DNA of 64,000 nt from IMG/VR virus record IMGVR_UViG_3300021964_009390, positions 124,001-188,000 of that record; one strand, given 5' to 3'. The notes below the pieces were generated by a model, which saw only the letters and a list, made by a program, of their open reading frames with translations, searched no databases and was not told the DNA's origin. Positions within the stretch are counted from its first letter, which is position 1; every line of letters starts with the position of its first letter. Shown piece after piece: positions 1 through 64,000 of this stretch. The translations under genes and the position numbers were made by a program.

Positions 1-120
1 AAACGAAATACCTTGTTCAAATGAAATTGGTTCATGTATAACCTCAATAGTAGGGTCTAATCGATAGTCCAGCTGCAACGGAGGCATGACCTGTATACCA
101 TCTATTGTGTTTGATTGCAT
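1..120 (-). CDS. 5' part of a late gene (MQSNTIDGIQVMPPLQLDYRLDP...), runs off the left window edge
   Basis: Open frame from ATG at 120 to the window edge; TAAATA at 127-132 lies 6 nt upstream. Confidence 0.6.
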   Translation of the reverse strand, partial: MQSNTIDGIQVMPPLQLDYRLDPTIEVIHEPISFEQGISF

Positions 121-162
121 TACTATTATTTATCGACACATACACTATTCACTACATGTATA

Positions 163-705
163 TCAGTCTATAACTTGTAATGACATGTTTTGTATAGTCG
201 AGTCCGTAAAAGGGTATTGTCTAGATGTAGAGATTGTATATCCAGCCGGGCCTTGTATTATCAAGTCCACTGACCCCACTTTAGTTGGTACTGGTAATTC
301 AAATGTGATTGTGTTATCATTAAACTCATCCCATTGAGGAACAACCACACCAGTGAATTTAGGGTATTCTGTTTTCAACCGATTGGTGTAGTTTTTTTCA
401 AAATAACCGTATTGTTGTTCATTTATGAACATGTCAGGTACACTAGCACTTAAAAATATATTGTTAGTGTCGTACATTCTGTAACCCCTTACATACACTG
501 TTGGTGTTTCTCCAATCCCGACCACCATTTGCTTGGTTGTGTTACTCAAAGAAAACCATGTTATATCTGGTGCGCCCCGAAAGACATCCCCCCGGTTTCC
601 TGAGCGGCTGCCTAAATTATCTTGTTTCACATTGTCAGCGTATTCGTCTAGGGCTTGTTTATCAATAATTTTTGTACGTAGCGTGTTGTTCGGGTCTTTG
701 TTCAT
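163..705 (-). CDS. hypothetical protein, possible IPT/TIG-like beta-sandwich virion protein
   Basis: 180 aa directly after gp15; C-terminal NDNTITFELP..GSVDLIIQGPAG resembles IPT/TIG strands. Confidence 0.45.
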   Translation of the reverse strand: MNKDPNNTLRTKIIDKQALDEYADNVKQDNLGSRSGNRGDVFRGAPDITWFSLSNTTKQMVVGIGETPTVYVRGYRMYDTNNIFLSASVPDMFINEQQYGYFEKNYTNRLKTEYPKFTGVVVPQWDEFNDNTITFELPVPTKVGSVDLIIQGPAGYTISTSRQYPFTDSTIQNMSLQVID

Positions 706-706
706 G

Positions 707-1471
707 TCATTGCGGATTGTCTGGATTATTATTCAGGTTTTTCCAATCAGTCAAACTACCTCCAGTGATATCATCTAGTGACGAAACATTGACGTAGTTT
801 GTTTGGATGTCAAAAATCGTACCGGTGCCTGTCGATCTAGGTTTAGTAAACAACCAGCCTTTTATCGTGAATCCTGTGTTAGCCGATACTCGGTATGCGG
901 AGCTGGCTTGCAAATCTTTCGGGTAATCCATGTTAATGGTACCATTCCACAGCACTTCCGACCGGATTTCTTGTATTGGTGCATCTGGGTCTAGAAATGG
1001 GTCAACACTTTTACTACCTTGCGGTATTTTCCATGATAATATTATGTACGGGTTCGCATAAGGTGCAAAATTAGTAATTATCTGGTCTAAATCAGACTGA
1101 TATTTTGTCATAATGTCCATCGTAACCTCTATATTCACTGGGTTCACCGGAGGTAATTTATCGAATGCATTACTAGCTTCTCGGTGACTGTATCTTTGGG
1201 GGTATGAGAAACCTTCAATTTTGTTAAAAACTCTACCCGGGTCACGCGCGATACTATTCATGGACACGGCGATCACCGGTAATTGAATATGCTGACTCTT
1301 GTTTATAAGGTCGTGTACAACGCGTTGCTTATGCGCGTAAACATATCTCGGTTCAAAAGATTTTGTAGGTTTTCTATCTTTATTGTATCTCTTTACAATT
1401 GTCTCATCAAAAGCTGATAAAAATTGTGTTATTAAATCTTTTACCTCAAAGTTAAATGTATGATATCTCAC
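707..1471 (-). CDS. gp15: tail sheath stabilizer / tail terminator (T4 gp15-like)
   Basis: YHTFNFEVKDLITQFLSAF...YAHKQR...LPVIAVSMNSIARDPGRVFNK...QIITNFAPY...FTIKGWLF pattern; likely start GTG 1471, 5 nt below TAAATA. Confidence 0.8.
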   Translation of the reverse strand: MRYHTFNFEVKDLITQFLSAFDETIVKRYNKDRKPTKSFEPRYVYAHKQRVVHDLINKSQHIQLPVIAVSMNSIARDPGRVFNKIEGFSYPQRYSHREASNAFDKLPPVNPVNIEVTMDIMTKYQSDLDQIITNFAPYANPYIILSWKIPQGSKSVDPFLDPDAPIQEIRSEVLWNGTINMDYPKDLQASSAYRVSANTGFTIKGWLFTKPRSTGTGTIFDIQTNYVNVSSLDDITGGSLTDWKNLNNNPDNPQ

Positions 1472-1482
1472 ATAATTATTTA

Positions 1483-3087
1483 TCAAACAAACCGTTGTAA
1501 GAACCAACCCGGTAGTTTCTCTTTACATTTAGGTAGTACCCTGGATATCATACCGTCTAGTATGTATGTAGTTGAATAATCATCCTTAGATCTTGTACAT
1601 CTACCACAAGACTGTACTAATATATTTAACATTTTATTCTCATACCAGTCTGGGTCGGCTTCTAAAATGGTCTTAACCCGTTTGTCGTTAAACGGTAGAT
1701 AGGGTAGTTTCACTACAATTTGAAATCTGGCTAGATCGTCTTTTAAATCTACACCATGAGTTAGTGATGGTGACATCAATATTGTTGGTTCGTCAGACTG
1801 TTTATGTATGTTGATTATATCTTCATTTGTAACCCCGGGCTCTCTGTATACGAGCCGGTCACATTGAAGCGTTTCATATATAAATTGTGTTATATGATGT
1901 GAATGTGTATGTATCACACCCTTCTCGTCGCCATGATGAGATACTATCTCATTGATATTATCTACTATTTTAGGTAAAAATTTATCTATTGTATTTCTAC
2001 TCAAAGGGTATTTGCTAGAAACATATATTGGGGATTTCGCCGGAGGGAACTCAGACGGTATTTCTATATATTTATAATCTGTGATACCTAATGACTTTGC
2101 GAAGTTTTTGTGGTCCACGATAGTGGCACTCATCAGTAAAATTTTCTCACCGTTATCAAACAGCTGATTAGTTAAAGTGTCTATATGTAAAGGTGTCAGT
2201 CGTACCGTGGTATTGTTTTTTTCTACTATATATTCACAATTGTAAAAGTTGTCTGTACATAGTCGTACCTTGGCTAATAGTCTGTTGATATATGTATATT
2301 TGGATTGAGTTTTACTAGTCCATTTTGATTTTTTTCTCAATTGCTGTTGCAAATACATACGATGGTCATGTAATAAATTGTTCACATCATCTAACCACGA
2401 GTATACCGCCAATGGTTCACTTGACTTGAGTATAGGTAAAGACACCCCGCACCTTTTCGACACGTCATAATCTATAACACATGTGTTATGAGATACAATA
2501 TCGTCTTCTAGTTCGCTAGCTTCATCACATATTAAATATTGCCTTTGCTTGACATGTCCCGGTAGTTGCATATACATTTTATAATTCGTAACACCGTACT
2601 GACTAGTCAACAGTTTGTTTCTATCGTTATGATATGGACATTTACCAGACTCTCGATGCTGTGACAATATATGTCTTGGTATCACAGCAGATTCTATCTC
2701 AACATCCATGCTCGGGTCAATAGTACTCGTGTAGTTGCTTTTACCTTTAAGTGTGTCACATTCGAACAGCGCCACATACTGGTCTTGTAAAGCTTTGGTT
2801 ATTGTCAATGAAATAGCACCATGTGCTTGATCATGCTCGGTATGTATATATTGACCTGTCTGGTCAACCATAAAAGCTCGGTAAGAATTGATGTCCTCGT
2901 ACTTATATTCATCAATCTCTCGTGAGCTCTTCGCGAGGGTACTAGCGAAAAAACTCTTTCCGGAACCGGTCGGAGCATTCAGTATCACCGTATCATTATT
3001 TTTAAATGCAGCCTCTATCTTGTTTAATGTCTTAGACTGCAATGGGGTAGGCTGGTACCCTACCGGAAAGAAATTTAATATAGACAC
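1483..3087 (-). CDS. DinG/Rad3-like SF2 helicase
   Basis: NAPTGSGKS Walker A, DEASELE, SAT, GVDLKDDLARFQIVVKLPY, QSCGRCTRSKDDYSTTYILDG. Confidence 0.85.
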   Translation of the reverse strand: MSILNFFPVGYQPTPLQSKTLNKIEAAFKNNDTVILNAPTGSGKSFFASTLAKSSREIDEYKYEDINSYRAFMVDQTGQYIHTEHDQAHGAISLTITKALQDQYVALFECDTLKGKSNYTSTIDPSMDVEIESAVIPRHILSQHRESGKCPYHNDRNKLLTSQYGVTNYKMYMQLPGHVKQRQYLICDEASELEDDIVSHNTCVIDYDVSKRCGVSLPILKSSEPLAVYSWLDDVNNLLHDHRMYLQQQLRKKSKWTSKTQSKYTYINRLLAKVRLCTDNFYNCEYIVEKNNTTVRLTPLHIDTLTNQLFDNGEKILLMSATIVDHKNFAKSLGITDYKYIEIPSEFPPAKSPIYVSSKYPLSRNTIDKFLPKIVDNINEIVSHHGDEKGVIHTHSHHITQFIYETLQCDRLVYREPGVTNEDIINIHKQSDEPTILMSPSLTHGVDLKDDLARFQIVVKLPYLPFNDKRVKTILEADPDWYENKMLNILVQSCGRCTRSKDDYSTTYILDGMISRVLPKCKEKLPGWFLQRFV

Positions 3088-3093
3088 ATTGGT

Positions 3094-3122
3094 ATTATAT
3101 TAATATTATACTATACTGTCAA
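3094..3122 (-). promoter_or_regulatory. consensus sigma70 promoter TTGACA-17-TATAAT, 6 nt upstream of GTG 3087
   Basis: Exact consensus hexamers with a 17-bp spacer on the minus strand. Confidence 0.85.
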
Positions 3123-3456
3123 CTTGTAATACAGAATTATATAGTCGATGAGGTTTTTTCACAGGTAAATCATCTATTAATAGCTGTGTATGTATATTTT
3201 CATTACATAATGTTTTTAGTCTATAATCAAATACAATTTGCCGATGATCTGTATCAAAATAGTAATCGTATGGGTATGGAACTTCATATAATTTAGGTAT
3301 GTCATGTTGGTTAGTCACTGTGAATCCTATATAATGGCCTCGCTGCGCAACTAATAACAATTTTCCTTGACGTAGCGTTTTACCATTACATACAAACCTC
3401 ACATCATGTTGTATAAGTTCCATGCATACTTGTTCTATTTTTTCACTCAATAGCAT
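3106..3456 (-). CDS. hypothetical protein
   Basis: 116-aa ORF tightly packed in the operon. Confidence 0.7.
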   Translation of the reverse strand: MLLSEKIEQVCMELIQHDVRFVCNGKTLRQGKLLLVAQRGHYIGFTVTNQHDIPKLYEVPYPYDYYFDTDHRQIVFDYRLKTLCNENIHTQLLIDDLPVKKPHRLYNSVLQVDSIV

Positions 3457-3457
3457 G

Positions 3458-3829
3458 TCAAGAGTTCATGAACTGAATTTTTTGAGATGTATCCATAGGT
3501 AATACATTTTCGTTAAAATATGTCCAAAACGTATCATCTCCCGGATACTGATTGAGTATAGTTGTGCTATCAGCTGGAATCATACGAAATGATTGCATCA
3601 TTATATCCCAGGCTAAACATAAATTTTTCGATCTAGGGTCGTACGGTAATTTGCTACCCCCAGGTAAATAATTTAGCACAGTTCGCCCATTCACACTATT
3701 CAGTACACTCTCGTCCAACGTACACAACATACGTCTAGTGATAGGGGCACCGGGTCTAGATCGGCGACGATTGAATCTAATGTCTACAACATTGTTGTTC
3801 AATATTGAATTTAATGTACCTTGGTTCAC
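3458..3829 (-). CDS. DUF2693/WYL-like SH3-fold protein
   Basis: VVDIRF.RR...TRRMLCTLD...AWDIMMQSFRMIP pattern typical of this T4-like phage family. Confidence 0.6.
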   Translation of the reverse strand: MNQGTLNSILNNNVVDIRFNRRRSRPGAPITRRMLCTLDESVLNSVNGRTVLNYLPGGSKLPYDPRSKNLCLAWDIMMQSFRMIPADSTTILNQYPGDDTFWTYFNENVLPMDTSQKIQFMNS

Positions 3830-4263
3830 TAGCCTTCATCTTCTTTTAATCTATGTAGCTTACCAAATATACGTTGAGCATTGATAAATTGACCTCGACC
3901 AATAGTTTCAAATTTGTTATCGTTTTTTATAACCAGATTACTCACCGGAATTCCCATGTTGTTGGGAAATGTTACATAATCACCTGGTTGAGTGGTTAAT
4001 GCACTTTTACCTTGCATCACCACCCGGCCGACTCTCCAGGCCTTAGGGTTCGCGTTCGCTGGGACTACAATTCCATTCCGGATGATTTCCTCTCCAGTTT
4101 CAAACCTATCTACAAACTCTATCAACACAATATCATCTTCTAAAGATTCTACCGCGTATCCAATTAATGTAGAATCTAGCGAATCTTCATGGGCTTTAGA
4201 TAAATCGATTAAACTCTCAGTAGGTTCAATCGCGTCAATGTTTGCTTTTTGTTGTGTACTCAT
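3829..4263 (-). CDS. GroES-like co-chaperonin (T4 gp31 analogue)
   Basis: DDIVLIE...NGIVVP...GRVVMQG......PGDYVTFP Cpn10 pattern. Confidence 0.7.
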   Translation of the reverse strand: MSTQQKANIDAIEPTESLIDLSKAHEDSLDSTLIGYAVESLEDDIVLIEFVDRFETGEEIIRNGIVVPANANPKAWRVGRVVMQGKSALTTQPGDYVTFPNNMGIPVSNLVIKNDNKFETIGRGQFINAQRIFGKLHRLKEDEG

Positions 4264-4636
4264 ATTTTGATAAATCTATGTTTGCTTGTTTTATATAAAC
4301 ATTTATCTCCCTTGTTGAAATTTCAAGTTTTTTTGCTAACTTGATAATAATGTCCATGTACTCGTCACGTGGTTTATGTTTTTTAATGTAATTAATGCGC
4401 TTGAACCGCTCACGTGGTATAATGTAATGCAATAATTTGTAATGGTCCTGTTTATTTTCAAAAACCTGAAACATTATATTCGCGGTGTTGTTTATTAAAT
4501 TGCATGTCTGTTTGTTCAACATGCTACACCATCTATTTACTAAAAACGGTTGGTAGTCGCTCTGCTGGTCCAGAGTCTTGAGTGATGGTTCTTTTTTAGT
4601 AAATAATATATTTGATAGGTAGTTAAATATGTTCAC
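4235..4636 (-). CDS. gp62: clamp loader small subunit (T4 gp62-like)
   Basis: IFNYLSNILFTKK...YQPFLVNRWCSM...HYKLLHYIIPR...YIKK. Confidence 0.65.
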   Translation of the reverse strand: MNIFNYLSNILFTKKEPSLKTLDQQSDYQPFLVNRWCSMLNKQTCNLINNTANIMFQVFENKQDHYKLLHYIIPRERFKRINYIKKHKPRDEYMDIIIKLAKKLEISTREINVYIKQANIDLSKYEYTTKSKH

Positions 4637-5229
4637 TTAACTATCGTCTTGGTCGTCGCAAGAAACATATCATCATTAATATGGTAAAACATGTCTATTA
4701 TCTCGCGCATGAATTGACCAACCTGCATGTTGTTCAAATTAGTAGAAAATGCATGGTCTGGAGCACGATCACCCGCGGTTATGTTTATTCCGGTATGACC
4801 TAGTGTCACCCCGGATTTTACATATGTTATACTCACACTACATTTACCTTTAGGCTGACTTACACCGTTCTGCTCATGATCTTGATGTACGATCAGATCA
4901 TCACCATCCACCTCAATAGGGGCATTGTTTAAAAAACGTGAGCTCAACACATTAGCAATTTGTGTATTTAACAACCGTTGATACGCTACAGCCCCAAACG
5001 GGTCAGACAAGCACGGTATCTCCCACAAAAAATTTATCGCATCATCACTATATATGAACTCATTTTTCAATATATCTTCTGTATCAATCATACCATCTGC
5101 CTCTACAATCATTGGAGACCGGAAGGCAATAATGTTACCTATAGGTAATGTTTTTTCTCTAAAAAATTTATACGCGAATCTATCATGCAGCAGCGCACCA
5201 TCATAACACTCAATATCATTAATTATCAT
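4633..5229 (-). CDS. DUF366 family protein (lipoate/biotin ligase-like fold)
   Basis: YDG..L...FAY...IIAFRSPM...D.ED...I.SDD..NF..E...AVAYQRL...DGDDL...K.SVSI...HTGINI. Confidence 0.7.
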   Translation of the reverse strand: MIINDIECYDGALLHDRFAYKFFREKTLPIGNIIAFRSPMIVEADGMIDTEDILKNEFIYSDDAINFLWEIPCLSDPFGAVAYQRLLNTQIANVLSSRFLNNAPIEVDGDDLIVHQDHEQNGVSQPKGKCSVSITYVKSGVTLGHTGINITAGDRAPDHAFSTNLNNMQVGQFMREIIDMFYHINDDMFLATTKTIVK

Positions 5230-5236
5230 ACGATAT

Positions 5237-5265
5237 ATTATAGTATATTAAATCGTAGTTTTCAA
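5237..5265 (-). promoter_or_regulatory. sigma70-type promoter TTGAAA-17-TATAAT, 7 nt upstream of ATG 5229
   Basis: Read directly from the sequence. Confidence 0.75.
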
Positions 5266-5271
5266 TTTATT

Positions 5272-6117
5272 TTATTGTGTATCAGTTATATACTTTATTA
5301 CCGGTTGTAAAGAAATCCCTACATGTTCATCGTGTACACCTATATCAAATTTATTAGATAATATATCTATCAATCTCTTCATATGGTGGTTACCAGGGAG
5401 GTTTGGGTTCTTTGATAGGAGTTGCTCGAGAGTGTCTATATCATCAACAGGATAACCGAACCCTGCGCAATTATTTTTTGTTTTACACACTATTTGATCA
5501 TAACTTCTCTCATGGTAATGAACGAGGCATATACTAGTCGTATCGTACGCTACTTCTGATTCATGTACACCGTGTACATGGTGGTTCCCATGGTCAGTTG
5601 TTTTAAATTTATTATATTTATAAAACGTTTTTGCAAATTGATTGTAGCTATTGTGATAACCTCTCGTGGCTTGTCTAGCCGCCCGGTCATAACCACCTGG
5701 TGTTGTTATGTATGACCCTATATAATCTGTTTTGTATATACCTGTATCATTTTTAACATTCAATTGATTTAAATACTCAACAGTCCTATCCGGATGTAGC
5801 GTCTGTGTATTGTAATCATAATAAGTTATAAACTCATCAATGTCTACTGGCCACGCGAATTGGTAATCTTTCCTACCCACATCTCTCAGTATATGATGCA
5901 TGTGAGCTCCCTTGGCTCTATAATCATCACGTGATGTTAAATATATACCATGACTATTTTTGTATTGCTCACACATTTCATATGTACCATCGTCGCTACG
6001 ATTATCTACAATATATATGTTGTTATAACCAAACATGTTACCATGATATATTATCCAGTCCTCAACAATATCAATTTCATTTTTGACCATGGTGGCCAAC
6101 TTTACCAAACTACTCAT
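5272..6117 (-). CDS. glycosyltransferase, GT-A/GT2-like
   Basis: MVKNE..IVEDWI.YH, VDN.SDDGT, DIDEF, HGNH, HYH.RS. Confidence 0.8.
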   Translation of the reverse strand: MSSLVKLATMVKNEIDIVEDWIIYHGNMFGYNNIYIVDNRSDDGTYEMCEQYKNSHGIYLTSRDDYRAKGAHMHHILRDVGRKDYQFAWPVDIDEFITYYDYNTQTLHPDRTVEYLNQLNVKNDTGIYKTDYIGSYITTPGGYDRAARQATRGYHNSYNQFAKTFYKYNKFKTTDHGNHHVHGVHESEVAYDTTSICLVHYHERSYDQIVCKTKNNCAGFGYPVDDIDTLEQLLSKNPNLPGNHHMKRLIDILSNKFDIGVHDEHVGISLQPVIKYITDTQ

Positions 6118-6925
6118 TTAACCATGGGGTGTTAATTTTTACGTCACAACTATCAACCGGTTTATACTCCCATTGATTAATGTTTATTAGTTCGTTGGCA
6201 CGACCTACTCCATCGAATTGCCCACCAGTTATCAAATCATTATTTTGGATCCGCTGTTCAATTAAATTCATGGGTATACCGTGGCCATTAATTATATCCT
6301 CACATCGCGCTCTTTTCCGGTCATACCCGGTGTCGTGATAATGCAGGTACACAATGTCGGTTTGATGCTGTTTATTGTTTGTACTGGTACCGTGATGGTA
6401 TCCTAGATCTACTGTTTTAAAAGTACCGTTCCGGAAAAACTTTTTACACATGCCCGAGTCTGTTAAGTCCCAGTTAAATTTGTTTATTTCATGCACCGGG
6501 TGATCGTAATTTTTTTTCTCCGGTACACTATTCAACCAACCTCTTGTCATGTATATTTCTCCGTCGTCTGGTAGTGTTGCTATATATTTTTTAATTGTAT
6601 CTGAACATGTTACAACTCGGTTGCCCATACCATCCCACATACATATAAATTCATCAGCATCTAACGGTATCGAAATACCTGGTTGTTTGTTGTATTGTGC
6701 TATTTTGTTAGTGATCACATCACCTTTTTCTATAAACACGTCATGGCTGTACACGTTTATACCATAATTTTCTTTATATTCTTGCAATATTTCAAGGGTA
6801 CCGTCTGTAGAATTGTTATCATACACATGTATAGCCCACCATGGTACTATAGACCCGTGATGGTTGAGCCAGTCACGTATTATATGACTTTCATTTTTAA
6901 TATATGCGAATATTCTATTATACAT
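6110..6925 (-). CDS. glycosyltransferase, GT-A/GT2-like (tandem paralogue)
   Basis: IKNE..IIRDWLNHH, YDNNSTDGT, DADEF, GYH, LHYH. Confidence 0.8.
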   Translation of the reverse strand: MYNRIFAYIKNESHIIRDWLNHHGSIVPWWAIHVYDNNSTDGTLEILQEYKENYGINVYSHDVFIEKGDVITNKIAQYNKQPGISIPLDADEFICMWDGMGNRVVTCSDTIKKYIATLPDDGEIYMTRGWLNSVPEKKNYDHPVHEINKFNWDLTDSGMCKKFFRNGTFKTVDLGYHHGTSTNNKQHQTDIVYLHYHDTGYDRKRARCEDIINGHGIPMNLIEQRIQNNDLITGGQFDGVGRANELININQWEYKPVDSCDVKINTPWLNE

Positions 6926-6931
6926 GTTATT

Positions 6932-7603
6932 TTAGTCGATTATTTTTATATGTTCACATGATTTTATATAGAGTTGATCCTTCGGTGGTAGTGAAGATAT
7001 ATCCACCCATGCAAGAGCAATAAACTTACTATCCGGGTATGTAACTTGCTTCAAATACTCAATGTACGCTAATACACCGGATGGGTATGTACCGTACATT
7101 GTATCTACAAGGCTGCTGTAGTATTGTTCATCTATTAAGTTGTATCTTCGAATATCATCTTGTGTCCATATTTTATGAATTATTTTTCTCTTAGTGTATA
7201 GATCATTTGGATATATAACTGTGTTATATGGTCCAATACCGTCGTGCAGCACTCCATCCGGATTTCTCACGTCTACACAATACTGAGCGCATTTGTTGTA
7301 TAGTTTTTGCTTTTTGTCACTCGTGATTACTTGATGTACATTTTCCATACGCTCTAGATGTGGTATGTTTTCAGCTGTTGGATTCACCATTACAATAGGT
7401 GTTTCAAATTGTAACTGACGTATATTAATATTGTTACCGATTTCCCGCTCATTCCACCTAGAAGTCAAAACGCTAGGTACCGGCTTGGTGTTAACTGTAG
7501 CGACTAAATCATCAAAACTAGTGACTGTTTTGGATTTGTTTACAAATTGGTATTCAACTCCATACACACCTGGCAATATCTCTATAGATTTACTCGCAGT
7601 CAT
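6932..7603 (-). CDS. hypothetical protein in glycosylation island
   Basis: ORF coupled to gmd; likely start MTASK at 7603. Confidence 0.6.
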
Positions 7604-8594
7604 TATTGACCATATCAGTAACAAGCTGATCGAAGGACGTTCTAGGTGACCAGTTTAATTGTTCTCTAGCTTTTGTTGAATCACCTAGTAATTCATCAAC
7701 TTCCGCCGGACGAAAATATTTTTCATCGATGTATATCATCCTTCTACCTGTAATGCTGTCATACCCTACCTCATCAACCCCGGAACCTTCCCACATTATA
7801 TTGAACCCCTTGATGGTAAATGCCTTTTCAATAAATTCTCGTACTGTATGATATTCATTAGTTGATAGGACATAGTCATCTGGTGATGGTTGCTGCAGCA
7901 TCAACCACATGCCTTCGACATAATCCTTAGCATGGCCCCAGTCACGCTTACTGTCAATGTTACCCATTACCAGTCTATCAGTTTCGCCTTTCAATATTTT
8001 ATTCAAACCTAAAGTTATTTTCCGTGTCACGAAAGTCTCACCTCTTCTAGGACTCTCATGATTGAACAGTATACCAGTACATGCGTACATACCGTACGAC
8101 TCTCTATAATTTTTCGTAATCCAGTAACCATATAGTTTAGCGCATCCATATGGGGAACGTGGGTAAAATGGTGTAGTTTCACGTTGTGGTACCTCCTGTA
8201 CTAGACCATACAGCTCACTTGTACTAGCTTGGTATATTTTCGTTTTATCAATCATGTTTAGTAACCGGACTGCTTCTAATATTCTTAACGTGCCCAGACC
8301 ATCAACGTCTCCTGTATATTCAGGTACATCAAAACTAACTTTTACATGACTCATAGCGCCTAAGTTGTATATTTCATCCGGTTGAGTTTGTTGCAAGATA
8401 TTTATAATGTTTGTTGAGTCAGTGAGATCACCGTAATGTAAATTTATTTTATCATATATATGATCTACTCTGTGTGTATTTATCAAAGAAGATCTCCGGA
8501 CTAAACCATGTACTTCATAACCTTTGTCTATCAACAACTCTGCTAAATATGAACCGTCTTGACCGGTGATTCCAGTTATTAACGCTTTTTTCAT
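7590..8594 (-). CDS. gmd: GDP-mannose 4,6-dehydratase
   Basis: [63 protein letters not shown]. Confidence 0.97.
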
Positions 8595-8599
8595 TACAC

Positions 8600-9523
8600 T
8601 TATAATCTTAGTTTTGGGTGATTATTGACAAAATATTCGACTGTTTTTTCTATACCAGTCTGTAGACTTGTAAATTTTGTTTCCGGTAACAAGTCCATTA
8701 ACTTGGTATTATTAGCAGTTTTTTTATACTGACCATCACTATAATTTTTGTTAAACACTAACGCATGTTCGTAATCAAATGAACGTGCTATATATGTTGC
8801 TGCCTGTGCAATAGTATGCTCTTCACATGGACTTATTATGATATTCTCTTGATGAATTACGGGAACCAGTTTCATGATTATATCCGCTAAATCGTCTGCA
8901 TGTATAAACTGCCGGAGAGGCTTTCCGGAGCCTCTCACCTCAAACGGTGAATTTGACTGTTTAGCGACGTAACACTTATGAATTAGTGCTGGTAACACAT
9001 GAGCATCTTCTAGATTATAATTGTCATTATCACCATATATATTCGTAGGTATTACACAGTTATAATTGGTACCATATTGTTCGTTATATGCGCGACATTG
9101 TACATCTAACATGCGTTTCGCATATGCATATGCATCATTAGACATATGAGGTTTACCATCATGTAGCATGTTTTCATCAATAGGGTATGTAGTATCGTCC
9201 GGGAATATACAAGTAGATAGTATACCGATAAATTTACCTACCCGGTGGTCATGACATGCTTTGACTATATTAAAATTTATTAGCATGTTGTCTTCGAACA
9301 TATCTACCTTGTAGTTCATGTTTTTGTACAAACCACCTACGTTTGCTGCTAAGTGTATAACGCAATCTGGTTGGGATGTTTTCACATGCTCAGTCAACTG
9401 GTTGAAATCTCTGAGATCACAATCTGTAGACGACATATACTCTATTTGATAATCATACGATATAGCGGTTTTTTTAATCGCATGACCTACGAGCCCAGTA
9501 CCGCCAGTTACTAATATTTTCAC
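8600..9523 (-). CDS. fcl: GDP-L-fucose synthase
   Basis: [54 protein letters not shown]; adjacent to gmd. Confidence 0.93.
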
Positions 9524-9524
9524 G

Positions 9525-10394
9525 TTAATATATATCTAACAAGCTACAACATTCAACGTGTCCGGGATGCGATGTATTATATGTTTGCGTCCTAGCGTTT
9601 TGCATGTGCATGTGCAACGTTTTAATATCAATACATGGATTAAAAATCGGGTGTTGGTAGTGTTTATAAATTTCGCTCAATTTACTATCACATAACAATT
9701 CACCAACATGTATCAATTGCAGCTCACTCGGTATAAGTACCGGGGTTTCAAACCACCATGTGTCTTGTGAATATTTATTTGGTCGTTCATGTTCATGAAA
9801 TATTGATATATCATCTTCCGACACAAACTCCCATCTTGTCAAAGCTAATAACTTGTTTGACAAGTTTATAGCTTTTAACTTATCAATATCATTTGTTAAC
9901 ACAATATCACCATTACTTACACACCACAAACTTTTATCTTTGCAATTGTTGCAATACTCAAATAACGATTGGAAACTAGGTCGCCCTATACATGGTAGTA
10001 CAGTTAGTTTATCATGGGACTCGATCAAATGTTCCGACGGCCCGGTCTGTACATCCCACATTACATGGATATGTTCAACATTAGGGTTTTGTAAGTTTAA
10101 CTGTAATGCTAGTTGATATTCATACATTCTACTAGAGTTAGTATCATGATACATACAGGTTAAGACGTTAACTTTAGAGCTGGTATTTAGTGAATGGTGA
10201 TTATTTAGTATATAATTATTTATTTTTTTATAATCTACATCTGTTAACATAACATGACGGCCTTCAAATCTACCGGTAGTTTGCCAATGACGTTTAGCTG
10301 CGGCTATATTGCTACCAAACGCATGTTGTAAGTCAGGGTATGAATTCAAATAATCTGTATAGTTTACTCTTGAAGGGTGTGGGTATTTTATCAT
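9525..10394 (-). CDS. putative glycosyltransferase with N-terminal YPDL...HW...G..EGR repeat
   Basis: YLNSYPDL..AF......KRHW..TGRFEGR followed by NGDIV, ALTRWE, SQDTW, NPC. Confidence 0.55.
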   Translation of the reverse strand: MIKYPHPSRVNYTDYLNSYPDLQHAFGSNIAAAKRHWQTTGRFEGRHVMLTDVDYKKINNYILNNHHSLNTSSKVNVLTCMYHDTNSSRMYEYQLALQLNLQNPNVEHIHVMWDVQTGPSEHLIESHDKLTVLPCIGRPSFQSLFEYCNNCKDKSLWCVSNGDIVLTNDIDKLKAINLSNKLLALTRWEFVSEDDISIFHEHERPNKYSQDTWWFETPVLIPSELQLIHVGELLCDSKLSEIYKHYQHPIFNPCIDIKTLHMHMQNARTQTYNTSHPGHVECCSLLDIY

Positions 10395-11305
10395 TTAACA
10401 ATTTTTTTTCCATAGTATCGAACTATGTCTCCACGTATATCTTTAGGTATCTTATATACACCTTCCGGAGGTGTTTGTGATTCGGGTGTGACATTAAATA
10501 TACTATATAAACCACTACCTATAGATATCTTATCAACATCTCCAACCACTCTATCGGCTAGTACTGGTGCATTACCACCACAAGCAAATATAACAACATC
10601 ATAATTTTTAACAACACTATTTATTTCCTCCGCTATACGAGATACAGTTTCCATGTGGTTTTTATCTGGTCCAGTGTTACCAAAACATGAGGGGTATTCT
10701 ATATACCCTAGATCCGATATATTATATAGGTTGTTATCTACATAGCTATCGTAACAGGCTTTACCCATGTTGCTTACAATTAATACTCGATTATTACTGA
10801 GAGCGCGTTTACATATTTTCTGTGATTCATCAAACCATGTGTTTATATCGTTTATTATAGGTTCAAAAATCTTAAAGTCTTGTTTTACCATTGGAATAAT
10901 ACCTTTTGACCAATTCCAATTACCTAGATGTGTTGATATATAGCATTTACTATATTCATCGCTGAATTTATCCATATGTTCCTGTAAACCTATACCTTGA
11001 TGTAGTAATAATAAAGAAAAGGTTGAGTTTGCTAGTGCAGTCTTGTAGCTATCCACCCATTGATCTAACACCGGTGAATCAATAATTTTTTCTAGACCAA
11101 TTTCACTCTCTCGGTGGATATCTATTGTACTGTCGTAGAGACCAGCAGTATTGTACAACCACCGGCAAGACCATTTCATATCCTTCCACGGTGAATACAT
11201 ATGCTTTATACTATCAATTTCACCTATAGTCTTTAAATGATGTACATACAATAAGCAGCCTTCGCTACACCCTGCTCTGTAATAACTGTAGTTACTATTG
11301 CGCAT
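10391..11305 (-). CDS. hypothetical glycan-related protein
   Basis: 304 aa; YDVVIFACGG.A..L...ISIGSGL resembles GT-associated domains; TAAATA 6 nt upstream. Confidence 0.5.
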   Translation of the reverse strand: MRNSNYSYYRAGCSEGCLLYVHHLKTIGEIDSIKHMYSPWKDMKWSCRWLYNTAGLYDSTIDIHRESEIGLEKIIDSPVLDQWVDSYKTALANSTFSLLLLHQGIGLQEHMDKFSDEYSKCYISTHLGNWNWSKGIIPMVKQDFKIFEPIINDINTWFDESQKICKRALSNNRVLIVSNMGKACYDSYVDNNLYNISDLGYIEYPSCFGNTGPDKNHMETVSRIAEEINSVVKNYDVVIFACGGNAPVLADRVVGDVDKISIGSGLYSIFNVTPESQTPPEGVYKIPKDIRGDIVRYYGKKIVK

Positions 11306-11335
11306 TATTTCTATTTACTCTAATAGTTAATTTAA

Positions 11336-12256
11336 TCAATCATAACCGATATTATTTCTATATGTAAACTTATCTAGGCTATATTTTAGCGGTTCGAACT
11401 CTGTACCGTGTTCATTATAACTAGTATAATACTCATTAATGATTTTATAGTTATCGGTTATACCGTTCATACATGGTTTGTAACAATTAATGTCAAATTT
11501 AAGTTGATCACGTACTGACTTATACATTATACCTCTCTGTTCTCCGGGGATGTGAGTGTATATATTTTCCGGATAAGAAGTTTTTTCCATACCACAATTA
11601 GATATTTTTACCAATTCACGGTCAACAATATTATTCAATATATAATTGTATATATAATTTGTAGGGTGGTTCACCGAGTAAAATAGTAGCTTATCCACCC
11701 AGTTGTCCCGGATATAATTTGATACATCAATAAAATTTGCATCCGGGTATGTTTCTTTTGCAACCTGTTCTTTATTACTAATTAACTGTATTGTAGTGCT
11801 GATATGGTTTGATAATTCAGCGTTGTCTATATAATCACTATTATCAAACACTTCGTCATAAAACATGTTTACCGGTTTTTTGGACAGATAATATTTTATT
11901 AAATTTAAGTAATGGTAATCGCATGGATTCGTCACTAGGCCACCTAGGTTATTTTTTACATACACTAAATCCGGGAAATATACACCACCAAAAATAGATG
12001 GTATCATTAGTAAAACTGAATCTTTTTTCCGATGTTTACATATATAATCTGTACCTAAATAATTTTTACCTCTGTAATCACTTTTTATTGGTTGAGTTAT
12101 TATTATGTCTGCATCTTTAATAGTGTTCAAAAAGCTTTTTTGAGATATATTAGTTGCATAACATAAAATATTTTCAACTTTGCATTGTGTAAACAACCCG
12201 GAGTGTATTAATTTACTAACTTGGCAATTACCGTATAATAAAACTTTCATGCTCAT
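11336..12256 (-). CDS. WcbI-family polysaccharide biosynthesis protein (putative acetyltransferase)
   Basis: YGNCQ, ADIIITQP, YFPD, LFYSVNHPTN motifs. Confidence 0.75.
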   Translation of the reverse strand: MSMKVLLYGNCQVSKLIHSGLFTQCKVENILCYATNISQKSFLNTIKDADIIITQPIKSDYRGKNYLGTDYICKHRKKDSVLLMIPSIFGGVYFPDLVYVKNNLGGLVTNPCDYHYLNLIKYYLSKKPVNMFYDEVFDNSDYIDNAELSNHISTTIQLISNKEQVAKETYPDANFIDVSNYIRDNWVDKLLFYSVNHPTNYIYNYILNNIVDRELVKISNCGMEKTSYPENIYTHIPGEQRGIMYKSVRDQLKFDINCYKPCMNGITDNYKIINEYYTSYNEHGTEFEPLKYSLDKFTYRNNIGYD

Positions 12257-14868
12257 CTGTTAAATTTATATTGCTTTATTAGAGCTTGTTTCTTACCATT
12301 GTCTGTTTTAGTTCTACCATACGAGTTATCAACTATTCTATAGTATGATAACGGACCTTCCCAAGACTTCGCGATGTTTAAATTTGAATCTATACATCTT
12401 AACCACAAAGCCCAGTCTGCAATACTACCATATTTTTTCTCATCGAAGTAACCGACAATTTCATGTATCTCTCGGCGCCACACCGGGGCAGAGTGGCATG
12501 GGTTACACGTATTATTACTATTGCAGTTCCAGAAGTTTTCAATATGCAAAGGTTGACCTACACTATACTCATTAAACCACATATCGTTGTGTTTTTTCAC
12601 GTGTTCATTATATTTTTTTACGTAACTTTTACCAGCTACAACTGGAGCAAAAGCTATATCTGTTGCCGGTGAATTGGACAGGAAATCTATCATATACCGG
12701 GAAAAATCCGGGTCATGACGATCATCTAGATTGGCATTTGTTATATATAATCCGGTAGATTTTTTAATTCCTAATTCCCAACACTTATAAATACCTGGGT
12801 CTTCCTTTTTAGTGATGTTTATTATCCTTATATTATGGTGATTTTTTTCCAGGTCTGCGATCTTTTTTTGTGTTTTTTTACTATGTGAATCTTTTACACT
12901 CACAATTACCCATTCTAGCTCATCTGGATATTTTGAATTTTGGTTTTTAAAATCCTCACACAGATCATCAAAGTATTCATCTGCTTTATACAACGATGTC
13001 ACCCATGACAACATCACTGATTCAGATTTTTTTTCTAGTTTTTTTAAATCATATAATATTTTCTGGTTGAATGTCTGTTGAGATACGTGGGACTTATCTA
13101 AATTATGTAAATATTTATTAGTCCTTTCAACAAGACTAGTGAACTGATCGCTAGTCAGACTTTCAATATCTTTTACATTATCATAAAACATAGGGTAATC
13201 AATACCTATATACTGTTCGAAGCTCGGATGTCTATTCAACAGTACAGGTGTCTCGCATCTAATGCACTCTAACAACAGATTGCTAGCCGTAACATCGAAT
13301 GCATCCATATACAATATATTCTTTTCAAAAATTTTTATATACTCATCATTTGCTAGGTGTTTGATAAGCTCAACATTATACATGGATGATTTGATGATAT
13401 CTGTAAGGTTGCTGAAGTCTTTTTTGACTAGTAATCGTTTATGTATATTACCCGGTATTTTAATATCGTTAAAAGATTTTAAATTTCGCATCCACCAACC
13501 TATATGATATATTTGTTTATTTTTAGACTGTTTATACTGCTTGATGTCGAATCTAGTTTTTATGTCATCAGTTATAGGGTGATTAACTGAGACGATTTTA
13601 TTTTTAAGGAAAGGAAATTTTTTCAATATATCCGGTCGTGTCAAGTACTTTTTATGATTTCTAGAGACAGTATATATGTACTCAGCTTTTTGCATAAGCC
13701 GGAAATCACAATTTTTATAATATGTATCGTTACTGATTAACTCTGGTAGTGCATGCTGGACTAACAAACCATTAAAATTCCCCGGGGTTGTTTTAACCTG
13801 GTTGCTTAGTTCATCTATACTTTTGGGGGTTGAGCGCTTATATATAGTTTCCCATTGCTCGAAAGGTGGGTTGTGTACAAATGTTATTAATTTTATATCA
13901 TTATCTATAATAGAGTCCATCACCCATCTATTAGTTACCATGTCTCTACCCCATGTAGTAAGTTCTTCTAACCAAGGGTTAAAATATAGTGTATTTTTGT
14001 ACGTAAGTTTATCATATCCTCGATCGATTAACTCCTCATGCAAATGATGCATAGTTCCTTTCCAGCCAAAATAATGGGTACCATACCAAGAGCCTCCATG
14101 TGGTGATAGAATGATATTTTCACCAGTTATTTCCCAATTTTTTTGTATACTTTTTCCTGTATTTATACACACTCTACCCTCATGACGACCATATTTTATA
14201 TAATGTGCATACGCTAGCTGTGGTGTATCAAACCCAGCTGCTGTTACATCTGGATTGTTATACATGTAATATTCTGCATCAAAGCTATTTTTTAGTGTAT
14301 ATTTAATTAAATTCTCACCGGATTCATGTGCATGTACAAGTAGTCGATCATCCGATATATGATGAGATATACCGTTTAATAACCGATATGTTTTACTATC
14401 AAACTCCGGGTTAAGGTTGTAAAAATGCTCTCTAGACATTAATCGGTTTTCCTTCTCACCATACTTATAGTAATGTTGTGCAGCTTTACTAGGTGTATTG
14501 AAACCACCAGATACTATGTCTGGATAAGCGCGTATATAAAAATCTCGATCCAAATTGCCACCCACTAAATCTAAAGCGGATTTTTCTTCATGTGATTTAA
14601 TTAGAAATTGGTCACAAATGATACATTTTTTATACTCACAGTTCAGTAGTGTGTTGATTTGTTGTATTATCGTGTCGTCAATATTACCTGTAACTAGATT
14701 GGTACTATTGTATATTTTATAACTCGGAACTCCGGTAGATGATCTATCGTCATCGCTTGTAAATATTATACAGTCATTGTTGTTCTTTACATACTCAGTA
14801 ACATTAGTTGGAAGATTCTCTATAGAACTGACTCTAAATATTGTTACACCGTTACCATTCTTGGACAT
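12253..14868 (-). CDS. multidomain glycosyltransferase (repeats + GT-B-like + GT2)
   Basis: Two YPD/HY..YG..E.R repeats, middle HNPP..GWWMRN..LECI...P domain, C-terminal ANLDDR/PVWR/ADWALW GT2. Confidence 0.75.
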   Translation of the reverse strand: MSKNGNGVTIFRVSSIENLPTNVTEYVKNNNDCIIFTSDDDRSSTGVPSYKIYNSTNLVTGNIDDTIIQQINTLLNCEYKKCIICDQFLIKSHEEKSALDLVGGNLDRDFYIRAYPDIVSGGFNTPSKAAQHYYKYGEKENRLMSREHFYNLNPEFDSKTYRLLNGISHHISDDRLLVHAHESGENLIKYTLKNSFDAEYYMYNNPDVTAAGFDTPQLAYAHYIKYGRHEGRVCINTGKSIQKNWEITGENIILSPHGGSWYGTHYFGWKGTMHHLHEELIDRGYDKLTYKNTLYFNPWLEELTTWGRDMVTNRWVMDSIIDNDIKLITFVHNPPFEQWETIYKRSTPKSIDELSNQVKTTPGNFNGLLVQHALPELISNDTYYKNCDFRLMQKAEYIYTVSRNHKKYLTRPDILKKFPFLKNKIVSVNHPITDDIKTRFDIKQYKQSKNKQIYHIGWWMRNLKSFNDIKIPGNIHKRLLVKKDFSNLTDIIKSSMYNVELIKHLANDEYIKIFEKNILYMDAFDVTASNLLLECIRCETPVLLNRHPSFEQYIGIDYPMFYDNVKDIESLTSDQFTSLVERTNKYLHNLDKSHVSQQTFNQKILYDLKKLEKKSESVMLSWVTSLYKADEYFDDLCEDFKNQNSKYPDELEWVIVSVKDSHSKKTQKKIADLEKNHHNIRIINITKKEDPGIYKCWELGIKKSTGLYITNANLDDRHDPDFSRYMIDFLSNSPATDIAFAPVVAGKSYVKKYNEHVKKHNDMWFNEYSVGQPLHIENFWNCNSNNTCNPCHSAPVWRREIHEIVGYFDEKKYGSIADWALWLRCIDSNLNIAKSWEGPLSYYRIVDNSYGRTKTDNGKKQALIKQYKFNR

Positions 14869-14896
14869 CTGAATTATTTATTTATGTAGTTGAATA

Positions 14897-15832
14897 TTAC
14901 AACACCCAAAACACACGTTCCCAAGCATGAGACATAGTACCATCAAGCGCAATAGGTTCTGGTTCAAACAATGTTTCAATATCTATATTTTTTAGAAAAT
15001 TAAACAGTCTGTCGCAATACCTATTTGTACACCAGAACATAGTACCGGCATTATACTTAATTCTCATGTTACTAGGTATAGTTAAACCCATCATTTTTGA
15101 TAAATTGTTCATTGAGATATAATTGACACTCCGAGGATTATATTTCTCTATGATACTAAATTTATCTACGGGAAATATGTCATTTTTAGTGTTATTCAGT
15201 ATGTTAGCGTTAAAGCTGTAACTATCTAACAAACTTTTACAGTATTCCTCACGCCACTTTTCATGTAGATATGTTGTTTTTTTACCATGTATCTTACATA
15301 CATGTTTATATTTTATAAATTTTTTGTCTTTCACAAATTGCAAAAAGCTTCTGATATCACGACCATTATTCGGTACAAATTCATGATGCACACCTGTAGA
15401 TGATTCCATATGTTCTTGAATCTGACTCTCGATATCATCACTAGCGGATTTGTCACAAATGTAAAAATATACATCCGCATTCACTTGTTGTCGGTATCGA
15501 TTGATATACGAGCAAATTTCTCTGAGGTACATTGTGTAGTATATATATACAACAATCGCGACATCTGCCTGCACTACAGGAGCATCGCTACGGATTTCAT
15601 CTGTTTTGATATTGATAGGGTATGCACATTGTTGATGCAACGCCAAGAATCTATCTGGTGTTATAAACTCTGGATTACAAAATTGTGATATAAATTTCTT
15701 TTGTGACGTGGTAAGTTTATTATGTTCGACAATATGTACATTTTGTATATTGTGTTTAGATAAACTGTTATATAAATCTACGCAAAATTGTTCATAACTA
15801 TCAACGTAACGTATATAGTTTAACTGTATCAT
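14897..15832 (-). CDS. rhamnan synthesis protein F (RgpF)-like
   Basis: YIYY, NNGRDI, KIHGKK, AGTMFW, DGTMSHAWER. Confidence 0.8.
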   Translation of the reverse strand: MIQLNYIRYVDSYEQFCVDLYNSLSKHNIQNVHIVEHNKLTTSQKKFISQFCNPEFITPDRFLALHQQCAYPINIKTDEIRSDAPVVQADVAIVVYIYYTMYLREICSYINRYRQQVNADVYFYICDKSASDDIESQIQEHMESSTGVHHEFVPNNGRDIRSFLQFVKDKKFIKYKHVCKIHGKKTTYLHEKWREEYCKSLLDSYSFNANILNNTKNDIFPVDKFSIIEKYNPRSVNYISMNNLSKMMGLTIPSNMRIKYNAGTMFWCTNRYCDRLFNFLKNIDIETLFEPEPIALDGTMSHAWERVFWVL

Positions 15833-16617
15833 GCGTTGAGTATGAGTTGTTGTGTGATCCCGGGTAGTGAATCAAACCATGGTTTAAGTTTATAGGTATA
15901 ATCGTATCTCAGGCGGTATTTGGCTTGCTTTGTTTTGGTACGTGTTTGACTTTCCAGATGTATGGCAACTGCCGTATCTAGATACCAATTTTTATACCCG
16001 GTGATAACATATCGCATGTTTAATTGAATATCTTCCCAGCATTCAGTATATGATTCATCAAAACCACCACATTTTGTAAATTTATCACGATCTATCAACA
16101 AACATGCAGCGGTACAACCTACCACGATATCGTTAGAGAGTTGGTTTGTGTTCCCATAACCACGGTGTGTGCATTGTAGCAACCCGGTGGTGTCCACATA
16201 CACATGCTGCCCACCATGCTGTATTTTACCGTCCGGGAAAATTAGTCTACAACCAACAGTAGATATATTGTTGTCTGACACAATTTTTTTGTACATTTGA
16301 TCTACACAATTATTCTGTAAAATTATATCATCGTTACACAACAACACATACGGTTCGTCAATACAGTTGTTGATAACGTAGTTGTTATTACCAGCGAAGT
16401 GGTATTGTTCGAATTCTAAAAATTTGCAGTTTTTAGGTGTTAGCATGTGCTTTAGTGTAGCAATTAGTTGCAGTTTGTGGTCTTGATCGCTTCCGGTGTC
16501 ACATATATAAAATTTAATCTGTACGTCATGAGTGTGTTCCAATACACTAGACACACACTGAGAGACCAGGTCAGGATTGTTCTTGGTTAGAATAACTATT
16601 GCAACTTCTGCTGTCAT
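15829..16617 (-). CDS. GT2 family glycosyltransferase
   Basis: DTGS, FAGNNN, LCNDD, IQHGG, TAACLLI, GGFDE...EDI. Confidence 0.88.
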   Translation of the reverse strand: MTAEVAIVILTKNNPDLVSQCVSSVLEHTHDVQIKFYICDTGSDQDHKLQLIATLKHMLTPKNCKFLEFEQYHFAGNNNYVINNCIDEPYVLLCNDDIILQNNCVDQMYKKIVSDNNISTVGCRLIFPDGKIQHGGQHVYVDTTGLLQCTHRGYGNTNQLSNDIVVGCTAACLLIDRDKFTKCGGFDESYTECWEDIQLNMRYVITGYKNWYLDTAVAIHLESQTRTKTKQAKYRLRYDYTYKLKPWFDSLPGITQQLILNA

Positions 16618-16634
16618 ACATAATTACTTATGTA
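16617..16634. promoter_or_regulatory. near-palindromic bidirectional late-type promoter between divergent GT2 and phoH
   Basis: TACATAA-TTAC-TTATGTA; gives TAATTA (+) 8 nt before ATG 16635 and TAAGTA (-) 7 nt before ATG 16617. Confidence 0.55.
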
Positions 16635-17354
16635 ATGGCAAATAGAAAATCACGACCTCGACCTAACGATATTGGTTCGCTCACATGGGACCTAGATTTT
16701 AAAATTAATTATAATTTCACACCCAACGTTACACACAAAAGTTTTGTGGGTATGATGTTGAAGTCTGATACAAAAATGCTGCTAGTAGACGGACCAGCGG
16801 GTACAGCCAAAACATATCTGGCTACATATGGTGCGTTGTGTTTGTTAAAAAAACATGCGATTGACGAGATCGTGTATATACGCAGCGTGGTAGAAAGTGC
16901 CAGTCAAAAAATGGGTAGCCTTCCAGGAGAAGTCGATGACAAGTTTTTACCATACAGTATGCCTTTGGTAGAAAAATTAGATGAACTGGCCGGGGTCACG
17001 GTACGTAAAGAGTTGATAGGTAGAAATTTTGCACATTGTGTTCCTGTCAACTACGTTCGAGGTCTCACGTTCAACAACAGCTTTGTGATTGTTGACGAGG
17101 CACAAAATCTGACAACCGGGGAACTCACCACCATCTTGACTAGATTTGGTGAAGGTAGTAGATTTGTGATTGTAGGAGATACTAAACAGAGTGACATCAA
17201 CTCCCGGTCTGGTTTTGCTCCTGTCAAAAATTGTTTCGATAATCAAGAGAGTGAGGACCGAGGTATATACACATTCAATTTCAGTGAAGAGGATATCGTG
17301 CGAAGCGACATTTTGAAATTTATAGTCAAACAATTGGACAACATACAAAAATGA
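16635..17354 (+). CDS. phoH: PhoH-like ATPase
   Basis: GPAGTAKT, GSLPG, RGLTF, DEAQN, TRFGE, GD..QSD, DIVRS. Confidence 0.93.
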   Translation: MANRKSRPRPNDIGSLTWDLDFKINYNFTPNVTHKSFVGMMLKSDTKMLLVDGPAGTAKTYLATYGALCLLKKHAIDEIVYIRSVVESASQKMGSLPGEVDDKFLPYSMPLVEKLDELAGVTVRKELIGRNFAHCVPVNYVRGLTFNNSFVIVDEAQNLTTGELTTILTRFGEGSRFVIVGDTKQSDINSRSGFAPVKNCFDNQESEDRGIYTFNFSEEDIVRSDILKFIVKQLDNIQK

Positions 17355-18265
17355 AAATTGTACATATACTAGCCACTCCGTGCGCCGGAGCTCCTAGTAC
17401 ATTGTCAAAATATTTAAACAAACTTCCTGGAGTGACTAGTGAGGTACTCACAACCGAGACGACTGATTTGAATGAATGTCGGAGAAAATTACATACAGAT
17501 CAGAATATACAATACAGATTGAATCGAGCGGATGTGTTACATTGGCATAACATGTATATTGAAAACGATTTACATGCCAAGCAATTGGTCACATTCCACA
17601 GTCCACCAGAAAACAGGATGGTACATGACAGTATCAACATGTTAACTAACAACAACAAAGTCAAGAAAACTGTAGTCAGTCACTACCATACATTGTTAGA
17701 TGCGTATTCTGGTTACACTGGTGTGAGAAACATTGTTGATGTTGATGATAGTTATGTTACACCATGCAATCCCAAGCAGCATGTCTTGTTCGGTATGACA
17801 CCCACACCTGAACAGCCTGGTACAATATGGCAAACAAAAGGTTTCGATAAAACTTTGCTCATGATGAAGCGATTGAAAATGAGAAACAGTCGAGTACACT
17901 TTCGTACATTGACCGATGCAACACGTAGTGATTGTTTAGAGTTCAAATCTAATTGTGATTTGGTGATAGATGAATGCGTCACACCAGGGTTTCATTTGTC
18001 CGGACTAGAGGGATTGGCATTAGGTAAACCTACTGTGTGCTGGATTGACGATCGAGTTTGTGACATGTTAAAACGTTTGACTGGTGCTGAGGATGTACCC
18101 TTTATCAGTGACAGCGTATATTGGTTAGAAGACACGCTATACAGGTTACTGGAGCGTGGAGATGATCATTTGCGTGAGGTAGGGTCAAAGAGCCGGGAAT
18201 GGTTTTGCAAATACTGGAAGACATCAGACATATTGAATCAATATGTGCAGTTATATAATGAATGA
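17351..18265 (+). CDS. GT-B/GT4-like glycosyltransferase
   Basis: DVLHWH, TKG, CDLVIDEC..GFHLSGLEGLALGKP. Confidence 0.7.
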   Translation: MKIVHILATPCAGAPSTLSKYLNKLPGVTSEVLTTETTDLNECRRKLHTDQNIQYRLNRADVLHWHNMYIENDLHAKQLVTFHSPPENRMVHDSINMLTNNNKVKKTVVSHYHTLLDAYSGYTGVRNIVDVDDSYVTPCNPKQHVLFGMTPTPEQPGTIWQTKGFDKTLLMMKRLKMRNSRVHFRTLTDATRSDCLEFKSNCDLVIDECVTPGFHLSGLEGLALGKPTVCWIDDRVCDMLKRLTGAEDVPFISDSVYWLEDTLYRLLERGDDHLREVGSKSREWFCKYWKTSDILNQYVQLYNE

Positions 18266-19982
18266 TACATACAAAATAGCTTGGTTATGTCCGACGCGAT
18301 GTCGAGTACATAGTGTGAAAAAACTTATAAAGTCATTAGAAAGTACATGCTCTGCGACGGAAAATTTTGTTTTATATCTAGGTGTAGATCATGATGATCA
18401 TGAAACATTAGAATATTACAAGCAGTACCATCTGTTGAAAAGTTATGTTCAGCTGATCATCATACCTGATCAAAAATGCTTTCCCGGGCTCCCATGGATA
18501 TGGAATTATATGGTATCCCAAACAACAGAATCGCTCATAGGCATGTGCGGTGATGATTTTGTGTTTGAAACAAACAGATGGGACGAGATGATTGTGAATT
18601 ATTGGAGAACTAATTACGTTGATAATGTAGAATTGGTGCACTTCGATGACTGCCTGCAGCTACGTCATTTATCAGACGAAGATAAAACAAAAAAAGAGAA
18701 TCTTCGGTATGTAGTTGCAACTAATTCAATAGTTCATAGAGACACAGTCAATTTGTTAGATGGTTATTTACCACGATATTTCAAACATCTGTTTTGTGAC
18801 ACATGGTTGACAGATGTGTATAATCTTGCCCAGCGATGCACTTTCATGCACAACTTGAAAATTAAACATGAGCATCATAGTATCACCGGAGATGTGGATG
18901 ACACCACACGGAAATTGAAGCAGCATTGCGAGTGGGGCTCCGCATACTCATTGTTCAATTACAAGCAATCAGAAAGAAATGCGCAGGCTAATATACTAAA
19001 AAAACATATCAAATCGTCTGGTCCTGATATTGTAGATAGTAACAGACATGTGTCTACATCTAAAACTAAAGTGTTTGCTAATGTTATGATACGTGATGAA
19101 GAGGTACTCCTGTCGCATGTAGGTAAGGTATGGAAACATTACCCGATTGACAAGTGGGTATTTTATGATGATCAAAGTAGTGATGATACAGTGAATACAA
19201 TTCATCAAATATTCGGTGATCGGGCCGTGGTGTTGCATGACAAGGACCGGAAGACAGAAGCACATATACGTTACGAGATGATACAGTATAGTCATGACAA
19301 TGGATGCTCTGACGGTGTGGTCGTGTCTATAGATACAGATGAGCTGTTGAGTAAATCCATATTGGATGATTTTGACAATATTATTGACTTATCAACAAAA
19401 TATAATTTACAATTATACCAATACAATTGCGCGGGTGATTTATACTATCAGAGAACAGATACAAACTACAAAACGAATCGGCGAGGTTTCCTGGTGTCAT
19501 TGAAACATGCAAATGTTTATGAGATGTGTAAAAATGCACAGTCAAAAGAGGGTTATCATCTGGCAAGAGTACCTAGCGTGAACTTGAAAAGGTTGCAAGA
19601 TGATAGATACGGTTTCATACATTTACAGTCACTCAACACGACATTTTATTACATCAAGCAGATGTGGTACAAACATTATGATTATGTTGAATCTGAAATG
19701 TCCATTGACCAGGTGAATGAGCGTTATGATCCGGTTGTGAACTGGGGAGAGTTTCTCCCGGAACCAATGCCGGAGAACATAATAGATGAGCATATGATGA
19801 AACATATAACACCAGGTATTTTTGATGATGTGTTGAAGAACAAACCACATTACTTGAAATATATATTATACCACCTAGACTCTCGATTGGTTACATTTGG
19901 TCATGACTTGTTTTTGTCAGATGTGTTGAACCCATCTAATGTAAAACAACTAAAGAGTTCAAAATTACAACACTCTGTATAA
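18258..19982 (+). CDS. two-domain GT2-like glycosyltransferase
   Basis: PTR.R..GDD..WD..FCDTW domain followed by RDEE..YDDQSSDDT..IDTDE domain. Confidence 0.75.
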   Translation: MNDTYKIAWLCPTRCRVHSVKKLIKSLESTCSATENFVLYLGVDHDDHETLEYYKQYHLLKSYVQLIIIPDQKCFPGLPWIWNYMVSQTTESLIGMCGDDFVFETNRWDEMIVNYWRTNYVDNVELVHFDDCLQLRHLSDEDKTKKENLRYVVATNSIVHRDTVNLLDGYLPRYFKHLFCDTWLTDVYNLAQRCTFMHNLKIKHEHHSITGDVDDTTRKLKQHCEWGSAYSLFNYKQSERNAQANILKKHIKSSGPDIVDSNRHVSTSKTKVFANVMIRDEEVLLSHVGKVWKHYPIDKWVFYDDQSSDDTVNTIHQIFGDRAVVLHDKDRKTEAHIRYEMIQYSHDNGCSDGVVVSIDTDELLSKSILDDFDNIIDLSTKYNLQLYQYNCAGDLYYQRTDTNYKTNRRGFLVSLKHANVYEMCKNAQSKEGYHLARVPSVNLKRLQDDRYGFIHLQSLNTTFYYIKQMWYKHYDYVESEMSIDQVNERYDPVVNWGEFLPEPMPENIIDEHMMKHITPGIFDDVLKNKPHYLKYILYHLDSRLVTFGHDLFLSDVLNPSNVKQLKSSKLQHSV

Positions 19983-19990
19983 ATAATAAC

Positions 19991-21049
19991 ATGGCCGAAT
20001 CACGTAACATTAAAGATTTACCACAGAGCGATTCCATCGCCGGTGGAGATTATTTTCTAATTGAGACTACTGGTGGAACACAATTGTTAGATTTTGACAA
20101 TTTTGTTATTGATCAGGACAACACCACATTCGCGGTTGATCTACAAACTAATGTCACGTCTCTATCCACACAAGTGGAAACTTTAACAGCAGCAGTCGAC
20201 TTGACCAACCCGGACAGTCCGATATATCTCGTGAACACATCTTTGAATGACTCGTTGAACTTGTTACAATCAAACTTGTATGGTGCCACGTTTGAAGCCA
20301 CACTGCAAGAGACACGCGCAAATTTAGTCAACGACCCGGTTTCAGACGAGAGTCGAGTACTAGACAACAATATGGAGACGTTGAGTGCCATGATTTTCGA
20401 CAGTGTGTATAGTCAGATAACCGCGGCGATCATACCTTTACGTGGTACTGCAGACATTACCAACCGCGCCAATCTCGTGTACAATGGTGGTACAACTTCC
20501 GCTCCGGAAGCGAATGATGGGGGTTTGTTAGGCGCGGTGCTGGACACTGCTTTGGCTAGTGTGGATGTATTCACGAGACAGCCTCAAGGCACCATAACTG
20601 TAGGTTCACCTAGCGTCACGTTCGCGCTAGAAATCCCGGCTAAATACACGGTGAATGCTGGTAGTTTACAGTTTGCAGTACAGTACAGTGGTGGTACAGA
20701 TGCCAAGACCAGGACTGACAATACACCTTACACAAACCCAGGCTTTTTTGCGGTTACAGATTTTGCCAAAGGGGAATTGAAAGATAATGGAGTCGAGTAC
20801 ACATGGACGATCGCTAGATTTGGTGGTAAGAGCTTTGATGATATGGTGGAATACACGTTAATAACTGACGCATCCGGTAATGCACCAACAATACCTATCG
20901 ATACAAACGGTGATGGTATAGATGATTCCACCGGACCGAATCCGGCGCATGATCCAAACAATGGTGGCCGGCAAATCTCTGTTGACGATAGAGAGTCCTT
21001 CCCATTCACTATAAATGCGCGAGTGGTCGCCGGGATTAGTTCAACTTAG
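19991..21049 (+). CDS. putative virion structural (fibre/baseplate) protein
   Basis: N-terminal IKDLP..SI.GGD.FLIET motif common in fibres; acidic and Thr-rich; DTNGDGIDD Ca-binding-like motif; TATAAATA 5 nt upstream. Confidence 0.55.
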   Translation: MAESRNIKDLPQSDSIAGGDYFLIETTGGTQLLDFDNFVIDQDNTTFAVDLQTNVTSLSTQVETLTAAVDLTNPDSPIYLVNTSLNDSLNLLQSNLYGATFEATLQETRANLVNDPVSDESRVLDNNMETLSAMIFDSVYSQITAAIIPLRGTADITNRANLVYNGGTTSAPEANDGGLLGAVLDTALASVDVFTRQPQGTITVGSPSVTFALEIPAKYTVNAGSLQFAVQYSGGTDAKTRTDNTPYTNPGFFAVTDFAKGELKDNGVEYTWTIARFGGKSFDDMVEYTLITDASGNAPTIPIDTNGDGIDDSTGPNPAHDPNNGGRQISVDDRESFPFTINARVVAGISST

Positions 21050-21261
21050 TTGATATGAAACTTTAAAGCTTTGTTGATTTTCTCTAGCAAGCTTTTCGGT
21101 CGTTGGCCAGATTCCATCAATCTTTTATATTCACTTTTGAACGCGTCAACAAATTCTTGGCTCAGCTCGAAATTCCGGGGGTAGAACTGTCTTCTGGTCA
21201 CTTTTATACTGTTGACATTCTCTTGGTACAGGTCTTGTATATTGTCGTCAAATTGTTTCAT
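21046..21261 (-). CDS. small late protein, CTS-like N-terminus
   Basis: MKQFDDNIQDLYQE; TATAAATA 6 nt upstream. Confidence 0.65.
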   Translation of the reverse strand: MKQFDDNIQDLYQENVNSIKVTRRQFYPRNFELSQEFVDAFKSEYKRLMESGQRPKSLLEKINKALKFHIN

Positions 21262-21280
21262 CTATAGTATTTATATAAAA

Positions 21281-21967
21281 CTACAACTTTCCTCCAGGGA
21301 ACACATCATCTGGCTTGATATTAAATTTAGCTAGTTCTTCCCAGTCTATATCACTATCCCCTTCATCATATGTATCACCATCGTCTGTTACGTACAAGCT
21401 AGCCTGTCGAATCCTCTCTCTAGGTGACCCTGACAGCTGTATCACTGCCGGGCGGTCGTCTGTATGAAAGAACACACTCGAGGGTTGCAGGGATTGGTAC
21501 TCGATCTGCCTCAAAATTCCGTCAACTTCTTGTATGTATCCCGGGTCGGTGTCTCTGGTTCCGTTGCTCTCGATACTAATCGTGTTATCATACGGTATAT
21601 AAAATACTATATCTATAAATTTCATACTCTCTTTCACCAGCGGTATACAACTCTCTATAAACTCTTCATCGATGTCACTCAACTGCTTGTCATATGAATA
21701 CAATGAATATGCTATGTTGTCTATGGGGCACCGGTCAAATATAACATGATCATCTCGTGTGTATTTCATTTGCTGATCCACCATGAAATCTAGAATGGTT
21801 TGTTGTGTCTCTTTGTTAGTCTCTTTGCTGTGATCTAAACCTTTTTCAGTTAAGATGTCTCTATATGATTCTGAGGGTTTATGATACACGCCTTCCCAAT
21901 TTTTTAAAAAATCATTCACAAATGTGCTTTTACCCACACACGCAGTTCCAGTTACAGCTACTCTCAT
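21281..21967 (-). CDS. P-loop nucleotide kinase (AAA_28/NadR-like)
   Basis: VTGTACVGKST, FDRCPIDN.AY, NGTRD. Confidence 0.75.
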   Translation of the reverse strand: MRVAVTGTACVGKSTFVNDFLKNWEGVYHKPSESYRDILTEKGLDHSKETNKETQQTILDFMVDQQMKYTRDDHVIFDRCPIDNIAYSLYSYDKQLSDIDEEFIESCIPLVKESMKFIDIVFYIPYDNTISIESNGTRDTDPGYIQEVDGILRQIEYQSLQPSSVFFHTDDRPAVIQLSGSPRERIRQASLYVTDDGDTYDEGDSDIDWEELAKFNIKPDDVFPGGKL

Positions 21968-21992
21968 AATATATATAATTAACTACAATTGA

Positions 21993-22136
21993 TTATTTTT
22001 CAACTTTAGACTTCAATGTGTATAGTATTTTAACCCCTTTAGGTATCTGTTTTTGAAACCATTTACGTACAGATTCTGATGGTGGTAGGCTCGACACTTT
22101 GATCAACACACTTTTAGGTTGCTCGTTACTTTTCAT
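21993..22136 (-). CDS. small hypothetical protein
   Basis: 47 aa from ATG 22136, overlapping the upstream stop. Confidence 0.45.
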   Translation of the reverse strand: MKSNEQPKSVLIKVSSLPPSESVRKWFQKQIPKGVKILYTLKSKVEK

Positions 22137-22503
22137 ATATGTCTCGATGCGCACGTTGAAATTTGCGCATGATGACCCCGGCCAGTGAGTTGGCTTCATT
22201 TTCTATTGGACTACCATCATCACCACACCCTGGTTTCAGACGACCTTGTTCATGTTGTTTAGCATGTACTAGTTCATGTGCTAAGCTTCTCAATATATCA
22301 ACTAGAGCCCGACCACCGCTCATCACTTTTATTTCCCTAGTCATAGGATTGAAACTCCCGGTCGTCATGTCCTGTTCAGGTCTGTCTACAAAACCTATTT
22401 CGCACGGGGTCTGCAGGTTTAAACTATGTTTACAGTACTTGATGAACCTGTCAAGTGTGTCCTTACCTTCATGTAGAAAAACATAGTTTTTAAAACTGTT
22501 CAT
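22126..22503 (-). CDS. HExxH zinc metallopeptidase-like protein
   Basis: LRSLAHELVHAKQ...IENEAN; start MNSFKNY 8 nt below TAAATA. Confidence 0.7.
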   Translation of the reverse strand: MNSFKNYVFLHEGKDTLDRFIKYCKHSLNLQTPCEIGFVDRPEQDMTTGSFNPMTREIKVMSGGRALVDILRSLAHELVHAKQHEQGRLKPGCGDDGSPIENEANSLAGVIMRKFQRAHRDIYEK

Positions 22504-22510
22504 TGTGTGT

Positions 22511-22816
22511 TTATTTATTCTTGTTAGAGTAGAATACTTCAATAGATTGTGTAGAACCTACAAGACTATCATACAACCAGCTGGTCGCGGAGCATGCTAG
22601 ACCCATGAATACATGGGTAATGTAGTCGTTGTTAACAAAATGGCTCATACCAAAACCGGTCCAAAAGCCTACACACATACTACATGACAACAGCTCATTC
22701 AATAATGTATGGCGCGCCTTCAACCAGTCACGCGGTATTTTTAAAATGCTACCATACACAATGACTGCTGTTGCACCAGTCATCGAGACTAGTTGCAACC
22801 AAAATGGTAAATTCAC
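22511..22816 (-). CDS. DUF1360-like membrane protein
   Basis: Hydrophobic helices, ELLSCSMCVGFW. Confidence 0.6.
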   Translation of the reverse strand: MNLPFWLQLVSMTGATAVIVYGSILKIPRDWLKARHTLLNELLSCSMCVGFWTGFGMSHFVNNDYITHVFMGLACSATSWLYDSLVGSTQSIEVFYSNKNK

Positions 22817-23001
22817 TTGTCTTTCTGGAGATGTTTTAATGCATCTCCAAGCAGTTCCGCTTGTTCAATTTCTAGCTGGACAGTGTTACCATGATCATCT
22901 GTAATACTCACATGTATATCATCATCCAATACAACTTCCGGACACTTGTCTTTACCGCAACATAGCAGCACTCCACGTTCTGTAATTTTTAGCATACTCA
23001 T
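22813..23001 (-). CDS. small Cys-containing protein
   Basis: LLCCGKDKCP; ATG 23001 lies 5 nt below TATAAATA. Confidence 0.55.
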   Translation of the reverse strand: MSMLKITERGVLLCCGKDKCPEVVLDDDIHVSITDDHGNTVQLEIEQAELLGDALKHLQKDK

Positions 23002-23009
23002 GTAATTAT

Positions 23010-23813
23010 TTATACTCCTGTTGTTTGATCCCACGCACTAACATGCAATCTAGTCAATGCCGTATAACCGTATTTTTTACCCATCTCCATACAAAACTGT
23101 GTACGTTCATGATAATCTTCACGTTTGTCTAACCCGGGCATCATCAGCACTCGCTTGGGTTGTATACCGAAAGGTTTGATAAAATCTCTCTCTATTTCTT
23201 CTAAACATGATTCTTCACTTATTACAAACTTGAACCAGTGATTATAGTGCTCCATGATTCTTTCCAATGCGCGTGGTACTATCCGGCGCTTGCTATCCAT
23301 ACCACTGTTAGCTAGTTTTACAGAACAGTTTATTTGATCTAGATGTTCAAATAAATCATCTTCTATATACATGGTACCGTTGGTTTCTATCTCGTTAAAC
23401 AAATATCTACCCTGTGGGCTGTCCTTGATGTCCTGTTCATCATCACCCCATGTAGAATGTTTGTCATAAAACCATTTCAAGAAACCTACGATGGCGCGTT
23501 GGTTTTTGGGTATAGTTGGTTCACCACCAGTCCATATCAAGTTGACTCGACCTTCTTTGATCCAGTCATACACGTTTTGTTCTTTCCACCTATCTACTAG
23601 ATAACTGAAAGGTTTTTCTAGGCCTTTCTTCCACACATACTCTGTGTCACACCACCATGTTGCTTGGCCTGACTTCATCAGGCTACCGTCGACACCTCCG
23701 CACATCAAGTTACATGCTTTGAGTCGTATGAAGTACGCTGGTACACCACTGGTTTGACCTTCACCTTGAACGCTGTAAAAATCTTCTGAAATGTTTAATG
23801 TATCTATTTCCAT
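23010..23813 (-). CDS. queE: 7-carboxy-7-deazaguanine synthase QueE (radical SAM)
   Basis: FYSVQGEG..SG.PA.FIRL..CNL.C...(insert)...WCDT, TGGEP, ETNG, RLHV. Confidence 0.9.
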   Translation of the reverse strand: MEIDTLNISEDFYSVQGEGQTSGVPAYFIRLKACNLMCGGVDGSLMKSGQATWWCDTEYVWKKGLEKPFSYLVDRWKEQNVYDWIKEGRVNLIWTGGEPTIPKNQRAIVGFLKWFYDKHSTWGDDEQDIKDSPQGRYLFNEIETNGTMYIEDDLFEHLDQINCSVKLANSGMDSKRRIVPRALERIMEHYNHWFKFVISEESCLEEIERDFIKPFGIQPKRVLMMPGLDKREDYHERTQFCMEMGKKYGYTALTRLHVSAWDQTTGV

Positions 23814-23817
23814 ATAT

Positions 23818-24525
23818 TTAAAATAACCACGTGTTTTTAGTTTTACCACTATATTTTGGATCCACCCATTTACCCACTGTCTTGTTTTGAGCATCTTTCA
23901 ATTTAGGTGGAGGTGTTTTGAATGGTGGCTTGGTAATTTTTTTAGCATTATCATCCTGTTGTTTGATTTCTTGCGCGACCGATTCTTCAGAAGTCTCAAC
24001 AGACTCGCGAGTCTCTTCATGATGTTCTTGTTCTAGTGTCGATAGGTAACTGTCACTAGAGATATATGTATCTGATGTCTTTTCGCTCCCCGGAAATTCT
24101 TGATATACAGCTGAGTTGTCCTGGTGTTCAAACACCTCTACTTTGACACATCTGCACCTGAGCTTGGTTATCACACCTACATAATTGTCTGCTGCTGAAT
24201 GGCACCATTCAGCGAATTTCTCTATACCCACACCATCCATCACGCGCAAGTCACACACACCGGCTTGGTCTAGTTGCTTGAACACGCTTAATTTAGGATC
24301 ATCACTAGATATACAAGTGGTATGATCAAATTGTTGTTTGAGCAGTGCTTTAAATTCTTTAAAATTACCGAAGTCTACAACCCAGTTGTTTTCGTCTAAA
24401 GTTTCTGCCGCAAACCAGAATTTAGCTTTGAGTTGGTAGCCATGTATGAATCTACAATGGCTAGTGGCTCTTGGTTGTCTAAACGCGCAGCTACCTAGTT
24501 CAATAGTTTTTGTACTGTAATGCAT
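23818..24525 (-). CDS. queD: 6-carboxytetrahydropterin synthase QueD with C-terminal extension
   Basis: SHCRFIHGY, WVVDFG, FDHT, EVFEH..NSA. Confidence 0.88.
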   Translation of the reverse strand: MHYSTKTIELGSCAFRQPRATSHCRFIHGYQLKAKFWFAAETLDENNWVVDFGNFKEFKALLKQQFDHTTCISSDDPKLSVFKQLDQAGVCDLRVMDGVGIEKFAEWCHSAADNYVGVITKLRCRCVKVEVFEHQDNSAVYQEFPGSEKTSDTYISSDSYLSTLEQEHHEETRESVETSEESVAQEIKQQDDNAKKITKPPFKTPPPKLKDAQNKTVGKWVDPKYSGKTKNTWLF

Positions 24526-24531
24526 CTAATA

Positions 24532-24560
24532 ATTATAGATGCCTTTACATGGATATTCAA
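24532..24560 (-). promoter_or_regulatory. sigma70-type promoter TTGAAT-17-TATAAT, 6 nt upstream of queD ATG
   Basis: Read directly from the sequence. Confidence 0.8.
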
Positions 24561-24563
24561 GTG

Positions 24564-25622
24564 TTAATTCCCAGTGAAATGTTTCGGATCAAATTTATAT
24601 CCTCTGTTATTGATGTTCTTACCAACATGACCGACATCATGCGCGATCTTGTCCCACATGTCATCTAGAGAGTCAAAACCATAAAAATCTTTAATTTTGT
24701 TTCGCTCAGCAATAGATTTTTCTACCCCGGTGGTGATTAAACGATTGATAAGCTCTTTAGCTTGATGAACATTTTTGAATGAGTCAAATTCGTACCATCT
24801 CCTATTCAAAGCTTGAGATATGTATGATAACCAGATGTATTTTGGGTCGACCATGGTCATGGTTTCTGCTGGTACCAGCTTGTCTCGCTCCGGTGGTATT
24901 CCGGCTTGACCAGGTTGACGAGTTTTATCATTAGGACCACGTTCTAACATATTTAAAAAATATCTATAATCACCACTACCGCTTGATGCTGACGATTGTG
25001 CAGAACTTACATCAATGTCACCGAAGGGTGTGGGTAGTCTTGTTGTATCAGGGTCTGCCAGAATTTCTAGTATATTTTTTGTTTTCTGTTCCGGACGAGC
25101 AGCAATCTCATTTCTCAATTTAGGAAATATTTTATGCGCGTCAATCATAGACTTTAACGCGGACAAACCTTGCTTTTCCGAATCATCAACATCAGACATG
25201 TAGTCTTTAAATGTACCAGGTTCAGACGATTCAGGCTCCTCAGCTGTTTCCGGTTTCTTAGGTGGTTCTGGTTTCTTGACCGGTTCAGGTTTCTTGACCG
25301 GTTTCTCATCTTTTCCACCTAGTATGTCTCGAATCGGGTGATCGTTAGATACATTCACATTAGTACTACTGATTGGTTTTTTAGGTTTGTAGTTGTCTAC
25401 AGTACCGTCTAGAGGTGCCAATTGTACCGGGAGGTTGGGTATAGTTGAATCCGGTCGTCGGCGAGGTTTTTTAGGTTCATCATCTTGCTCATCCTTGAAA
25501 CCACTTGTAAAATCTTTCCCAGCGGTTTTGATACGATCATAAGCTTTACCTAGCAATTTACCAGCATCTTTAGCAAACCCTTCAGTGTAGTTCTCGTATA
25601 TTGCCTGTTGATCACGGTCCAT
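24564..25622 (-). CDS. hypothetical late protein with Pro/Lys-rich linker
   Basis: 352 aa; MDRDQQAIYENYTE N-terminus; KPEPVK repeats. Confidence 0.7.
   Translation of the reverse strand: MDRDQQAIYENYTEGFAKDAGKLLGKAYDRIKTAGKDFTSGFKDEQDDEPKKPRRRPDSTIPNLPVQLAPLDGTVDNYKPKKPISSTNVNVSNDHPIRDILGGKDEKPVKKPEPVKKPEPPKKPETAEEPESSEPGTFKDYMSDVDDSEKQGLSALKSMIDAHKIFPKLRNEIAARPEQKTKNILEILADPDTTRLPTPFGDIDVSSAQSSASSGSGDYRYFLNMLERGPNDKTRQPGQAGIPPERDKLVPAETMTMVDPKYIWLSYISQALNRRWYEFDSFKNVHQAKELINRLITTGVEKSIAERNKIKDFYGFDSLDDMWDKIAHDVGHVGKNINNRGYKFDPKHFTGN
25264..25305. repeat. imperfect 18-bp coding tandem repeat (KPEPVK)
   Basis: GGTTCTGGTTTCTTGACC GGTTCAGGTTTCTTGACC GGTTTC. Confidence 0.7.
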
Positions 25623-25624
25623 GC

Positions 25625-26143
25625 TTACAGGTCCAGTGGACTTTTAATATTTCTAGGTGGTGGTGTATCATCATCATCGTCATCATCTAGATCTAGTATA
25701 CTTTTTTTACGTTTCGGTTTACTCTCGGATGGTTCATATTTAAACCTATCATCTTTAGATGGACCATCACCCTGTACATCGTATCCAGGGAATGCACTTT
25801 TGTATGAATTCAATATACCAGGATTGACTCTATCACAAAAATCAGAATTCCGAGTTATATATACTCCTTTTTTCATTTGTCTGAACATCCAAAGCAACTC
25901 CTGTGTGGCACATGGACAGCCATCAAGAGCTCTGTGGATAACCTCTCTCTTGACCACATCATCTTCTGTAACTAGCAGTGGACTGGCTAGAATCTCAGAA
26001 CCCATACGCTCCAGTCTCTCTTGAGAGATGTTCATGTCTGGGTCTTCCGGATTGTTCGTCTCCCCGGGTTGTGAGAAGCGGACTTCATTGACATGTTCAG
26101 CACCTTTTACTAGCTGTTTTATTTTACTAAGTTTATCATTCAT
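25625..26143 (-). CDS. hypothetical late protein
   Basis: Likely start MNDKLSK at 26143, below TAAATA at 26155-26160. Confidence 0.65.
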   Translation of the reverse strand: MNDKLSKIKQLVKGAEHVNEVRFSQPGETNNPEDPDMNISQERLERMGSEILASPLLVTEDDVVKREVIHRALDGCPCATQELLWMFRQMKKGVYITRNSDFCDRVNPGILNSYKSAFPGYDVQGDGPSKDDRFKYEPSESKPKRKKSILDLDDDDDDDTPPPRNIKSPLDL

Positions 26144-26153
26144 GGTGTGTATA

Positions 26154-27809
26154 TTATTTAGTTGAACTGGCTGTAGAACCACTGGTACTACCTGCACCTA
26201 AACTAGGAGCTTGCTTTGCCGGTGATACACTACCTGCACCTAAACTCGGTGCTTGCGGCGACGGGGTGGGAACACCTGGTCCTAGATTTGGAGCTTGTTT
26301 GGCCGGTTTGCCCGGTTTTTTCGAACCACCACCTCCTCCACCTCCAGTCACGGGTGAGGGTTGAGTTGTTACAGGGGGTTTCGGAAGCGGTACTCTGCTA
26401 CCTCCATCACTTCCAACTCTGCTACCACCGGGTTTGCGTCCTGGTATTTCAACTGGTGTTTTTGGAAATTGTTCAGTGTCCGGTTCACCTTCAGGGGTAT
26501 TGGTCGGTGGTGGTGCCGGGTCTGCATCTGGTTCGGATTCTACTTCCGGGTCTGCTTCAGCATATTTTATGACAGCCATGGCCACTTCTTTGACTGATCG
26601 TGTATCCATCAAACCACTCTCTCTAGCTGCCAATCCAATGGCACCTAGACCTAGCATGGATACAGCTGATTTGTCTGGTTCAAGATTTAAAATTTTAGCC
26701 ATTACATTGTCGAATTCATCAGGAAACTCTGGTTCAAAAATTATAGGAGGAAAATAGTCTTTTTGAATTTTTCTGTAGATCTTCCAGCGACTAGTGTTGT
26801 CTCCTGGATCCTTTTTGTTCATTATACCATAAACACCTCCTATTTTGACACGACGTTCAATTTGATCTAACAATCTGTATCGTTCTAATAACGCCTTGAT
26901 CGCTGGATGGTTCATCAGTTTGCCTATAGTCAGTCTAAATCCAGGGTCACGCTTCTCATCATCTGTTTGAGCGCCAAACCCGTGTTCACCTTCATGTGAT
27001 TCTGGACTACCTTCTTCTGGTGGTTGCTCTCGCTTCATGCTACCGGGCTTGTATTTCGCTCGTTTTTCACGTTTTTTGTCACGTGACTGTCTCATTTTAC
27101 TCTTCCGGTTTTTTCTGGCTTCCTCTAGATTCTCTTCCGGTTTCAATTTGAAATCGTCTGGGTTGTTAGGGTCTTTATCACCTATGTTGGGTATGATAGT
27201 TTTGACTCGTAATGTTATTGGTCTGGAGTATGCATTGGAGCTGTTGGCTGAGTTTGCAGTACCATACAATACCAACAGTTGATTGTTGGGTATGTCTAGA
27301 TGGTCAAATTCAAAGTAATACGGATCCGCGTTGGCCATGCCAGTGTTAATTTTACCAAACTCACGTATTTTACCTGTCTCGTCCTCGTACTGACCTTGCC
27401 TGACGGGTAACACAGGTGCACCTTGTTTGTATATTTTCTTGAGTGATTTAAAGGTGTTCATACCACGTTGAACGCTTTTCCAGAAACCTTTTTGTTTTGC
27501 AGCGCCATGCACTCCAGTTCCTAGTTGGTCATGATGAGCATCCGGGTCTTTCAATCGGTCAGCAGTACCTGGGTTTTGTCTGTCCATCACCTCATCACTG
27601 GTGGTAGTCAATATGTTACCTTCCGCATCCTGAGGTGCGCGGATTTTTTGATCTCCAGTCTCACCACTAGGTTCTAATTGACCCTTCAGTTTGCTATCTT
27701 CTCTGTCGCTAGATATTTTTTGTTTTGCGTCATTAACTTCATCCTCGTCATAGCCGTATTTGTCTATACCCTCGACAAGATTTTTAATTTTCTTGAAATG
27801 TTTGTTCAT
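26154..27809 (-). CDS. large low-complexity late protein
   Basis: 551 aa; MNKHFKKIKNLVE N-terminus; Pro/Gly-rich tail with QAPSLGAG repeats. Confidence 0.7.
   Translation of the reverse strand: MNKHFKKIKNLVEGIDKYGYDEDEVNDAKQKISSDREDSKLKGQLEPSGETGDQKIRAPQDAEGNILTTTSDEVMDRQNPGTADRLKDPDAHHDQLGTGVHGAAKQKGFWKSVQRGMNTFKSLKKIYKQGAPVLPVRQGQYEDETGKIREFGKINTGMANADPYYFEFDHLDIPNNQLLVLYGTANSANSSNAYSRPITLRVKTIIPNIGDKDPNNPDDFKLKPEENLEEARKNRKSKMRQSRDKKREKRAKYKPGSMKREQPPEEGSPESHEGEHGFGAQTDDEKRDPGFRLTIGKLMNHPAIKALLERYRLLDQIERRVKIGGVYGIMNKKDPGDNTSRWKIYRKIQKDYFPPIIFEPEFPDEFDNVMAKILNLEPDKSAVSMLGLGAIGLAARESGLMDTRSVKEVAMAVIKYAEADPEVESEPDADPAPPPTNTPEGEPDTEQFPKTPVEIPGRKPGGSRVGSDGGSRVPLPKPPVTTQPSPVTGGGGGGGSKKPGKPAKQAPNLGPGVPTPSPQAPSLGAGSVSPAKQAPSLGAGSTSGSTASSTK
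26187..26305. repeat. imperfect coding repeat, about 42-bp unit (PAKQAP.LG.G)
   Basis: CTACCTGCACCTAAACT at 26187 and 26229, with a third degenerate copy. Confidence 0.6.
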
Positions 27810-28219
27810 GACATTAAAAACAGTTTACTGATTTTCTCAAATTCTTCTCGCTCCACACCCCGTTCCTTGAGAAACGCTTCCAAGTGTTGAATGTCTCCAG
27901 CGTTGATTATGTTGTAGTGTGACGCTTCATCACAATCGTCTCTTTTTACATCACTCAAATAGTTCATCACGAATTGCTTGAACATCTCGAATGTACCTCC
28001 GTGAGGTTCCACTTGATCCGGAGACAGTTCGATAGTGTTTTGGTCCATGTCTGGTGCCATCACCATCACACGTAACATTCCTTCGTTCTCTTCTATAATA
28101 TAACCTTCATACGGTAGAGAGTCAGACGGAGATTGATGATCACGTGGATCAGTTTTCATACGAACACGCTTGAGTTGTGTGTTGTTCAACGCGTTCTCTA
28201 CAACATGGTGAAATTTCAT
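27806..28219 (-). CDS. hypothetical late protein
   Basis: MKFHHVVE..; TAAATA 6 nt upstream. Confidence 0.7.
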   Translation of the reverse strand: MKFHHVVENALNNTQLKRVRMKTDPRDHQSPSDSLPYEGYIIEENEGMLRVMVMAPDMDQNTIELSPDQVEPHGGTFEMFKQFVMNYLSDVKRDDCDEASHYNIINAGDIQHLEAFLKERGVEREEFEKISKLFLMS

Positions 28220-28241
28220 TACAATTATTTATGTTTAATAC

Positions 28242-28270
28242 TTGAATATAACTAGGCTTGTGTATATAAT
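28242..28270 (+). promoter_or_regulatory. sigma70-type promoter TTGAAT-17-TATAAT, 6 nt upstream of folE ATG
   Basis: Read directly from the sequence. Confidence 0.8.
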
Positions 28271-28276
28271 CATTGT

Positions 28277-28921
28277 ATGGATTACGTAAAATTACAATAC
28301 GCTAACGGTAATCATCCTAGAACACCAGAAGAGCGAGAGAAAATTATAGATAATGCAGCAAAAGCATATGAAGCATACATGGATGCATTATGTTTTGATT
28401 GGAGATCAGACCCTAACAGCGCTGACACACCCAGACGTGTGGCAAAAGCTTTTGTAAATGATCTTGCGGCTGGTTGTTATACTGAACCCCCTAACATCAC
28501 TACATTTGATAATGTAGATCAATACGATGGTTTAGTATTTCAGGGTAATATAAAGACTAACTCGTTTTGTTCACATCATCATTTACCTTTTATAGGACAG
28601 ACGCATGTAGCTTACATACCAGGTAAAGATGGTAAGGTGATCGGGTTGAGTAAATTGAACAGAATAGTCGAGTGGTTCTCTCGTAGACCACAAGTTCAAG
28701 AAAATTTAACCATGCAGGTACATAAGTATATCAATCAAGTATGCGAAGGTAATAACGGTGTTGCGGTGTTAGTTGAAGCTAACCATACATGTGCTGGACT
28801 GAGAGGTATCAAGCATGATAGTACTATGAAAACAGCTCGTATGAGTGGGGCATTTTTAGATAAAAAGGATATTAATACACGACAAGAATTTTACGACTTT
28901 GTAAGAGATTTAAAACGATGA
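28277..28921 (+). CDS. folE: GTP cyclohydrolase I
   Basis: DTPRRVAKA, SFCSHHHLPF, VIGLSKLNR, RRPQVQE, H.C...RG. Confidence 0.95.
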   Translation: MDYVKLQYANGNHPRTPEEREKIIDNAAKAYEAYMDALCFDWRSDPNSADTPRRVAKAFVNDLAAGCYTEPPNITTFDNVDQYDGLVFQGNIKTNSFCSHHHLPFIGQTHVAYIPGKDGKVIGLSKLNRIVEWFSRRPQVQENLTMQVHKYINQVCEGNNGVAVLVEANHTCAGLRGIKHDSTMKTARMSGAFLDKKDINTRQEFYDFVRDLKR

Positions 28922-29073
28922 AAACTATATTTGATAAAGTTGATACAAAATATTTAGATTGTACATCAGGTACATGTGAGCATGTAGCTCATAATTTTAA
29001 CGGTATACTGTTAGTCACTATTGCATTAGCAATCGTGACTGTAAAAGTATATCAATATTTAAACACCAGATAA
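28918..29073 (+). CDS. 51-aa putative membrane peptide (not in ORF track)
   Basis: ATGA overlap with folE stop; MKTIFDKVDTKYLDCTSGTCEHVAHNFNGILLVTIALAIVTVKVYQYLNTR. Confidence 0.55.
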   Translation: MKTIFDKVDTKYLDCTSGTCEHVAHNFNGILLVTIALAIVTVKVYQYLNTR

Positions 29074-29640
29074 TATACGTTTCACTTGTTCCGGATCTAC
29101 ATGTTCTGGTATATCTGAGACAAACACACTTGGATCGTCAATATTGTTACGTATATTAGATGCGCTGTAAGGTGTTCCGTCAGGCTTGTTTAATATATCA
29201 ACAGCTGTAAGTTGTGGGTCTAATACCTCCACGTTCAATTGTTTAGAATCTGCCCATTTCTTAGCACCAGACCATCTCTTCCAGTCATTGTCTTTCTTAC
29301 TCGCACCAAGTATCACACGTTTACCGTTCAAAGTTTCGAGTGCTAGATACGCAGCTCCTACCGGACTAGGTTGAGGGCTGATCTCTACAGTCACGTTGGG
29401 TAAGTTTGAAACATATAATTCAAATATTTTTTTAGACATTTCTGGAGTTATCACCTGGCCAGTCTTGGTCTTTCTCACACTCTTCTCACTAGGAGCAGAT
29501 ATCAACACCACAACATCATCAGCCATGCCAGAGTAGATGCTCACCATTTGATAATGACCTTTATGCGGTGGTTTGAAGCTTCCAGGTACTAAAGCAATGT
29601 CAGCGCCGGTAGTAACATAATCTTTAAAGCTAGGTATCAT
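29059..29640 (-). CDS. HxGH nucleotidyltransferase (cytidylyltransferase-like)
   Basis: PGSFKPPHKGH and YSASNIR signature. Confidence 0.85.
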   Translation of the reverse strand: MIPSFKDYVTTGADIALVPGSFKPPHKGHYQMVSIYSGMADDVVVLISAPSEKSVRKTKTGQVITPEMSKKIFELYVSNLPNVTVEISPQPSPVGAAYLALETLNGKRVILGASKKDNDWKRWSGAKKWADSKQLNVEVLDPQLTAVDILNKPDGTPYSASNIRNNIDDPSVFVSDIPEHVDPEQVKRILSGV

Positions 29641-30011
29641 TACATGTCTTTATGTAGTGACCAATCAACTGATCCTAGACCTTCGTTACGTATCAAATCA
29701 ATACCGGTCGCACGTACTCCTGGTTTACCTGGGTCCATATCATTTATCAAGAATCTAGGACCTCTCTCGATCTCCATGATCAGTCTATCATACACAATAT
29801 TATTCTCCGCTAGCTCTTTGACTGTATGATCTCTTAAATATTCCGGTCTGGCTGTAGTTAATATTATCATATGACCTAGATCTTTCCAATAATTCATTTT
29901 ATCGACAACTCCAGACAGGACTTTTGGTTTAGATGTCATGTACGTTTCAAACTTACGATACTCAAATAGAGTACCATCAATATCACAAAATATAGTGTTT
30001 TTCTTTTCCAT
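29640..30011 (-). CDS. HAD-family phosphatase (Pnkp-phosphatase-like)
   Basis: FCDIDGTL, LTTARP, IND. Confidence 0.8.
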   Translation of the reverse strand: MEKKNTIFCDIDGTLFEYRKFETYMTSKPKVLSGVVDKMNYWKDLGHMIILTTARPEYLRDHTVKELAENNIVYDRLIMEIERGPRFLINDMDPGKPGVRATGIDLIRNEGLGSVDWSLHKDM

Positions 30012-30014
30012 AAA

Positions 30015-31283
30015 TTACCCAAATTTTTTATTAGGATCAAAATTGGCTTTACTAAACTCTAGTCTATCGACTAATTTCACTGCGTTACCTATATGATCAA
30101 CTGCGACAAAACCTTCCGGTTTAGTGACTTTGAAACTACCGTCTTCTTGCTCTATGAAGCTGTCCATTGCTCTTAAATTTGACAATTTGTTTACAAAGAT
30201 ATTTTTAATCTGCATCAATTTTAAATATAAATCGTACATCATCTGTATATTGGATGTGTTTTGCTCTAGAAAATGAACACCACGTTCCATAGCCTCACGC
30301 TTGCGTGTTTGTCCAGCTTCTGTTTTGAGTTTGTCTATTGCTGCAGTGGTTTTGTTGATATATCGCTCCATGAAACTGTTTGCAAATTTAACAGAATCTG
30401 CTTCGAATTCACCTTGAGTTTTTATCGCGCTGTTTATATGAGCTTTGAGTTCAACTTTTAAATCTGATATATGTTCTGTGTCATTTAAAAATTCAAACAC
30501 ATGTTTTATTTGCCAGAAATGATTCCTACATTCACGTATCTTTTCTGTTATGCTGGCTGACTCTTCTGGTGTCAAGTGTATCTGCCCACTCACATCTTTG
30601 AATGTTGCATCATCAAACCAAACGCTGCTATGCTCTGTGAGTCTGTTGGCTTTGAAACCAAATGTAGCTCCCATGTCATGTATTGTAGGACCACCGGTGT
30701 ACATGGTGTGAAACACAATACCCATGTCTGATTTCAATATTCGTTGGGCGAGCTCCGTGTCAGTTGGTACCGCATAAGAGATTGTGTTAGGTTTGAACAC
30801 TAGATGTTCCTTACCATCGATGGTGGCGCGCCTGATAGAATCTTTTGTATACAGCATGTCTCCTTGTAACACATAACCATCTATGTCGAGATGTTTCAAA
30901 CATTTAAACGCTGTTTTGAGTTTTTTTCTCAACATGCTTTTGTCTTGTTTCGAGTCACCACGCTTCACATCACCATGATTACGATTTATATCCGTGACAC
31001 GTTTGTTCATTTTGGGTATTTTTCCGAATACCGCTTTTGTACCTACGAAAAATCGTCCATCTGCTGGGTCAGTACCACAAAAAATTGCTGGTGCTCCATC
31101 CCATTTTGTTGTTATATCCACCGGATTGGTAGCATGACCTTTGAGTGTATCTAGTAGACCGGTGAACATAGAGAACGCTTGTTCTACACCGTTTTCACCT
31201 AGATTTATCAGTTCATCCTCGATGTGCTCTAGATGAGTGTTTTTACTCTCTACATGTAATACATACTCTTTGAATGTGAACAT
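30015..31283 (-). CDS. DUF6267-like protein with ATP-dependent ligase/capping nucleotidyltransferase motifs
   Basis: NTHLEHIED, KWDG (motif I), GDMLY (III), EGFV (IV), VKLVDR (V). Confidence 0.75.
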   Translation of the reverse strand: MFTFKEYVLHVESKNTHLEHIEDELINLGENGVEQAFSMFTGLLDTLKGHATNPVDITTKWDGAPAIFCGTDPADGRFFVGTKAVFGKIPKMNKRVTDINRNHGDVKRGDSKQDKSMLRKKLKTAFKCLKHLDIDGYVLQGDMLYTKDSIRRATIDGKEHLVFKPNTISYAVPTDTELAQRILKSDMGIVFHTMYTGGPTIHDMGATFGFKANRLTEHSSVWFDDATFKDVSGQIHLTPEESASITEKIRECRNHFWQIKHVFEFLNDTEHISDLKVELKAHINSAIKTQGEFEADSVKFANSFMERYINKTTAAIDKLKTEAGQTRKREAMERGVHFLEQNTSNIQMMYDLYLKLMQIKNIFVNKLSNLRAMDSFIEQEDGSFKVTKPEGFVAVDHIGNAVKLVDRLEFSKANFDPNKKFG

Positions 31284-31291
31284 AACATTAT

Positions 31292-32809
31292 TTATGCTCT
31301 CACACCAATACCAATACCTTTGTTACGTGAATCAACACCGGCATTCTGCACCACAATGTCTGGATTGTTCACAAGTTGCCTGTATACAGACAGCAATTGT
31401 TGACCGGCATCGTTGCTAGGGTCAAATTTGATGTTACTCGCGTTCATTGTAGTTGGGTTCAATACTAGTATTCTATCAAATTTATCAACTGATTGATAGG
31501 AAGTCGCTTGCAAAGCAGCTTGCAAGGTTTGTAATGTGTGTTGACCTAGTGATTTCCCGCGACTCACTTGCTTGCTTATGTTGGTGAGTTGATCTTTAAA
31601 CTCGACTTTGCGAAATATTTTCTCGAGCGCGGAAATTAATGAAGCTACAGAACCCGGGTCCATTTCCTCTGTTCTCATCTCTACAAATATCTCGGCTAGC
31701 TCCCGAGGTGTCATGCCCCAGTCATGATTGAACATGTACTGCGCGCTGTCTTGCCAGTTGTAATCCATACTGTCTGTGCTCAATCCGCTCAGCCTGTCTA
31801 GTCGATTGAATATATAGCTCATGTTTTTTACAAACGTCATTTTAGGTTGTAATGGGACCCCTTCTCCAAGTTTGTCATACCCTATCTGTAAATTGTTTTT
31901 TATTATGTCAATATTGATAGTACGTTTTGCATCTTGTAAGGATTCTAGATTTTTCAACAGCTGCTCGATTGGTCCGTTGAGTTCTAGAGTGTCTTCAGTC
32001 GGATTTTTTAGAAATTTGTTCTTGAACGTGTTTACATTTTTCAATGTCTCTTTCGCTTTAATTGACAGTTCTTTACGTATGATTGGTGTTTCTGCTTGTG
32101 AGAAGTGCTGACCGGTACCTCGGTTCACCAGCGTGTTGATATACTTGCTACCACCATCTCTACCGATGCCTTTGGTGTAATCGCTCTTACCTAGGCGACC
32201 ACCGGCTCCTTTTATCTCCAGTTCCATATCACCAATTCTTAGATCACCTACAGCACCTTTGACTGCGTTAGTGAACATGGTTAGACTAACTTCACCCGGA
32301 CCTACACTCACGGTGTTTATTTTGGGTTGTACTTTGAAGGTGAGTTCCTTGAACAATTGTTTGAAATTTTTAGTCAACTTGTGTGCCAGCGGGTCCACAG
32401 CATCATACAGGCTCCACACACCGGGTTTGTTCACATGTGACTCTAGTTTACCTAAAGAGCTTCCAGGGTTCTTTTTCTTCTCCACAAGCTTGTTCAACAC
32501 TTGTACATCAATGTCATATCCTAGAAATATCTCCAGTACCAACGTGTCGATCTCTGGTATCTCTTCCCATTGACCAAGTCGGAGCAACTGTTTCACTAGA
32601 TTTTCAACCCCACCATCAGCTTTGCTCAACACCAAACGTTTCAATTGCTGATAATAATCATCAGGTATGGCTCCTAGTTGCTCTTGAGTACCACCTTGAG
32701 GTACTCCGATTATTTCCACACTCTCGTTGACAGGTGTACGTGATTCTGCATACACATCTTTCAACGACTTGTATTTAAAAGGTTTCTTCGATGGTGGTAG
32801 ATAGTTCAT
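31292..32809 (-). CDS. PD-(D/E)xK nuclease-like late protein
   Basis: VGPGEVSL...GDLRIGDMELEIKG..GRL restriction-endonuclease-like motif. Confidence 0.55.
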   Translation of the reverse strand: MNYLPPSKKPFKYKSLKDVYAESRTPVNESVEIIGVPQGGTQEQLGAIPDDYYQQLKRLVLSKADGGVENLVKQLLRLGQWEEIPEIDTLVLEIFLGYDIDVQVLNKLVEKKKNPGSSLGKLESHVNKPGVWSLYDAVDPLAHKLTKNFKQLFKELTFKVQPKINTVSVGPGEVSLTMFTNAVKGAVGDLRIGDMELEIKGAGGRLGKSDYTKGIGRDGGSKYINTLVNRGTGQHFSQAETPIIRKELSIKAKETLKNVNTFKNKFLKNPTEDTLELNGPIEQLLKNLESLQDAKRTINIDIIKNNLQIGYDKLGEGVPLQPKMTFVKNMSYIFNRLDRLSGLSTDSMDYNWQDSAQYMFNHDWGMTPRELAEIFVEMRTEEMDPGSVASLISALEKIFRKVEFKDQLTNISKQVSRGKSLGQHTLQTLQAALQATSYQSVDKFDRILVLNPTTMNASNIKFDPSNDAGQQLLSVYRQLVNNPDIVVQNAGVDSRNKGIGIGVRA

Positions 32810-33282
32810 GTGTTTATATTAACATCACTATATTTTTTCATCAACTGTATAAATTTATTCAACATGCCTTTGCGGTTGTTCTCGTTGATTGAATTCATGG
32901 CATCATGCACACTCTCGATACGATCCTCGTTATCACCACGGGTCTGTTGATTGTTGATGATGCTCAAGATGTCCTGTTTGACTTGCTCTGCATTTTCTTG
33001 ATTTATCTCCGGTTGGTCTATCTTGCTCAAGGTGCTCAAGTCAGAATCTTCGATATTTATGACCAGAGCTTTGAGCAACAAGCGTACCAGTGTAACTTCT
33101 GCTGCTGGTGACAGATTGGCTGGTGGGCTAGCGTCTGGTTGTTCCCCAGCGCCTGGCGCTGGACTAGGAGGTGGTGCTCCCGGGGCTGGTGCTGGTGCAG
33201 CAGCTTCCGGTGGTGGTGCGCCTGCTTCTGGTTGCTCACTAATTCCAACTAGTTCGTTGATCAACGAGTTGAAATTTTTCAT
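32806..33282 (-). CDS. hypothetical late protein, Pro/Ala-rich
   Basis: MKNFNSLINE N-terminus. Confidence 0.7.
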   Translation of the reverse strand: MKNFNSLINELVGISEQPEAGAPPPEAAAPAPAPGAPPPSPAPGAGEQPDASPPANLSPAAEVTLVRLLLKALVINIEDSDLSTLSKIDQPEINQENAEQVKQDILSIINNQQTRGDNEDRIESVHDAMNSINENNRKGMLNKFIQLMKKYSDVNINT

Positions 33283-33551
33283 CAAGCTCCCATTTGTTTG
33301 GCTTTGTCTCTGCTGCTTTGAGCAGTAGATTGTGCTTTTTGAGTACGAGCACCGGCAAGTTCTTGACGTGCAGACTGAGCGTCAGTTTCCGCGTCATGAG
33401 CGGTGTCCTCAGCTTTGTCAGTTTGTTGTTTAGCTGCTTGGATCTCTTTCTCTTGATCAGCATTATCTTTCTCAGTCTCGTCTTCTTCCGCCTCGAGGGC
33501 GATGCCAAGTCGGTTGTATTGATCTTCTATGATTTGTTCGAAACGTTTCAT
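33282..33551 (-). CDS. small acidic coiled-coil late protein
   Basis: MKRFEQIIE; TAAATA 5 nt upstream. Confidence 0.7.
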   Translation of the reverse strand: MKRFEQIIEDQYNRLGIALEAEEDETEKDNADQEKEIQAAKQQTDKAEDTAHDAETDAQSARQELAGARTQKAQSTAQSSRDKAKQMGA

Positions 33552-33582
33552 GATATTATTTATGTTATGATGTTGTATTTAT

Positions 33583-34137
33583 CTAGATTAACACTTGTTT
33601 GAGTCGTTGATTGTCGAAGAAATCTCTTGACAACCCGGTCAACCCATGTTTTTCAACATGCTTCTTCATTTTATATAAATTGTATGTTTGATCGTTATGT
33701 ATCTCGCTCAACAACTCGATTGTTTCACCGTCTCTACTGTTCACAAGATTTTTAAACTGGTCAAAATCTACACACGACACGTGATATTTGATACCGATTG
33801 CTGATTTCATGAACTTGAACAGACTGATCATAAATTCACTCAACGGTTGTTTAGTGTAATATTGACTCAATTCAATTTGATTTAATTTAGATCTATCGAT
33901 GTACATGACTGGTCGTTCATGAGATGCTTTAAAAGATAGAATAAAATCACACACACTACTGAATATATGATGCGATGTAGCTACATGAACATCGTTTTGA
34001 AATTTATCCGCGTCGATCGGACTAATACCGTGATCGTACAGCTCATCGACGATGTCAATCGAACGATCCGTACAGAAGTAACTAGTATAATCGATTATAT
34101 TTATATTAAACCGGTCAACGACGGTATTTCTCAGCAT
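33583..34137 (-). CDS. hypothetical protein
   Basis: Likely start MLRNTVV at 34137, below TTGCAA-16-TATAAT (34147-34174). Confidence 0.6.
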   Translation of the reverse strand: MLRNTVVDRFNINIIDYTSYFCTDRSIDIVDELYDHGISPIDADKFQNDVHVATSHHIFSSVCDFILSFKASHERPVMYIDRSKLNQIELSQYYTKQPLSEFMISLFKFMKSAIGIKYHVSCVDFDQFKNLVNSRDGETIELLSEIHNDQTYNLYKMKKHVEKHGLTGLSRDFFDNQRLKQVLI

Positions 34138-34147
34138 GGCTTTTATA

Positions 34148-34648
34148 TTATAACGGATCTTTGCACAGTTGCAATAGTTTTTTTGTATTATTTTTAAAAA
34201 AACTGTGGAACTCACATATAATGTACTTCTCTTTGTATATAAAAAACGAGTCTGGTATGGTGTATTCCTCGAAAAACTCTTGTGAAAACACGACACACGT
34301 ACCACAGTAACTGATTTTGAAAGTCAAAAACCATATTTTGTTTGTGTCTTGTGCTTGTTCAATCCACGAATTGAGTTGCTTGTTGTCCGTGAACAGTTGA
34401 AACCATGAGAATTTCTTGTATGATTTACATTCTATCTTCATACCGAACAGCTCCTCTGGAACTATCAAATCACCCTCGGTGAGTAACTGTTGGGTTTTAG
34501 ATAAACGGTTTAGACGTGACGAATTCTTACCCCCAACAAAAGCACCACTATTAGGTACTCTTTCAAAATTTAATTTAAAATAATCGGAAAGATACTTAGC
34601 AACTTCACGTTCACCTCGATTACCTTTTCCTTTACTTTTACTGGGCAT
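34148..34648 (-). CDS. Holliday junction resolvase, Hjc-like PD-(D/E)xK
   Basis: KGNRGERE, RVPNSGA, GDL, IECK. Confidence 0.8.
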   Translation of the reverse strand: MPSKSKGKGNRGEREVAKYLSDYFKLNFERVPNSGAFVGGKNSSRLNRLSKTQQLLTEGDLIVPEELFGMKIECKSYKKFSWFQLFTDNKQLNSWIEQAQDTNKIWFLTFKISYCGTCVVFSQEFFEEYTIPDSFFIYKEKYIICEFHSFFKNNTKKLLQLCKDPL

Positions 34649-34656
34649 TCATTTAT

Positions 34657-34881
34657 TTACAGTACATTTTTAAGATTTCTACGCAATATGGTCAATTGCT
34701 CCCTTTTAACCTTACGTTTACTACGTTTTTTACGCTTAGTTACAGGTTTAAAACCAATAAAAGTAGGTATTCTCGCATCACCATCAGCATAACCACCACC
34801 AACATCACCAAATACACCCCCTGCACCGGCTACATTATCTTCATTGATAGTTTTAACGAAATAACTTTTAAATAGATTCAT
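34657..34881 (-). CDS. small basic late protein, CTS-like N-terminus
   Basis: MNLFKSYFVKTINE, YADGDARIP, basic tail. Confidence 0.65.
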   Translation of the reverse strand: MNLFKSYFVKTINEDNVAGAGGVFGDVGGGYADGDARIPTFIGFKPVTKRKKRSKRKVKREQLTILRRNLKNVL

Positions 34882-34917
34882 GGATTATGTGTGTAAAGTA
34901 TACTATAATAAGTATTT

Positions 34918-35313
34918 ATGGATGTAATAGAGCAATATATACTAGAACTTGAAAAAGATGTTAAGTTGGACCAGTTCAACATACGGGATTGCCAAATGAA
35001 ACTACCGGCATACAAGCATAAATGGGTAGGTCGTCTGATGAGACACAAGCACGAAGTAGTAAAACTAAACCAAAAGAAACAATCTCTTAAAAAAACAGTC
35101 GTGAACAAGATACAAAGCGCTAGTACATACAAGGTATCAAAACCAGCTGCAGAAAAAGCGGCTAGTACACATGATAGTATAGTGGATATAACCAATAAGA
35201 TAGATGAACTCAACGTAATCATTGAATTTTTAGAAAAATCCGAGCGGATACTGAGCAGCATGACGTTTGATATAAAAAACCTTGTAGAAATCATGAAACT
35301 AGAAACAACATGA
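34918..35313 (+). CDS. uvsY: recombination mediator UvsY
   Basis: LEKD.K.D...HKW...FDIKN.VE..K; precedes uvsW. Confidence 0.75.
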   Translation: MDVIEQYILELEKDVKLDQFNIRDCQMKLPAYKHKWVGRLMRHKHEVVKLNQKKQSLKKTVVNKIQSASTYKVSKPAAEKAASTHDSIVDITNKIDELNVIIEFLEKSERILSSMTFDIKNLVEIMKLETT

Positions 35314-36770
35314 ACAAGTTGGTACAGCTGAGTTGGGATAATACTAAAAATGTTGCTATTATCAAGTGTGATCCAGATCTATTTGGTCACATCAGAGAAC
35401 AATTCAGTATACCGAACAAGCAATACAGATTTCAGCGTCGTTTCTCCCGATACACCCCTAAGAGGTTGTATGCTATCACACCAACTGGTCGCTTTTTACC
35501 TGGAATATTTTATGAAATAAAGAAATTTATAAATGATACATACAACAACATATCATTTGGTTATAGTAATGTGTTTTTAAACAACATAAAACCCCGATAT
35601 TTTATAGATGATCTAGCCAGTTTACGATTAGATTTAAGAGACTATCAACAAAATATAGTAAAAAAATGCCTGCAAATAGGTAGAGGTGTAGTAGTACTAG
35701 CCACTGCCGGTGGTAAAACCCTCACAACAGCATGCTTGGTAGAGTCTATATATAAAAAATGTGAAAAAACTAACGATTTTAAATGTTTAGTGATAGTACC
35801 CACTCTAAATCTAGTACATCAAACACATTCAGATTTTGAAGACTACAATGTATCATTCACAACATGTAAATGGACCGGTGATGAACCGTTAGACCCGACA
35901 TCCAATGTGATTGTAGCCAATGTAGGTATCTTACAAAGCTCAAAAACAGATATTGACTGGATAAAATACATAGATCTATTAGTCGTTGATGAAGTACACA
36001 TGCTAAGAAAAGGTAATAAAATAAACAAACTTGTGTCAAGTATCATAACCCCTAACAAATACGGTCTGACTGGTACTTTACCAGAATGTAAGTTAGATCA
36101 ATGGAATATATACGGCTTGATAGGACCTAAATTATACGAGAAATCGAGCAAAGATTTGAGAGATCAAGAATTTATAGGTAATGTACAGGCACAAGTACTC
36201 AAATTATCTTACAACCAATCACCGGAGCATTGCACCAACCCTAATGATAGATACAGAAAAGAAGTAGAATTTTTAACAAAAAATACATACAGAAATAAAC
36301 TAATTGCACGACTATGTAAGAATTTTAAAAACAATTGTTTAATAATGGTAGATTATATAGAACATGGTCAGTTAATCCATGACAACATAATAGAACAAAA
36401 CCCAGACAAACAAGTATATTATATAAAAGGAGATGTAGAGATTGAAGAGCGAGAGAAGATAAGACAGTTGATGGAACAACATGATGATATAGCTATTGTA
36501 GCAATATCAAAAATATTCTCCACTGGAATCAATATTAAAAATTTACACTATATTGTTTTTGCTGGTGGTGGTAAAGCTAAAATAAAAATAATACAAAGTA
36601 TAGGAAGAGGTTTAAGATTGCATAATGGTAAGAAAGATCTTATAATAGTAGATATTATGGACCAACTAACATATGGGATCAAACATGGGCAAAAAAGACT
36701 CACTTTATATGACGATGAAAAAATCAAATACAACATCAAAACCGTTGAAGAAACGAAAACGAGCGAGTAG
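35310..36770 (+). CDS. uvsW: UvsW DNA/RNA helicase
   Basis: LRDYQ, ATAGGKT, DEVH, GLTGT, FSTGINIKNLH, QSIGRGLR. Confidence 0.92.
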   Translation: MNKLVQLSWDNTKNVAIIKCDPDLFGHIREQFSIPNKQYRFQRRFSRYTPKRLYAITPTGRFLPGIFYEIKKFINDTYNNISFGYSNVFLNNIKPRYFIDDLASLRLDLRDYQQNIVKKCLQIGRGVVVLATAGGKTLTTACLVESIYKKCEKTNDFKCLVIVPTLNLVHQTHSDFEDYNVSFTTCKWTGDEPLDPTSNVIVANVGILQSSKTDIDWIKYIDLLVVDEVHMLRKGNKINKLVSSIITPNKYGLTGTLPECKLDQWNIYGLIGPKLYEKSSKDLRDQEFIGNVQAQVLKLSYNQSPEHCTNPNDRYRKEVEFLTKNTYRNKLIARLCKNFKNNCLIMVDYIEHGQLIHDNIIEQNPDKQVYYIKGDVEIEEREKIRQLMEQHDDIAIVAISKIFSTGINIKNLHYIVFAGGGKAKIKIIQSIGRGLRLHNGKKDLIIVDIMDQLTYGIKHGQKRLTLYDDEKIKYNIKTVEETKTSE

Positions 36771-37188
36771 AAAAGACACAAACACTTACGTAAACCAGAA
36801 AGAGTTTATGGAAGCCCTCCGTGTGTATTACGATACTGATGAAATTAGCACCGAACTCGCTACATACGTTAAGAAAATTGCTGAAGGGCTATCATATGCA
36901 CCAAATTTTATAAATTATACTTATAAAGACGAGATGGTTGGTGACGCTATACTCAAAATGATGCAGGCACTAGAGTATAAAAAATTTGACTTAGAGAACA
37001 GAGACAATCCTTTTGGTTATTTTACAACAATCGCGTTTCATGCTTTTATTAATCGAATTAAAAAAGAAAAAAAGCAACGCGAAACAATTAATGATTACCA
37101 GGAACAAGTGTATCAAGAGTTGATGAATGACGGTTCATCAGCGACAGGTGCGCATGTATACATAGCTGATAGTACAGACGACGAATAA
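36709..37188 (+). CDS. gp55: late transcription sigma factor gp55
   Basis: YVN.KEF, IAEGLS..PNFINYTYKDEMVGDA, NPFGYFTTIAFHAF..RIKKEKK; exact start uncertain (36709 or 36715). Confidence 0.92.
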   Translation: MTMKKSNTTSKPLKKRKRASRKDTNTYVNQKEFMEALRVYYDTDEISTELATYVKKIAEGLSYAPNFINYTYKDEMVGDAILKMMQALEYKKFDLENRDNPFGYFTTIAFHAFINRIKKEKKQRETINDYQEQVYQELMNDGSSATGAHVYIADSTDDE

Positions 37189-37204
37189 TCTTGATTGTAT
37201 ATTG

Positions 37205-38266
37205 ATGAATTTAAACAACTTTCAGTTTAAACATCATGAAGTATGTTGTATATCTGATATCCATATTGGAGTGCATCAGAATAGTCAGATGTGGTTGGAT
37301 ATATGTGATGAATGGGGAGATTGGTTACTAGATGAACTGAAATCTAAAAATATAAAAGATATAATCATATGTGGTGATTTATTTCACTATAGAGATGAGA
37401 TTGCTGTAAACACCATACACCACGTGACGGACTTTTTACATAAGTTTAATGAATTTAATATAATAATGTTGGTGGGTAACCATGATGCATACTACAAGGA
37501 TCGTTCAGATGTTAACAGTATGAGTATATTGTCCGGGTGGAACAATATATGTGTGGTTGATAAGGATATATATGTACATGAGCATGGTTCTAACCGTCTG
37601 GCTTTTGCCCCATGGGGCGTTACCGCGGATCAAATTCCGAACTGTGATATATTGTTCGGTCATTTTGAAATTGAGAACTTTAACTTGTCTCAACACTTTG
37701 TATGTAAGCATGGTATAAAATCGAAAAGTCTTCTGGATAAAACAGATCTAGTGATAACCGGACATTTTCATACCAGAGAACAACGAGAGTATAGGAATGG
37801 GCAAATTGTATATCTAGGTAATCCGTATCAAATGGATTTTGGTGATTCTGGACAGACTAAAGGTTACTATATACTAGATATTAATAATAAAAAGTACAAT
37901 TTCTGTGAAAATAAAATATCCCCTACACATGAAAAAATAACATTAAGCGGTCTAGTAGAGCATGGAGATATTGACAATCATATTATAAATAAAATATCAA
38001 ACAACATAGTACGTTTTGTTGTAGATAAGAACATATCACCTGATGAGATAGAACAGCTGTTAAGAATTTTAAGTTCATACAAGCCATTGATTCTCACTAC
38101 AGATTACAACATAAATTTTGATAGATTTGGTTTATCTGACGAAGATACCGATTTAAGCGGAGTTAGCATAGAATCTGCAATAGATGAATTTGTAAATTTA
38201 TTAGATATAAACAATAAAGAAAAAATAATACAATATACAACAAATTTATACAATCGTTGTAAATGA
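37205..38266 (+). CDS. gp47: recombination endonuclease gp47 (Mre11/SbcD)
   Basis: SDIHIG, GDLF, GNHD, GHFH. Confidence 0.92.
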   Translation: MNLNNFQFKHHEVCCISDIHIGVHQNSQMWLDICDEWGDWLLDELKSKNIKDIIICGDLFHYRDEIAVNTIHHVTDFLHKFNEFNIIMLVGNHDAYYKDRSDVNSMSILSGWNNICVVDKDIYVHEHGSNRLAFAPWGVTADQIPNCDILFGHFEIENFNLSQHFVCKHGIKSKSLLDKTDLVITGHFHTREQREYRNGQIVYLGNPYQMDFGDSGQTKGYYILDINNKKYNFCENKISPTHEKITLSGLVEHGDIDNHIINKISNNIVRFVVDKNISPDEIEQLLRILSSYKPLILTTDYNINFDRFGLSDEDTDLSGVSIESAIDEFVNLLDINNKEKIIQYTTNLYNRCK

Positions 38267-38283
38267 ACTAGATAATATTTGAT

Positions 38284-40122
38284 ATGAAACATATACAGTT
38301 TAGAAAATTATCAATCAAAAATTTTTTATCGGTCGGAGATACACCAGTAGAAATAGACTTCCGGCCAGGTCTGCATATCATAACAGGTATAAATAAAGAC
38401 AAGGTTGACCGCCGCAATGGTGTGGGTAAAAGTACTATCGCCGATGCTTTATATTTTGCACTGTATGGTAGTACATTGAGGGAGTTAAAAAAAGAGTTTA
38501 TATGTAATAATATATCCCCTGGTAGATGTGAAGTATCGTTGTCAATAGAGATACAAGACAAGCAAAAAAGTACAGAATATAGAATAACTAGACTATTAAA
38601 TCCAACCAAGTGTTATATCTACAAGGATGGCGAAGACTGTACTCGAGACACAATATTACATACAACAGACTTTATCAACAACCTCATAAACACTTCTGAG
38701 GATGTGTTTCAAAACTGTATATTAATGACAGTAAACAACACAATACCTTTCATGGCAAAGAAACGCATAGATAAGCGAAAATTTATAGAAGGTATATTAA
38801 ATTTAGAAGTTTTTAGCGGTATGATAACCATGTTGAGAAATGAATATAACGAAAAGCGCCGTGAATTAGAAACTGAATGTACCGTGTTTGATGAAGTTCA
38901 AAACTCTCTTAAAAATTATAATGAACAAAAAAACTTACATGACAATAGCAAGTATGAAAAACTTAAAAAGTATAAGACAAGACAACAGGACAACATAGCA
39001 GAGTTACGAGATATAGAAAGTAAAATTAAAAATACAAAACTGCTAGACTCGACAGAATATATAACTAAATCAGACATTCTAGAAAAAAGGCTAGCGGCAT
39101 GCAAGAGTAAGACATCTAAAATAAACACTGAAATTATAGAGAAAAAAACAAACATCAATATATCATTAAAACAGCTAGAAACTCTGTCTGGTGTGAAATC
39201 AGAACCAATATGTCCTACATGCTTGAGAAAAATAGATCATGACGACATAACACATATTGAACAAGAAAAAATAAATATAAAACAAAACATAAAAACATAT
39301 AAACAAGCGGTAGATGATAGTACATGTGAGTATAATGATTTAATAAACGTAAAAACTGAACTTGAAGACCGGATAGACAAAAATAACGATTCCATATCAC
39401 AAGCTAAACTAGTCGAACAACAACTAGAGAGTTACAACACTCGTAAAGAACAACTGAACAACTGGCAGACTGAGTTGAAACAAGACATACAAGAATTGAA
39501 CAACCAATCCAATCAATTCGATACTTTAATAAAAGATACCGAGTCTAGAATAACTTCAATTAAAGATAACATTAATAATATAAAAGAAAATATAAAAGAT
39601 TTAGATGTTGTGAAGTTTGTTGTATCGGAGGAAGGGGTAAAATCATACATTGTAAAAAAGATATTGCAGTTGTTGAACAATAAACTATCATATTACTTGA
39701 AAAAAATGGATAGTAATTGTGTTTTATTTTTCAATGAGTATTTTGAAGAACAAATCGTAGATGACAAAGGCAAAATATGTAGCTACTTCAATTTTAGTGG
39801 AGCTGAACGAAAAAATATAGATCTCGCATGCTTATTCACATTTATGGATATACGGAGACTGCAAGGAGATGTAGCATTCAACGTGAGTGTATATGACGAA
39901 CTGTTTGATAGTAGCTTGGACGAGAAGGGTGTTGACCTTGTCATACAAATATTAAAAGAGAGACTAGAAAAATATAATGAATGTATGTATGTAATATCTC
40001 ATCGAAAGGAAAGTGTTAATTTCACCACACAAGCCGAAATAAGAGATGGTGATATAATTTTCCTCAAAAAAGAGAACGGTATAACCACGAGGGTACCATT
40101 CACAAGAGACAAGTCTAACTAA
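38284..40122 (+). CDS. gp46: recombination ATPase gp46 (Rad50/SbcC)
   Basis: KNFLSVG, NGVGKST, CPTC hook, FSGAE, DELFDSSLD, ISH. Confidence 0.93.
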   Translation: MKHIQFRKLSIKNFLSVGDTPVEIDFRPGLHIITGINKDKVDRRNGVGKSTIADALYFALYGSTLRELKKEFICNNISPGRCEVSLSIEIQDKQKSTEYRITRLLNPTKCYIYKDGEDCTRDTILHTTDFINNLINTSEDVFQNCILMTVNNTIPFMAKKRIDKRKFIEGILNLEVFSGMITMLRNEYNEKRRELETECTVFDEVQNSLKNYNEQKNLHDNSKYEKLKKYKTRQQDNIAELRDIESKIKNTKLLDSTEYITKSDILEKRLAACKSKTSKINTEIIEKKTNINISLKQLETLSGVKSEPICPTCLRKIDHDDITHIEQEKINIKQNIKTYKQAVDDSTCEYNDLINVKTELEDRIDKNNDSISQAKLVEQQLESYNTRKEQLNNWQTELKQDIQELNNQSNQFDTLIKDTESRITSIKDNINNIKENIKDLDVVKFVVSEEGVKSYIVKKILQLLNNKLSYYLKKMDSNCVLFFNEYFEEQIVDDKGKICSYFNFSGAERKNIDLACLFTFMDIRRLQGDVAFNVSVYDELFDSSLDEKGVDLVIQILKERLEKYNECMYVISHRKESVNFTTQAEIRDGDIIFLKKENGITTRVPFTRDKSN

Positions 40123-40123
40123 A

Positions 40124-41269
40124 ATGTTTGTAAATCCATTAAACCCTACCGGAAACACTTCATTTCAGTTCAACAAACCGGCACCTACCACACCACCAAC
40201 TTCAAAATTACCGGAAAATACACTGCCTAGATTTTTAAATTTCGTTGCTGATTACACCGGATGTGGCCATTGGAGAATGTTGTGGCCGGAACAAATACTG
40301 AACAGTTACAGAATGTGTGTGATGCAAAGCTCTACCATGATGGTGACAGATCCCAAGCATTTTTCTGGTGTGAGAACTGTTAGAGTACAGAGACAAGCGA
40401 GCCCTACACAGGAAAAATACTTAAATTATTTGAAAAATAATCTCGGTATCCGATTGGTATATGATATTGATGATGTATGTTTTGGAGAGGATATTCCACA
40501 TTATAATCCGTTCCGGACTGCTTTTACAGACCCGGTCATAATTGACGGTATCAAACGTATGATGGAACTTTGCGATGAGATGACAGTTACAACTCCAGCT
40601 CTTAAAAAATATTATCAAGACAATACAAATCAAAAAAACATAACAGTTATACCAAATTACCCACCAAGATTCTGGATAGGTAACATGTATAATACCAAGC
40701 AAAGAAGTAAAATTTATGACAAGCATGCGAAAAAACCTAGGATACTTTACGCCGGGAGTAGTTCACATTTTGATATAAAAAATAATAATCAACACATCGA
40801 TGATTTGTCACATGTGAATAGTTATATAATAAAAACACTCAACAAATATCAATGGGTGTTTGTAGGAGGGATCCCATACCAATTGAAATCATACGTGAAC
40901 AGTGGTAAGATTGAGTATCATAAATGGAACCATTTGTATGATTACCCATATGAAATATCTAAATTAGAAATAACTGCATCGATTGTACCTCTACAAGACA
41001 ACCAATTCAATCGCGGTAAAAGTGATATAAAATTTTTAGAATGTGCAGCTTTGGGTATCCCGACTGTGTGTCAAGACATAGGAGTTTACAATAAATGTAA
41101 ACATTTATTCAAGACAGTAGACTGTTTAGATGAACAGCTCAACACATTACTATCTACAAAGAAACATTACATGTCAACATGTGATAGAAATCACGCGCAT
41201 GTGTGTAGTATGTGGTTAGAAAACGAAAACAATAGAAACAAATATTTAAAAATATATCAGGTTGATTAA
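40124..41269 (+). CDS. GT-B glycosyltransferase within the replication module
   Basis: GCGHWR..WP, YDIDD, VIPN, YAGS.SH, PL.DN.FN..KS.IK.LE.AALGIP. Confidence 0.8.
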   Translation: MFVNPLNPTGNTSFQFNKPAPTTPPTSKLPENTLPRFLNFVADYTGCGHWRMLWPEQILNSYRMCVMQSSTMMVTDPKHFSGVRTVRVQRQASPTQEKYLNYLKNNLGIRLVYDIDDVCFGEDIPHYNPFRTAFTDPVIIDGIKRMMELCDEMTVTTPALKKYYQDNTNQKNITVIPNYPPRFWIGNMYNTKQRSKIYDKHAKKPRILYAGSSSHFDIKNNNQHIDDLSHVNSYIIKTLNKYQWVFVGGIPYQLKSYVNSGKIEYHKWNHLYDYPYEISKLEITASIVPLQDNQFNRGKSDIKFLECAALGIPTVCQDIGVYNKCKHLFKTVDCLDEQLNTLLSTKKHYMSTCDRNHAHVCSMWLENENNRNKYLKIYQVD

Positions 41270-41294
41270 CAGATGTGGTAATATAAATAGTAAC

Positions 41295-41513
41295 ATGCCA
41301 ACAACTAAAAAAGCAAAAACTACAAAAACTTCAGCCCCAGACTACAAAATCGTACTTGAAGAAGTGTTAGATCTGAGCTCAGCTCTAGTTAGAGAGATTG
41401 ACAACATTATGGAGTCACAATTACCACCGGCTCAAGTTGGTAAAGTTTTAGGTGATGTGGTTTCCGGATTTCAACAGAGACTAGAAGAATATAAAGTATC
41501 CGCGAAACTATAA
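41295..41513 (+). CDS. small hypothetical late protein
   Basis: ATG 41295 lies 5 nt below TATAAATA. Confidence 0.65.
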   Translation: MPTTKKAKTTKTSAPDYKIVLEEVLDLSSALVREIDNIMESQLPPAQVGKVLGDVVSGFQQRLEEYKVSAKL

Positions 41514-41520
41514 ATTTATA

Positions 41521-41549
41521 TTGATATATTCACATATATACTCTATAAT
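41521..41549 (+). promoter_or_regulatory. sigma70-type promoter TTGATA-17-TATAAT, 6 nt upstream of the polymerase GTG
   Basis: Read directly from the sequence. Confidence 0.8.
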
Positions 41550-41555
41550 TAGAGT

Positions 41556-44162
41556 GTGTATAGGAATATAATTTACGACGCTAAAAACGAAACGTGTAAA
41601 CTCTTCACGTGGGACAACTCTGGAAACCGGGTGTGTTATGACACGAGTTTCAACCCGTATGTGTACTATGAAACTAATGGTAAATCTAACGGTAAGAGCA
41701 TATTCAATACCGCGGTAAAAAAACGATCATTCCGGACACAATACGATCGATACAAATTTGTAAAAGACTGCGGTGTAAAAAGGGTATTTGAAAATATACC
41801 TAGTGAACAACAATTTTTAATAGATCAGTACTGGGAAAAAAACGAATCTCCGGAATTCACAGAAAATCCTTTGAAGGTATTATTTATAGACATTGAAACA
41901 TACAGCCCAGATTCATTTCCAGATGTAGATAACCCCTCTCACCCAATCAATGTAGTAACCATATACGATACATTACAAAATAAATTTTATTCTTGGGGTA
42001 CCAAACAATACGATACTACAGATATTGAAACACCCGGTGGTAGCATTGTTAAAAAAGACATATTATACTATCATTGCAAAACAGAAGTTGAGATGCTACG
42101 TCGCTTCTTGGATTATATAAAAAATGATTACCCGGATATCATAACTGGTTGGAATAGTGAATTATTTGACATACCATACATAATTTCACGAATGGGTCGT
42201 ATCTTGGATGAGAATGAATATAAACAACTGAGCCCTGTAGGTGAAGTGTTCTGCCGTGAGATCGCCGGTCAGTTTGGCAAGAGCCGTTTCCGGTGGTATA
42301 TAAAAGGTGTTTCTAGTTTAGATTACCTAGATATATACAAGAAATTCAGCATGGGTCTCCGGGAGAATTACAAACTCGACACCATTGCACAGTTCGAACT
42401 AGGTGATAAAAAAATAGACTATGGCGGTATGAATCTAGCTCAATTAGCAGATGAAAATTGGAAAACATTCGTAGACTACAACATACAAGACGTAAACCTA
42501 CTTGTCCGGATGGAAGAGAAGTTGCAGTACCTTAAACTGCTGAGAATGTTGGCGTATGTGGGACTATCACCACTAGAAAGCGCCATGGGGACATTAACTG
42601 TAATCACAGGTGCATCCGTCATACAAGCACGTAAAGACGGCTATGTAATACCAACATTTATAAAAGAAAACACAAAAGATGGTAAATACGAAGGAGCGTA
42701 TGTAGGAGAACCAGAGCGTGGTTTTCAACAAGACATTGTAAGTTTTGATGCTAACAGTCTATATCCTAGTACCATGATAACACTGAATTTGTCACCGGAA
42801 ACTAAAATAGGTTCTGTTGTAGAGAAAACCCCGGATCATATAACAGTGAAGCATGTGAACGGTAAGTTATTCAATTTATCACACGATAAATTCTTAAAAT
42901 TCATCAAAAAAGAAAAAATAGCTATAACAAAAGCTAAAGCACTGTTTAGCCAAAAAACAAAAGGCATCATACCTAAAATTGTAGACAAGCTGTATGCGCA
43001 ACGTGTTGAGTTCAAAAAGGAATTGGATAGAACACGCCGTGAGTTATCAAAACTTGATCCCGAAACATCAGAATATCAAAACAAAAAAAATGAATCTGAA
43101 ACTTGGTGGGTAAAACAATATACAGTAAAAATATTGATCAACAGTATATACGGTTACTTCGGTAACAAATATGCACCTATGGGAGACAGTGACATCGCGC
43201 GAAGCATAACATTAACTGGCCAAGCTGTTATCAAGCAATCAAATAAAATACTGTATGATTATATAAAACAAATGACAGGTAATGACAACTTACGTGTTGA
43301 AGATGTAGTCAAATATAATGATACGGACTCAAGCTACATTAGTATAAAATGTATAAATGACAGCAAATCTCTTGAGCTGTGTGAATCCGGTAAAGTTGCT
43401 GATCATACATATAAAATAGTACAAGACATTGAGGATCATTTGAACGTGGAGATTACTAAATGGGCTCAACGTAATTTAAATAGTCACGATCCCCGGTTCG
43501 TTTTCAAACGAGAGTGTATAGCAGATGTAGGTATGTTTCTAGAAAAAAAGAGATATGTTCTACATGTGTTAGATGATGAAGGTATACCTGTTGATAAGTT
43601 CAAGTACACCGGTGTAGAGGTAGTGAGAACCACCATACCCGAACCTGTGAAGCCGTATATTAAGAAAATAATCGAAACAATGCTCACCACTCGAAACCTA
43701 GGTGAAACCAACAAGCTGTTGCATGAAACATACGATATATTCAAGAGTTTGGAAGTAGAAGACATCGCTTTCGCGATGGGTTGTAAGGAATATGATAAAT
43801 ATGCCAGTAGATGTGATGAGTTTAACACGTGCAAAGGTATGCCGATCCATGTGAAAGCTAGTTATATACACAACAAAATCTTAGAAAAATTAAATATTGA
43901 GAACAAATATGAATCTATCGGTAATGGTGACAAGGTGAGATACTTGTATGTACAACAACCGAACAGATACGGGGTGAATGCCATAGGTTACAAGTACTAT
44001 TATCCGGATGAATTCAAAGAAATATTCAAAGTGGATCGAGAATTAATGTTTGACAAGATTGTATATAGTATCATCGAAAGATTTTACGATTGTGTGAAAT
44101 GGAAAGCAAAAAAACCTGGCATGGCAGTACAGACTGATTTATTTGAACTGTTCTCTACATGA
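41556..44162 (+). CDS. gp43: family B DNA polymerase (gp43)
   Basis: DIET exonuclease, GWN..FD, SFDANSLYPS, KILINSIYG, YNDTDS, KKRY. Confidence 0.97.
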   Translation: MYRNIIYDAKNETCKLFTWDNSGNRVCYDTSFNPYVYYETNGKSNGKSIFNTAVKKRSFRTQYDRYKFVKDCGVKRVFENIPSEQQFLIDQYWEKNESPEFTENPLKVLFIDIETYSPDSFPDVDNPSHPINVVTIYDTLQNKFYSWGTKQYDTTDIETPGGSIVKKDILYYHCKTEVEMLRRFLDYIKNDYPDIITGWNSELFDIPYIISRMGRILDENEYKQLSPVGEVFCREIAGQFGKSRFRWYIKGVSSLDYLDIYKKFSMGLRENYKLDTIAQFELGDKKIDYGGMNLAQLADENWKTFVDYNIQDVNLLVRMEEKLQYLKLLRMLAYVGLSPLESAMGTLTVITGASVIQARKDGYVIPTFIKENTKDGKYEGAYVGEPERGFQQDIVSFDANSLYPSTMITLNLSPETKIGSVVEKTPDHITVKHVNGKLFNLSHDKFLKFIKKEKIAITKAKALFSQKTKGIIPKIVDKLYAQRVEFKKELDRTRRELSKLDPETSEYQNKKNESETWWVKQYTVKILINSIYGYFGNKYAPMGDSDIARSITLTGQAVIKQSNKILYDYIKQMTGNDNLRVEDVVKYNDTDSSYISIKCINDSKSLELCESGKVADHTYKIVQDIEDHLNVEITKWAQRNLNSHDPRFVFKRECIADVGMFLEKKRYVLHVLDDEGIPVDKFKYTGVEVVRTTIPEPVKPYIKKIIETMLTTRNLGETNKLLHETYDIFKSLEVEDIAFAMGCKEYDKYASRCDEFNTCKGMPIHVKASYIHNKILEKLNIENKYESIGNGDKVRYLYVQQPNRYGVNAIGYKYYYPDEFKEIFKVDRELMFDKIVYSIIERFYDCVKWKAKKPGMAVQTDLFELFST

Positions 44163-44224
44163 ACAAATTGTAAAAATATTGAATATATGTGGATTTTTGT
44201 CATATAATATTATATCATATATAC

Positions 44225-44656
44225 ATGAGCTTAAATTTAAGAGTAATCGTTGACGCCGCCGGCAGAACCATCATTGGAGAACATGATAATGAAACAGATC
44301 AGTCTATTTCATTGAAAAATCCCGCGACTTTGTTTATACAACCTAATCAACAAACTGGACAACTAGCAGTACAGTTGATACCTTTCTTTTTTAGAGAGTT
44401 TGTTGAAGAAGAGAAACGACCAGAAGGAGTCAGCTGGACATTCGACAAATCCTCGCTCGCAACTTCAGAGCAGTTCGGTTTAGACAACAGATTGTTGGAC
44501 CAATACGAAAAAATGATGACCAAAGAAGCCAATACAAACCCACCACCTATTGAAGATACTGAAGCTTTCGGCCCAGCTGCCGGAAAAGCAAAAGAAGTGA
44601 AATTGTTTGATGAAACTGCCGAAAAAGCAGAAACAGTTGAGCCAGTAGATGGGTAA
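44225..44656 (+). CDS. hypothetical protein (possible Sm-like beta fold)
   Basis: Start MSLNL at 44225, 6 nt below TGGATT-17-TATCAT. Confidence 0.65.
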   Translation: MSLNLRVIVDAAGRTIIGEHDNETDQSISLKNPATLFIQPNQQTGQLAVQLIPFFFREFVEEEKRPEGVSWTFDKSSLATSEQFGLDNRLLDQYEKMMTKEANTNPPPIEDTEAFGPAAGKAKEVKLFDETAEKAETVEPVDG

Positions 44657-45713
44657 AAAATCAGACATTAGCGCTGATGCTCTCAAAGCATTAGATAGTA
44701 TAGATAAAATGAACCCGTTAGCCGGGTTTTTAACTGAGAGTACGTTGAGTAATGTCAATGACTGGCACGATACCGGCTGTCTTGTGCTAAACAGCATAAT
44801 TAGTGGTAGTTTGTACAAAGGTGTACCAAAAGGTAGAGTTACTGGTTTCGCCGGTCCGAGTATGGCAGGTAAGACATACATAATCAATAAGATATTAGCT
44901 GGAGCTCAACGCGAAGGTATGATTCCAGTGATTTTTGACACAGAAGCTGCAGTAGATGAAAATAGTGTACGTGGAGTTGGTTTAGACCCGGAAAAAGTTA
45001 AATATGTCCCAGTGCAAACTGTAGAAGAGACCCGTAACCAAATTGTAAAATTTTTAGATCATATCATTGAAAATAAACAACAAGGTAAATTTATCATAAG
45101 TATTGATAGTTTAGGTAACCTCGCTAGTCAAAAAGAGATGGAAGACATCACCAAGGACAAAACCGCGGTAGATATGGGCACACGAGCCAAAGGGCTCAAG
45201 AGCATGATGAGGACTCTCACATTCAAAGCAGCAGAAGCTGACACTACCATATTGTTCAGTAATCATACTTATGATGATCCGGCTGCTATGTTTCCATCTC
45301 TAGTAAAAAACCAAGCCGGTGGTAAAGGACCAGTGTATCTCGCCAGTGTGTTGGTGCAATTGGCCAAGAAAGATGAGCGTCATGACAAAAATAACGAGTC
45401 TGATCAAATGATCGCAGAGGCTAAAACATATAGTGGTACCACGTTACGTGCTCTGACTGTCAAAAACCGGTTTGTACCACCGTTTCTTGAGGCGGAAATG
45501 TATTTAAACTTTAAAACTGGGTTAGATAAATACTCCGGACTGTTAAACATTGCAGTAAATCATGGTGCAATTGTACAAACCGGTAGTACATACCAATTAC
45601 CTGATGGTACCAAGCTAGGTTATTACAAGCAGTGGAGAGATAATGACGAAATATGGGACAAGGTTCTTCCCGTCATTGAAGAAAAACTAAAAGAAGATTA
45701 TCAGTACAATTAG
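44649..45713 (+). CDS. uvsX: RecA-like recombinase UvsX
   Basis: GPSMAGKT, FDTE, IDSLG, DMG.RAK, NH.Y, KNRF. Confidence 0.93.
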   Translation: MGKKSDISADALKALDSIDKMNPLAGFLTESTLSNVNDWHDTGCLVLNSIISGSLYKGVPKGRVTGFAGPSMAGKTYIINKILAGAQREGMIPVIFDTEAAVDENSVRGVGLDPEKVKYVPVQTVEETRNQIVKFLDHIIENKQQGKFIISIDSLGNLASQKEMEDITKDKTAVDMGTRAKGLKSMMRTLTFKAAEADTTILFSNHTYDDPAAMFPSLVKNQAGGKGPVYLASVLVQLAKKDERHDKNNESDQMIAEAKTYSGTTLRALTVKNRFVPPFLEAEMYLNFKTGLDKYSGLLNIAVNHGAIVQTGSTYQLPDGTKLGYYKQWRDNDEIWDKVLPVIEEKLKEDYQYN

Positions 45714-47101
45714 TTGATAGGTCTGTTAGCCCATCCGGGTCTCCATAGTATATCTTCTTTGATAGTAGGAGCACCGGCCATTTTCCATGACGGTGTAGCG
45801 TCTGGTATCCCATCCCCATTAACATCCCAGTTCATTTGAGGCTGTGCTGGTTGAGCAGGTGCTGTAGCACCGGGTTGAGCAGGTTGTGTAGCAGCATCTC
45901 CGCCACCACCAGCTCCACTCATCATTGAAGATACTTTGCTGATACCATCACCTAGAGCACCTAAACCAACACCTACAGCCCCACCGGTATGTCCTCGAGA
46001 TAAAACATCCTTGTCTGTAGCCGTTTGTTTCAAAGCTTCCATTGGCTCTAGACCTTGAGCTCTAAGCTCTTTATATTTTTGAAAACCAGCTAAACCACCA
46101 GCAGCAGCAAAACCTGCCCCGTACCGGGCAATAATCATAGGTAAAGCAGCTCCCATCGCCAAGCTAGCTGCCCCTAATATACCGACAGCAGCTGTTTTAG
46201 TTAAGTTGGGATTTTCCTTAACCCATCCCATAATTTTCTTCATCATGCCTTGCTTTTCACCACCGGCCGCGGCTGGTTGCTCTTCTTTGTTACCAAAAAT
46301 TCTATCATGCCCCATCCGGTATTTTTCACTACTATCACCAGCTTGCTGCGAACCGTCTATTTTTTGGTTCTCATTATCATCATACTGTTGAAGCTCTGCA
46401 TCAGTAGGATTATTCGGGTCTAATTGCCCCGCAGGCATCGGTTTGTTTGCCACATCCGGTGCTTGCGTCTGTTGTGCTTGTGCCTGTTGATCATTATAAC
46501 CTTGTTTGAAACCACCTGCAGCATCTTTCGCGCCAGTGGCAATAGCTTGTCCAGCTTTTTTAGCTCCTTTACCAATTGCTGTACCAACTTTTCCGAGACC
46601 TTTGGCAATGTTACCGAGTAACCCTTCATTATGTAAATATAAAATATGCTCGCGAATCATCTCCTTGTATTCATCTACTCCCTCGTTGACTGTTTGCGGT
46701 TCCGGTGAATTAGCTATTTGATTCTCTACCTGACCAGCCCCCTCTTCATCTAGCGCTTGATCTAACGCTTGGGGCCCTTCTTGAGCTGCTGTTGTGACTT
46801 TGACCAAAGTATCTGGATCATTTGCCTTCAACCATTCTATAGCCTTCTGTATAACTGGTTGTAACATCTTATCGTTAACTGTTTGAGCGATGTTTTGCAC
46901 TCCGGTTTTAGCTGCTCCTACAGCTTTACCGGCCAGATTACCCAAGGTTCCCATGAGACCCTCTTCTATTAAAATTTGTTCCACCAGTTGTGCTGTCAAT
47001 TCAGTATCATACTGGTAACCCTCAGCAAAAATGCGTCTGACACGCTGTGTCCTGGCACGTCTCTCAAAACTTTCGAAAATTAAATGATTGTCTCTGTTCA
47101 T
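45710..47101 (-). CDS. Gly/Ala-rich late protein with amphipathic and hydrophobic helices (candidate ejected internal protein)
   Basis: 463 aa against the flow of the replication genes; TAAATA 9 nt upstream; repeated (I/V/L)xEG sites. Confidence 0.7.
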   Translation of the reverse strand: MNRDNHLIFESFERRARTQRVRRIFAEGYQYDTELTAQLVEQILIEEGLMGTLGNLAGKAVGAAKTGVQNIAQTVNDKMLQPVIQKAIEWLKANDPDTLVKVTTAAQEGPQALDQALDEEGAGQVENQIANSPEPQTVNEGVDEYKEMIREHILYLHNEGLLGNIAKGLGKVGTAIGKGAKKAGQAIATGAKDAAGGFKQGYNDQQAQAQQTQAPDVANKPMPAGQLDPNNPTDAELQQYDDNENQKIDGSQQAGDSSEKYRMGHDRIFGNKEEQPAAAGGEKQGMMKKIMGWVKENPNLTKTAAVGILGAASLAMGAALPMIIARYGAGFAAAGGLAGFQKYKELRAQGLEPMEALKQTATDKDVLSRGHTGGAVGVGLGALGDGISKVSSMMSGAGGGGDAATQPAQPGATAPAQPAQPQMNWDVNGDGIPDATPSWKMAGAPTIKEDILWRPGWANRPIN

Positions 47102-47104
47102 AGC

Positions 47105-47133
47105 TTGAATTATTTATGTTAGTATACTATAAT
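47105..47133 (+). promoter_or_regulatory. sigma70-type promoter TTGAAT-17-TATAAT, 5 nt upstream of queC; spacer contains the minus-strand TAAATA
   Basis: Read directly from the sequence. Confidence 0.8.
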
Positions 47134-47138
47134 TATGT

Positions 47139-47849
47139 ATGAAAAAATGCATAATCCCGGTCAGCGGTGGTATAGACTCATCAACCATACTGTATTATAC
47201 ACACAAATCACGCAAGGATTTTGATGAAATACATACAGTCACTTTTGATTATGGTCAGAGGCATAGCAAAGAGATTGAACATGCCGAATTGATAACCAAA
47301 AATGTCAGCACCAGTCACAAAGTTTTAGATGTAACATTTTTAAAAAACATTATAACGTCTAGCTCATTGACCAATGATAGTATAGATGTAGCAAAAACTG
47401 CAGATGTACTAGGTGACCCACAAACCGTCAATTATGTACCTAACAGAAACATGATCTTACTATCCATTTGTACTGGTTATGCGGAGAGTATCGGAGCCAG
47501 CGTTGTGTACCATGGCGCCGCACAAGTTGATAGTGAGGCTGGTTATTGGGATGGTACTCAAGAGTTTATTAGTTGCATGAACCTAGTGAACAGTTTGAAC
47601 AGACGAGATCGGGTGACTATTGAAGCACCTCTGTTACAAATGTCAAAACAACAAATAATTAAACTAGGTGTAGATAGTGATTTGGATTTCAGTAAAACGT
47701 GGACCTGTTATGAAGGTGGTACTAAAGCATGTGGTAGATGCACCGCATGCAGTAGCAGAATCAAAGGATTCGTAGATAATAAATTAATTGACCCAGTGGA
47801 GTATGAAATAGATATACCATGGGACAAATACAACTGCGAGAGACTGTAA
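47139..47849 (+). CDS. queC: 7-cyano-7-deazaguanine synthase QueC
   Basis: SGGIDS, FDYGQRH, YVPNRN, TWTCY...CGRCTAC..R. Confidence 0.95.
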   Translation: MKKCIIPVSGGIDSSTILYYTHKSRKDFDEIHTVTFDYGQRHSKEIEHAELITKNVSTSHKVLDVTFLKNIITSSSLTNDSIDVAKTADVLGDPQTVNYVPNRNMILLSICTGYAESIGASVVYHGAAQVDSEAGYWDGTQEFISCMNLVNSLNRRDRVTIEAPLLQMSKQQIIKLGVDSDLDFSKTWTCYEGGTKACGRCTACSSRIKGFVDNKLIDPVEYEIDIPWDKYNCERL

Positions 47850-47850
47850 T

Positions 47851-48522
47851 ATGTGTGGTGTATACGGTTCTACTTGTTACAATAGATTTAAAGATCTATA
47901 CAAATTAAACACAACAAGGGGCAATTTCGCAAACGGTCATGTTTTTGTGAGTGATTCTCAAGATGGTCGATCTCTACATATATCAAAATCTCCCGGGACT
48001 AAAAAATATACTGATGTAATAGATGAGAATATTAAAATACACTTAGGTCATACACAATCCCCGACCGGTAGTGTAAGAGACTATCATCCATCTACAACAC
48101 ACCCATTCGAGAGCAGAAATTGGATCGTTGGTCATAATGGTGTCATTAATAATTTTGAAAAACTAAAACAACAGTATGCACCACATAGCAAATGCAATGT
48201 TGACACGAGTATAATACCCTATTTACTAGAGATGTATATAGCTACCCGACATACTGAGCAAGAAATAACAAATATCGTGAAAAGAGTGTTAGACATGATA
48301 AATGGTACGTACGGGTTGTTTATTTTTAATAAAAAATACAACCTCTTGTATGTAGCTAGATCTGGAAGCACTCTGTTTTATGACCCTAAGGATGGTAGTT
48401 TCAGCTCTACACAGCATGGTAACATGGTGGATCTACCAGAACATACACTGTTTAAAGTCAACGGTAACATATATGAACGAGTAGCTAGTCTATCTAATAA
48501 CTCATCATTTTTAATATTATAA
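47851..48522 (+). CDS. class II (Ntn) glutamine amidotransferase
   Basis: N-terminal MCGVYG nucleophile Cys, RG, HPF, HNGVINN, DT. Confidence 0.85.
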   Translation: MCGVYGSTCYNRFKDLYKLNTTRGNFANGHVFVSDSQDGRSLHISKSPGTKKYTDVIDENIKIHLGHTQSPTGSVRDYHPSTTHPFESRNWIVGHNGVINNFEKLKQQYAPHSKCNVDTSIIPYLLEMYIATRHTEQEITNIVKRVLDMINGTYGLFIFNKKYNLLYVARSGSTLFYDPKDGSFSSTQHGNMVDLPEHTLFKVNGNIYERVASLSNNSSFLIL

Positions 48523-49226
48523 TGAAAAATAAAAAAATTGAACTTAAACCTATACTCATTGTGAGCTGTACTCAAAATGAATCATGGAAAGATACAAGAT
48601 TAGGATCATGTAAAGCCAGCTTGGAAAACCAAGCTAAATTCAAGTTTGTAACAAACAATAAACAAGGACTACCTAAATGTTATAATAAATTTTTAACAAA
48701 AAAAATAGCAGAAAAACATGATATAATTGTATTTTGTCATGATGATTTATATATAGATGATTTAAAATTGCGAGGAAAATTATACAAATCGCTATACGCC
48801 GACAAATATGATATTGTCGGCCTCGCCGGTGCTAGTACATGCAAAATAGAACATGGTAAACCTACCCTGTGGCATTTGATGAGCGAGCGAGATACATGGA
48901 GCGGTACTGTTTTCCACCCGCGTGGTGTTGATACAAATCAAGTGATGTCTACAACGTTCGGACCAACTCCATCTAGATGTCTCGTGTTAGATGGTGTGTT
49001 TCTTGCAGTGAACATACACCGTGCCCGGGAGAAAAAATGGAAATTTAATGATACATTTGACTTTCATCATTATGACATAGCTAGCTGTATTGATGCAAAT
49101 ACCAAGCAATTGAAACTCGGTACATGTATGATACACGCTATTCACGACTCTCCCGGCTTACACTCTATAGAAGACCCAGACTGGCTGTCTAGCCAGGACA
49201 AATTTTTAAAGTTGTATGGTGAGTAA
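48522..49226 (+). CDS. GT-A glycosyltransferase-like protein
   Basis: YN, FCHDD, GLAGA, LDGVF.A, FHHYD...C. Confidence 0.75.
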   Translation: MKNKKIELKPILIVSCTQNESWKDTRLGSCKASLENQAKFKFVTNNKQGLPKCYNKFLTKKIAEKHDIIVFCHDDLYIDDLKLRGKLYKSLYADKYDIVGLAGASTCKIEHGKPTLWHLMSERDTWSGTVFHPRGVDTNQVMSTTFGPTPSRCLVLDGVFLAVNIHRAREKKWKFNDTFDFHHYDIASCIDANTKQLKLGTCMIHAIHDSPGLHSIEDPDWLSSQDKFLKLYGE

Positions 49227-49240
49227 CAATACCTTATAAT
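49212..49240 (+). promoter_or_regulatory. sigma70-type promoter TTGTAT-17-TATAAT, 6 nt upstream of the helicase ATG
   Basis: Read directly from the sequence. Confidence 0.75.
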
Positions 49241-49246
49241 ACTCAC

Positions 49247-50569
49247 ATGATAGGTATAGACGAGCAGTTATTTGAGCACGTGCTCATATACAACTGTATG
49301 ACAGATGAAAGGTATCTAGCTAGTGTGATAGATTATCTCAAACCGGAGCATATCAAAGACTCTAACATTAAGCAGACATACAATTTGTTAGTAGACTTTT
49401 ACAATGATCACAGTGAGTTACCAAGCTCTACAGAAATTAAAACACGTTGTGATAATGACGATTTAAAAGCCGCAGTCCGGATCACTGTGAGTTACATCAA
49501 GAATATCGATAAAAACTATAATAAAGATGAATTGTATAAAAACACAGAACAGTTCATTAAGGAACGTGCAGTGTATAGTACCTTGATGGAGGTTGTAGAT
49601 CAAGGCTCTTCCGGGAGTTTAGAGCCGGCAGATCTATTAACTAAATTTGAATCTGCATGTAACATTAATTTGAATGTTGATGTAGGTGTAAATTATTTTG
49701 AAGATATCGACCGGCATGTAGACGATATAAATAGAGAAGAGAAGTACGTGAGTACCGGTTGGCAATGGCTTGATAAAAAACTCAATGGGGGTTTTGTAGA
49801 AACTGGCCGGGCATTGTATGTTTTCGCTGGAGAGACTAATGTAGGTAAAAGTATATTGCTAGGTAATATAGCTACTAACTTATGTAAGCAGGGTAAAAAT
49901 GTGTTGTTAGTTTCATTAGAAATGTCAGAGATGCTATACTCTAAGAGGTTGAGCTCAAACATAGCACAGGTACCTATAAATGAGACTCATTTAAGTGTAG
50001 AATATTTGAAAGAATCTATTAAAAATTTTAAGAACACTCACAAAGATTGTTCTTTGATCGTCAAAGAGTTTCCTCCTAGTACCGTGACACCTCAACAACT
50101 AACAGCATATATTAATAAGTTATGCCAAACAGTGATGCGCCCAGACGCAATAGTACTAGATTATATCAACCTGTTGAAAGGTCCACCTGGTACAAACAGT
50201 TATGAACAAATTAAAAAGGTAACTGAGAATGTAAGAGCCATGTCATATAAATTTGAATGCCCGGTCATCACCGCAACTCAGTTAAACCGTTCTGGTTACA
50301 ACGAGACTGACCCGGGATTGGATACAGTCGGAGAAAGTTATGGTATGGGAGCAACAGCAGATTGTGTGGTGAGTATATGGCAGCGAGATGAAGATGCTGA
50401 ATTGAATGTAATCAATTTAGGTATGATGAAAAACCGGTTCGGTCCTAACTTCGGTACATGTGCGATGGATATAGACTATGGTACTTTGACAGTCACAGAA
50501 CAAGAAAACGTGAACGAAACAGAACAGATGAATGAAACTATCGGTACCCTATCTATATTGAGCAATTAA
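49247..50569 (+). CDS. gp41: replicative DnaB-like helicase gp41
   Basis: GETNVGKS, SLEM, VKEFP, DYINL, TATQLNR, ESYG..ATAD, KNRFG. Confidence 0.95.
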   Translation: MIGIDEQLFEHVLIYNCMTDERYLASVIDYLKPEHIKDSNIKQTYNLLVDFYNDHSELPSSTEIKTRCDNDDLKAAVRITVSYIKNIDKNYNKDELYKNTEQFIKERAVYSTLMEVVDQGSSGSLEPADLLTKFESACNINLNVDVGVNYFEDIDRHVDDINREEKYVSTGWQWLDKKLNGGFVETGRALYVFAGETNVGKSILLGNIATNLCKQGKNVLLVSLEMSEMLYSKRLSSNIAQVPINETHLSVEYLKESIKNFKNTHKDCSLIVKEFPPSTVTPQQLTAYINKLCQTVMRPDAIVLDYINLLKGPPGTNSYEQIKKVTENVRAMSYKFECPVITATQLNRSGYNETDPGLDTVGESYGMGATADCVVSIWQRDEDAELNVINLGMMKNRFGPNFGTCAMDIDYGTLTVTEQENVNETEQMNETIGTLSILSN

Positions 50570-50654
50570 TTTAAAACTAACAACCATTAAACAGACATCT
50601 GAAACAAAAGCAAAAGATTTAATAAATACACTAAAGAATGATTACAAATAACAA

Positions 50655-51311
50655 ATGAACCTGTATAGATTAGCAGATTTTATTAGATATAACATGCAAG
50701 AGGGTCTAGGTTTTAAAGGTAGTATTGCAGAAGAATACTTAAAACGTAATACAAAATACAAAAATGAAGGTGATGTAAACTTTGAACTGTTGAGAAGTAT
50801 TGTGAATAGTAGAAAAAAACCTCCGGAACAAGACACTGTATCAATACATGCTAGATTAGGCGATATACTAAGTCCTCGGAATGCCAATTATATCTCAATG
50901 AACAATCTACCATCGTTCCCAGACATTATATTAAAACATAATTTACATAAAAAATATAAAAACTGTTCTATATATTATGGTAATCATAAAATAGGAACAC
51001 CAGGTGTAGCAAACGTTGATAAATCAAAGACCATTTTAAATAACATTGTGACTAATCTAAGCAATATGGGTCTAGATACAAAAATTATATCAAATTCTGC
51101 TGATGAAGATTTTATATCTTTATCAACATGTCTCTGCTACATTTCCGGTATCAGAGGTTTCGGATGGTTGTCTGCTTCAATAAACCCAAACACAGTTTAT
51201 TGGGATAATCACAACATACCAAATTTTTCGTGGGAAAGATACCCTGAACAACAAATAAAAAAATCTCTAATGAAGGGATATAATTACCACCTATCAATTA
51301 AAACAACATAG
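50655..51311 (+). CDS. putative fucosyltransferase-like (GT11-type motif) protein
   Basis: SIHARLGD (HxRxGD) and ADEDF..LS.....GFGW. Confidence 0.5.
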   Translation: MNLYRLADFIRYNMQEGLGFKGSIAEEYLKRNTKYKNEGDVNFELLRSIVNSRKKPPEQDTVSIHARLGDILSPRNANYISMNNLPSFPDIILKHNLHKKYKNCSIYYGNHKIGTPGVANVDKSKTILNNIVTNLSNMGLDTKIISNSADEDFISLSTCLCYISGIRGFGWLSASINPNTVYWDNHNIPNFSWERYPEQQIKKSLMKGYNYHLSIKTT

Positions 51312-52201
51312 TGAAGAACATTGTATTTACAGATGCAGATTTAGACGGTAGCATGAGCTACATGTTACTAAACTGGTGCGCGAACAATAAGCTACCGTAC
51401 AAAGTAACCACTGTTACTAAATTTCATGATGATTATACTGCATGGTCTAGAAAAAATGACCCAACTACATATAACAAGATTATAATTCTGGACCTAGACG
51501 TGAGTCAGCACTCTTTGGTTTTAGTAGATCAACCAAACGTGACCATTGTAGATCATCACCTGACCCATGTTGCAAACAAAGACAAATATAAACAGGCCCG
51601 AACATACATCCAAGAGTACCCTAGCTGCGCTAAATTGATATACAAATTGTACAAGCACACTCTAGATGATAAAATGAGCAATCATATGAAAAAATTGTTG
51701 TTACTTGTTGACGACTATGACAGCTGGACACATCAATACCCGCATAGTAAAAAATTAAATTATGTATTCTGGAATTACCAAGGAGATCGGTTAGAGAAAT
51801 TCATGAAAGATTTTGGAACCGGGTTCAAGGGATTTACTCCCGCACATGGAAAGACCATAGAGTTTTACGAAAAAAAATTGCAAAAAGTGACCAGTAACCT
51901 GGTATATCACCATGCGGATGTGAGTATACAAAAACAAAAATGTAAATGTATATGCACCTTCGCTAACAGTCTTATAAGTGATATTGGTAATCATTTAATT
52001 GATGATAAAGGCGCTGACATAGGATTTGTTGTAAATCCTGATTCAAACAGAGTAAGTATACGTAAGAATAAAAATTGCAGTGTCGATGTAGGTAAATTGG
52101 CTAAACTATTAATAGATGGAGGTGGTCATGACGCAGCAGCAGGGGGTGTATGTACAGAGACTTTTTTACAATTCAGCAAAAAGTTTCAACCAGTAGAATA
52201 A
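51311..52201 (+). CDS. DHH/DHHA1 phosphoesterase
   Basis: DADLDG, LD, DHH, GGGHDAAAG. Confidence 0.88.
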   Translation: MKNIVFTDADLDGSMSYMLLNWCANNKLPYKVTTVTKFHDDYTAWSRKNDPTTYNKIIILDLDVSQHSLVLVDQPNVTIVDHHLTHVANKDKYKQARTYIQEYPSCAKLIYKLYKHTLDDKMSNHMKKLLLLVDDYDSWTHQYPHSKKLNYVFWNYQGDRLEKFMKDFGTGFKGFTPAHGKTIEFYEKKLQKVTSNLVYHHADVSIQKQKCKCICTFANSLISDIGNHLIDDKGADIGFVVNPDSNRVSIRKNKNCSVDVGKLAKLLIDGGGHDAAAGGVCTETFLQFSKKFQPVE

Positions 52202-52497
52202 TGAACATGTATAGAGACAGTACAGTCGATCCGGTGCAGTCTCTGTATGATAAGGATTTAGAACATACATTTTATAGTTTTTGCAGTTTTGTATGTATGT
52301 CAACAAACAAAAAACAAAACATAGCTAATATATTTTTATATGTATTGGAGAATCAAGAAATTTTAAACCTATACATGGAACTAGGAGACCACTCAACAAA
52401 GTATGACGCCATCCGGAGTTTTTTAACTATTGAACCATCTTTACAAAAAAGCAAATATATAAAAAGATATATAAACAAAAACGTTGAAACAAATTAA
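52201..52497 (+). CDS. hypothetical protein
   Basis: ORF coupled to the DHH stop. Confidence 0.6.
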   Translation: MNMYRDSTVDPVQSLYDKDLEHTFYSFCSFVCMSTNKKQNIANIFLYVLENQEILNLYMELGDHSTKYDAIRSFLTIEPSLQKSKYIKRYINKNVETN

Positions 52498-52512
52498 ACA
52501 ATATACTATAAT
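52484..52512 (+). promoter_or_regulatory. sigma70-type promoter TTGAAA-17-TATAAT, 14 nt upstream of the gp32 ATG
   Basis: Read directly from the sequence. Confidence 0.75.
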
Positions 52513-52526
52513 AAGAAAATAAAATT

Positions 52527-53414
52527 ATGAGCACATTCACAACAAGCATGTTCGATTCTATCAAAGAATCACTTTCGAAAGCACCATCATCCGGATTCAA
52601 GGATGTTTTAAGATTCAAACCAGGTACCTCGTGTGAGTTGAGGCTGTTACCTAATGTAAAAAAACCTCAAAATACATTTTACCATTACTACACATATGGC
52701 TGGGAAAGCTTCGCAACTGGTCAATATATAAATGTGGTGTCACCGCAAACTGTAGGAGAACGATGCCCAGTATCAGAGGCACGTTATCAACTCCGGCAAC
52801 GAGGCGGTGCTGAAGAGCAAGAAAAATCCAGCAAGGTTTTGAGGAGAGAGCAATGGCTAGTCAACACATATGTTATAAGTCACAATGAAGAACCAGAAAA
52901 CAATGACAGTGTAAAAATCTTAAGATACGGTAAACAATTACACAAGATTATAACTGATGCAATTGAAGGAGAAGATGCAGACCAATTTGGTGCTAAAGTA
53001 TTTGATCTGTCTGATGAAGGGTGTACTTTTCGAGTAAAATGCGACAAACAAGGTGATTTTCCAACATATGTCGCTAGTAAATTTTTGATTCCTGGATCAA
53101 TCGCCGGACTGGCCCCAGCAGATCATGAAAAAATATATGAACAGGTACATGAACTTGACGATGTGTTTCCTATAAAATCGTATGATGAAATACAAGAAAT
53201 TGTAGATGAACATTTGTACTGCCGGAGTACAACTTCAGTCACTGTAGCGACAGAGTCAGTGTCAAAAACAACAAGTGATACAGACACTGACCTTGATGAA
53301 GATGTCCCTATGGACTTTCCGGAAAAAGAGACACCGAAACAGTCTAAAAAGAAAGAACCGGAAGTTGATATAGACATACCAGATGATTTGTTAGAAGGTT
53401 TGGATGATCTGTAA
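52527..53414 (+). CDS. gp32: single-stranded DNA-binding protein gp32
   Basis: RLLP, CPV, N.YV, KILRYGKQL..II, FD...G.TF, Y.S.F; acidic tail DDLLEGLDDL. Confidence 0.85.
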   Translation: MSTFTTSMFDSIKESLSKAPSSGFKDVLRFKPGTSCELRLLPNVKKPQNTFYHYYTYGWESFATGQYINVVSPQTVGERCPVSEARYQLRQRGGAEEQEKSSKVLRREQWLVNTYVISHNEEPENNDSVKILRYGKQLHKIITDAIEGEDADQFGAKVFDLSDEGCTFRVKCDKQGDFPTYVASKFLIPGSIAGLAPADHEKIYEQVHELDDVFPIKSYDEIQEIVDEHLYCRSTTSVTVATESVSKTTSDTDTDLDEDVPMDFPEKETPKQSKKKEPEVDIDIPDDLLEGLDDL

Positions 53415-54073
53415 TGGCTGAAAAAACTGATAAAAAACCACCGGTAGAATCTACACCACCGGAACCTAAGCTCCATCCAGAACCACCACCAGTAGGAGCT
53501 GCAGAGCAAAACGGGTACCGGAAAGCGAGGGAAAATATATCTACTCCAGAAGATGTACAGTTAATTGAAAATTTTATCGGTACAATTTATGGAGATGCAA
53601 AACGTATTGACAAAGCTAACATAGGTAGTAATCAGTTTACACAAGGTTTAAAGTTTGATGCTAAAAAACAAATTTTAGATGTACGTAACACAGTAAGTAC
53701 TTCACCAAATCAAGCAAACCCACCCACCATGCCAAGCAATTCTACACCACCACCTGTACAACCACAGCAAGCAATGCCCTTACCACTAGTCCCGGGTCAA
53801 CAAATAGATTTCCCACCACAGCAATCTGTAGCATCTCCTGGTGACTCTTTGATACTCAAACACGAAATCGATCAGATCAAAGAACAAGTGAAAGAGATAA
53901 AAAAATTGTACGACGAATTTTTCAAATTGAAAGTGGTCAAAGGTAAATGGGTTATAAAAACTAAAGAAAAAGAACAAACCGCGCCCAGTGTAGCCAAAGC
54001 GTGGAACATTATAAATAAACTGTTGCGTAACAAAACAACCGATATTAATATAGTTTATACAGAAAATGAATAA
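53414..54073 (+). CDS. hypothetical Pro/Gln-rich protein
   Basis: 219-aa coupled ORF. Confidence 0.65.
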   Translation: MAEKTDKKPPVESTPPEPKLHPEPPPVGAAEQNGYRKARENISTPEDVQLIENFIGTIYGDAKRIDKANIGSNQFTQGLKFDAKKQILDVRNTVSTSPNQANPPTMPSNSTPPPVQPQQAMPLPLVPGQQIDFPPQQSVASPGDSLILKHEIDQIKEQVKEIKKLYDEFFKLKVVKGKWVIKTKEKEQTAPSVAKAWNIINKLLRNKTTDINIVYTENE

Positions 54074-54797
54074 ACTATTAATTGACGATACATCGTGTTT
54101 TGTAAACACGTTTTTGTCATCTATAACTAAAGTAACTGAAGATTGTATTTTAGATATAACAGATGACAAATTCACATGCTTGAGCGCCACATCTGACGGT
54201 ACGCTAGTACAACTAGTTGAGATGCATAATGACAATAAATTCATACAGACATGCAACATTCCAGATATAAAGAGATTACATAAAATATTGGGGTGTGTAC
54301 CACAGGAATTACCAACTGAACTCAAAGTCACACAAAACAGTATATCGTACAGTTCATCCGCCACTAGATTTAAATTTTATCTACTAGAGGATGGAATATT
54401 ATCCACCCCTGCTGTAAGTGTAGAAAAAATAAAAAAACTAGAATATGATATAGAATTTACTGTACCATATGACAAATTGACAGAGCTAGTCAAAGGTAGT
54501 ACATTTTCAAACGAAACTGAAAAGATGTACATATACACTGACGAGAACAATTCTGTGTATGGGGAGTTGACCGATCGAGAAAAGCCTAATGTAGACAGCT
54601 TTGCAGTACAATTACATCAAGGAATAGACAACTCCATATCCCCATTACCATTTAATTTTGAAAACATTCGAATATTGAGCAGCTCTAGATGTAATGAATA
54701 TAAATTTTCAATAAACTCTCAATTAGGTGTAGTGAAAGTGGATATATCACGTAACAAGTGCTATATATCTTATATAATTTCAACACTATTAAAGTAA
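54066..54797 (+). CDS. gp45: sliding clamp gp45-like
   Basis: 243 aa, two-domain beta-rich pattern, replication-module position. Confidence 0.6.
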   Translation: MNKLLIDDTSCFVNTFLSSITKVTEDCILDITDDKFTCLSATSDGTLVQLVEMHNDNKFIQTCNIPDIKRLHKILGCVPQELPTELKVTQNSISYSSSATRFKFYLLEDGILSTPAVSVEKIKKLEYDIEFTVPYDKLTELVKGSTFSNETEKMYIYTDENNSVYGELTDREKPNVDSFAVQLHQGIDNSISPLPFNFENIRILSSSRCNEYKFSINSQLGVVKVDISRNKCYISYIISTLLK

Positions 54798-54800
54798 GCG

Positions 54801-55160
54801 ATGAAAGTAAGAAACAATTTGTACACCCCTAGTTATTTCATGAAACGTATGAAAGACAATGGTTATGGTATATGGAAAGTGTTTGACAAATACGGTCCAC
54901 ACGACAGCAGATACTGGACCATGTTGATCGACCCTGGAGGGTTCTCGGTATGGGTCACATGTTATTTTAATAAAGAGGAGTTGAATGATGTGTATTTTGA
55001 ACTGGACGATGGTGGTAACCGAATACCTAAAAAATTGCTGATAAAAACCGCTAGTATTGAAACAATAATATCCAATTTAATGAAATTTGGTATAGATAAT
55101 GAGACAAAGTTTGATTCTTCTATTATGGATATAAATAATCTCAATGACGCGAGAAAATAA
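54801..55160 (+). CDS. hypothetical protein
   Basis: 119-aa ORF. Confidence 0.65.
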   Translation: MKVRNNLYTPSYFMKRMKDNGYGIWKVFDKYGPHDSRYWTMLIDPGGFSVWVTCYFNKEELNDVYFELDDGGNRIPKKLLIKTASIETIISNLMKFGIDNETKFDSSIMDINNLNDARK

Positions 55161-55482
55161 CAGAGGAGATGACAAAAAAAAGAGTACCCAACCGGACAAA
55201 TCTGAAGAGTTATCTAAACAGTTTGACGACGCGTTGACCAATTTTTTAAAAAACCAAGCTAAAACCAAAAACAAATCTCTAAAAAATTACAAATCATTAG
55301 AAAATTTATTAAACCAATATTTAAACAGTTTCATATTGATAGGGTACACACAAGACACTAGACAGTTTATAAGTTTAGTGAACGCTAAAAATGAGCAACA
55401 TGCTGATTCGTTAAGTACCGCATTGAATAAATTTATTGTAAAAAACGCGCAAATTAAAAATATACCACCCGATATATACTGA
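55144..55482 (+). CDS. hypothetical late protein
   Basis: TATAAATA 6 nt upstream. Confidence 0.65.
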   Translation: MTRENNRGDDKKKSTQPDKSEELSKQFDDALTNFLKNQAKTKNKSLKNYKSLENLLNQYLNSFILIGYTQDTRQFISLVNAKNEQHADSLSTALNKFIVKNAQIKNIPPDIY

Positions 55483-56456
55483 TGAAAAAAATTGCAATCT
55501 TCGGTCAAGGCTATGTAGGTACACAGCTAGAAGAATCCGCTCCACAACATGGTGCTCGAGCTTCTCATAATGATCTTGAAAATGTGTATGAAATAAAAAC
55601 ATATACTAAAAAAGAACACAAATACCACAAAGCTGAAAAATTTATAAAAATTTTAAACCAATTCAAACCGGATTATGTAATCAATGCATGTGGATACACG
55701 GGTCGACCTAATGTAGATGCATGCGAAACCGACAAGCAAAATTGCTGGAACCTTAATGTGAATTTACCGGTAACTATGTCTACTATATGCAGAACATATG
55801 ATATACCCTTCATACACATAAGTAGCGGTTGTGTATATACAGGATACGATAAACATTATACAGAAGAAGATCCCCCTAATTTTGGCATGGGCTCTACAGT
55901 AAGTAGTTGGTATAGTAAAACAAAGCATGCTGCAGAAATGCAGTTACAAGACGCTTATGTGTTTCGTATCCGCATGCCATTCTGTAACAATAACCATGAG
56001 AGGAATTTCCTCAACAAAGTATTGAAATATGACCGGTTGATTGAATATAAGAATTCCATGACCTCTATTCCAGACTTCATGCGTTTTGTATGGAGATTTA
56101 TTCACAGAATGGAGCTACAAAACACAGTAGACCTGCAACAATTACCCGGTGAAATGACTCCAGGTATTTACAACGTCTGCAACCCGGGAGCTATATCCAT
56201 AAGCGATGTAGTTGAACTATTTAAACAGAACGGGATATCTAACTGCAACTGGTCATTTGTTGATATGGAATCTCTATCGTTAAAAGCGAATCGTTCCAAC
56301 TGCTTATTAGATTGTTCTAAAATAGACAGACTGGGACTAGGATTACCTCCCGCGATTGATAGCTTAACGACATGTGTACAAGAGCTTTGCAAAAAATTAT
56401 TATGGAAAACCGGATTGCAAGGACCTAAAACTGGTTTGGAGTGGCAAATAAGGTAA
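55482..56456 (+). CDS. NDP-4-keto-6-deoxyglucose epimerase/reductase (RmlD / NRS-ER-like)
   Basis: G.GYVG, GYTGRPNVDACE, SSGCVY, YSKTK, RIRMP, NSMT, RSNC.LD. Confidence 0.8.
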   Translation: MKKIAIFGQGYVGTQLEESAPQHGARASHNDLENVYEIKTYTKKEHKYHKAEKFIKILNQFKPDYVINACGYTGRPNVDACETDKQNCWNLNVNLPVTMSTICRTYDIPFIHISSGCVYTGYDKHYTEEDPPNFGMGSTVSSWYSKTKHAAEMQLQDAYVFRIRMPFCNNNHERNFLNKVLKYDRLIEYKNSMTSIPDFMRFVWRFIHRMELQNTVDLQQLPGEMTPGIYNVCNPGAISISDVVELFKQNGISNCNWSFVDMESLSLKANRSNCLLDCSKIDRLGLGLPPAIDSLTTCVQELCKKLLWKTGLQGPKTGLEWQIR

Positions 56457-56701
56457 AAATTCACCCCGGTCAGCTGTATGCCGTAACCGCAGGTGACTAT
56501 TTTGGTTGTAATATAGTGTGTATCAACGTACACAATAATAGTGTCATGTTTTTGGAGTTAAACGAGATGAAAAACATGGATATAGACAAGTCAGATGTAA
56601 CATCTGGAGTGGCTCACGGTGTTTTAGAGTTGCTAGATACACTACCAGACGATATAATGGATACATGTATAAAGCAATATGAAAAAAACACTAATAATTG
56701 A
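56441..56701 (+). CDS. hypothetical protein
   Basis: 86-aa coupled ORF. Confidence 0.55.
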   Translation: MANKVKIHPGQLYAVTAGDYFGCNIVCINVHNNSVMFLELNEMKNMDIDKSDVTSGVAHGVLELLDTLPDDIMDTCIKQYEKNTNN

Positions 56702-57590
56702 CAGTAATAATTTACTTTACAGAATATTTTACATGAACCGGGCCCGAGGTACCGATGTAAACACCTTGCTTGTGTTTCTACGATGCTTGAAATCATATGT
56801 TGATTTAATTGATGGTGCAGACAATATCATCGCAGTGTGGGACAGCCGGTTATGTCGAGGTGAACCAAACTTTCGCCGCGTTTCCAAGCAAGCTGATTAC
56901 AAAGGGAACCGAAACCATGACGGTCTAGAAGAAGCTCATGCATATGATGAGCAGATACAGCAATGTGTAGAGGCGTTGGGTGGAATCAACATGTTTCCTA
57001 GACGTATGGAAGCCGACGATGTTATAGCGTGGATAGCTCATAACAATCCGGACGAAAAAATTACTATTGTGTCCGTAGACCAGGACATGTACCAACTCAT
57101 AACAGACAATGTGTCAGTGTATACACCAATTAAAAAAGTTATTGTGAACAATAACAATTTTGAACAAATCACCGGTGTTACGAAAGATAATTTTATAAAA
57201 TATAAGGCACTCATAGGAGACAAATCTGACAACATCCCTGGTGTCCCTAGAGTGGGTAAAAAAACCGCGCAAAAATTGATAACAGAAGGTATTGAAAACA
57301 AGCTATCTGAAGAGAATTTAAAGATATATCATAAAAATATAGAGTTGATGGATCTCGCGCATGGTTACACAGTACATGATCACGAAATTGAAAGCTATCA
57401 AGAACAATTTTCACATATAAATGACAACCACCCGGATAAAACTAAATTCAAACAATTATGCATACATAACGCGGTGTATGCGATATCTAACGACATTGAC
57501 AATTGGTTTTCAACATTCTCTACACCACAAAACAATGTACCAAACGTCGTGAGCATGATCAATAGCTTGAATCTACATAAAAATACATAA
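56679..57590 (+). CDS. rnh: RNase H / 5'-3' exonuclease (T4 rnh-like)
   Basis: IDSNN, YKGNR, EADD, S.DQD..QL, GDKSDNIPGV..VG.KTA. Confidence 0.9.
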   Translation: MKKTLIIDSNNLLYRIFYMNRARGTDVNTLLVFLRCLKSYVDLIDGADNIIAVWDSRLCRGEPNFRRVSKQADYKGNRNHDGLEEAHAYDEQIQQCVEALGGINMFPRRMEADDVIAWIAHNNPDEKITIVSVDQDMYQLITDNVSVYTPIKKVIVNNNNFEQITGVTKDNFIKYKALIGDKSDNIPGVPRVGKKTAQKLITEGIENKLSEENLKIYHKNIELMDLAHGYTVHDHEIESYQEQFSHINDNHPDKTKFKQLCIHNAVYAISNDIDNWFSTFSTPQNNVPNVVSMINSLNLHKNT

Positions 57591-57600
57591 ATAACTTTAC

Positions 57601-57798
57601 ATGAGCGACGAAATAAAATATACTGACAGGGTAGAACCTCGAATGATCGCGTCACCGTATGATGGTAACACTGTGAAACCAAAATTGATCACTAAAGTGA
57701 TGAATGGTTATCAAATTACAGAAGCCCATTGGCATTGCCCGACTACTGGTAGATTCATTCAAAAAGGCACTGTTGAGATTAAAAAAATAAAAAAATAA
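57601..57798 (+). CDS. small late protein
   Basis: 65 aa; TAAATA 7 nt upstream. Confidence 0.65.
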   Translation: MSDEIKYTDRVEPRMIASPYDGNTVKPKLITKVMNGYQITEAHWHCPTTGRFIQKGTVEIKKIKK

Positions 57799-57806
57799 TT
57801 GTAGTG

Positions 57807-57835
57807 TTGCCAGGTAATATGTTGTAAGCTATAAT
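57807..57835 (+). promoter_or_regulatory. sigma70-type promoter TTGCCA-17-TATAAT, 6 nt upstream of the primase ATG
   Basis: Read directly from the sequence. Confidence 0.8.
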
Positions 57836-57841
57836 TCAACT

Positions 57842-58891
57842 ATGTTGAGTTTGTCTGATCAGTATGTTGTAGAGAAGTTTTGCCAATATGGTGGCTATCC
57901 ATCATTCAACAAACGATCAAACGCATGGATGGCTGGGTGCCCTATGTGTAGGGAAGGGAAGAGCTGGGGTAAGAAGCGGAGGTTGTACTACAAAATTGAC
58001 AAAAACTATTTATTTTGTTTCAATTGCGGGTGGAAAGGAGGGACAATCGAGTTTATAAAACATGTGACTGGTATGTCATTCAATGAGATAATGAATGAAA
58101 ACAACAACTATGATACGTCTGATGTTGTAGAAGTAGATTCAAAGAAACCATCTATCACCACCCCTAGCGAGACACTACCAGCTGATTCAATAAATTTATT
58201 CGACGATTCACAAACCAGCTGGTGGCTATCACAGCGGTCTGAAGATAGTAAAGTCATCCACGATTGTATAGATTATATAAAGACGCGAAAACTAAATGTG
58301 GCCATAAACAAACCAATGTCAATATGGGTCAGCTTGAGCGATTATACACATAAAAACAGACTGACATTGCCGTTCTATTCAACAGATGGAAAAATTATAT
58401 TCTATCAAACCAGAGCCATGTATAAAGATGAATCCAAGCCCAAGTATTTGAGTAAATCCGGAAGCGAAAAGAGTATTTTTAATATAAACAATATCGTGTC
58501 AGATGTTGACAACATATATTTATTTGAAGGACCAATAGATAGCTGTTTTGTCAAAAATGGTGTAGCAGTTGCCGGTGTTACAAATGGCCCGAGCCAAGAT
58601 TTGAACAGCTTGCAGCAGCAACAATTGAACGATTATAGATTGTATGGTAAAACTTGGGTGCTAGATTCACAATGGTTGGATGACACCAGTTTGCATAAGA
58701 CAAAAATGTTAGCAGATCAAGGTGAGCATGTGTTCATATGGCCTGAATCTATTGGTAGATCGTATAAGGATTTAAATGATTTGTGTACGAACAAAAATTT
58801 ACCAGGTATAGGTCACAAATTTGTAGACAGACACACCTACACGGGTATGAAAGCCAAGCTGATGCTCAAGACGATCAGCTCTAGTCGTTAG
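57842..58891 (+). CDS. gp61: DNA primase gp61
   Basis: CPMC...CFNCG Zn finger, KY, EGPIDS, KDLND. Confidence 0.92.
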   Translation: MLSLSDQYVVEKFCQYGGYPSFNKRSNAWMAGCPMCREGKSWGKKRRLYYKIDKNYLFCFNCGWKGGTIEFIKHVTGMSFNEIMNENNNYDTSDVVEVDSKKPSITTPSETLPADSINLFDDSQTSWWLSQRSEDSKVIHDCIDYIKTRKLNVAINKPMSIWVSLSDYTHKNRLTLPFYSTDGKIIFYQTRAMYKDESKPKYLSKSGSEKSIFNINNIVSDVDNIYLFEGPIDSCFVKNGVAVAGVTNGPSQDLNSLQQQQLNDYRLYGKTWVLDSQWLDDTSLHKTKMLADQGEHVFIWPESIGRSYKDLNDLCTNKNLPGIGHKFVDRHTYTGMKAKLMLKTISSSR

Positions 58892-59303
58892 AAATTAAAT
58901 AGCTTTTGAGACTCTCTGATAAGCTTCTCAAATCTTGAGCGATTCTACCAATTTTCTTAGTTTCACTCCGGGCAATATCGTCAAATATGGTGTCACATGG
59001 AGCATTGTTTATTTGAGAGTTGAGAGAACTCTCACCTAATCCGTTCAAATAATCTATAAATTCTTCAATCTTAACAACCCATCCTTCGATTTGACCAGCG
59101 TATTCAGCGTTTTGTTGTTTTTGCAACTCCTCCGCAGGGTTACCTCCAGGACTTGCCATCGGCGCGCCTTCAGGTGCCGGCTCTACATCTAACATCGATG
59201 GGTCCGTACCAGGGTCCATTTGATTTTGTGCTGCATCTGCATCAGTCAATTCTTCCTGTTCTGTAACTAATGTTGTAAAAAATCGGTCAGTAAATGTTTT
59301 CAT
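58881..59303 (-). CDS. acidic late protein, CTS-like N-terminus
   Basis: MKTFTDRFFTTLVTE; TATAAATA 9 nt upstream. Confidence 0.7.
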   Translation of the reverse strand: MKTFTDRFFTTLVTEQEELTDADAAQNQMDPGTDPSMLDVEPAPEGAPMASPGGNPAEELQKQQNAEYAGQIEGWVVKIEEFIDYLNGLGESSLNSQINNAPCDTIFDDIARSETKKIGRIAQDLRSLSESLKSYLISND

Positions 59304-59312
59304 ATTGATAAT

Positions 59313-59334
59313 TATTTATACTCCGATATAAATA
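59313..59334. promoter_or_regulatory. back-to-back late-type TATAAATA promoters
   Basis: TAAATA at 59313-18 (-) and 59329-34 (+), 9 and 7 nt before the divergent ATGs. Confidence 0.7.
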
Positions 59335-59341
59335 TAAACAG

Positions 59342-59737
59342 ATGAAACATTCAAAAAATAACGATCAACAAGAAAAACAAACACTTTTCGAAGATTTAGT
59401 ACAACAAGCAAACCAATATCAGGCCGGTGCTCATCCGATGGGGCGAGTACCAGGTAGTAAAAAATTGACCGTTCTTGATTTGTTGAGAGTGAACGACGAA
59501 GATGATGACAAAGCACCGCAAATATTACCATTCCAAATGAACACATTTGTAGAGGCTCTTGGTGATGTGTATGTACAACTAGTGGAAGTACAGAAAATGG
59601 TGGCTAGTGCATATAAATCGAGTGTTGTTAAGGACACAAACAAAATAAAAAATACACTCGTCACAATTAATAAAAACATACAGAAACAAAAACAAATGGT
59701 CAAAGAATGTGGTAAATTAATAGATAAAATAAATTAA
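59342..59737 (+). CDS. hypothetical late protein
   Basis: 131 aa, coiled-coil C-terminus. Confidence 0.65.
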   Translation: MKHSKNNDQQEKQTLFEDLVQQANQYQAGAHPMGRVPGSKKLTVLDLLRVNDEDDDKAPQILPFQMNTFVEALGDVYVQLVEVQKMVASAYKSSVVKDTNKIKNTLVTINKNIQKQKQMVKECGKLIDKIN

Positions 59738-59772
59738 GTTGCCACATTCGAGTATATATTTAAATATATTAT

Positions 59773-60222
59773 ATGCTTGATATATTAAAATCTTTGATGA
59801 TAGTGTGTATTGTGTCATCTGCAATTGCATCTGTGTGCAATATGGTGTACGGTATATCACCGTACGGTGTGTTTGTCATAGCTACAATAATACAATTTGC
59901 TTCTAGCTGGTTCATGTCTACATACTTTACATACAAGGATAAACTGGCGAACACTCAGAGACAAACCGCATTGATTTCTCAAATTGAGTCTGAAGCTACA
60001 GAAGCTCCTTGCGCTTACTGTGGTACAGTCAACTTAATACCCATCGCGCCAGACGGGGACAATGATTTCAAATGCATCGGATGCGGGGAGACTAACGGTG
60101 TTTATGTAAATGTAACCGTGGCTCAAAAGTCAGTACCTCTGGATTCCCCCAGTTATTCTGTATCCAATTTCGACTCACATTTGGAAACCGCCAAAAGATC
60201 GATACAAAACAGTGACTCATGA
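59773..60222 (+). CDS. membrane protein with Zn ribbon
   Basis: Two N-terminal TM helices, CAYC...CIGC; TAAATA 6 nt upstream. Confidence 0.65.
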   Translation: MLDILKSLMIVCIVSSAIASVCNMVYGISPYGVFVIATIIQFASSWFMSTYFTYKDKLANTQRQTALISQIESEATEAPCAYCGTVNLIPIAPDGDNDFKCIGCGETNGVYVNVTVAQKSVPLDSPSYSVSNFDSHLETAKRSIQNSDS

Positions 60223-60611
60223 AAAATATTGAAGCTGATGGAAAATCTAGTAGCAAGTTTCCACCCGTCGGTGAGAAACATAAAGTAACTACCACCCGAG
60301 ATATACAAAATATAAACAATAATTTCTGGAATGAACAAAGTGTAGATTTACATTTGTGTTACAAAAAAGGTACAGCATATGCCAACAACAGTAACAAAAA
60401 ATCATCCATCAATTTAATTACAGAGTTGCTAGAATTGTTGAAACATCAATATAAGGAATCTACAACACAACCGGATATAATAGACATTATTTTTAATAAC
60501 ATAAAAAACGACATGACTATATTGGAAAAAATCACCGACGATGTTGACAAAAATTGTATATTGGCTACAATACAAGGATACACTTTGGGGTGTTTAAAAA
60601 AATATGAATAA
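60219..60611 (+). CDS. hypothetical protein
   Basis: Coupled ORF. Confidence 0.6.
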   Translation: MKNIEADGKSSSKFPPVGEKHKVTTTRDIQNINNNFWNEQSVDLHLCYKKGTAYANNSNKKSSINLITELLELLKHQYKESTTQPDIIDIIFNNIKNDMTILEKITDDVDKNCILATIQGYTLGCLKKYE

Positions 60612-60867
60612 AGAAAATTACGGAGACACGTTTGAATTAAAAAATGGTGAAGAAGTTGAAATGAACCAAGATGAAGTGGCGAGATGGTGTTGTTTGATAG
60701 AGGCTATAGATGTGGTGAGCAAGAAAGGAACGCAAGTAGGGATGGACATGACTAAATCCTCATGGATAAAGCCAATAGCTTTTCAGAAATACATAGACGA
60801 GAGAATGGATACTATGGTAGAAGAGATACAACGAGATAAAGATAATCACCAAATAAATATTTACTGA
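60604..60867 (+). CDS. hypothetical protein
   Basis: Coupled ORF. Confidence 0.6.
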   Translation: MNKENYGDTFELKNGEEVEMNQDEVARWCCLIEAIDVVSKKGTQVGMDMTKSSWIKPIAFQKYIDERMDTMVEEIQRDKDNHQINIY

Positions 60868-61226
60868 TGTTATACATAGTAGGTACACAAGTAGACACTA
60901 GAAATACACAACAACCAACTGGTCAGCTAGTGAACCGGAATGCGCGTCGAAAGGTGACGTGGCTTCCACCAGACGATATCTGGGAACTAGCCTCAATCCG
61001 CCGGTCTAGAGAAACAAACGATGTAGAGTATAGCTTCATGTCATGGAAAACAAAAGAATTCAAAACAGTACCATTCCCGGACTGTGGAGCTGCTGATCAG
61101 GCAATTGCATCCGCACGTAACGAGCAAATTGTTGATGACGATGATAGGTCCAAGGTGGATATGGAAGAGAAGACTAGTCACTTAAATGATATTCTCAACC
61201 CAAAACCAAAACAAAGAGGTCAATAG
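60867..61226 (+). CDS. hypothetical protein
   Basis: Coupled ORF; TAAATA 7 nt upstream. Confidence 0.6.
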   Translation: MLYIVGTQVDTRNTQQPTGQLVNRNARRKVTWLPPDDIWELASIRRSRETNDVEYSFMSWKTKEFKTVPFPDCGAADQAIASARNEQIVDDDDRSKVDMEEKTSHLNDILNPKPKQRGQ

Positions 61227-62008
61227 TAATCACCATATACTGCATCCCCTCCCCCGTAATCACCGTAGTCAAATATATCATTAGATGTAATTGTAGACCA
61301 AGTGTCTGTGTTTTGTAGATACGGATCATATATACTATCTTCAGTCACTTGTGTACTACCACCCTCCGGAGTGATATTATTCTCGAAACTAAAATCGAAA
61401 CGTTTGGCTTTCAATAACCATATGTAATGCCCCATCAACGGGTTAATCTTTTGAATGTCTTGATCTAACCGTTCTGTTATTTCATATACACTACCATCTC
61501 GAGGAAACACTCGATCATTACCATATTCCGACAATCGAAAAATATCTCCGGATTTAGGCTCAATAACACCTTGCTTCGCGTCACCAGTACCACCCATATT
61601 AGAATAAAACGTGTCTATGTGTATATATGCAGTTACTTCATCATCACTATTGATACCAAACTGACTCAACGTTAGAGCATTTTCATTCAACTCTATATAC
61701 ATAATCATTTTAATCGGGTCACCAAATGTTTGGTCTGAATCCTCACCGTACAATGGATCGTAATTGCCTAGATCATCACTAGCGGATTGATATAAAATTT
61801 CAGTACCATACATGCAAATCTGCTCTTTAAACCATTTGCTATAATTACCACGTTCATTGGCTGTGTTATTTTTATCTAGAAACCTGGCGCAACCGTTGTT
61901 AAATTTAAACACATTGTCTAAGGGAACCACTCCGGAACCTATGTCTATACAGTCCGGTTTTTTGGTTACAAACGGTTTGGGACAAAATTCATCTGGGTAG
62001 TTGCTCAT
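61220..62008 (-). CDS. gp14: neck protein (T4 gp14-like)
   Basis: EQI.MYG...Y...DPLYGED...F......MYI...LSQFGI...DE......P..GD...YEI. Confidence 0.7.
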   Translation of the reverse strand: MSNYPDEFCPKPFVTKKPDCIDIGSGVVPLDNVFKFNNGCARFLDKNNTANERGNYSKWFKEQICMYGTEILYQSASDDLGNYDPLYGEDSDQTFGDPIKMIMYIELNENALTLSQFGINSDDEVTAYIHIDTFYSNMGGTGDAKQGVIEPKSGDIFRLSEYGNDRVFPRDGSVYEITERLDQDIQKINPLMGHYIWLLKAKRFDFSFENNITPEGGSTQVTEDSIYDPYLQNTDTWSTITSNDIFDYGDYGGGDAVYGDYY

Positions 62009-62358
62009 GCTCGCTGCAATACAAAATTATTAATGGTATCGTCCCAGTACATACGTATACCAGTTTTACCTAACATGCGTGGAGATTTTGTAGTGATGTT
62101 TCTGATATTATACTTGTTCTGGATGTATTTTAGGTCTTGTTCACCTACCGGTATTTTTTCAAAAGAATCTGAGTTTCTGAGCCGCTCGATTTTAGGGTTC
62201 AATGTAGGATCCACGCGATCTCTATCCGGCACTAGATTTTGACTACCTTGCCGCCATGGAGTGGCACCCATCCGCGCCGACTGTTGTCGGGTGGTGGTTT
62301 TACCAACAACCTGCTTCGCAGTGTTGAAATACGTTTCGAATAATGTGTCAAACTTCAC
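62005..62358 (-). CDS. small late protein, CTS-like N-terminus
   Basis: MKFDTLFE; TAAATA 7 nt upstream of GTG. Confidence 0.65.
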   Translation of the reverse strand: MKFDTLFETYFNTAKQVVGKTTTRQQSARMGATPWRQGSQNLVPDRDRVDPTLNPKIERLRNSDSFEKIPVGEQDLKYIQNKYNIRNITTKSPRMLGKTGIRMYWDDTINNFVLQRA

Positions 62359-62372
62359 TTACTATTATTTAA

Positions 62373-64000
62373 TTACAATTGTTTCCATCCCTGAGATTCT
62401 AAATCAAATAGTTCAGAATCCATGCCAGTGGCTTGTCCAAACACCATAGGACTAGCGTCTACATGCTCACCAGTACGTTGATTGGAGTATAGTCCGATCG
62501 GATTTACAAACTCCTTCACCCCATAGTCTAACTCTCGCAAAACTAAGGGACGTTCATTATCATCATATTGTTCAATTTCAAAATATTTCTCAACAACTGT
62601 GTTCTCCAGAACAATCAATGCCCATAAAAAACTCATCACTCGGTCATCATAATAATTACCTTCTCGCGCTTTCCATGTACCGTTAGGATATCTCACAAAA
62701 TTTTTCAATTCATGGACCAAAGCTTTGTCATACACACTGATACATTTCAACTGGGTGAGCCAGTATCTCATGTTCACAACACCCTTGTACTTGGTGTTGG
62801 TATGCGCGACAACACCTAGTCTCTCAACAGTACGTCCTTTGATTGTTGGTGCAAAACTAACTATGTTCCTGTACCCCATCTCATTTGTTAGGTTGTCTAC
62901 CACTTGAGCCCCGCAATTGTTTCTCTCTATAGCAACCAACGGGCTGCCCCAGTGTTGCAATATTTCATACAATTTTTTAGTGAAAAGGTAAGGACTGATT
63001 TCATTACTATGATATGTAGCCACTTGTTTGATGTTGCTCAAATGTGTGATGTCTAATATTTGTACACAGCTCGCATCTAGATTGACCCCTTCACTAACAT
63101 CCACACCGACAGCATATATTTTGTCTTGTGATGGTTCTTCCCATAGAAGATACTTACCATCATCAAAAATATACTCTGGATCATGACACGTGTTTTTCAT
63201 CAACTCATGCAACTCGTCATCGATAGTGCTCTCCCCGGTCTGTAGAAATTGACATCCGAATTCTTGGTCAAATGCCTCTTGACTACCCATGTTCCGGATT
63301 TGTTCTAGTTTCCATGCATCGTCTCTCCCCGGTACTTCCCACCAATCCACCCGTCCATGCGCCCATCCGTTAGTATTGTTGATCGCACCAGTGTAGAGTT
63401 TATGAAACAAATTTTCAGTACCGTTAGGTGTACTACTTATAAAAATTTTACTCTTCTTGAAACTACTAATGATCGGATACACACTCTTCCAAAACTCATC
63501 AACTAGATGGTTATCAATAAAAGCTAGCTCGTCCAATATCAACACATTACAGCTCTGACCTCTTGCAGCGGTACCTGTGGTGGTACTGATACCAATAGTG
63601 GTACCATTACCCAGCGCCATGCTGGTTTTCCCATATTCTGTCACCCCTGGTTTCAACCAGTTGGGTAACTCTTCATAAGCCATCCGAACCCGCTTGAATA
63701 TTTCAATAGCGGTACCTTCTTTGTTCGCAACTATGAGTATGCGTTGATCATCATTAAAACATGCGTTCCAAAGTGCATACACTGTCATGAGTGTAGTTTT
63801 ACCAACTTGTCGACTAGCTAACAATATAAAAAACCTATCGTCTCTCATTTTCCGGAGTATACCTCGCTGATATTTGTGCAAAGTTATTGGATGCCGGCCT
63901 TTCTCGCTTATTATGTAGAAAAAATTCTCTGCAAAGTGCAATATATTCTTCTTACATTTCTTCATATGATACATCATCTCTGATGTCCATTCAAACTCCG
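62373..64000 (-). CDS. gp17: terminase large subunit gp17 (5' end beyond the window)
   Basis: SRQVGKTT, ANK, LDELAF, SSTPNG, QEFGC.F, GVDVSEG, DDRVM; frame open to the window edge. Confidence 0.95.
   Translation of the reverse strand, partial: EFEWTSEMMYHMKKCKKNILHFAENFFYIISEKGRHPITLHKYQRGILRKMRDDRFFILLASRQVGKTTLMTVYALWNACFNDDQRILIVANKEGTAIEIFKRVRMAYEELPNWLKPGVTEYGKTSMALGNGTTIGISTTTGTAARGQSCNVLILDELAFIDNHLVDEFWKSVYPIISSFKKSKIFISSTPNGTENLFHKLYTGAINNTNGWAHGRVDWWEVPGRDDAWKLEQIRNMGSQEAFDQEFGCQFLQTGESTIDDELHELMKNTCHDPEYIFDDGKYLLWEEPSQDKIYAVGVDVSEGVNLDASCVQILDITHLSNIKQVATYHSNEISPYLFTKKLYEILQHWGSPLVAIERNNCGAQVVDNLTNEMGYRNIVSFAPTIKGRTVERLGVVAHTNTKYKGVVNMRYWLTQLKCISVYDKALVHELKNFVRYPNGTWKAREGNYYDDRVMSFLWALIVLENTVVEKYFEIEQYDDNERPLVLRELDYGVKEFVNPIGLYSNQRTGEHVDASPMVFGQATGMDSELFDLESQGWKQL

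Follow-up and report, generated by a model that had tools for sequence, protein, structure and literature searches.

How does a tailed marine phage come to encode a GDP-L-fucose synthase that resembles the eukaryotic enzyme? An earlier note, made from the sequence alone, had assigned this synthase to the eukaryotic and giant-virus type, described several neighbouring genes as similar to NCLDV glycosylation genes and proposed gene exchange between a bacteriophage and giant viruses. The range that it gave, 7590-9523, spans two genes, fcl and gmd.

A sugar island in a T4-like marine phage

The record carrying these genes is a 222-kb T4-like marine phage (a myovirus) with the hallmarks gp23, gp43, gp15 and TerL. 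We found a gp23-type major capsid match of 296.8 bits (~297), a gp43 family-B polymerase (phrog_262, 656 bits), a tail-sheath stabiliser matched by Pfam T4-gp15_tss, and matches to the large terminase and SbcC. These T4-like hallmark genes argue against the carrier itself being a member of the Nucleocytoviricota. The profile of the NCLDV double-jelly-roll capsid (PF04451) had 0 matches in the 222-kb record and likewise 0 matches in the controls. A cyanophage identity was ruled out, with no psbA in the carrier genome and a PolB only about 31% identical to that of cyanomyoviruses.

Within the window (the whole 64-kb stretch of DNA analysed), fcl and gmd belong to a minus-strand sugar island (5272-16617) that measures about 11 kb and comprises 11 genes, around seven of them glycosyltransferase-like; it is flanked by gp15/helicase on one side and PhoH on the other (Table 1). 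The flank genes from gp15 to DUF366 are 60-80% identical and keep their order in the phage contigs L024 and L026. Two island genes have less clear affiliations. P0004 has no Pfam match even at E <= 1, an IMG/VR pattern scan for it found none, and its AF2 model built from 3 sequences is unusable (pLDDT 41); P0003 has no significant Pfam match.

Between 3000 and 18000, the numbers of predicted promoters (87 compared to 79.5 expected) and terminators (10 compared to 7.4 expected) do not differ from chance. In the 64-kb window, the T4 late-promoter word TATAAATA shows a mild enrichment (18 compared to 9.45), and its copies in the island are intragenic. All 14 listed runs containing the sequence are of DNA or unrecorded library type.

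Table 1. Genes of the sugar island and of its phage flanks (positions in the window)
Feature	Position	Strand	Description
Phage flank: gp15 (707-1507), helicase (1483-3087), small conserved ORFs, DUF366 (4633-5229)	707..5229	-	Pfam T4-gp15_tss, DUF366; PHROG helicase
Two tandem GT2-type glycosyltransferases	5272-6117, 6110-6925	-	Pfam Glyco_tranf_2_4 9e-14 and 6e-12
P0003, 230-aa protein	6932..7624	-	Downstream of gmd; 36% identity over ~90-100 aa in related phages
gmd, GDP-mannose 4,6-dehydratase	7590..8594	-	334 aa; immediately downstream of fcl; Pfam GDP_Man_Dehyd 9e-148
fcl, GDP-L-fucose synthase (GDP-4-keto-6-deoxymannose 3,5-epimerase/4-reductase)	8600..9523	-	307 aa; GTG start; eukaryote/giant-virus type; Pfam Epimerase 3.7e-48
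P0004, conserved 289-aa protein	9525..10394	-	Directly upstream of fcl; 61-63% identical at equal position in related phage contigs
GT-D-like protein, 304 aa	10391..11305	-	Pfam GT-D-like 5e-06, just under cut-off; 50-59% identical in related phages
WcbI-family polysaccharide biosynthesis enzyme, 306 aa	11336..12256	-	Pfam WcbI 1.5e-23
871-aa glycosyltransferase	12253..14868	-	GT2 domain at residues 621-754, Pfam GT2 1e-08
RgpF-family (rhamnan synthesis F-like) glycosyltransferase, 311 aa	14897..15832	-	Pfam RgpF 2e-22
GT2 glycosyltransferase, 262 aa	15829..16617	-	First gene of the island; Pfam Glycos_transf_2 2e-10
PhoH-like ATPase, phage flank	16599..17354	+	Pfam PhoH 4e-48; same position in related phage contig L024

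The phage Fcl is closer to the human than to the E. coli enzyme

The top 18 PDB matches of Fcl are all GDP-fucose synthases. Aligned at full length, Fcl scores 283 bits against human TSTA3/FX (PDB 4e5y, 4bkp; Fcl residues 2-306 with human residues 9-320, E 2.6e-83) and 274 bits against the Naegleria fowleri enzyme (6aqy). E. coli Fcl/WcaG (1bsv, 1e6u) has the same SDR fold family and reaction but reaches only 157 bits and 33-35% identity. The gap between the human and the E. coli score is far beyond chance, and the greater likeness to human TSTA3 proposed in the earlier note is borne out.

The motifs quoted in the earlier note are also present: the first lies at residues 102-146 and the second is SDGQYKKTA, for which human TSTA3 shows a matching string and SDGQFKKTA. 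Common to the phage and the human or eukaryotic synthases are LSTCIFPD and DGQ(F/Y)KKTA. The Rossmann GxxGxxG motif reads GGTGLVG at residues 7-13 (GGSGLVG in the human protein). In the HMMER alignment, the Ser, Cys, Tyr, Lys and His positions S103, C105, Y132, K136 and H175 of Fcl align with human S114, C116, Y143, K147 and H186. In the E. coli enzyme, the catalytic sites are the triad S107/Y136/K140 plus C109 and H179 as acid/base residues for the two epimerisations. Judged from its sequence, Fcl is a GDP-L-fucose synthase with intact catalytic residues and a predicted NADPH-dependent activity on GDP-4-keto-6-deoxymannose.

The NCBIfam equivalog NF047922 has a cut-off of 500 bits, of which Fcl reaches only 217. 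This model is narrow, its cut-off being passed by only 3 of the 10 matching control genomes, and the low score reflects lineage rather than loss of function. For annotation this is a warning that bacterial equivalog models miss the phage Fcl.

Fcl groups with proteins of marine phages and giant viruses

The nearest relatives of Fcl (60-73% identical) are on phage or phage-like contigs, several of the latter classed by gene order and PhoH and not by structural genes. Giant-virus Fcl are 52-60% identical, and the contigs bearing them carry, within the 8-10 kb around fcl in which hallmark genes were sought, an NCLDV capsid, poly(A) polymerase, TopoII, IF4E, RNA polymerase subunits (Rpb2), MutS or ubiquitin E1. 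Previously known phage Fcl are at most 40% identical. Eukaryotic synthases differ from the phage Fcl in their carrier, which here is a bacteriophage, and the phage Fcl is nearer to the giant-virus proteins than to the animal-like anchor of the trees.

Fcl trees were computed under LG+G4 and then, with 78 rows, under PMSF in a quick and a careful run. Bacterial and cyanophage Fcl (E. coli, Paenibacillus, Deinococcus, 10 Pseudomonadota and two cyanophages) form a separate clade with an SH-aLRT of 100 and a branch of 0.54. Nesting within bacterial clades, named in the earlier note as evidence against its reading, was looked for and is not what the trees give.

In the careful PMSF tree, the carrier Fcl falls in a phage clade of 28 rows (82/78). 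With one further phage, P0114 (66/59), this clade joins NCLDV clade B, whose contigs bear NCLDV capsid and TopoII genes, at 81/85, the bootstrap being short of full convergence. In the same tree, NCLDV clade D groups with the animal-like anchor P0144 at 97/97, and in the quick PMSF tree a clade with a support of 97 unites the carrier Fcl, NCLDV clades B and D and P0144. This anchor (398 bits against the human protein, from a Chordata-dominated Atlas cluster) is the sole eukaryote-like one in the trees, and its placement shifted between them. An NCLDV Fcl, P0048, reaches 315 bits with the human protein compared to 139 bits with that of E. coli. We regard the backbone supports of the Fcl tree (81/85 and 82/78) as moderate.

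Gmd and a large glycosyltransferase show the same affinity

Gmd scores 547.7 bits against TIGR01472, above the equivalog cut-off of 415, and 492 bits against Pfam GDP_Man_Dehyd. We rejected identity alone as a diagnostic for this protein: its PDB scores are nearly equal (human 478 bits, E. coli 472 bits) and its identities overlap across groups, with 66-70% for giant viruses, 67-68% for cyanophages and up to 67% for Pseudomonadota. In the Gmd tree, the carrier's protein groups with those of giant viruses and phages and is separate from the Gmd of cyanophages and Pseudomonadota. Among the sequences compared, and leaving phages aside, both Fcl and Gmd come closest to proteins from giant viruses that infect algae and protists rather than to bacterial ones.

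Over 618 aa, the 871-aa glycosyltransferase shares 29% identity (E 1e-69) with the product of the gene right behind Fcl in the giant-virus bin L008. An IMG/VR scan returned 4 phage relatives, and the remaining matches (11 of 11) are all in giant-virus bins or large viral contigs; no homologue was found in 101 Pseudomonadota. The resemblance to NCLDV glycosylation genes proposed for these two neighbours of fcl therefore holds. The tandem GT2s have distant relatives in giant-virus bins, and also in 1 of the 101 Pseudomonadota.

The island is intact in independent assemblies

One rival reading is that giant-virus DNA was wrongly fused to a phage in assembly or binning. The source is a metagenome assembly, and the middle genes of the island have a GC of 0.30-0.35, slightly below the flanks. 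Nonetheless, fcl and gmd are near the GC of the core genes, and the order gp15/helicase, island, PhoH recurs in the independent phage contigs L024-L026 from other samples. In addition, a 30-kb contig in X1 spans positions 4000-9999, and X3-X5, taken from other samples and studies, contain pieces that tile the region without a single difference at an even 2-5x depth and bridge the gene junctions. The common layout in related contigs and the tiling from three other samples show that the island is not misassembled, the second weakness that the earlier note had raised, and we consider such an artefact extremely improbable. Best-hit taxonomic binning could take phage islands of this kind for giant-virus DNA.

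Origin of the module

The lineages of Fcl, Gmd and the 871-aa glycosyltransferase are common to marine phages and Imitervirales-like giant viruses (and eukaryotes) and are not those of bacteria and cyanophages, which argues that the module was exchanged between virus realms. We consider it probable that fcl and gmd make up a working GDP-L-fucose pathway in the phage island, and that the module was exchanged across realms long ago and then spread in marine phages. The gene exchange proposed earlier is thus supported by the tree placement of Fcl, the affinities of Gmd and the large transferase and the intact assembly. It concerns the whole marine phage clade, not the carrier alone. The exchange would be old, since identity to giant-virus Fcl is only 52-60% and the GC of fcl and gmd is near that of phage core genes. 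The module would have moved directly or by a short chain of intermediates, may have passed through a cell, and would afterwards have diversified among marine phages. In an AU test, phages nested in the giant-virus/eukaryote group and phages sister to it are indistinguishable (delta lnL 0.2, p = 0.497), so the donor cannot be named.

Phages and giant viruses could instead have captured the TSTA3-type gene separately from eukaryotes, without passing it between viruses; for the phages, the source would be DNA from the environment or from grazers. The AU test permits a phage clade outside all NCLDV, the animal-like P0144 lies inside a 97-supported group with NCLDV clade D, and phage relatives hold other eukaryote-type families (GT7, GT29, GT92 and Sulfotransfer_2). 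However, it is NCLDV clade B, not the eukaryote anchor, that the phage clade joins (81/85), and the patristic distance from the carrier Fcl is 0.92-0.93 to NCLDV compared to 1.37 to P0144. Gmd and the 871-aa transferase also tie the phage to NCLDV, and fcl and the transferase gene adjoin in L008. Phages are not known to have access to intron-free, mRNA-derived eukaryotic genes, while giant-virus genes are intron-poor. Separate captures are thus unlikely in our view. Even less room is left for an ancient paralogy, in which two old Fcl types predate the viral acquisition and the likeness of phage and NCLDV proteins results from retention and a slow rate. The non-E. coli type comprises at least 150 clusters (50% clustering) and is therefore old and diverse. 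Nevertheless, tailed phages and giant viruses are not known to have a common ancestor able to pass Fcl on vertically, and the grouping of phage with NCLDV is repeated for Gmd and the 871-aa transferase. We judge this explanation very improbable.

Phage metabolic genes are mostly host-derived, and fcl and gmd might have been taken from a bacterial host with a eukaryote-like Fcl, giant viruses having obtained theirs independently from similar cells. The carrier has DUF1501 and PSCyt2/PSD1 genes, families characteristic of Planctomycetota and Verrucomicrobiota, one Atlas cluster near the carrier Fcl is labelled 40% Bacteria, and many Fcl representatives at 36-47% identity are without known source. 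Yet no Fcl more than 40% identical was found in 301 Pseudomonadota genomes (146 of them Fcl-bearing), the one group sampled as whole bacterial genomes, and none more than 36% identical among 318 plasmid Fcl genes (from 72,556 plasmids, including Bacillota, Deinococcota and Fusobacteriota). An 8-mer pattern scan of 185,579 prokaryotic species genomes in GTDB, with a sensitivity of about 27% per known clade member, gave no close relative, while the same patterns recovered 21 viral Fcl loci. Moreover, all 13 checked contigs with an Fcl at least 56% identical are viral. A host origin is accordingly a rather improbable source, and exchange between the virus realms is the reading that we retain.

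Comparison with known viral fucose pathways

Genes for GDP-fucose are already known from giant viruses, where they serve capsid glycans, and, in the bacterial type, from cyanophages. In PBCV-1, A118R/A295L is the giant-virus GMD/GMER pair, and chlorovirus fucose goes onto capsid glycans (PMC9614988). As in the phage, both steps from GDP-mannose to GDP-fucose are encoded by the virus, with its own glycosyltransferases alongside (PMC9614988). The chlorovirus pair sits in a giant virus, whereas the pair studied here sits in a tailed phage. Chloroviruses also differ from the giant-virus relatives of the phage, which are marine Imitervirales-like contigs (MCP, TopoII, MutS and poly(A) polymerase); in two records of chlorovirus size (327 and 331 kb), Gmd is only 52-53% identical and distant in the Gmd tree.

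The cyanomyoviruses P-SSM2 (PSSM2_257/258), S-SRM01 and S-SCSM1 are likewise T4-like marine phages with adjacent gmd and fcl by glycosyltransferases. Their Fcl, however, are only 33-36% identical to that of the carrier and lie inside the bacterial clade.

No description of a giant-virus-type Fcl in phages was found in the literature. What is new here is an Fcl of the giant-virus/eukaryote type that is stable, together with Gmd and a large transferase, in T4-like phages. This would be an example, involving several genes, of exchange between Caudoviricetes and Nucleocytoviricota, viruses with hosts from different domains in the same water.

A possible role in glycan synthesis

The predicted pathway would convert GDP-mannose into GDP-4-keto-6-deoxymannose by Gmd and then into GDP-L-fucose by Fcl. 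The phage would thereby draw on the GDP-mannose of its host to supply its own transferases, among them a GT10 fucosyltransferase, with fucose donors. With these transferases, it may decorate the infected cell or the virion with a glycan that contains fucose and is probably sulfated. The activity of the enzymes, the nature of the glycan and the place where it is attached are inferences, as are the route and direction of the transfer.

The GT10 gene is found beside sulfotransferases elsewhere in the carrier genome, which has ten Sulfotransfer_2 genes and also sialic-acid genes. Such an inventory suggests a little-characterised group of marine phages that is unusually rich in glycan and sulfation machinery. 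More speculatively, and with considerable doubt, a clade of large marine phages that includes the carrier may have assembled a eukaryote-style glycan toolkit, to which relatives add GT7, GT29 and GT92, through several rounds of exchange with giant viruses or with the hosts of these viruses, and may coat its virions or infected cells in sulfated, fucosylated, alga-like glycans. If true, this toolkit would be a 'glycan disguise' strategy common to two virus realms.

Affinity of the window Fcl

An earlier note had judged the GDP-L-fucose synthase (Fcl) of the window to be nearer to the human enzyme than to that of E. coli, quoting two strings. Both strings occur in the window Fcl, with human counterparts in the HMMER alignment, and the judgement holds: its alignments to solved structures, all full-length, reach 283 bits for human TSTA3 and 274 for the Naegleria fowleri enzyme, compared with 157 for E. 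coli Fcl. The protein falls below the NCBIfam Fcl equivalog cut-off (217 vs 500 bits); the neighbouring Gmd exceeds its own (548 vs 415 bits), and its PDB scores do not discriminate (human 478 bits, E. coli 472 bits). Fcl looks like an active enzyme, since it has a GxxGxxG motif and, at S103, C105, Y132, K136 and H175, all the residues that align with human S114, C116, Y143, K147 and H186.

Features of the window, the full phage record (G000:C1) and two giant-virus contigs
Feature	Coordinates	Strand	Remarks
Sugar-gene island	5272-16617	minus	11 co-directional genes
fcl, GDP-L-fucose synthase (P0002)	8600-9523	minus	GTG start, 307 aa
gmd, GDP-mannose 4,6-dehydratase (P0001)	7590-8594	minus	334 aa
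Putative sigma-70 promoter	3094-3122	minus	perfect consensus (12/12), just upstream of helicase gene
Putative sigma-70 promoter	5237-5265	minus	near-perfect consensus (11/12), just upstream of DUF366 gene
Three ORFs just beyond PhoH	17351-21049	plus	304, 579 and 352 aa
GT10-family fucosyltransferase	G000:C1 40345-40743	minus	70 bits
Two sulfotransferase genes adjoining GT10	G000:C1 41178-42396	minus	
Sulfotransfer_2 matches (PF03567)	G000:C1 33698-112560		10 over cut-off, outside the window (L164-L171)
DUF1501 protein (L190)	G000:C1 58633-59775	plus	387 bits
Giant-virus Gmd	L008:5536-7917	minus	793 aa, domain split into two stretches
Giant-virus Rpb2	L022:2306-7735	minus	1809 aa, likewise split

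Judged from its sequence, the window Fcl belongs to the eukaryote/giant-virus lineage. The phylogeny that the earlier note had called for, a tree of 206 rows (LG+G4) and one of 78 rows (careful PMSF), places it outside the bacterial and cyanophage clade and, in the second tree, with giant-virus clade B. In the first tree, E. coli, Paenibacillus, Deinococcus, ten Pseudomonadota, P-SSM2 and S-SRM01 form one clade (SH-aLRT 100, branch 0.54), and patristic distances from the window are 0.92-0.93 for giant viruses, 1.37 for the eukaryote-like anchor and 2.1-2.2 for E. coli and P-SSM2. In the second, the 28 phage rows are monophyletic (82/78, and in 86% of bootstrap trees); their clade, together with P0114, joins clade B (81/85), and giant-virus clade D groups with P0144 (97/97). 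This animal-like Fcl (398 bits vs human TSTA3; nearest Atlas cluster 92% Eukaryota, mostly Chordata) is the sole eukaryote anchor in the trees, which include few labelled eukaryotes and have moderate backbone support.

A word search for Fcl gave 7,563 matches, the best 60-72% identical. P0007 (69%) occupies the corresponding island of a T4-like contig; P0022, P0034, P0054, P0046 and L003 have co-directional phage-like surroundings, some with PhoH; and the P0114 contig also encodes a phage virion protein (phrog_1645, 8e-90). Giant-virus contigs carry Fcl 52-60% identical to the window's: P0048, P0067 and P0123 adjoin TopoII, the first two also near NCLDV capsid and poly(A) polymerase, P0076 is accompanied by IF4E and an RNA polymerase subunit, L022 bears Rpb2 and MutS, and L008 bears ubiquitin E1. 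Of the 21 loci from IMG/VR, twelve are giant-virus bins by name. Identity reaches at most 40% in known phage Fcl (cyanophages 33-36%), 40% in Pseudomonadota, the one phylum sampled genome by genome (Fcl in 146 of 301 evenly drawn), and 36% among 72,556 plasmids. Six 8-mers with which 21 viral loci had been recovered gave no close relative among 185,579 genomes of prokaryotic species, at a sensitivity of about 27% per sequence (of the 136 known clade members, 37 contain them).

On the three clade B contigs (L051, L148, L149) fcl directly follows the TopoII gene, and on two of them the genes for major capsid and poly(A) polymerase are a few genes away; given this fixed place, fcl is a stable core-region gene in clade B. 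Several 50%-cluster representatives (P0142, P0150, P0151, P0216, P0226; 553-1310 aa) have the Fcl domain fused to others, and P0142 (569 aa, Fcl spanning residues 261-568) is placed in clade D. On the phage-like L141 and L150 (Fcl 59-61% identical), PhoH-Gmd-Fcl is adjoined by typically eukaryotic families, namely GT7 (beta-1,4-galactosyltransferase), GT29 (sialyltransferase) with CMP-sugar synthetase, GT92, DUF3431/DUF3405, Sulfotransfer_2 (several genes) and Peptidase_C14 (caspase-like).

Integrity of the island and its carrier

The island is genuine, and the misassembly that the earlier note had proposed to check by coverage is not found. It lies between gp15/helicase/DUF366 and PhoH, an order that recurs in contigs from other samples (L024-L026) and in IMG/VR contigs, at 50-81% identity per gene. 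One 30-kb Logan contig covers window 4000-9999 with zero differences. In three further runs, drawn from other samples and other studies, pieces that again show zero differences cover the stretch at an even 2-5x depth and cross the DUF366/GT, P0003/gmd and gmd/fcl junctions (P0003, the ORF downstream of gmd). GC contents of fcl (0.36) and gmd (0.38) are close to those of core genes (0.36-0.40), with the central transferase genes slightly lower (0.30-0.35). The two putative promoters stand against promoter-like word counts that are overall at chance level. For the three ORFs beyond PhoH, no Pfam match is significant and none of the loci compared contains a relative; the 579-aa one weakly matches a PHROG glycosyltransferase.

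The carrier is a divergent T4-like phage. Its 222,461-bp record (IMG/VR completeness 100%), of which the window makes up bases 124001-188000, encodes a gp23-type capsid protein, a gp43-type polymerase (about 31% identity to cyanomyovirus polymerases), large terminase, SbcC, helicases and gp15, and lacks psbA. The sequence occurs in estuary and marine metagenome runs. The DUF1501 protein (a family that matched a Caulobacter control too), with PSCyt2/PSD1-domain proteins nearby, gives a possible hint at the host, because these families are typical of Planctomycetota and Verrucomicrobiota.

Neighbouring genes and direction of a probable transfer

The earlier note had suspected a giant-virus affinity for the C-terminal half of gmd and for the 871-aa glycosyltransferase, and this is borne out for both genes. 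In a 112-row tree, the window Gmd groups with those of its phage relatives, and the sister of this group (SH-aLRT 96) is a mixed giant-virus/phage-like clade, with cyanophage (98) and Pseudomonadota (94) Gmd branching further out, though identities to the window's lie close together (giant-virus 66-70%, cyanophage 67-68%, Pseudomonadota up to 67%). In giant-virus bin L008, the gene that immediately follows fcl matches the 871-aa transferase (E 1e-69, 618 aa); all 11 IMG/VR relatives of the transferase beyond four phage contigs are in giant-virus bins or large viral contigs, and 101 Pseudomonadota have none. The tandem GT2s do not discriminate: 11 giant-virus bins contain relatives at 27-31% identity, and one of 101 Pseudomonadota has a match at 3e-24.

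What best fits these results is an exchange of several genes, and an old one, between the two virus realms. Either direction is compatible with the AU test: a topology that unites every giant-virus row with the anchor and leaves the phages outside loses 0.2 log-likelihood units (p-AU 0.497).

Gmd of L117 and L118 (IMG/VR, 327,147 and 330,611 bp) is 52-53% identical to the window's and distant in the Gmd tree. The large inserts splitting the L008 Gmd and L022 Rpb2 are possibly inteins.

A proposed fucose-containing glycan

Gmd and Fcl would convert host GDP-mannose to GDP-L-fucose, supplying phage-encoded transferases. In chloroviruses, a GMD/GMER pair feeds capsid glycans (PMC9614988). The phage pair, known from its genes, would work like the giant-virus pair and like the cyanophage 'LPS' genes, although by lineage the window Fcl is of eukaryote/giant-virus type. 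No paper in our literature search describes a giant-virus-type Fcl from a phage.

The GT10-family fucosyltransferase likely consumes the GDP-fucose made by the window genes. Sulfotransfer_2, a carbohydrate sulfotransferase family with 10 matches in the phage record, has no match in 14 control prokaryotes. Because GT10 is flanked by sulfotransferases and the genome holds, besides Sulfotransfer_2, two Sulfotransfer_1 genes, NeuB and cytidylyltransferases, our best guess is that the product would be a glycan with fucose and sulfate groups, carried by the virion or by the infected cell.

What the first reader, a model, noticed from the sequence alone, without database searches (positions are those of the whole stretch)
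21046..62358. About 15 late genes with capsid-targeting-like N-termini: a packaged protein payload
Seen: MKQFDDNIQDLYQE (21261), MNSFKNYVFLHE (22503), MDRDQQAIYENYTE (25622), MNKHFKKIKNLVE (27809), MKFHHVVE (28219), MIPSFKDYV (29640), MFTFKEYVLHVE (31283), ..KSLKDVYAE (32809), MKNFNSLINE (33282), MKRFEQIIE (33551), MNLFKSYFVKTINE (34881), MNRDNHLIFE (47101), MKTFTDRFFTTLVTE (59303) and MKFDTLFE (62358). All are on the minus strand, mostly under TAAATA promoters, and otherwise unrelated. Known: T4 internal proteins carry a roughly 10-aa CTS (MKTYQEFIAE) removed by gp21 after (L/I)xE and are injected with the DNA. Inference: a much larger injected payload than T4's, including enzymes that act before transcription begins.
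Basis: partly seen in the sequence, partly recalled or inferred. Interest (0 to 1): 0.76.

Follow-up and report, generated by a model that had tools for sequence, protein, structure and literature searches.

The report
Capsid-targeting tags on phage cargo proteins
An uncultured marine T4-like phage puts short N-terminal tags, like the ones T4 uses to load proteins into its head, on about twenty otherwise unrelated late proteins, including an RNA-ligase-like enzyme, so it probably ships a larger set of ready-made proteins than T4, though no virion data exist.

Summary
All 14 N-termini are present at the stated coordinates on the minus strand. The window is part of a 222-kb T4-like phage from estuary and marine metagenomes. 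The phage encodes a gp21-type prohead protease, a scaffold and a gp23-like capsid protein that keeps the LxE cleavage site. The list holds two kinds of tag. Class B resembles T4 MKTYQEFIAE: an aromatic residue near position 4, hydrophobic residues at 7 and 8, and a Glu 8 to 15 residues in. It is 3.3-fold enriched at N-termini but low in information, so about 4 or 5 of the 14 may be chance. Class A (Mx[DNK][KR]Dxx[LA]I[FWY]E[SNA][YF]) was not recognised as separate. It heads 7 unrelated proteins here, two of them in the list, and at least 14 unrelated families in public viral contigs. Tags are 3.5 times commoner behind TAAATA boxes. Orthologues keep them while the cargo varies. Cyanophage copies of the same enzymes lack them. 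One tagged protein is RNA-ligase-like and sits beside phosphatase and nucleotidyltransferase genes. Targeting into the prohead and cleavage are well supported by inference. Retention in the virion, injection and "acting before transcription" are untested, and some acidic members may be scaffold parts. Verdict: a new variant of a known kind.

The parts
33282..33551 (-). 89-aa acidic orphan protein. Class B tag MKRFEQIIE|D. First gene of a late run.
   Evidence: Sequence read. TAAATA box at 33557-33562, 5 nt before the ATG. No Pfam or PHROG match.
32806..33282 (-). 158-aa acidic, Pro/Ala-rich orphan protein. Class B tag MKNFNSLINE|L, which matches T4 positions 4, 7, 8 and 10.
   Evidence: Sequence. 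Orthologues in G001-G003 start MKFNKLLE, MGFKEKLNE and MRFNDKISKYMSLFNE.
31292..32809 (-). 505-aa protein with a weak, displaced tag (KSLKDVYAE|S ending at residue 22). Leads point to a restriction-endonuclease-like fold.
   Evidence: Sequence. The G003 orthologue starts MSKQQNKKPYKPLTDIYLKE. Atlas leads. The equivalent Melnitz gene starts MQGFKTFLSE.
30015..31283 (-). 422-aa DUF6267, an RNA-ligase-like adenylyltransferase. Class B tag MFTFKEYVLHVE|S lies in front of the conserved core, which starts KNTHLEH.
   Evidence: PF19782 at 341 bits. KWDG is invariant. AF2 model with pLDDT 85.6; residues 1-14 are below 50. The top 8 VIA matches are all RNA ligases, Z 7.0-8.9. TAAATA box at 31289-31294, 5 nt before the ATG. 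The leader varies by clade and is absent in the cyanophage copy.
29640..30011 (-). 123-aa HAD phosphatase resembling polynucleotide-kinase phosphatase. It has no tag and sits between the two tagged enzymes.
   Evidence: phrog_1238, phrog_415 and phrog_505. N-terminus MEKKNTIFCDIDGT.
29059..29640 (-). 193-aa cytidylyltransferase/NMNAT-like nucleotidyltransferase. Tag MIPSFKDYV has no Glu, so it may be targeted but not cleaved, or the tag may be decayed.
   Evidence: PF01467 from residue 17. Orthologues start MKPFKQFLTE and MTFRKFFLE. The Melnitz copy starts MKKFSEIIE and the cyanophage copy has no leader. Fusions of DUF6267 with PF01467 exist.
27806..28219 (-). 137-aa acidic orphan protein. Tag MKFHHVVE|N.
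   Evidence: Sequence. TAAATA box at 28226-28231, 6 nt before the ATG. Orthologues start MAFHSLLSE and MLNKLIE.
26154..27809 (-). 551-aa orphan protein. Tag MNKHFKKIKNLVE|G, of moderate strength.
   Evidence: Sequence. No family match. No orthologue in G001-G003.
25625..26143 (-). 172-aa orphan protein, not in the finding. It starts MNDKLSKIKQLVKGAE, which resembles the start of its upstream neighbour. A weak candidate.
   Evidence: Sequence. TAAATA box at 26155-26160. No Pfam match.
24564..25622 (-). 352-aa orphan protein. Class A tag MDRDQQAIYE|NY.
   Evidence: Unrelated to the other class A proteins beyond about residue 20.
22126..22503 (-). 125-aa protein. Class B tag MNSFKNYVFLHE|G. Faint metallopeptidase-like hits.
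   Evidence: Sequence. TAAATA box at 22512-22517. PF06114 at E=0.017, below its cut-off.
21046..21261 (-). 71-aa protein. Tag MKQFDDNIQDLYQE|N, of moderate strength.
   Evidence: Sequence. TAAATA box at 21268-21273. Orthologues start MRFNNEYDKVLE|S and MLFDKNYNFIME|S.
34657..34881 (-). 74-aa basic protein. Tag MNLFKSYFVKTINE|D. Probably a homologue of T4 gp61.1.
   Evidence: Sequence. The G001 copy reads MITFKQFVMNEENVAGDGG. T4 gp61.1 reads MKTFKEFIKEDMVAGDSGG. The pairwise E-value is only 0.012.
45710..47101 (-). 463-aa acidic orphan protein. Class A tag MNRDNHLIFE|SF. It shares its promoter context with the main roughly 300-aa tagged family in public viral contigs.
   Evidence: TAAATA box at 47111-47116 within AATAAATAATTCAAG, as in most public viral copies.
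58881..59303 (-). 140-aa very acidic protein. Tag MKTFTDRFFTTLVTE|Q.
   Evidence: Sequence. TAAATA box at 59313-59318. Orthologues start MSSFVSKFTTLLE|A, MSLFANHFNSILE|A and MELFKKAFSLSLE|A.
62005..62358 (-). 117-aa basic ORF with a GTG start, (V)KFDTLFE|T. The weakest member.
   Evidence: Sequence. TAAATA box at 62366-62371. The G001 homologue aligns only from residue 43.

Best explanation
The tags are propeptides that act as capsid-targeting sequences of the T4 type. During late infection, each protein carrying the 8-22-residue leader is built into the scaffolding core of the prohead. The gp21-type serine protease then cuts after the Glu of a [LIVF]-x-E site. The mature part stays in the head with the DNA and enters the next cell with it.

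Two tag classes exist. Class B is the direct counterpart of T4 MKTYQEFIAE. Class A (MNKDxxLIFEAY in relatives) is a second tag specific to this clade. In its largest family a second [LIV]xE-A-P site follows about 10 residues later.

The cargo is hypervariable. It includes an RNA-ligase-like enzyme and a nucleotidyltransferase from an RNA-repair-like gene set, plus many acidic orphan proteins.

What is shown:
- the motifs exist, are tied to the N-terminus, and are conserved;
- they are modular, sitting on unrelated proteins;
- they associate with TAAATA boxes;
- the genome has the protease and scaffold, and the capsid protein keeps its cleavage site.

What is inferred: binding to the core, cleavage, retention in the head, ejection, and what the cargo does.
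For: - The phage is T4-like and has the head machinery: Peptidase_S77 at 109 bits, phrog_207 protease and phrog_237 scaffold, 21 T4 core genes found by BLAST, and T4 gp23 FLTE|AE aligning with CLNE|AN here.
- T4 reference N-termini read from NC_000866 all carry [LI]xE within 6-13 residues.
- The published determinants are residues 4 and 7 for targeting and 8 and 10 for processing (PMC9026906). In late genes of this clade, Phe at position 4 is 11% against 6% in other genes, aliphatic at position 8 is 36% against 26%, and Glu at position 10 is 12% against 6%.
- Tags occur in 28 of 199 genes directly behind a TAAATA box against 35 of 785 others (odds ratio 3.5, p=5.6e-6).
- Class A is tied to the N-terminus and sits on unrelated proteins, and its codons differ between copies.
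- The exact string MNKDxxLIFEAY heads 65 ORFs in public viral contigs. The 63 long enough to compare fall into at least 14 unrelated families.
- Orthologues keep the tags.
- Leaders sit outside the conserved domain, are predicted flexible, and are absent from cyanophage copies.
Against: - There are no virion proteomes or expression data. The clade has no cultured member in the phage collection searched: the best capsid-protein identity is 34%.
- Class B carries little information. About 5 hits per genome are expected by chance, and motif discovery did not sharpen it.
- Class A conservation runs past the presumed P1 Glu ([SNA][YF]), which a simple cleavage site does not explain.
- Many candidates have a net charge of -10 to -30, unlike the basic T4 internal proteins.
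- The complex prediction of protease with tag gave no answer.
- No gp55 or gp33 homologue was found by simple BLAST, so reading TAAATA as a late promoter rests on analogy and on its position.
Confidence: 0.65

Rival explanations
1. Most tagged proteins are parts of the prohead core or scaffold, like T4 gp67, gp68 and gp22. They are targeted and cut, but then degraded and expelled, so they are not an injected payload.
For: Many candidates are small and very acidic (w33551, w33282, w59303, g60516, g101373), as T4 gp67 is. T4 core proteins carry the same kind of N-terminal [LI]xE. The genome has no recognisable gp67 or gp68 next to the protease.
Against: Enzymes such as the RNA-ligase-like protein and the nucleotidyltransferase carry the tag. 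Cargo content turns over fast between relatives, which is not typical of scaffold parts. The candidates do not have an excess of internal [LI]xE sites as T4 gp22 does (13 against 4.9 expected).
Confidence: 0.2
2. The resemblance is chance. N-termini often form short amphipathic helices rich in K, F, I and E, and an AT-rich genome with leaderless late mRNAs may favour AT-rich first codons.
For: Expectation-maximisation on N-termini spread into a generic pattern. The T4-derived rule also hits proteins that are clearly not cargo, such as the clamp loader. In T4 itself the excess of [LI]xE at N-termini (46 against 28) is larger than the number of known substrates.
Against: Class A is far beyond chance and recurs on at least 14 families. 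Residues with AT-rich codons are not enriched at late N-termini. The signal is position-specific and 3.5 times commoner behind TAAATA boxes. Orthologues keep the pattern. This rival probably does account for 4 or 5 of the 14.
Confidence: 0.07
3. The tags, class A above all, direct proteins somewhere other than the head (tail, baseplate, membrane or a host factor), or act as a shared regulatory or degradation signal.
For: Class A conservation covers both sides of the Glu. Its binding partner is unknown. The complex test was silent.
Against: The invariant I-[FWY]-E fits the [LI]xE specificity of gp21. In the main family a second invariant Glu in [LIV]xE-A-P follows within about 10 residues, as expected of a propeptide. 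The tags have no hydrophobic signal-peptide character.
Confidence: 0.08

Closest known systems
T4 internal proteins IPI-III and Alt with their capsid targeting sequence (Mullaney and Black 1996, as reviewed in PMC9026906 and PMC3012670)
   Same: A leader of about 10 residues on otherwise unrelated proteins, with an aromatic residue at position 4, hydrophobic residues at 7 and 8, and Glu at the cut site. Both have a gp21-type protease and late genes. The best copy in this genome, MKTFKQFFYE (outside the window, genome coordinate 56378), matches MKTYQEFIAE at 6 of 10 positions.
   Different: About 20 tagged genes here against 4 cargo genes in T4. Spacing to the Glu is variable (8-15 residues). 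There is a second tag class with a different sequence. Many cargo proteins are acidic rather than basic. The cargo includes an RNA-ligase-like enzyme. None of it has been tested experimentally.
The hypervariable internal-protein locus of T-even phages (Repoila et al. 1994, cited in PMC3012670)
   Same: A run of diverse genes that share only the leader, with content differing between relatives (window 24564-33551 against G001 168-176 kb).
   Different: In this clade the tags are conserved at the protein level with differing codons. Tagged genes are also scattered over the genome.
Ejection proteins of phiKZ-like giant phages such as SPN3US (PMC5694885, PMC7411985)
   Same: Many head-internal proteins are processed after Glu by a gp21-related protease, and the payload is large.
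   Different: Their cleavage motif is A/S-x-E, and most propeptides are over 100 residues long. Here P3 is L, I, V or F and the leaders are 8-22 residues.
The N-terminal packaging signal of phage P1 DarB (PMC9024508)
   Same: An N-terminal segment is sufficient to direct anti-defence cargo into a myovirus head.
   Different: The P1 signal is about 30 residues, is not known to be cut after Glu, and belongs to an unrelated head assembly system.

Membership tests
T4-type capsid targeting sequence (gp21-processed N-terminal propeptide) | The motif lies within the first 10-20 residues, starting at the initiator Met. | tested here: met
   Seven of the 8 class A strings in six frames lie 8-12 residues after a start codon.
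T4-type capsid targeting sequence (gp21-processed N-terminal propeptide) | Aromatic or hydrophobic residues at positions 4 and 7, the targeting determinants. | tested here: inconclusive
   Met, within a shift of one residue, by about 9 of the 14 and by 17 genes genome-wide against 5.2 expected. Not met by class A, which has D/K/R there.
T4-type capsid targeting sequence (gp21-processed N-terminal propeptide) | L or I at P3 and Glu at P1. | tested here: met
   Strict [LI]xE in 8 of the 14 and in all 7 class A genes. V, H or Y at P3 in five others. No Glu in w29640. Enrichment over internal windows.
T4-type capsid targeting sequence (gp21-processed N-terminal propeptide) | The genome encodes a gp21-family protease and a scaffolding core. 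| tested here: met
   PF03420 at 109 bits. phrog_207 at 195 bits and phrog_237 at E=7e-7. The LxE site of the capsid protein is kept.
T4-type capsid targeting sequence (gp21-processed N-terminal propeptide) | The same leader sits on otherwise unrelated proteins. | tested here: met
T4-type capsid targeting sequence (gp21-processed N-terminal propeptide) | Late expression together with head genes. | tested here: inconclusive
   TAAATA boxes lie 5-9 nt upstream, and tags are 3.5 times commoner behind them. No usable RNA data exist.
T4-type capsid targeting sequence (gp21-processed N-terminal propeptide) | The leader is sufficient to package a reporter, is removed in the virion, and the cargo is ejected. 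| not testable with these tools
   This needs an isolate or a surrogate host-phage system.
phiKZ-type ejection-protein propeptides | A small residue (A, S or G) at P3 of the x-E cleavage site. | tested here: not met
   P3 here is L, I, V, F, H or Y. The motif definition comes from PMC5694885.
ATP-dependent RNA ligase superfamily (for w30015-31283, DUF6267) | Motif I, KxDG, with the adenylated lysine. | tested here: met
   K60 W61 D62 G63 are invariant in 30 sequences.
ATP-dependent RNA ligase superfamily (for w30015-31283, DUF6267) | The nucleotidyltransferase fold. | tested here: inconclusive
   The top 8 VIA matches are all RNA ligases, at Z 7.0-8.9 with 179-204 aligned residues. That Z range is what the tool's own note calls middling, and Foldseek E-values are no better than 0.03.

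The most novel reading that the evidence does not exclude
Class A (MNKDxxLIFEAY) is a second, previously undescribed capsid-targeting tag. A large clade of uncultured aquatic T4-like phages uses it to load a fast-changing set of at least 14 cargo families. Together with the T4-type tag, it lets these phages deliver a pre-made RNA-repair kit and DNA-mimic-like acidic proteins against host defences at the moment of injection.
Probability: 0.35. Interest if true: 0.75.

Novelty: new variant of a known kind. Interest (0 to 1): 0.6.

Why it matters
Proteins injected with phage DNA are the first line against host defences, and outside T4, P1 and the phiKZ group few are known. A short tag readable from sequence would allow cargo to be listed directly from metagenomes. 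It would point to a stock of unstudied candidate anti-defence proteins: about 20 per genome here, and at least 14 families for one exact tag string. It would also offer new packaging tags for engineering protein delivery by phages. The cultured relative Melnitz carries four tagged genes, so the prediction can be tested directly.

Tried and rejected
- Megablast of the locus against cultured phages found no match.
- BLOSUM scoring of N-termini against the T4 tag gave only a weak excess (6 against 1.8 at score 16 or more).
- My expectation-maximisation motif search spread into a generic pattern that also absorbed the N-termini of sulfotransferase paralogues.
- Pfam and PHROG scans left nearly all candidates as orphans.
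- Atlas look-ups gave only leads.
- I tested whether cargo avoids internal [LI]xE sites. It shows no difference from other genes (ratio 1.17 against 1.14), and the T4 controls show the test cannot discriminate.
- Protease plus tag complex prediction returned no answer, which is not evidence either way.
- A degenerate DNA pattern for class A in relatives was no better than its control.
- RNA runs hold the locus only faintly, so I did not lay reads.
- The rival that tags arise from AT-rich first codons was rejected. The rival that they are a DNA-level recombination cassette was rejected for class A because codons differ between copies.
- Gene calls are my own crude longest-ORF calls, so gene counts are approximate.

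Full report
**Where the window lies.** The window is bases 124001-188000 of a single 222,461-bp viral contig with 39% G+C. It was recovered from estuary and marine metagenomes. The phage is T4-like:
- BLAST finds 21 T4 core genes, including gp4, gp13, gp14, gp17, gp18, gp19, gp21, gp23, gp32, gp41, gp43, gp44, gp46, gp47, gp61, UvsW and UvsX.
- The head genes include a Peptidase_S77 gp21-type prohead protease (phrog_207), a scaffold (phrog_237) and a gp23-like capsid protein.
- No cultured phage in the collection searched is close: the best capsid-protein identity is 34%, to cyanophages.
- At least 600 stretches in public viral contigs (IMG/VR) encode capsid proteins related to this one; the 80 best are 64-88% identical.
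- I fetched three long relatives for comparison: G001 at 230 kb, G002 at 162 kb and G003 at 140 kb.

**The observation.** All 14 N-termini read as quoted, on the minus strand. Eight have a TAAATA box 5-9 nt before the start codon. Five more sit downstream in the same minus-strand runs. The two runs read as follows, where P marks a TAAATA box:
- P-33551, 33282, 32809, then P-31283, 30011, 29640.
- P-28219, 27809, then P-26143, 25622.

Once the first 20 residues are removed, no pair among the 23 candidates I assembled is similar at E<0.01. Three caveats apply. ORF 62358 starts with GTG and its N-terminus is not conserved in the one relative that has the gene. At 32809 the motif is displaced by 14 residues. 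ORF 29640 has no Glu.

**Two tag classes.** Scanning the whole genome showed that the list mixes two things.

*Class A* is M-x-[DNK]-[KR]-D-x-x-[LA]-I-[FWY]-E-[SNA]-[YF].
- The string I[FWY]E[SNA][YF] occurs 8 times in all six frames, and 7 of those lie 8-12 residues after the initiator Met of a called gene.
- The seven proteins are 141-463 aa long and share nothing beyond about residue 20. Only two of them (25622 and 47101) were in the finding.
- Their codons differ between copies (GAC/GAT, CTG/TTA/CTA, TGG/TTT/TTC/TAC), so the conservation is at the protein level.
- The same tag occurs in G001-G003, mostly as MNKD[ST][HK]LIFEAY.
- An exact-pattern scan of IMG/VR found it on 64 stretches.
- The 65 ORFs it heads are mostly preceded by AATAAATAATTCAAG. 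The 63 long enough to compare fall into at least 14 unrelated families.
- In the largest family (about 300 aa) a second Glu, at residue 22, is invariant within [LIV]-x-E-A-P.
- An AlphaFold model of that family gives the tag as a low-confidence helix (residues 3-15), then a disordered linker (16-28), ahead of the folded part.

*Class B* resembles T4 MKTYQEFIAE. I read the T4 sequence from the T4 record for ipII and ipIII.
- Published work locates targeting at residues 4 and 7 and processing at residues 8 and 10. Asp at position 10 blocks cleavage but not targeting (PMC9026906).
- A rule built from those determinants hits 17 of 297 N-termini here against 5.2 expected from internal windows (p=2.4e-5), and 50 of 984 over four genomes (p=7e-11).
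- T4 itself gives 12 hits against 5.4 expected, so the rule carries about 5 false hits per genome.
- Unsupervised expectation-maximisation did not yield a sharp motif.
- Class B is therefore real as a set but weak for any single gene.
- The strongest members in the window are 22503, 28219, 31283, 33282, 33551, 34881 and 59303. Moderate members are 21261, 27809 and 29640. Weak members are 32809 and 62358.
- Outside the window, the genes at genome coordinates 56378 (MKTFKQFFYE) and 29161 (MSIKTFKQYVE) also belong.

**Tests of the interpretation.**
1. The a-priori T4 cleavage consensus [LI]xE, with Glu at residues 7-16, is found in 44 of 280 N-termini against 26.9 expected. The excess is similar in each relative.
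2. It is not. [LI]xE occurs in 59 of 193 genes directly behind a TAAATA box against 110 of 791 others (odds ratio 2.7, p=1.6e-7). The tags proper occur in 28 of 199 against 35 of 785 (odds ratio 3.5, p=5.6e-6).
3. The signal is position-specific. In late genes Phe at position 4 is 11% against 6% in others, aliphatic at position 8 is 36% against 26%, and Glu at position 10 is 12% against 6%. Residues with AT-rich codons are not enriched, which argues against a codon-composition artefact.
4. Orthologues in G001-G003 keep the pattern while the sequence drifts. For 59303 they read MSSFVSKFTTLLE|A, MSLFANHFNSILE|A and MELFKKAFSLSLE|A. For 29640 they read MKPFKQFLTE and MTFRKFFLE.
5. Protease specificity appears to be kept. 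The T4 gp23 maturation site FLTE|AEIGG aligns with CLNE|ANVAGG in this capsid protein, and the protease itself starts MAFKLLVE.
6. The leader is an add-on.
   - In DUF6267 (w30015-31283) the conserved domain begins at KNTHLEH.
   - Among the 120 nearest homologues, 113 have that motif within their first 90 residues. They carry leaders of 10-49 residues that differ by clade.
   - The cultured T4-like phage Melnitz has tagged copies of this gene and three neighbours.
   - The cyanophage ACG-2014i copies of the ligase-like gene and the cytidylyltransferase start directly with the domain.
   - The AlphaFold model gives residues 1-14 a pLDDT below 50.

**What the cargo is.** Almost all candidates are orphans.
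- DUF6267 has an invariant KWDG. Its top eight structural matches are all RNA ligases: the Naegleria nick-sealing ligase, the trypanosome editing ligase, T4 Rnl2, fungal tRNA ligases and archaeal ligases, at Z 7.0-8.9. Foldseek alone was weak.
- It is followed by a HAD phosphatase resembling the polynucleotide-kinase phosphatase and by a cytidylyltransferase-like protein.
- Natural fusions of DUF6267 with PF01467 exist.
- The upstream 505-aa protein has restriction-endonuclease-like leads.
- Together these look like an RNA-repair gene set, two or three members of which carry tags.
- Many other candidates are strongly acidic, with net charge -10 to -30. That fits either DNA-mimic-type anti-restriction proteins or degradable core parts such as T4 gp67.
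- The cargo varies between relatives: most window candidates have no orthologue in G001-G003.

**Verdict.** It is likely (about 0.65) that most of these leaders are T4-type prohead-targeting and cleavage propeptides. Retention in the virion, injection and action before transcription are inference only. For a subset, the rival that they are scaffold parts stands at about 0.2. The gene count is about 20, or about 7% of genes, against four non-structural cargo genes in T4. The principle is known from T4, the T-even internal-protein locus, the phiKZ group and P1 DarB (PMC3012670, PMC9026906, PMC5694885, PMC9024508). Three things are new:
- the scale of tagging in an uncultured aquatic T4-like clade;
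- the distinct class A tag;
- tagged nucleic-acid enzymes.

**What led nowhere.** The protease-tag complex prediction gave no answer. The cleavage-site avoidance test was uninformative, even in T4. No useful RNA runs exist.

Noticed in passing
whole window and genome, e.g. window 31289-31294, 33557-33562, 28226-28231: TAAATA sits 5-9 nt (mode 5) before the ATG of about 50 genes in each of four genomes of the clade. If it acts like the T4 late promoter, transcription would start at or next to the start codon, giving leaderless late mRNAs. The sheath and tube genes instead have the box 18-24 nt upstream plus an AGGAG-like ribosome site.
   Followed up: partly
window 23010-24525 (-), 28277-28921 (+), 47139-47849 (+): QueE-like, QueD-like, GTP cyclohydrolase and QueC-like genes. 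This is a 7-deazaguanine pathway, which suggests modified phage DNA.
   Followed up: partly
window 29059-32809 (-): A gene set that looks like RNA repair, under a late promoter: a nuclease-like 505-aa protein, the RNA-ligase-like DUF6267, a phosphatase resembling polynucleotide-kinase phosphatase, and a cytidylyltransferase-like protein. DUF6267 fused to the cytidylyltransferase domain occurs elsewhere. The pair is conserved in T4-like cyanophages and in Melnitz.
   Followed up: partly
window 34657-34881 (-); T4 NC_000866 18966-19130: T4 gp61.1, an unstudied 54-aa protein, starts MKTFKEFIKEDMVAGDSGG, close to the IPII/IPIII tag. The 74-aa window ORF and a G001 ORF share both the tag and the following VAG-GG stretch, so this small protein may be a conserved, unrecognised head cargo of T4-like phages.
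   Followed up: partly
genome 5766-8228 (-), outside the window, next to the capsid gene: An 820-aa ClpA/B-like ATP-dependent protease ATPase (phrog_4871, 813 bits) encoded beside the head genes.
   Followed up: no
window 1-16617 (-): A long minus-strand block of genes whose N-termini look like glycosyltransferases, sulfotransferases and GDP-mannose dehydratase. It may serve sugar modification of DNA or of the virion surface. I did not scan it.
   Followed up: no
L180 (IMGVR_UViG_GVMAG-S-ERX555967-69_000001): One contig carrying the class A tag is filed under a giant-virus bin name. It is probably a phage fragment binned wrongly.
   Followed up: no

What the first reader, a model, noticed from the sequence alone, without database searches (positions are those of the whole stretch)
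29059..31294. Late operon: ligase-fold nucleotidyltransferase + HAD phosphatase + HxGH nucleotidyltransferase
Seen: TAAATA at 31289 drives three abutting genes. The first has covalent-nucleotidyltransferase motifs (KWDG, GD, EGFV, VKL), the second DxDGT, and the third HKGH/SAS; the first and third have CTS-like leaders. Known: T4 Rnl1 plus Pnkp (DxDGT phosphatase) heal and seal nuclease-cut tRNA, and HxGH enzymes make NAD or CDP-activated metabolites. Inference: an uncharacterised, possibly virion-delivered module for RNA end repair, capping, or nucleotide/NAD counter-defence, in which the HxGH enzyme may supply the ligase-like protein's substrate.
Basis: partly seen in the sequence, partly recalled or inferred. 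Interest (0 to 1): 0.72.

Follow-up and report, generated by a model that had tools for sequence, protein, structure and literature searches.

The report
Ligase-like enzyme paired with adenylyltransferase
A marine T4-like phage carries a late-expressed gene pair, a previously unrecognised RNA-ligase-like enzyme (DUF6267) and a PPAT/NMNAT-like adenylyltransferase, which are neighbours or fused in thousands of ocean phages, while the small phosphatase between them is only a local insert.

Summary
Three abutting minus-strand genes follow a CATAAATA box: A (422 aa, 30015-31283), B (123 aa, 29640-30011) and C (193 aa, 29059-29640).

C is an HxGH nucleotidyltransferase whose closest structures are PPAT. 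It fits no specific enzyme family.

A and C are truly linked. They are adjacent across cyanomyoviruses, and 23 of 42 long DUF6267 proteins carry the HxGH domain, in both orders.

B is not part of the module. The slot holds nothing, a glycosyltransferase or a fusion in close relatives.

The promoter box is one of 36 in the genome lying about 5-10 nt before a start codon. Shared N-terminal leaders resembling T4's capsid-targeting sequence, and published virion proteomes containing C homologues, make packaging plausible but unproven.

The T4 Rnl1-Pnkp analogy, capping and NAD salvage are not supported. The substrate remains unknown.

The parts
31289..31296 (-). CATAAATA, a T4-type late-promoter-like box ending 5 nt before A's ATG and overlapping the stop codon of the upstream gene
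   Evidence: Sequence read. It is one of 16 such boxes 5-10 nt before a start codon in the window (0.44 expected) and one of 36 within 12 nt genome-wide. A gp55-like sigma factor is found by BLAST to the S-SZBM1 protein.
30015..31283 (-). Gene A, 422 aa, Pfam DUF6267: predicted lysine nucleotidyltransferase with an RNA-ligase-like fold. It has a beta-rich core (residues about 50-235), a helical-bundle insert (about 239-367) and C-terminal strands carrying the motif IV- and V-like residues.
31245..31283 (-). Codons 1-13 of A: an N-terminal leader resembling the T4 capsid-targeting sequence, ending in Glu just before the conserved KNTHLEH motif
   Evidence: T4 ipII and ipIII start MKTYQEFIAEA. 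116 of 120 A homologues have a leader of 13 or more residues (mostly 13-48) before KNTHLEH. The same leader type occurs on six or so other proteins of this genome. pLDDT is under 50 for residues 1-15.
31095..31106 (-). Codons for K60-W-D62-G63, the motif I-like site; K60 is the predicted nucleotidyl acceptor
   Evidence: Invariant in alignments A1, A2 and A5. It lies in a loop between two predicted strands (56-59 and 66-71), as motif I does in ligases.
30063..30116 (-). Codons for E390-G-F-V (motif IV-like) through K403-L-V-D-R407 (motif V-like)
   Evidence: E390, G391, V393, K403 and R407 are invariant. They lie on predicted strands 392-395 and 401-404. The structural alignments to Rnl2 end just after this segment.
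29640..30011 (-). Gene B, 123 aa: a capless HAD phosphatase (DIDGT). It is a lineage-specific cassette in the A-C junction.
   Evidence: Pfam LNS2_PITM1-3 at 38 bits (cut-off 27.7); HAD_PNKP at 23 bits (below its cut-off). PDB Pnkp1 4xrp at E 0.009. Absent between A and C in L004; replaced by Gly_transf_sug in L092 and L093.
29059..29640 (-). Gene C, 193 aa: HxGH nucleotidyltransferase (H26-K-G-H29; S159-A-S-x-x-R164), PPAT/NMNAT-like, specificity unknown
   Evidence: Pfam CTP_transf_like at 26 bits, cut-off 21. AlphaFold2 pLDDT 92.7. The top 39 Foldseek PDB matches are PPAT, E from 5e-6. NCBIfam: only the generic domain model passes its cut-off.

Best explanation
Genes A and C form a conserved two-enzyme nucleotidyl-transfer system of marine T4-like myoviruses. 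Gene B is an unrelated cassette that landed between them in this lineage.

A (DUF6267) is a very divergent member of the covalent lysine nucleotidyltransferase (polynucleotide ligase) superfamily. It takes a nucleotidyl group onto K60. By analogy with Rnl2, Rnl5 and REL1 it passes that group to a 5'-phosphate end and seals a nick. Its helical insert would play the nucleic-acid-binding role that other ligases give to a separate domain.

C is a minimal PPAT/NMNAT-like HxGH adenylyltransferase that works with A. The most likely coupling is that C makes or regenerates, from ATP, the AMP-containing donor that A consumes, as NMNAT does for NAD-dependent ligases.

The genes are transcribed late from a gp55-type box that leaves almost no 5' leader. 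A and C carry N-terminal leaders like the T4 capsid-targeting sequence. They are therefore probably loaded into the head and act at the start of the next infection.

Shown here: the gene layout, the motifs and their invariance, the predicted folds, the A-C synteny and fusions, the variability of the B slot, and the positional enrichment of the box. Inferred: covalent catalysis, a nucleic-acid substrate, the donor relay, and packaging.
For: Fold of A:
- The model has pLDDT 87.
- Foldseek also lists DNA and RNA ligases, weakly.
- The polar invariant residues fall where ligase motifs I, III, IV and V fall, even in the 298-aa cyanophage form.

Fold of C.

A-C coupling:
- A C-like gene lies on the same strand downstream of A, or is fused to it, in 23 of 47 IMG/VR loci with at least 3 kb of downstream sequence.
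- A and C have matching distributions and adjacent coordinates in isolate phages. A is in 463 records and C in 556; the Cyanophage (61), Prochlorococcus (24) and Methylophilales (4) counts are identical and the Synechococcus counts are close (364 against 375).
- 23 of 42 DUF6267 proteins of at least 500 aa contain the HxGH domain. The order is A-C in P0401, P0420, P0461, P0038 and others, and C-A in P0405, P0340, P0440 and others.

B as a cassette.

Late expression. The prohead protease gp21 is present.

Packaging:
- Leaders are shared by unrelated proteins of this genome and occur family-wide.
- T4 CTS comparison.
- The C homologue S-SZBM1_140, which starts MRFRQFIIEA, and S-CREM2 ORF154 were detected in purified virions (PMC9146016; PMC10665884).
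Against: - No sequence method links A to ligases. The Pfam scan of 42 members at E<=10 found no ligase family. hhalign against T4 Rnl2 and against an Rnl2-family profile gave probability 0.2%. phmmer against PDB found nothing.
- Motif V is K-x-x-x-R, not K-x-K. Motif III has Asp, not Glu.
- There is no OB or other known nucleic-acid-binding domain.
- The A homologue was not listed in the two cyanophage virion proteomes, and cyanophage A proteins lack the leader.
- In A-C fusions the C 'leader' is internal, so for C it may be structural rather than a targeting signal.
- C also occurs without A (jumbo enterobacterial phages, Lak, Flavobacterium phages). It is fused to many unrelated enzymes.
- The complex prediction gave no answer.
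Confidence: 0.45

Rival explanations
1. A and C are independent 'polyvalent-type' effectors. Each does its own job against the host, and they are neighbours or fused only because both are loaded into the capsid and delivered together.
For: C-family proteins are fused to many unrelated enzymes: RimK ATP-grasp with a Zn protease, PAP2 with a Pol-beta NTase, a zeta-toxin-like kinase, DUF192 with HNH, and DUF5824. A is also fused to Cu/Zn superoxide dismutase and to other extensions. A small HExxH metallopeptidase in this genome carries the same leader as A. This pattern matches the concept described in PMC5512222.
Against: More than half of the long DUF6267 proteins in hand are fused specifically to the HxGH domain, and in both orders. 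Adjacency is near-universal in cyanomyoviruses. That specificity is not expected of random co-cargo. Neither domain is mentioned in PMC5512222.
Confidence: 0.22
2. A is the missing replicative DNA ligase of marine T4-like phages. It would replace gp30 in joining Okazaki fragments, with C regenerating its cofactor.
For: The gp41 helicase lies about 1.4 kb upstream of A in 53 of 83 loci (annotations). [quoted passage not shown]
Against: Stenotrophomonas phage DLP6 and the 142-kb contig behind L083 have both a PF01068 ligase and DUF6267. In the window A sits among late genes behind a late-type box and carries a leader. Its best structural matches are RNA ligases rather than DNA ligases. It has no OB domain.
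Confidence: 0.15
3. The genes form an NAD+ counter-defence module. C is an NMNAT that restores NAD+ after host NADase defences act, and A is NAD+-dependent or unrelated.
For: C hits PHROG 'nicotinamide-nucleotide adenylyltransferase' at E 1e-5. Some sources name its homologues NMNAT. PMC10665884 calls the cyanophage protein an NMNAT homologue.
Against: The complete 222-kb genome has no Nampt (PF04095). C scores far below every NMNAT equivalog cut-off. Its closest structures are PPAT, with NaMNAT first appearing at rank 40.
Confidence: 0.08
4. The three genes are a T4-like heal-and-seal RNA repair set, with B as the 3'-phosphatase and A as the ligase, rescuing tRNAs cut by anticodon nucleases.
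For: B is a capless HAD with weak similarity to the Pnkp phosphatase domains. A resembles RNA ligases.
Against: B is not conserved next to A. A-C-B includes no 5'-kinase. The HAD_PNKP score is below its cut-off. B's phage relatives sit among sugar-nucleotide genes in Tetrasphaera phage TJE1.
Confidence: 0.05

Closest known systems
Nick-sealing RNA ligases: T4 Rnl2, Naegleria NgrRnl (Rnl5), Trypanosoma REL1
   Different: There is no detectable sequence or profile similarity. An insert of about 130 residues (helical bundle) separates motif IIIa from motif IV. There is no C-terminal or OB domain. Motif V is K...R and motif III is G-D. A carries an N-terminal leader and is recurrently fused to an HxGH enzyme.
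Phosphopantetheine adenylyltransferase (CoaD) and NMN/NaMN adenylyltransferases
   Same: C has the HxGH Rossmann fold, the H-x-G-H and S-x-S-x-x-R motifs, and a similar size. PPAT structures are its best matches (TM 0.55-0.70).
   Different: Identity is 14-19%. C scores far below the equivalog cut-offs (CoaD 32 against 103 bits; NMNAT 22 against 127). It has an extra N-terminal segment. Most family members have T-x-G-H in the motif FGRFNPPTxGH. It is phage-specific and often multidomain.
T4 internal proteins and Alt, loaded into the head by a capsid-targeting sequence and cut by gp21
   Same: Short N-terminal leaders of similar pattern are shared by unrelated late proteins. One homologue starts MKTYQRFMTE, against T4's MKTYQEFIAE. 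A Glu lies at the leader/domain junction. gp21 protease is present. C homologues occur in virions (PMC9146016, PMC10665884).
   Different: Neither cleavage nor packaging has been shown for this phage. The junction in A (L-H-V-E|S) does not fit L/I-x-E exactly. Cyanophage A proteins lack the leader.
T4 Rnl1 + Pnkp tRNA repair; bacterial Pnkp1-Rnl-Hen1
   Same: A ligase-like gene lies next to a DxDGT HAD phosphatase. B's second-best PDB match is Pnkp1.
   Different: There is no kinase. B is a cassette that is not conserved with A. The conserved partner of A is the HxGH enzyme, which those systems lack.
Polyvalent proteins of phages and conjugative elements (Iyer et al. 2017, PMC5512222)
   Same: Both involve late-gene context, variable multidomain fusions of enzymatic domains, and presumed delivery with the DNA.
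   Different: DUF6267 and the HxGH domain are not among the domains found in that paper's text. In the window the domains are separate genes.

Membership tests
Covalent nucleotidyltransferase superfamily (ATP/NAD+ ligases, capping enzymes) | Nucleotidyltransferase-domain fold | tested here: met
Covalent nucleotidyltransferase superfamily (ATP/NAD+ ligases, capping enzymes) | Motif I lysine (KxDG) and motifs III, IV and V conserved | tested here: met
   K60, D62, G63, Q140, D142, E390, G391, K403 and R407 are invariant in alignments A1, A2 and A5. Variant forms: G-D in motif III and K-x-x-x-R in motif V. The residue-by-residue correspondence to a solved ligase was not available.
Covalent nucleotidyltransferase superfamily (ATP/NAD+ ligases, capping enzymes) | Detectable sequence or profile homology to a ligase family | tested here: not met
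   The Pfam scan of 42 members at E<=10 found no ligase family. hhalign against Rnl2 gave probability 0.2%. phmmer against PDB found nothing.
Covalent nucleotidyltransferase superfamily (ATP/NAD+ ligases, capping enzymes) | Formation of a covalent enzyme-NMP intermediate | not testable with these tools
   Needs labelling of the purified protein.
Rnl2 / Rnl5 / Rnl1 RNA ligase families | Family-specific accessory domain (Rnl2 C-terminal domain PF18043, Rnl5 N-terminal OB-like domain, Rnl1 tRNA-binding domain) | tested here: not met
   No such Pfam domain is found. A has an internal helical insert instead.
HxGH (cytidylyltransferase-like) nucleotidyltransferases | Rossmann fold with H-x-G-H and the C-terminal S-x-x-x-x-R motif | tested here: met
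   PF01467 at 26 bits, above its cut-off of 21. TIGR00125 at 29.5 bits, above 27.7. The motifs are invariant. Foldseek probability is 1.00 to PPAT.
PPAT (CoaD) or NMNAT (NadD/NadM/NadR) equivalogs | Score above the curated equivalog cut-off | tested here: not met
   CoaD 32.3 bits against 103.3; NMNAT models 16-22 bits against 112-341.
HAD phosphatases | The four HAD motifs, including DxDG(T/V) | tested here: met
   DIDGT at residues 10-14, T52/T53, and N-D-x-D at 90-93 are read from the sequence. Several HAD Pfam families are hit.
Polynucleotide kinase-phosphatase (Pnkp) | Phosphatase domain above the family cut-off, together with a P-loop 5'-kinase domain | tested here: not met
   HAD_PNKP scores 23.1 bits against a 27.6 cut-off. 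B is 123 aa with no kinase domain, and neither A nor C is a kinase. No polynucleotide-kinase family was searched genome-wide.
T4-type CTS-targeted internal head proteins | An N-terminal targeting peptide shared by unrelated proteins, removed by gp21, with the protein found in virions | tested here: inconclusive
   Shared leaders and gp21 are present. Virion detection is published only for C homologues in two cyanophages (PMC9146016, PMC10665884). There are no data for this phage.
NARP2-type NAD+ reconstitution (Nampt + Nmnat) | Nampt present together with Nmnat | tested here: not met
   PF04095 is absent from the complete 222-kb genome, while the same search found it in 8 of 14 control genomes.

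The most novel reading that the evidence does not exclude
DUF6267 together with the HxGH enzyme is a new kind of two-component polynucleotide ligase, found in nearly all marine T4-like cyanophages and many other phages. The adenylyltransferase makes or recycles a private AMP donor for a ligase-fold enzyme. Both proteins are loaded into the capsid through a CTS-like propeptide. The incoming genome therefore brings its own end-sealing activity, independent of host NAD+ and ligase.
Probability: 0.15. Interest if true: 0.85.

Novelty: new variant of a known kind. Interest (0 to 1): 0.64.

Why it matters
DUF6267 and the long-misnamed 'cytitidyltransferase' are present in nearly every cyanomyovirus genome in the isolate collection (463 and 556 phage records). 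In metagenomes DUF6267 forms about 3,300 clusters at 50% identity, yet its function is unassigned: no paper in the searched library mentions it.

Recognising one partner as a ligase-fold lysine nucleotidyltransferase, and showing that the two are fused again and again, turns two anonymous core genes of the ocean's most abundant myoviruses into a defined hypothesis. A few biochemical assays could test it.

It also bears on two further questions. One is how T4-like phages that lack gp30 handle DNA or RNA ends. The other is whether marine T4-like phages use a T4-style targeting peptide to load enzymes into their heads.

Tried and rejected
- Sequence routes from A to ligases all failed: phmmer against PDB, Pfam on 42 members at E<=10, and hhalign against T4 Rnl2 alone and against a 17-member Rnl2 alignment. 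The last homologous-protein search, on Rnl2, returned only close relatives of at least 55% identity, so that profile was shallow.
- Foldseek against PDB and Swiss-Prot gave only E>0.02. The top rows were long helical proteins (Rad50, CorA), probably attracted by the helical insert.
- The ESM Atlas searches returned only DUF6267 clusters.
- The complex prediction for A+C gave 'no answer' and is not used as evidence.
- The upstream 505-aa gene was tested as a third conserved partner. It has no family, and BLAST finds no similarity among the genes upstream of A in five phages. It was dropped.
- A heptose or sugar-nucleotide role for B+C was considered because of a PHROG name, the TJE1 context and the glycan cluster at 4.6-20 kb. 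It was rejected as the main reading because C travels with A, not with B.
- Strict complementarity between DUF6267 and gp30-type ligase was rejected by two genomes that have both.
- The sigma-70 promoter and terminator scans were at chance level.
- No RNA run holds this DNA. Contigs of relatives in metatranscriptome libraries cover parts of A and the upstream genes but cannot show transcription or 5' ends.
- One paper on Syn9 transcription was not held.


Full report
**What is there**

The window is bases 124001-188000 of a 222,461-bp virus record that CheckV rates complete. The DNA occurs in estuary and marine metagenomes. The phage is a T4-like myovirus. It has:
- a gp43-type polymerase, gp46/47-like nuclease subunits, helicases and large terminase;
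- prohead protease gp21;
- a gp55-like late sigma factor, major capsid, sheath and tube proteins.

Its nearest isolates are Kyanoviridae, Pelagibacter phage HTVC008M, Methylophilales phage Melnitz and Stenotrophomonas phage DLP6.

Three genes lie on the minus strand: A (31283->30015, 422 aa), B (30011->29640, 123 aa) and C (29640->29059, 193 aa). A and B are 3 nt apart. B's stop overlaps C's start.

**The promoter box**

CATAAATA at 31289-31296 ends 5 nt before A's ATG. The overall count of ATAAATA is not significant, but its position is.
- In the window, 16 of 43 copies lie 5-10 nt upstream of a start codon in the sense orientation, against 0.44 expected.
- In the whole genome, 36 of 119 lie within 12 nt of a start. 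These include the genes for very large proteins and the gene just before the sheath gene.

With gp55 present, this is a T4-type late box that would leave almost no 5' leader. No further box precedes B or C, so co-transcription with A is likely. Read-through from the upstream same-strand genes is also possible.

**Gene A**

A is Pfam DUF6267 (E 1e-101) and PHROG 455, both of unknown function.

The family is large. An exhaustive profile search found 3,325 clusters at 50% identity. The taxa recorded for its clusters are viral. No paper in the library mentions DUF6267.

Alignments of 42-50 members, and of distant cyanophage, Melnitz and DLP6 proteins, show these invariant residues:
- H17, L18, H20 and E22 (the KNTHLEHxED motif);
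- K60, D62 and G63;
- Q140 and D142;
- F163, P165, N166, T167 and Y170;
- H192, T193 and Y195;
- K280, N284 and K360;
- E390, G391 and V393;
- K403 and R407.

They hold even in the 298-aa S-RIM2 form, which lacks most of the helical insert.

The AlphaFold2 model (pLDDT 87, pTM 0.80) has three parts: a beta-rich core, a helical bundle at residues 239-367, and C-terminal strands that carry E390-G and K403.

Foldseek gave only weak hits, though ligases were among them. A Foldseek-independent scan of 48,161 PDB representatives put ten RNA ligases in the ten top places:

I therefore file A as ligase-fold with good but not conclusive support. It is not a member of any described ligase family.

**Gene C**

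C passes the generic HxGH models (PF01467, TIGR00125). It fails all PPAT and NMNAT equivalog cut-offs. Its model (pLDDT 92.7) matches PPAT structures best, with NaMNAT first at rank 40. H26-x-G-H29 and S159-A-S-x-x-R164 are invariant.

Most relatives next to DUF6267 in other phages have the variant FGRFNPPTxGH. This is the protein annotated 'cytitidyltransferase' in cyanophage genomes.

**A and C belong together**

- Among 83 IMG/VR loci holding an A homologue, a C-like gene lies on the same strand within 2.5 kb downstream, or is fused, in 23 of the 47 loci that extend at least 3 kb, and in 17 of 31 that extend at least 5 kb.
- Among isolates, A is found in 463 records and C in 556. The cyanophage and Methylophilales counts are the same or nearly the same, and the coordinates are adjacent.
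- Of 42 DUF6267 proteins of at least 500 aa that I had in hand, 23 contain the HxGH domain. Some have the order A-C and others C-A, with strong E-values on both sides. Atlas clusters show the same fusion.

Repeated fusion in both orders argues that the two act together rather than merely travelling together.

C also occurs without A in jumbo enterobacterial phages, Lak phages and a Flavobacterium phage.

**B is a cassette**

B has the HAD motifs and no cap. It shows weak similarity to LNS2 and Pnkp-type phosphatase domains. The slot it occupies varies among relatives:
- In a relative whose A is 81% identical (L004), A is followed directly by C.
- In other relatives at 81% identity (L092, L093), the slot holds a 251-aa glycosyltransferase.
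- In P0038 the two genes are fused.
- Elsewhere the slot holds small unrelated ORFs.

Only two further loci had any HAD-like gene nearby. The 'heal and seal' reading therefore loses its healing enzyme.

**Packaging**

T4 ipII and ipIII begin MKTYQEFIAEA. The evidence for packaging is as follows.
- 116 of 120 A homologues carry a leader of 13 or more residues (mostly 13-48). It starts M-(K/R)-h-x-(E/D)-(I/L) or MxxFKxY, and ends in Glu-(Ala)-(Glu/Lys)-Gly just before KNTHLEH.
- Many C homologues have similar leaders directly before the first strand. One reads MKTYQRFMTE.
- In this genome the A-type leader recurs on unrelated proteins, including a 125-aa HExxH metallopeptidase.
- A second leader type (M-x-D-(K/R)-D-x-x-(L/I)-(I/F)-(F/W/Y)-E-(S/N)-(Y/F)) is shared by six proteins, where none is expected by chance.
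- Published proteomes found the cytidylyltransferase in CsCl-purified virions of S-SZBM1 (gene 140, together with gene 139) and of S-CREM2 (ORF154, together with ORFs 155 and 156) (PMC9146016, PMC10665884). S-SZBM1_140 begins MRFRQFIIEA.

The evidence against is as follows.
- The A homologue of S-SZBM1 (37% identical, no leader) is not in its virion list, and no protein encoded just upstream of ORF154 is in the S-CREM2 list. Whether that upstream gene is a DUF6267 homologue was not checked.
- In A-C fusions, C's leader motif is internal.

Packaging is therefore plausible, with stronger support for C than for A.

**What the pair does**

The DNA-replication reading rests on two points. gp41 lies just upstream of A in 53 of 83 loci. 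Four of five checked genomes have no canonical ligase. However, DLP6 and a 142-kb contig have both a canonical ligase and DUF6267, and the window copy sits among late genes.

NAD salvage lacks Nampt.

The reading I commit to has three parts. A is a nucleotidyl-lysine enzyme acting on polynucleotide ends. C is coupled to it as the maker or recycler of its AMP donor. Both are made late and probably packaged. The donor relay follows the precedent of NMNAT and NAD-dependent ligases. It is an inference, not a result.

I put overall confidence in the full chain at about 0.45. For the individual claims I estimate:
- the fold: about 0.8;
- the A-C functional link: about 0.8;
- late expression: about 0.7;
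- packaging: about 0.5.

Noticed in passing
window-wide, e.g. 14875-14885(-), 19978-19985(+), 28226-28233(-), 33557-33564(-), 47111-47118(-), 59313-59320(-), 59327-59334(+), 60852-60859(+): NATAAATA boxes sit only 5-10 nt before ATG codons: 16 in the window and 36 genome-wide. This implies near-leaderless late mRNAs with no room for a Shine-Dalgarno sequence. The capsid, protease, sheath, tube and terminase genes have no box within 40 nt of their own starts.
   Followed up: partly
window 24564-25622(-), 45710-47101(-); genome C1 45290-46057, 59790-60215, 60516-61043, 101373-102239: Six otherwise unrelated proteins share a second N-terminal leader, M-x-D-(K/R)-D-x-x-(L/I)-(I/F)-(F/W/Y)-E-(S/N)-(Y/F). 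None is expected by chance. It may be a second class of targeting or propeptide signal.
   Followed up: partly
window 22126-22503(-): A 125-aa protein has an HELVH (HExxH) zincin motif and the same leader type as gene A (MNSFKNYVFLHEGK). It follows an AATAAATA box. It is a candidate packaged metallopeptidase.
   Followed up: no
window 23010-24525(-) and 28277-28921(+): QueE-like, QueD-like and GTP cyclohydrolase I genes (7-deazaguanine precursor synthesis) are interleaved with the late-type genes. The same FolE gene is convergent with C in the relatives L004, L092 and the P0038 contig.
   Followed up: no
window 4633-20000: This is a glycan-synthesis cluster. It holds two GT2-type glycosyltransferases, a GT-D-like protein, two NAD-dependent epimerase/dehydratases, WcbI, an RgpF-like protein and a 579-aa glycosyltransferase.
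   Followed up: no
window 26154-27809(-), 32806-33285(-), 25625-26143(-): These are low-complexity late-type proteins: a 551-aa protein with a Gly/Pro/Ser-rich tail and a 158-aa protein with an Ala/Pro-rich segment. Both begin with CTS-like leaders and neither has a family match. The 551-aa gene is a 991-aa ORF in relative L004.
   Followed up: no
loci L033, L047, L049, L057, L050, L001, L029 (IMG/VR and Melnitz): HxGH proteins next to DUF6267 are often 500-1,135 aa long and fused to other domains: DUF5824, DUF192 with HNH, RimK ATP-grasp with a Zn-protease, PAP2 with a Pol-beta nucleotidyltransferase, or a zeta-toxin-like kinase with DUF6321.
   Followed up: partly
ESM Atlas clusters; proteins P0046, P0048, P0084; loci L012, L019: DUF6267 is also fused to Cu/Zn superoxide dismutase (a cluster of 65 members), to an N-terminal domain of about 120 aa of unknown type, and to C-terminal extensions of about 230 aa.
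   Followed up: no
window 28918-29073(+): A 51-aa ORF with a hydrophobic C-terminal stretch is start-coupled to the FolE stop and overlaps the 3' end of gene C by 15 nt. A similar 46-aa gene is called at the same place in relatives L092 and L093.
   Followed up: no
window 28900-33700: Contigs from four marine and salt-marsh metatranscriptome libraries, 80-90% alike, cover parts of A, the 505-aa gene and the 158-aa gene. One 2.9-kb contig spans all three. The tool warns that DNA can be present in such libraries.
   Followed up: partly
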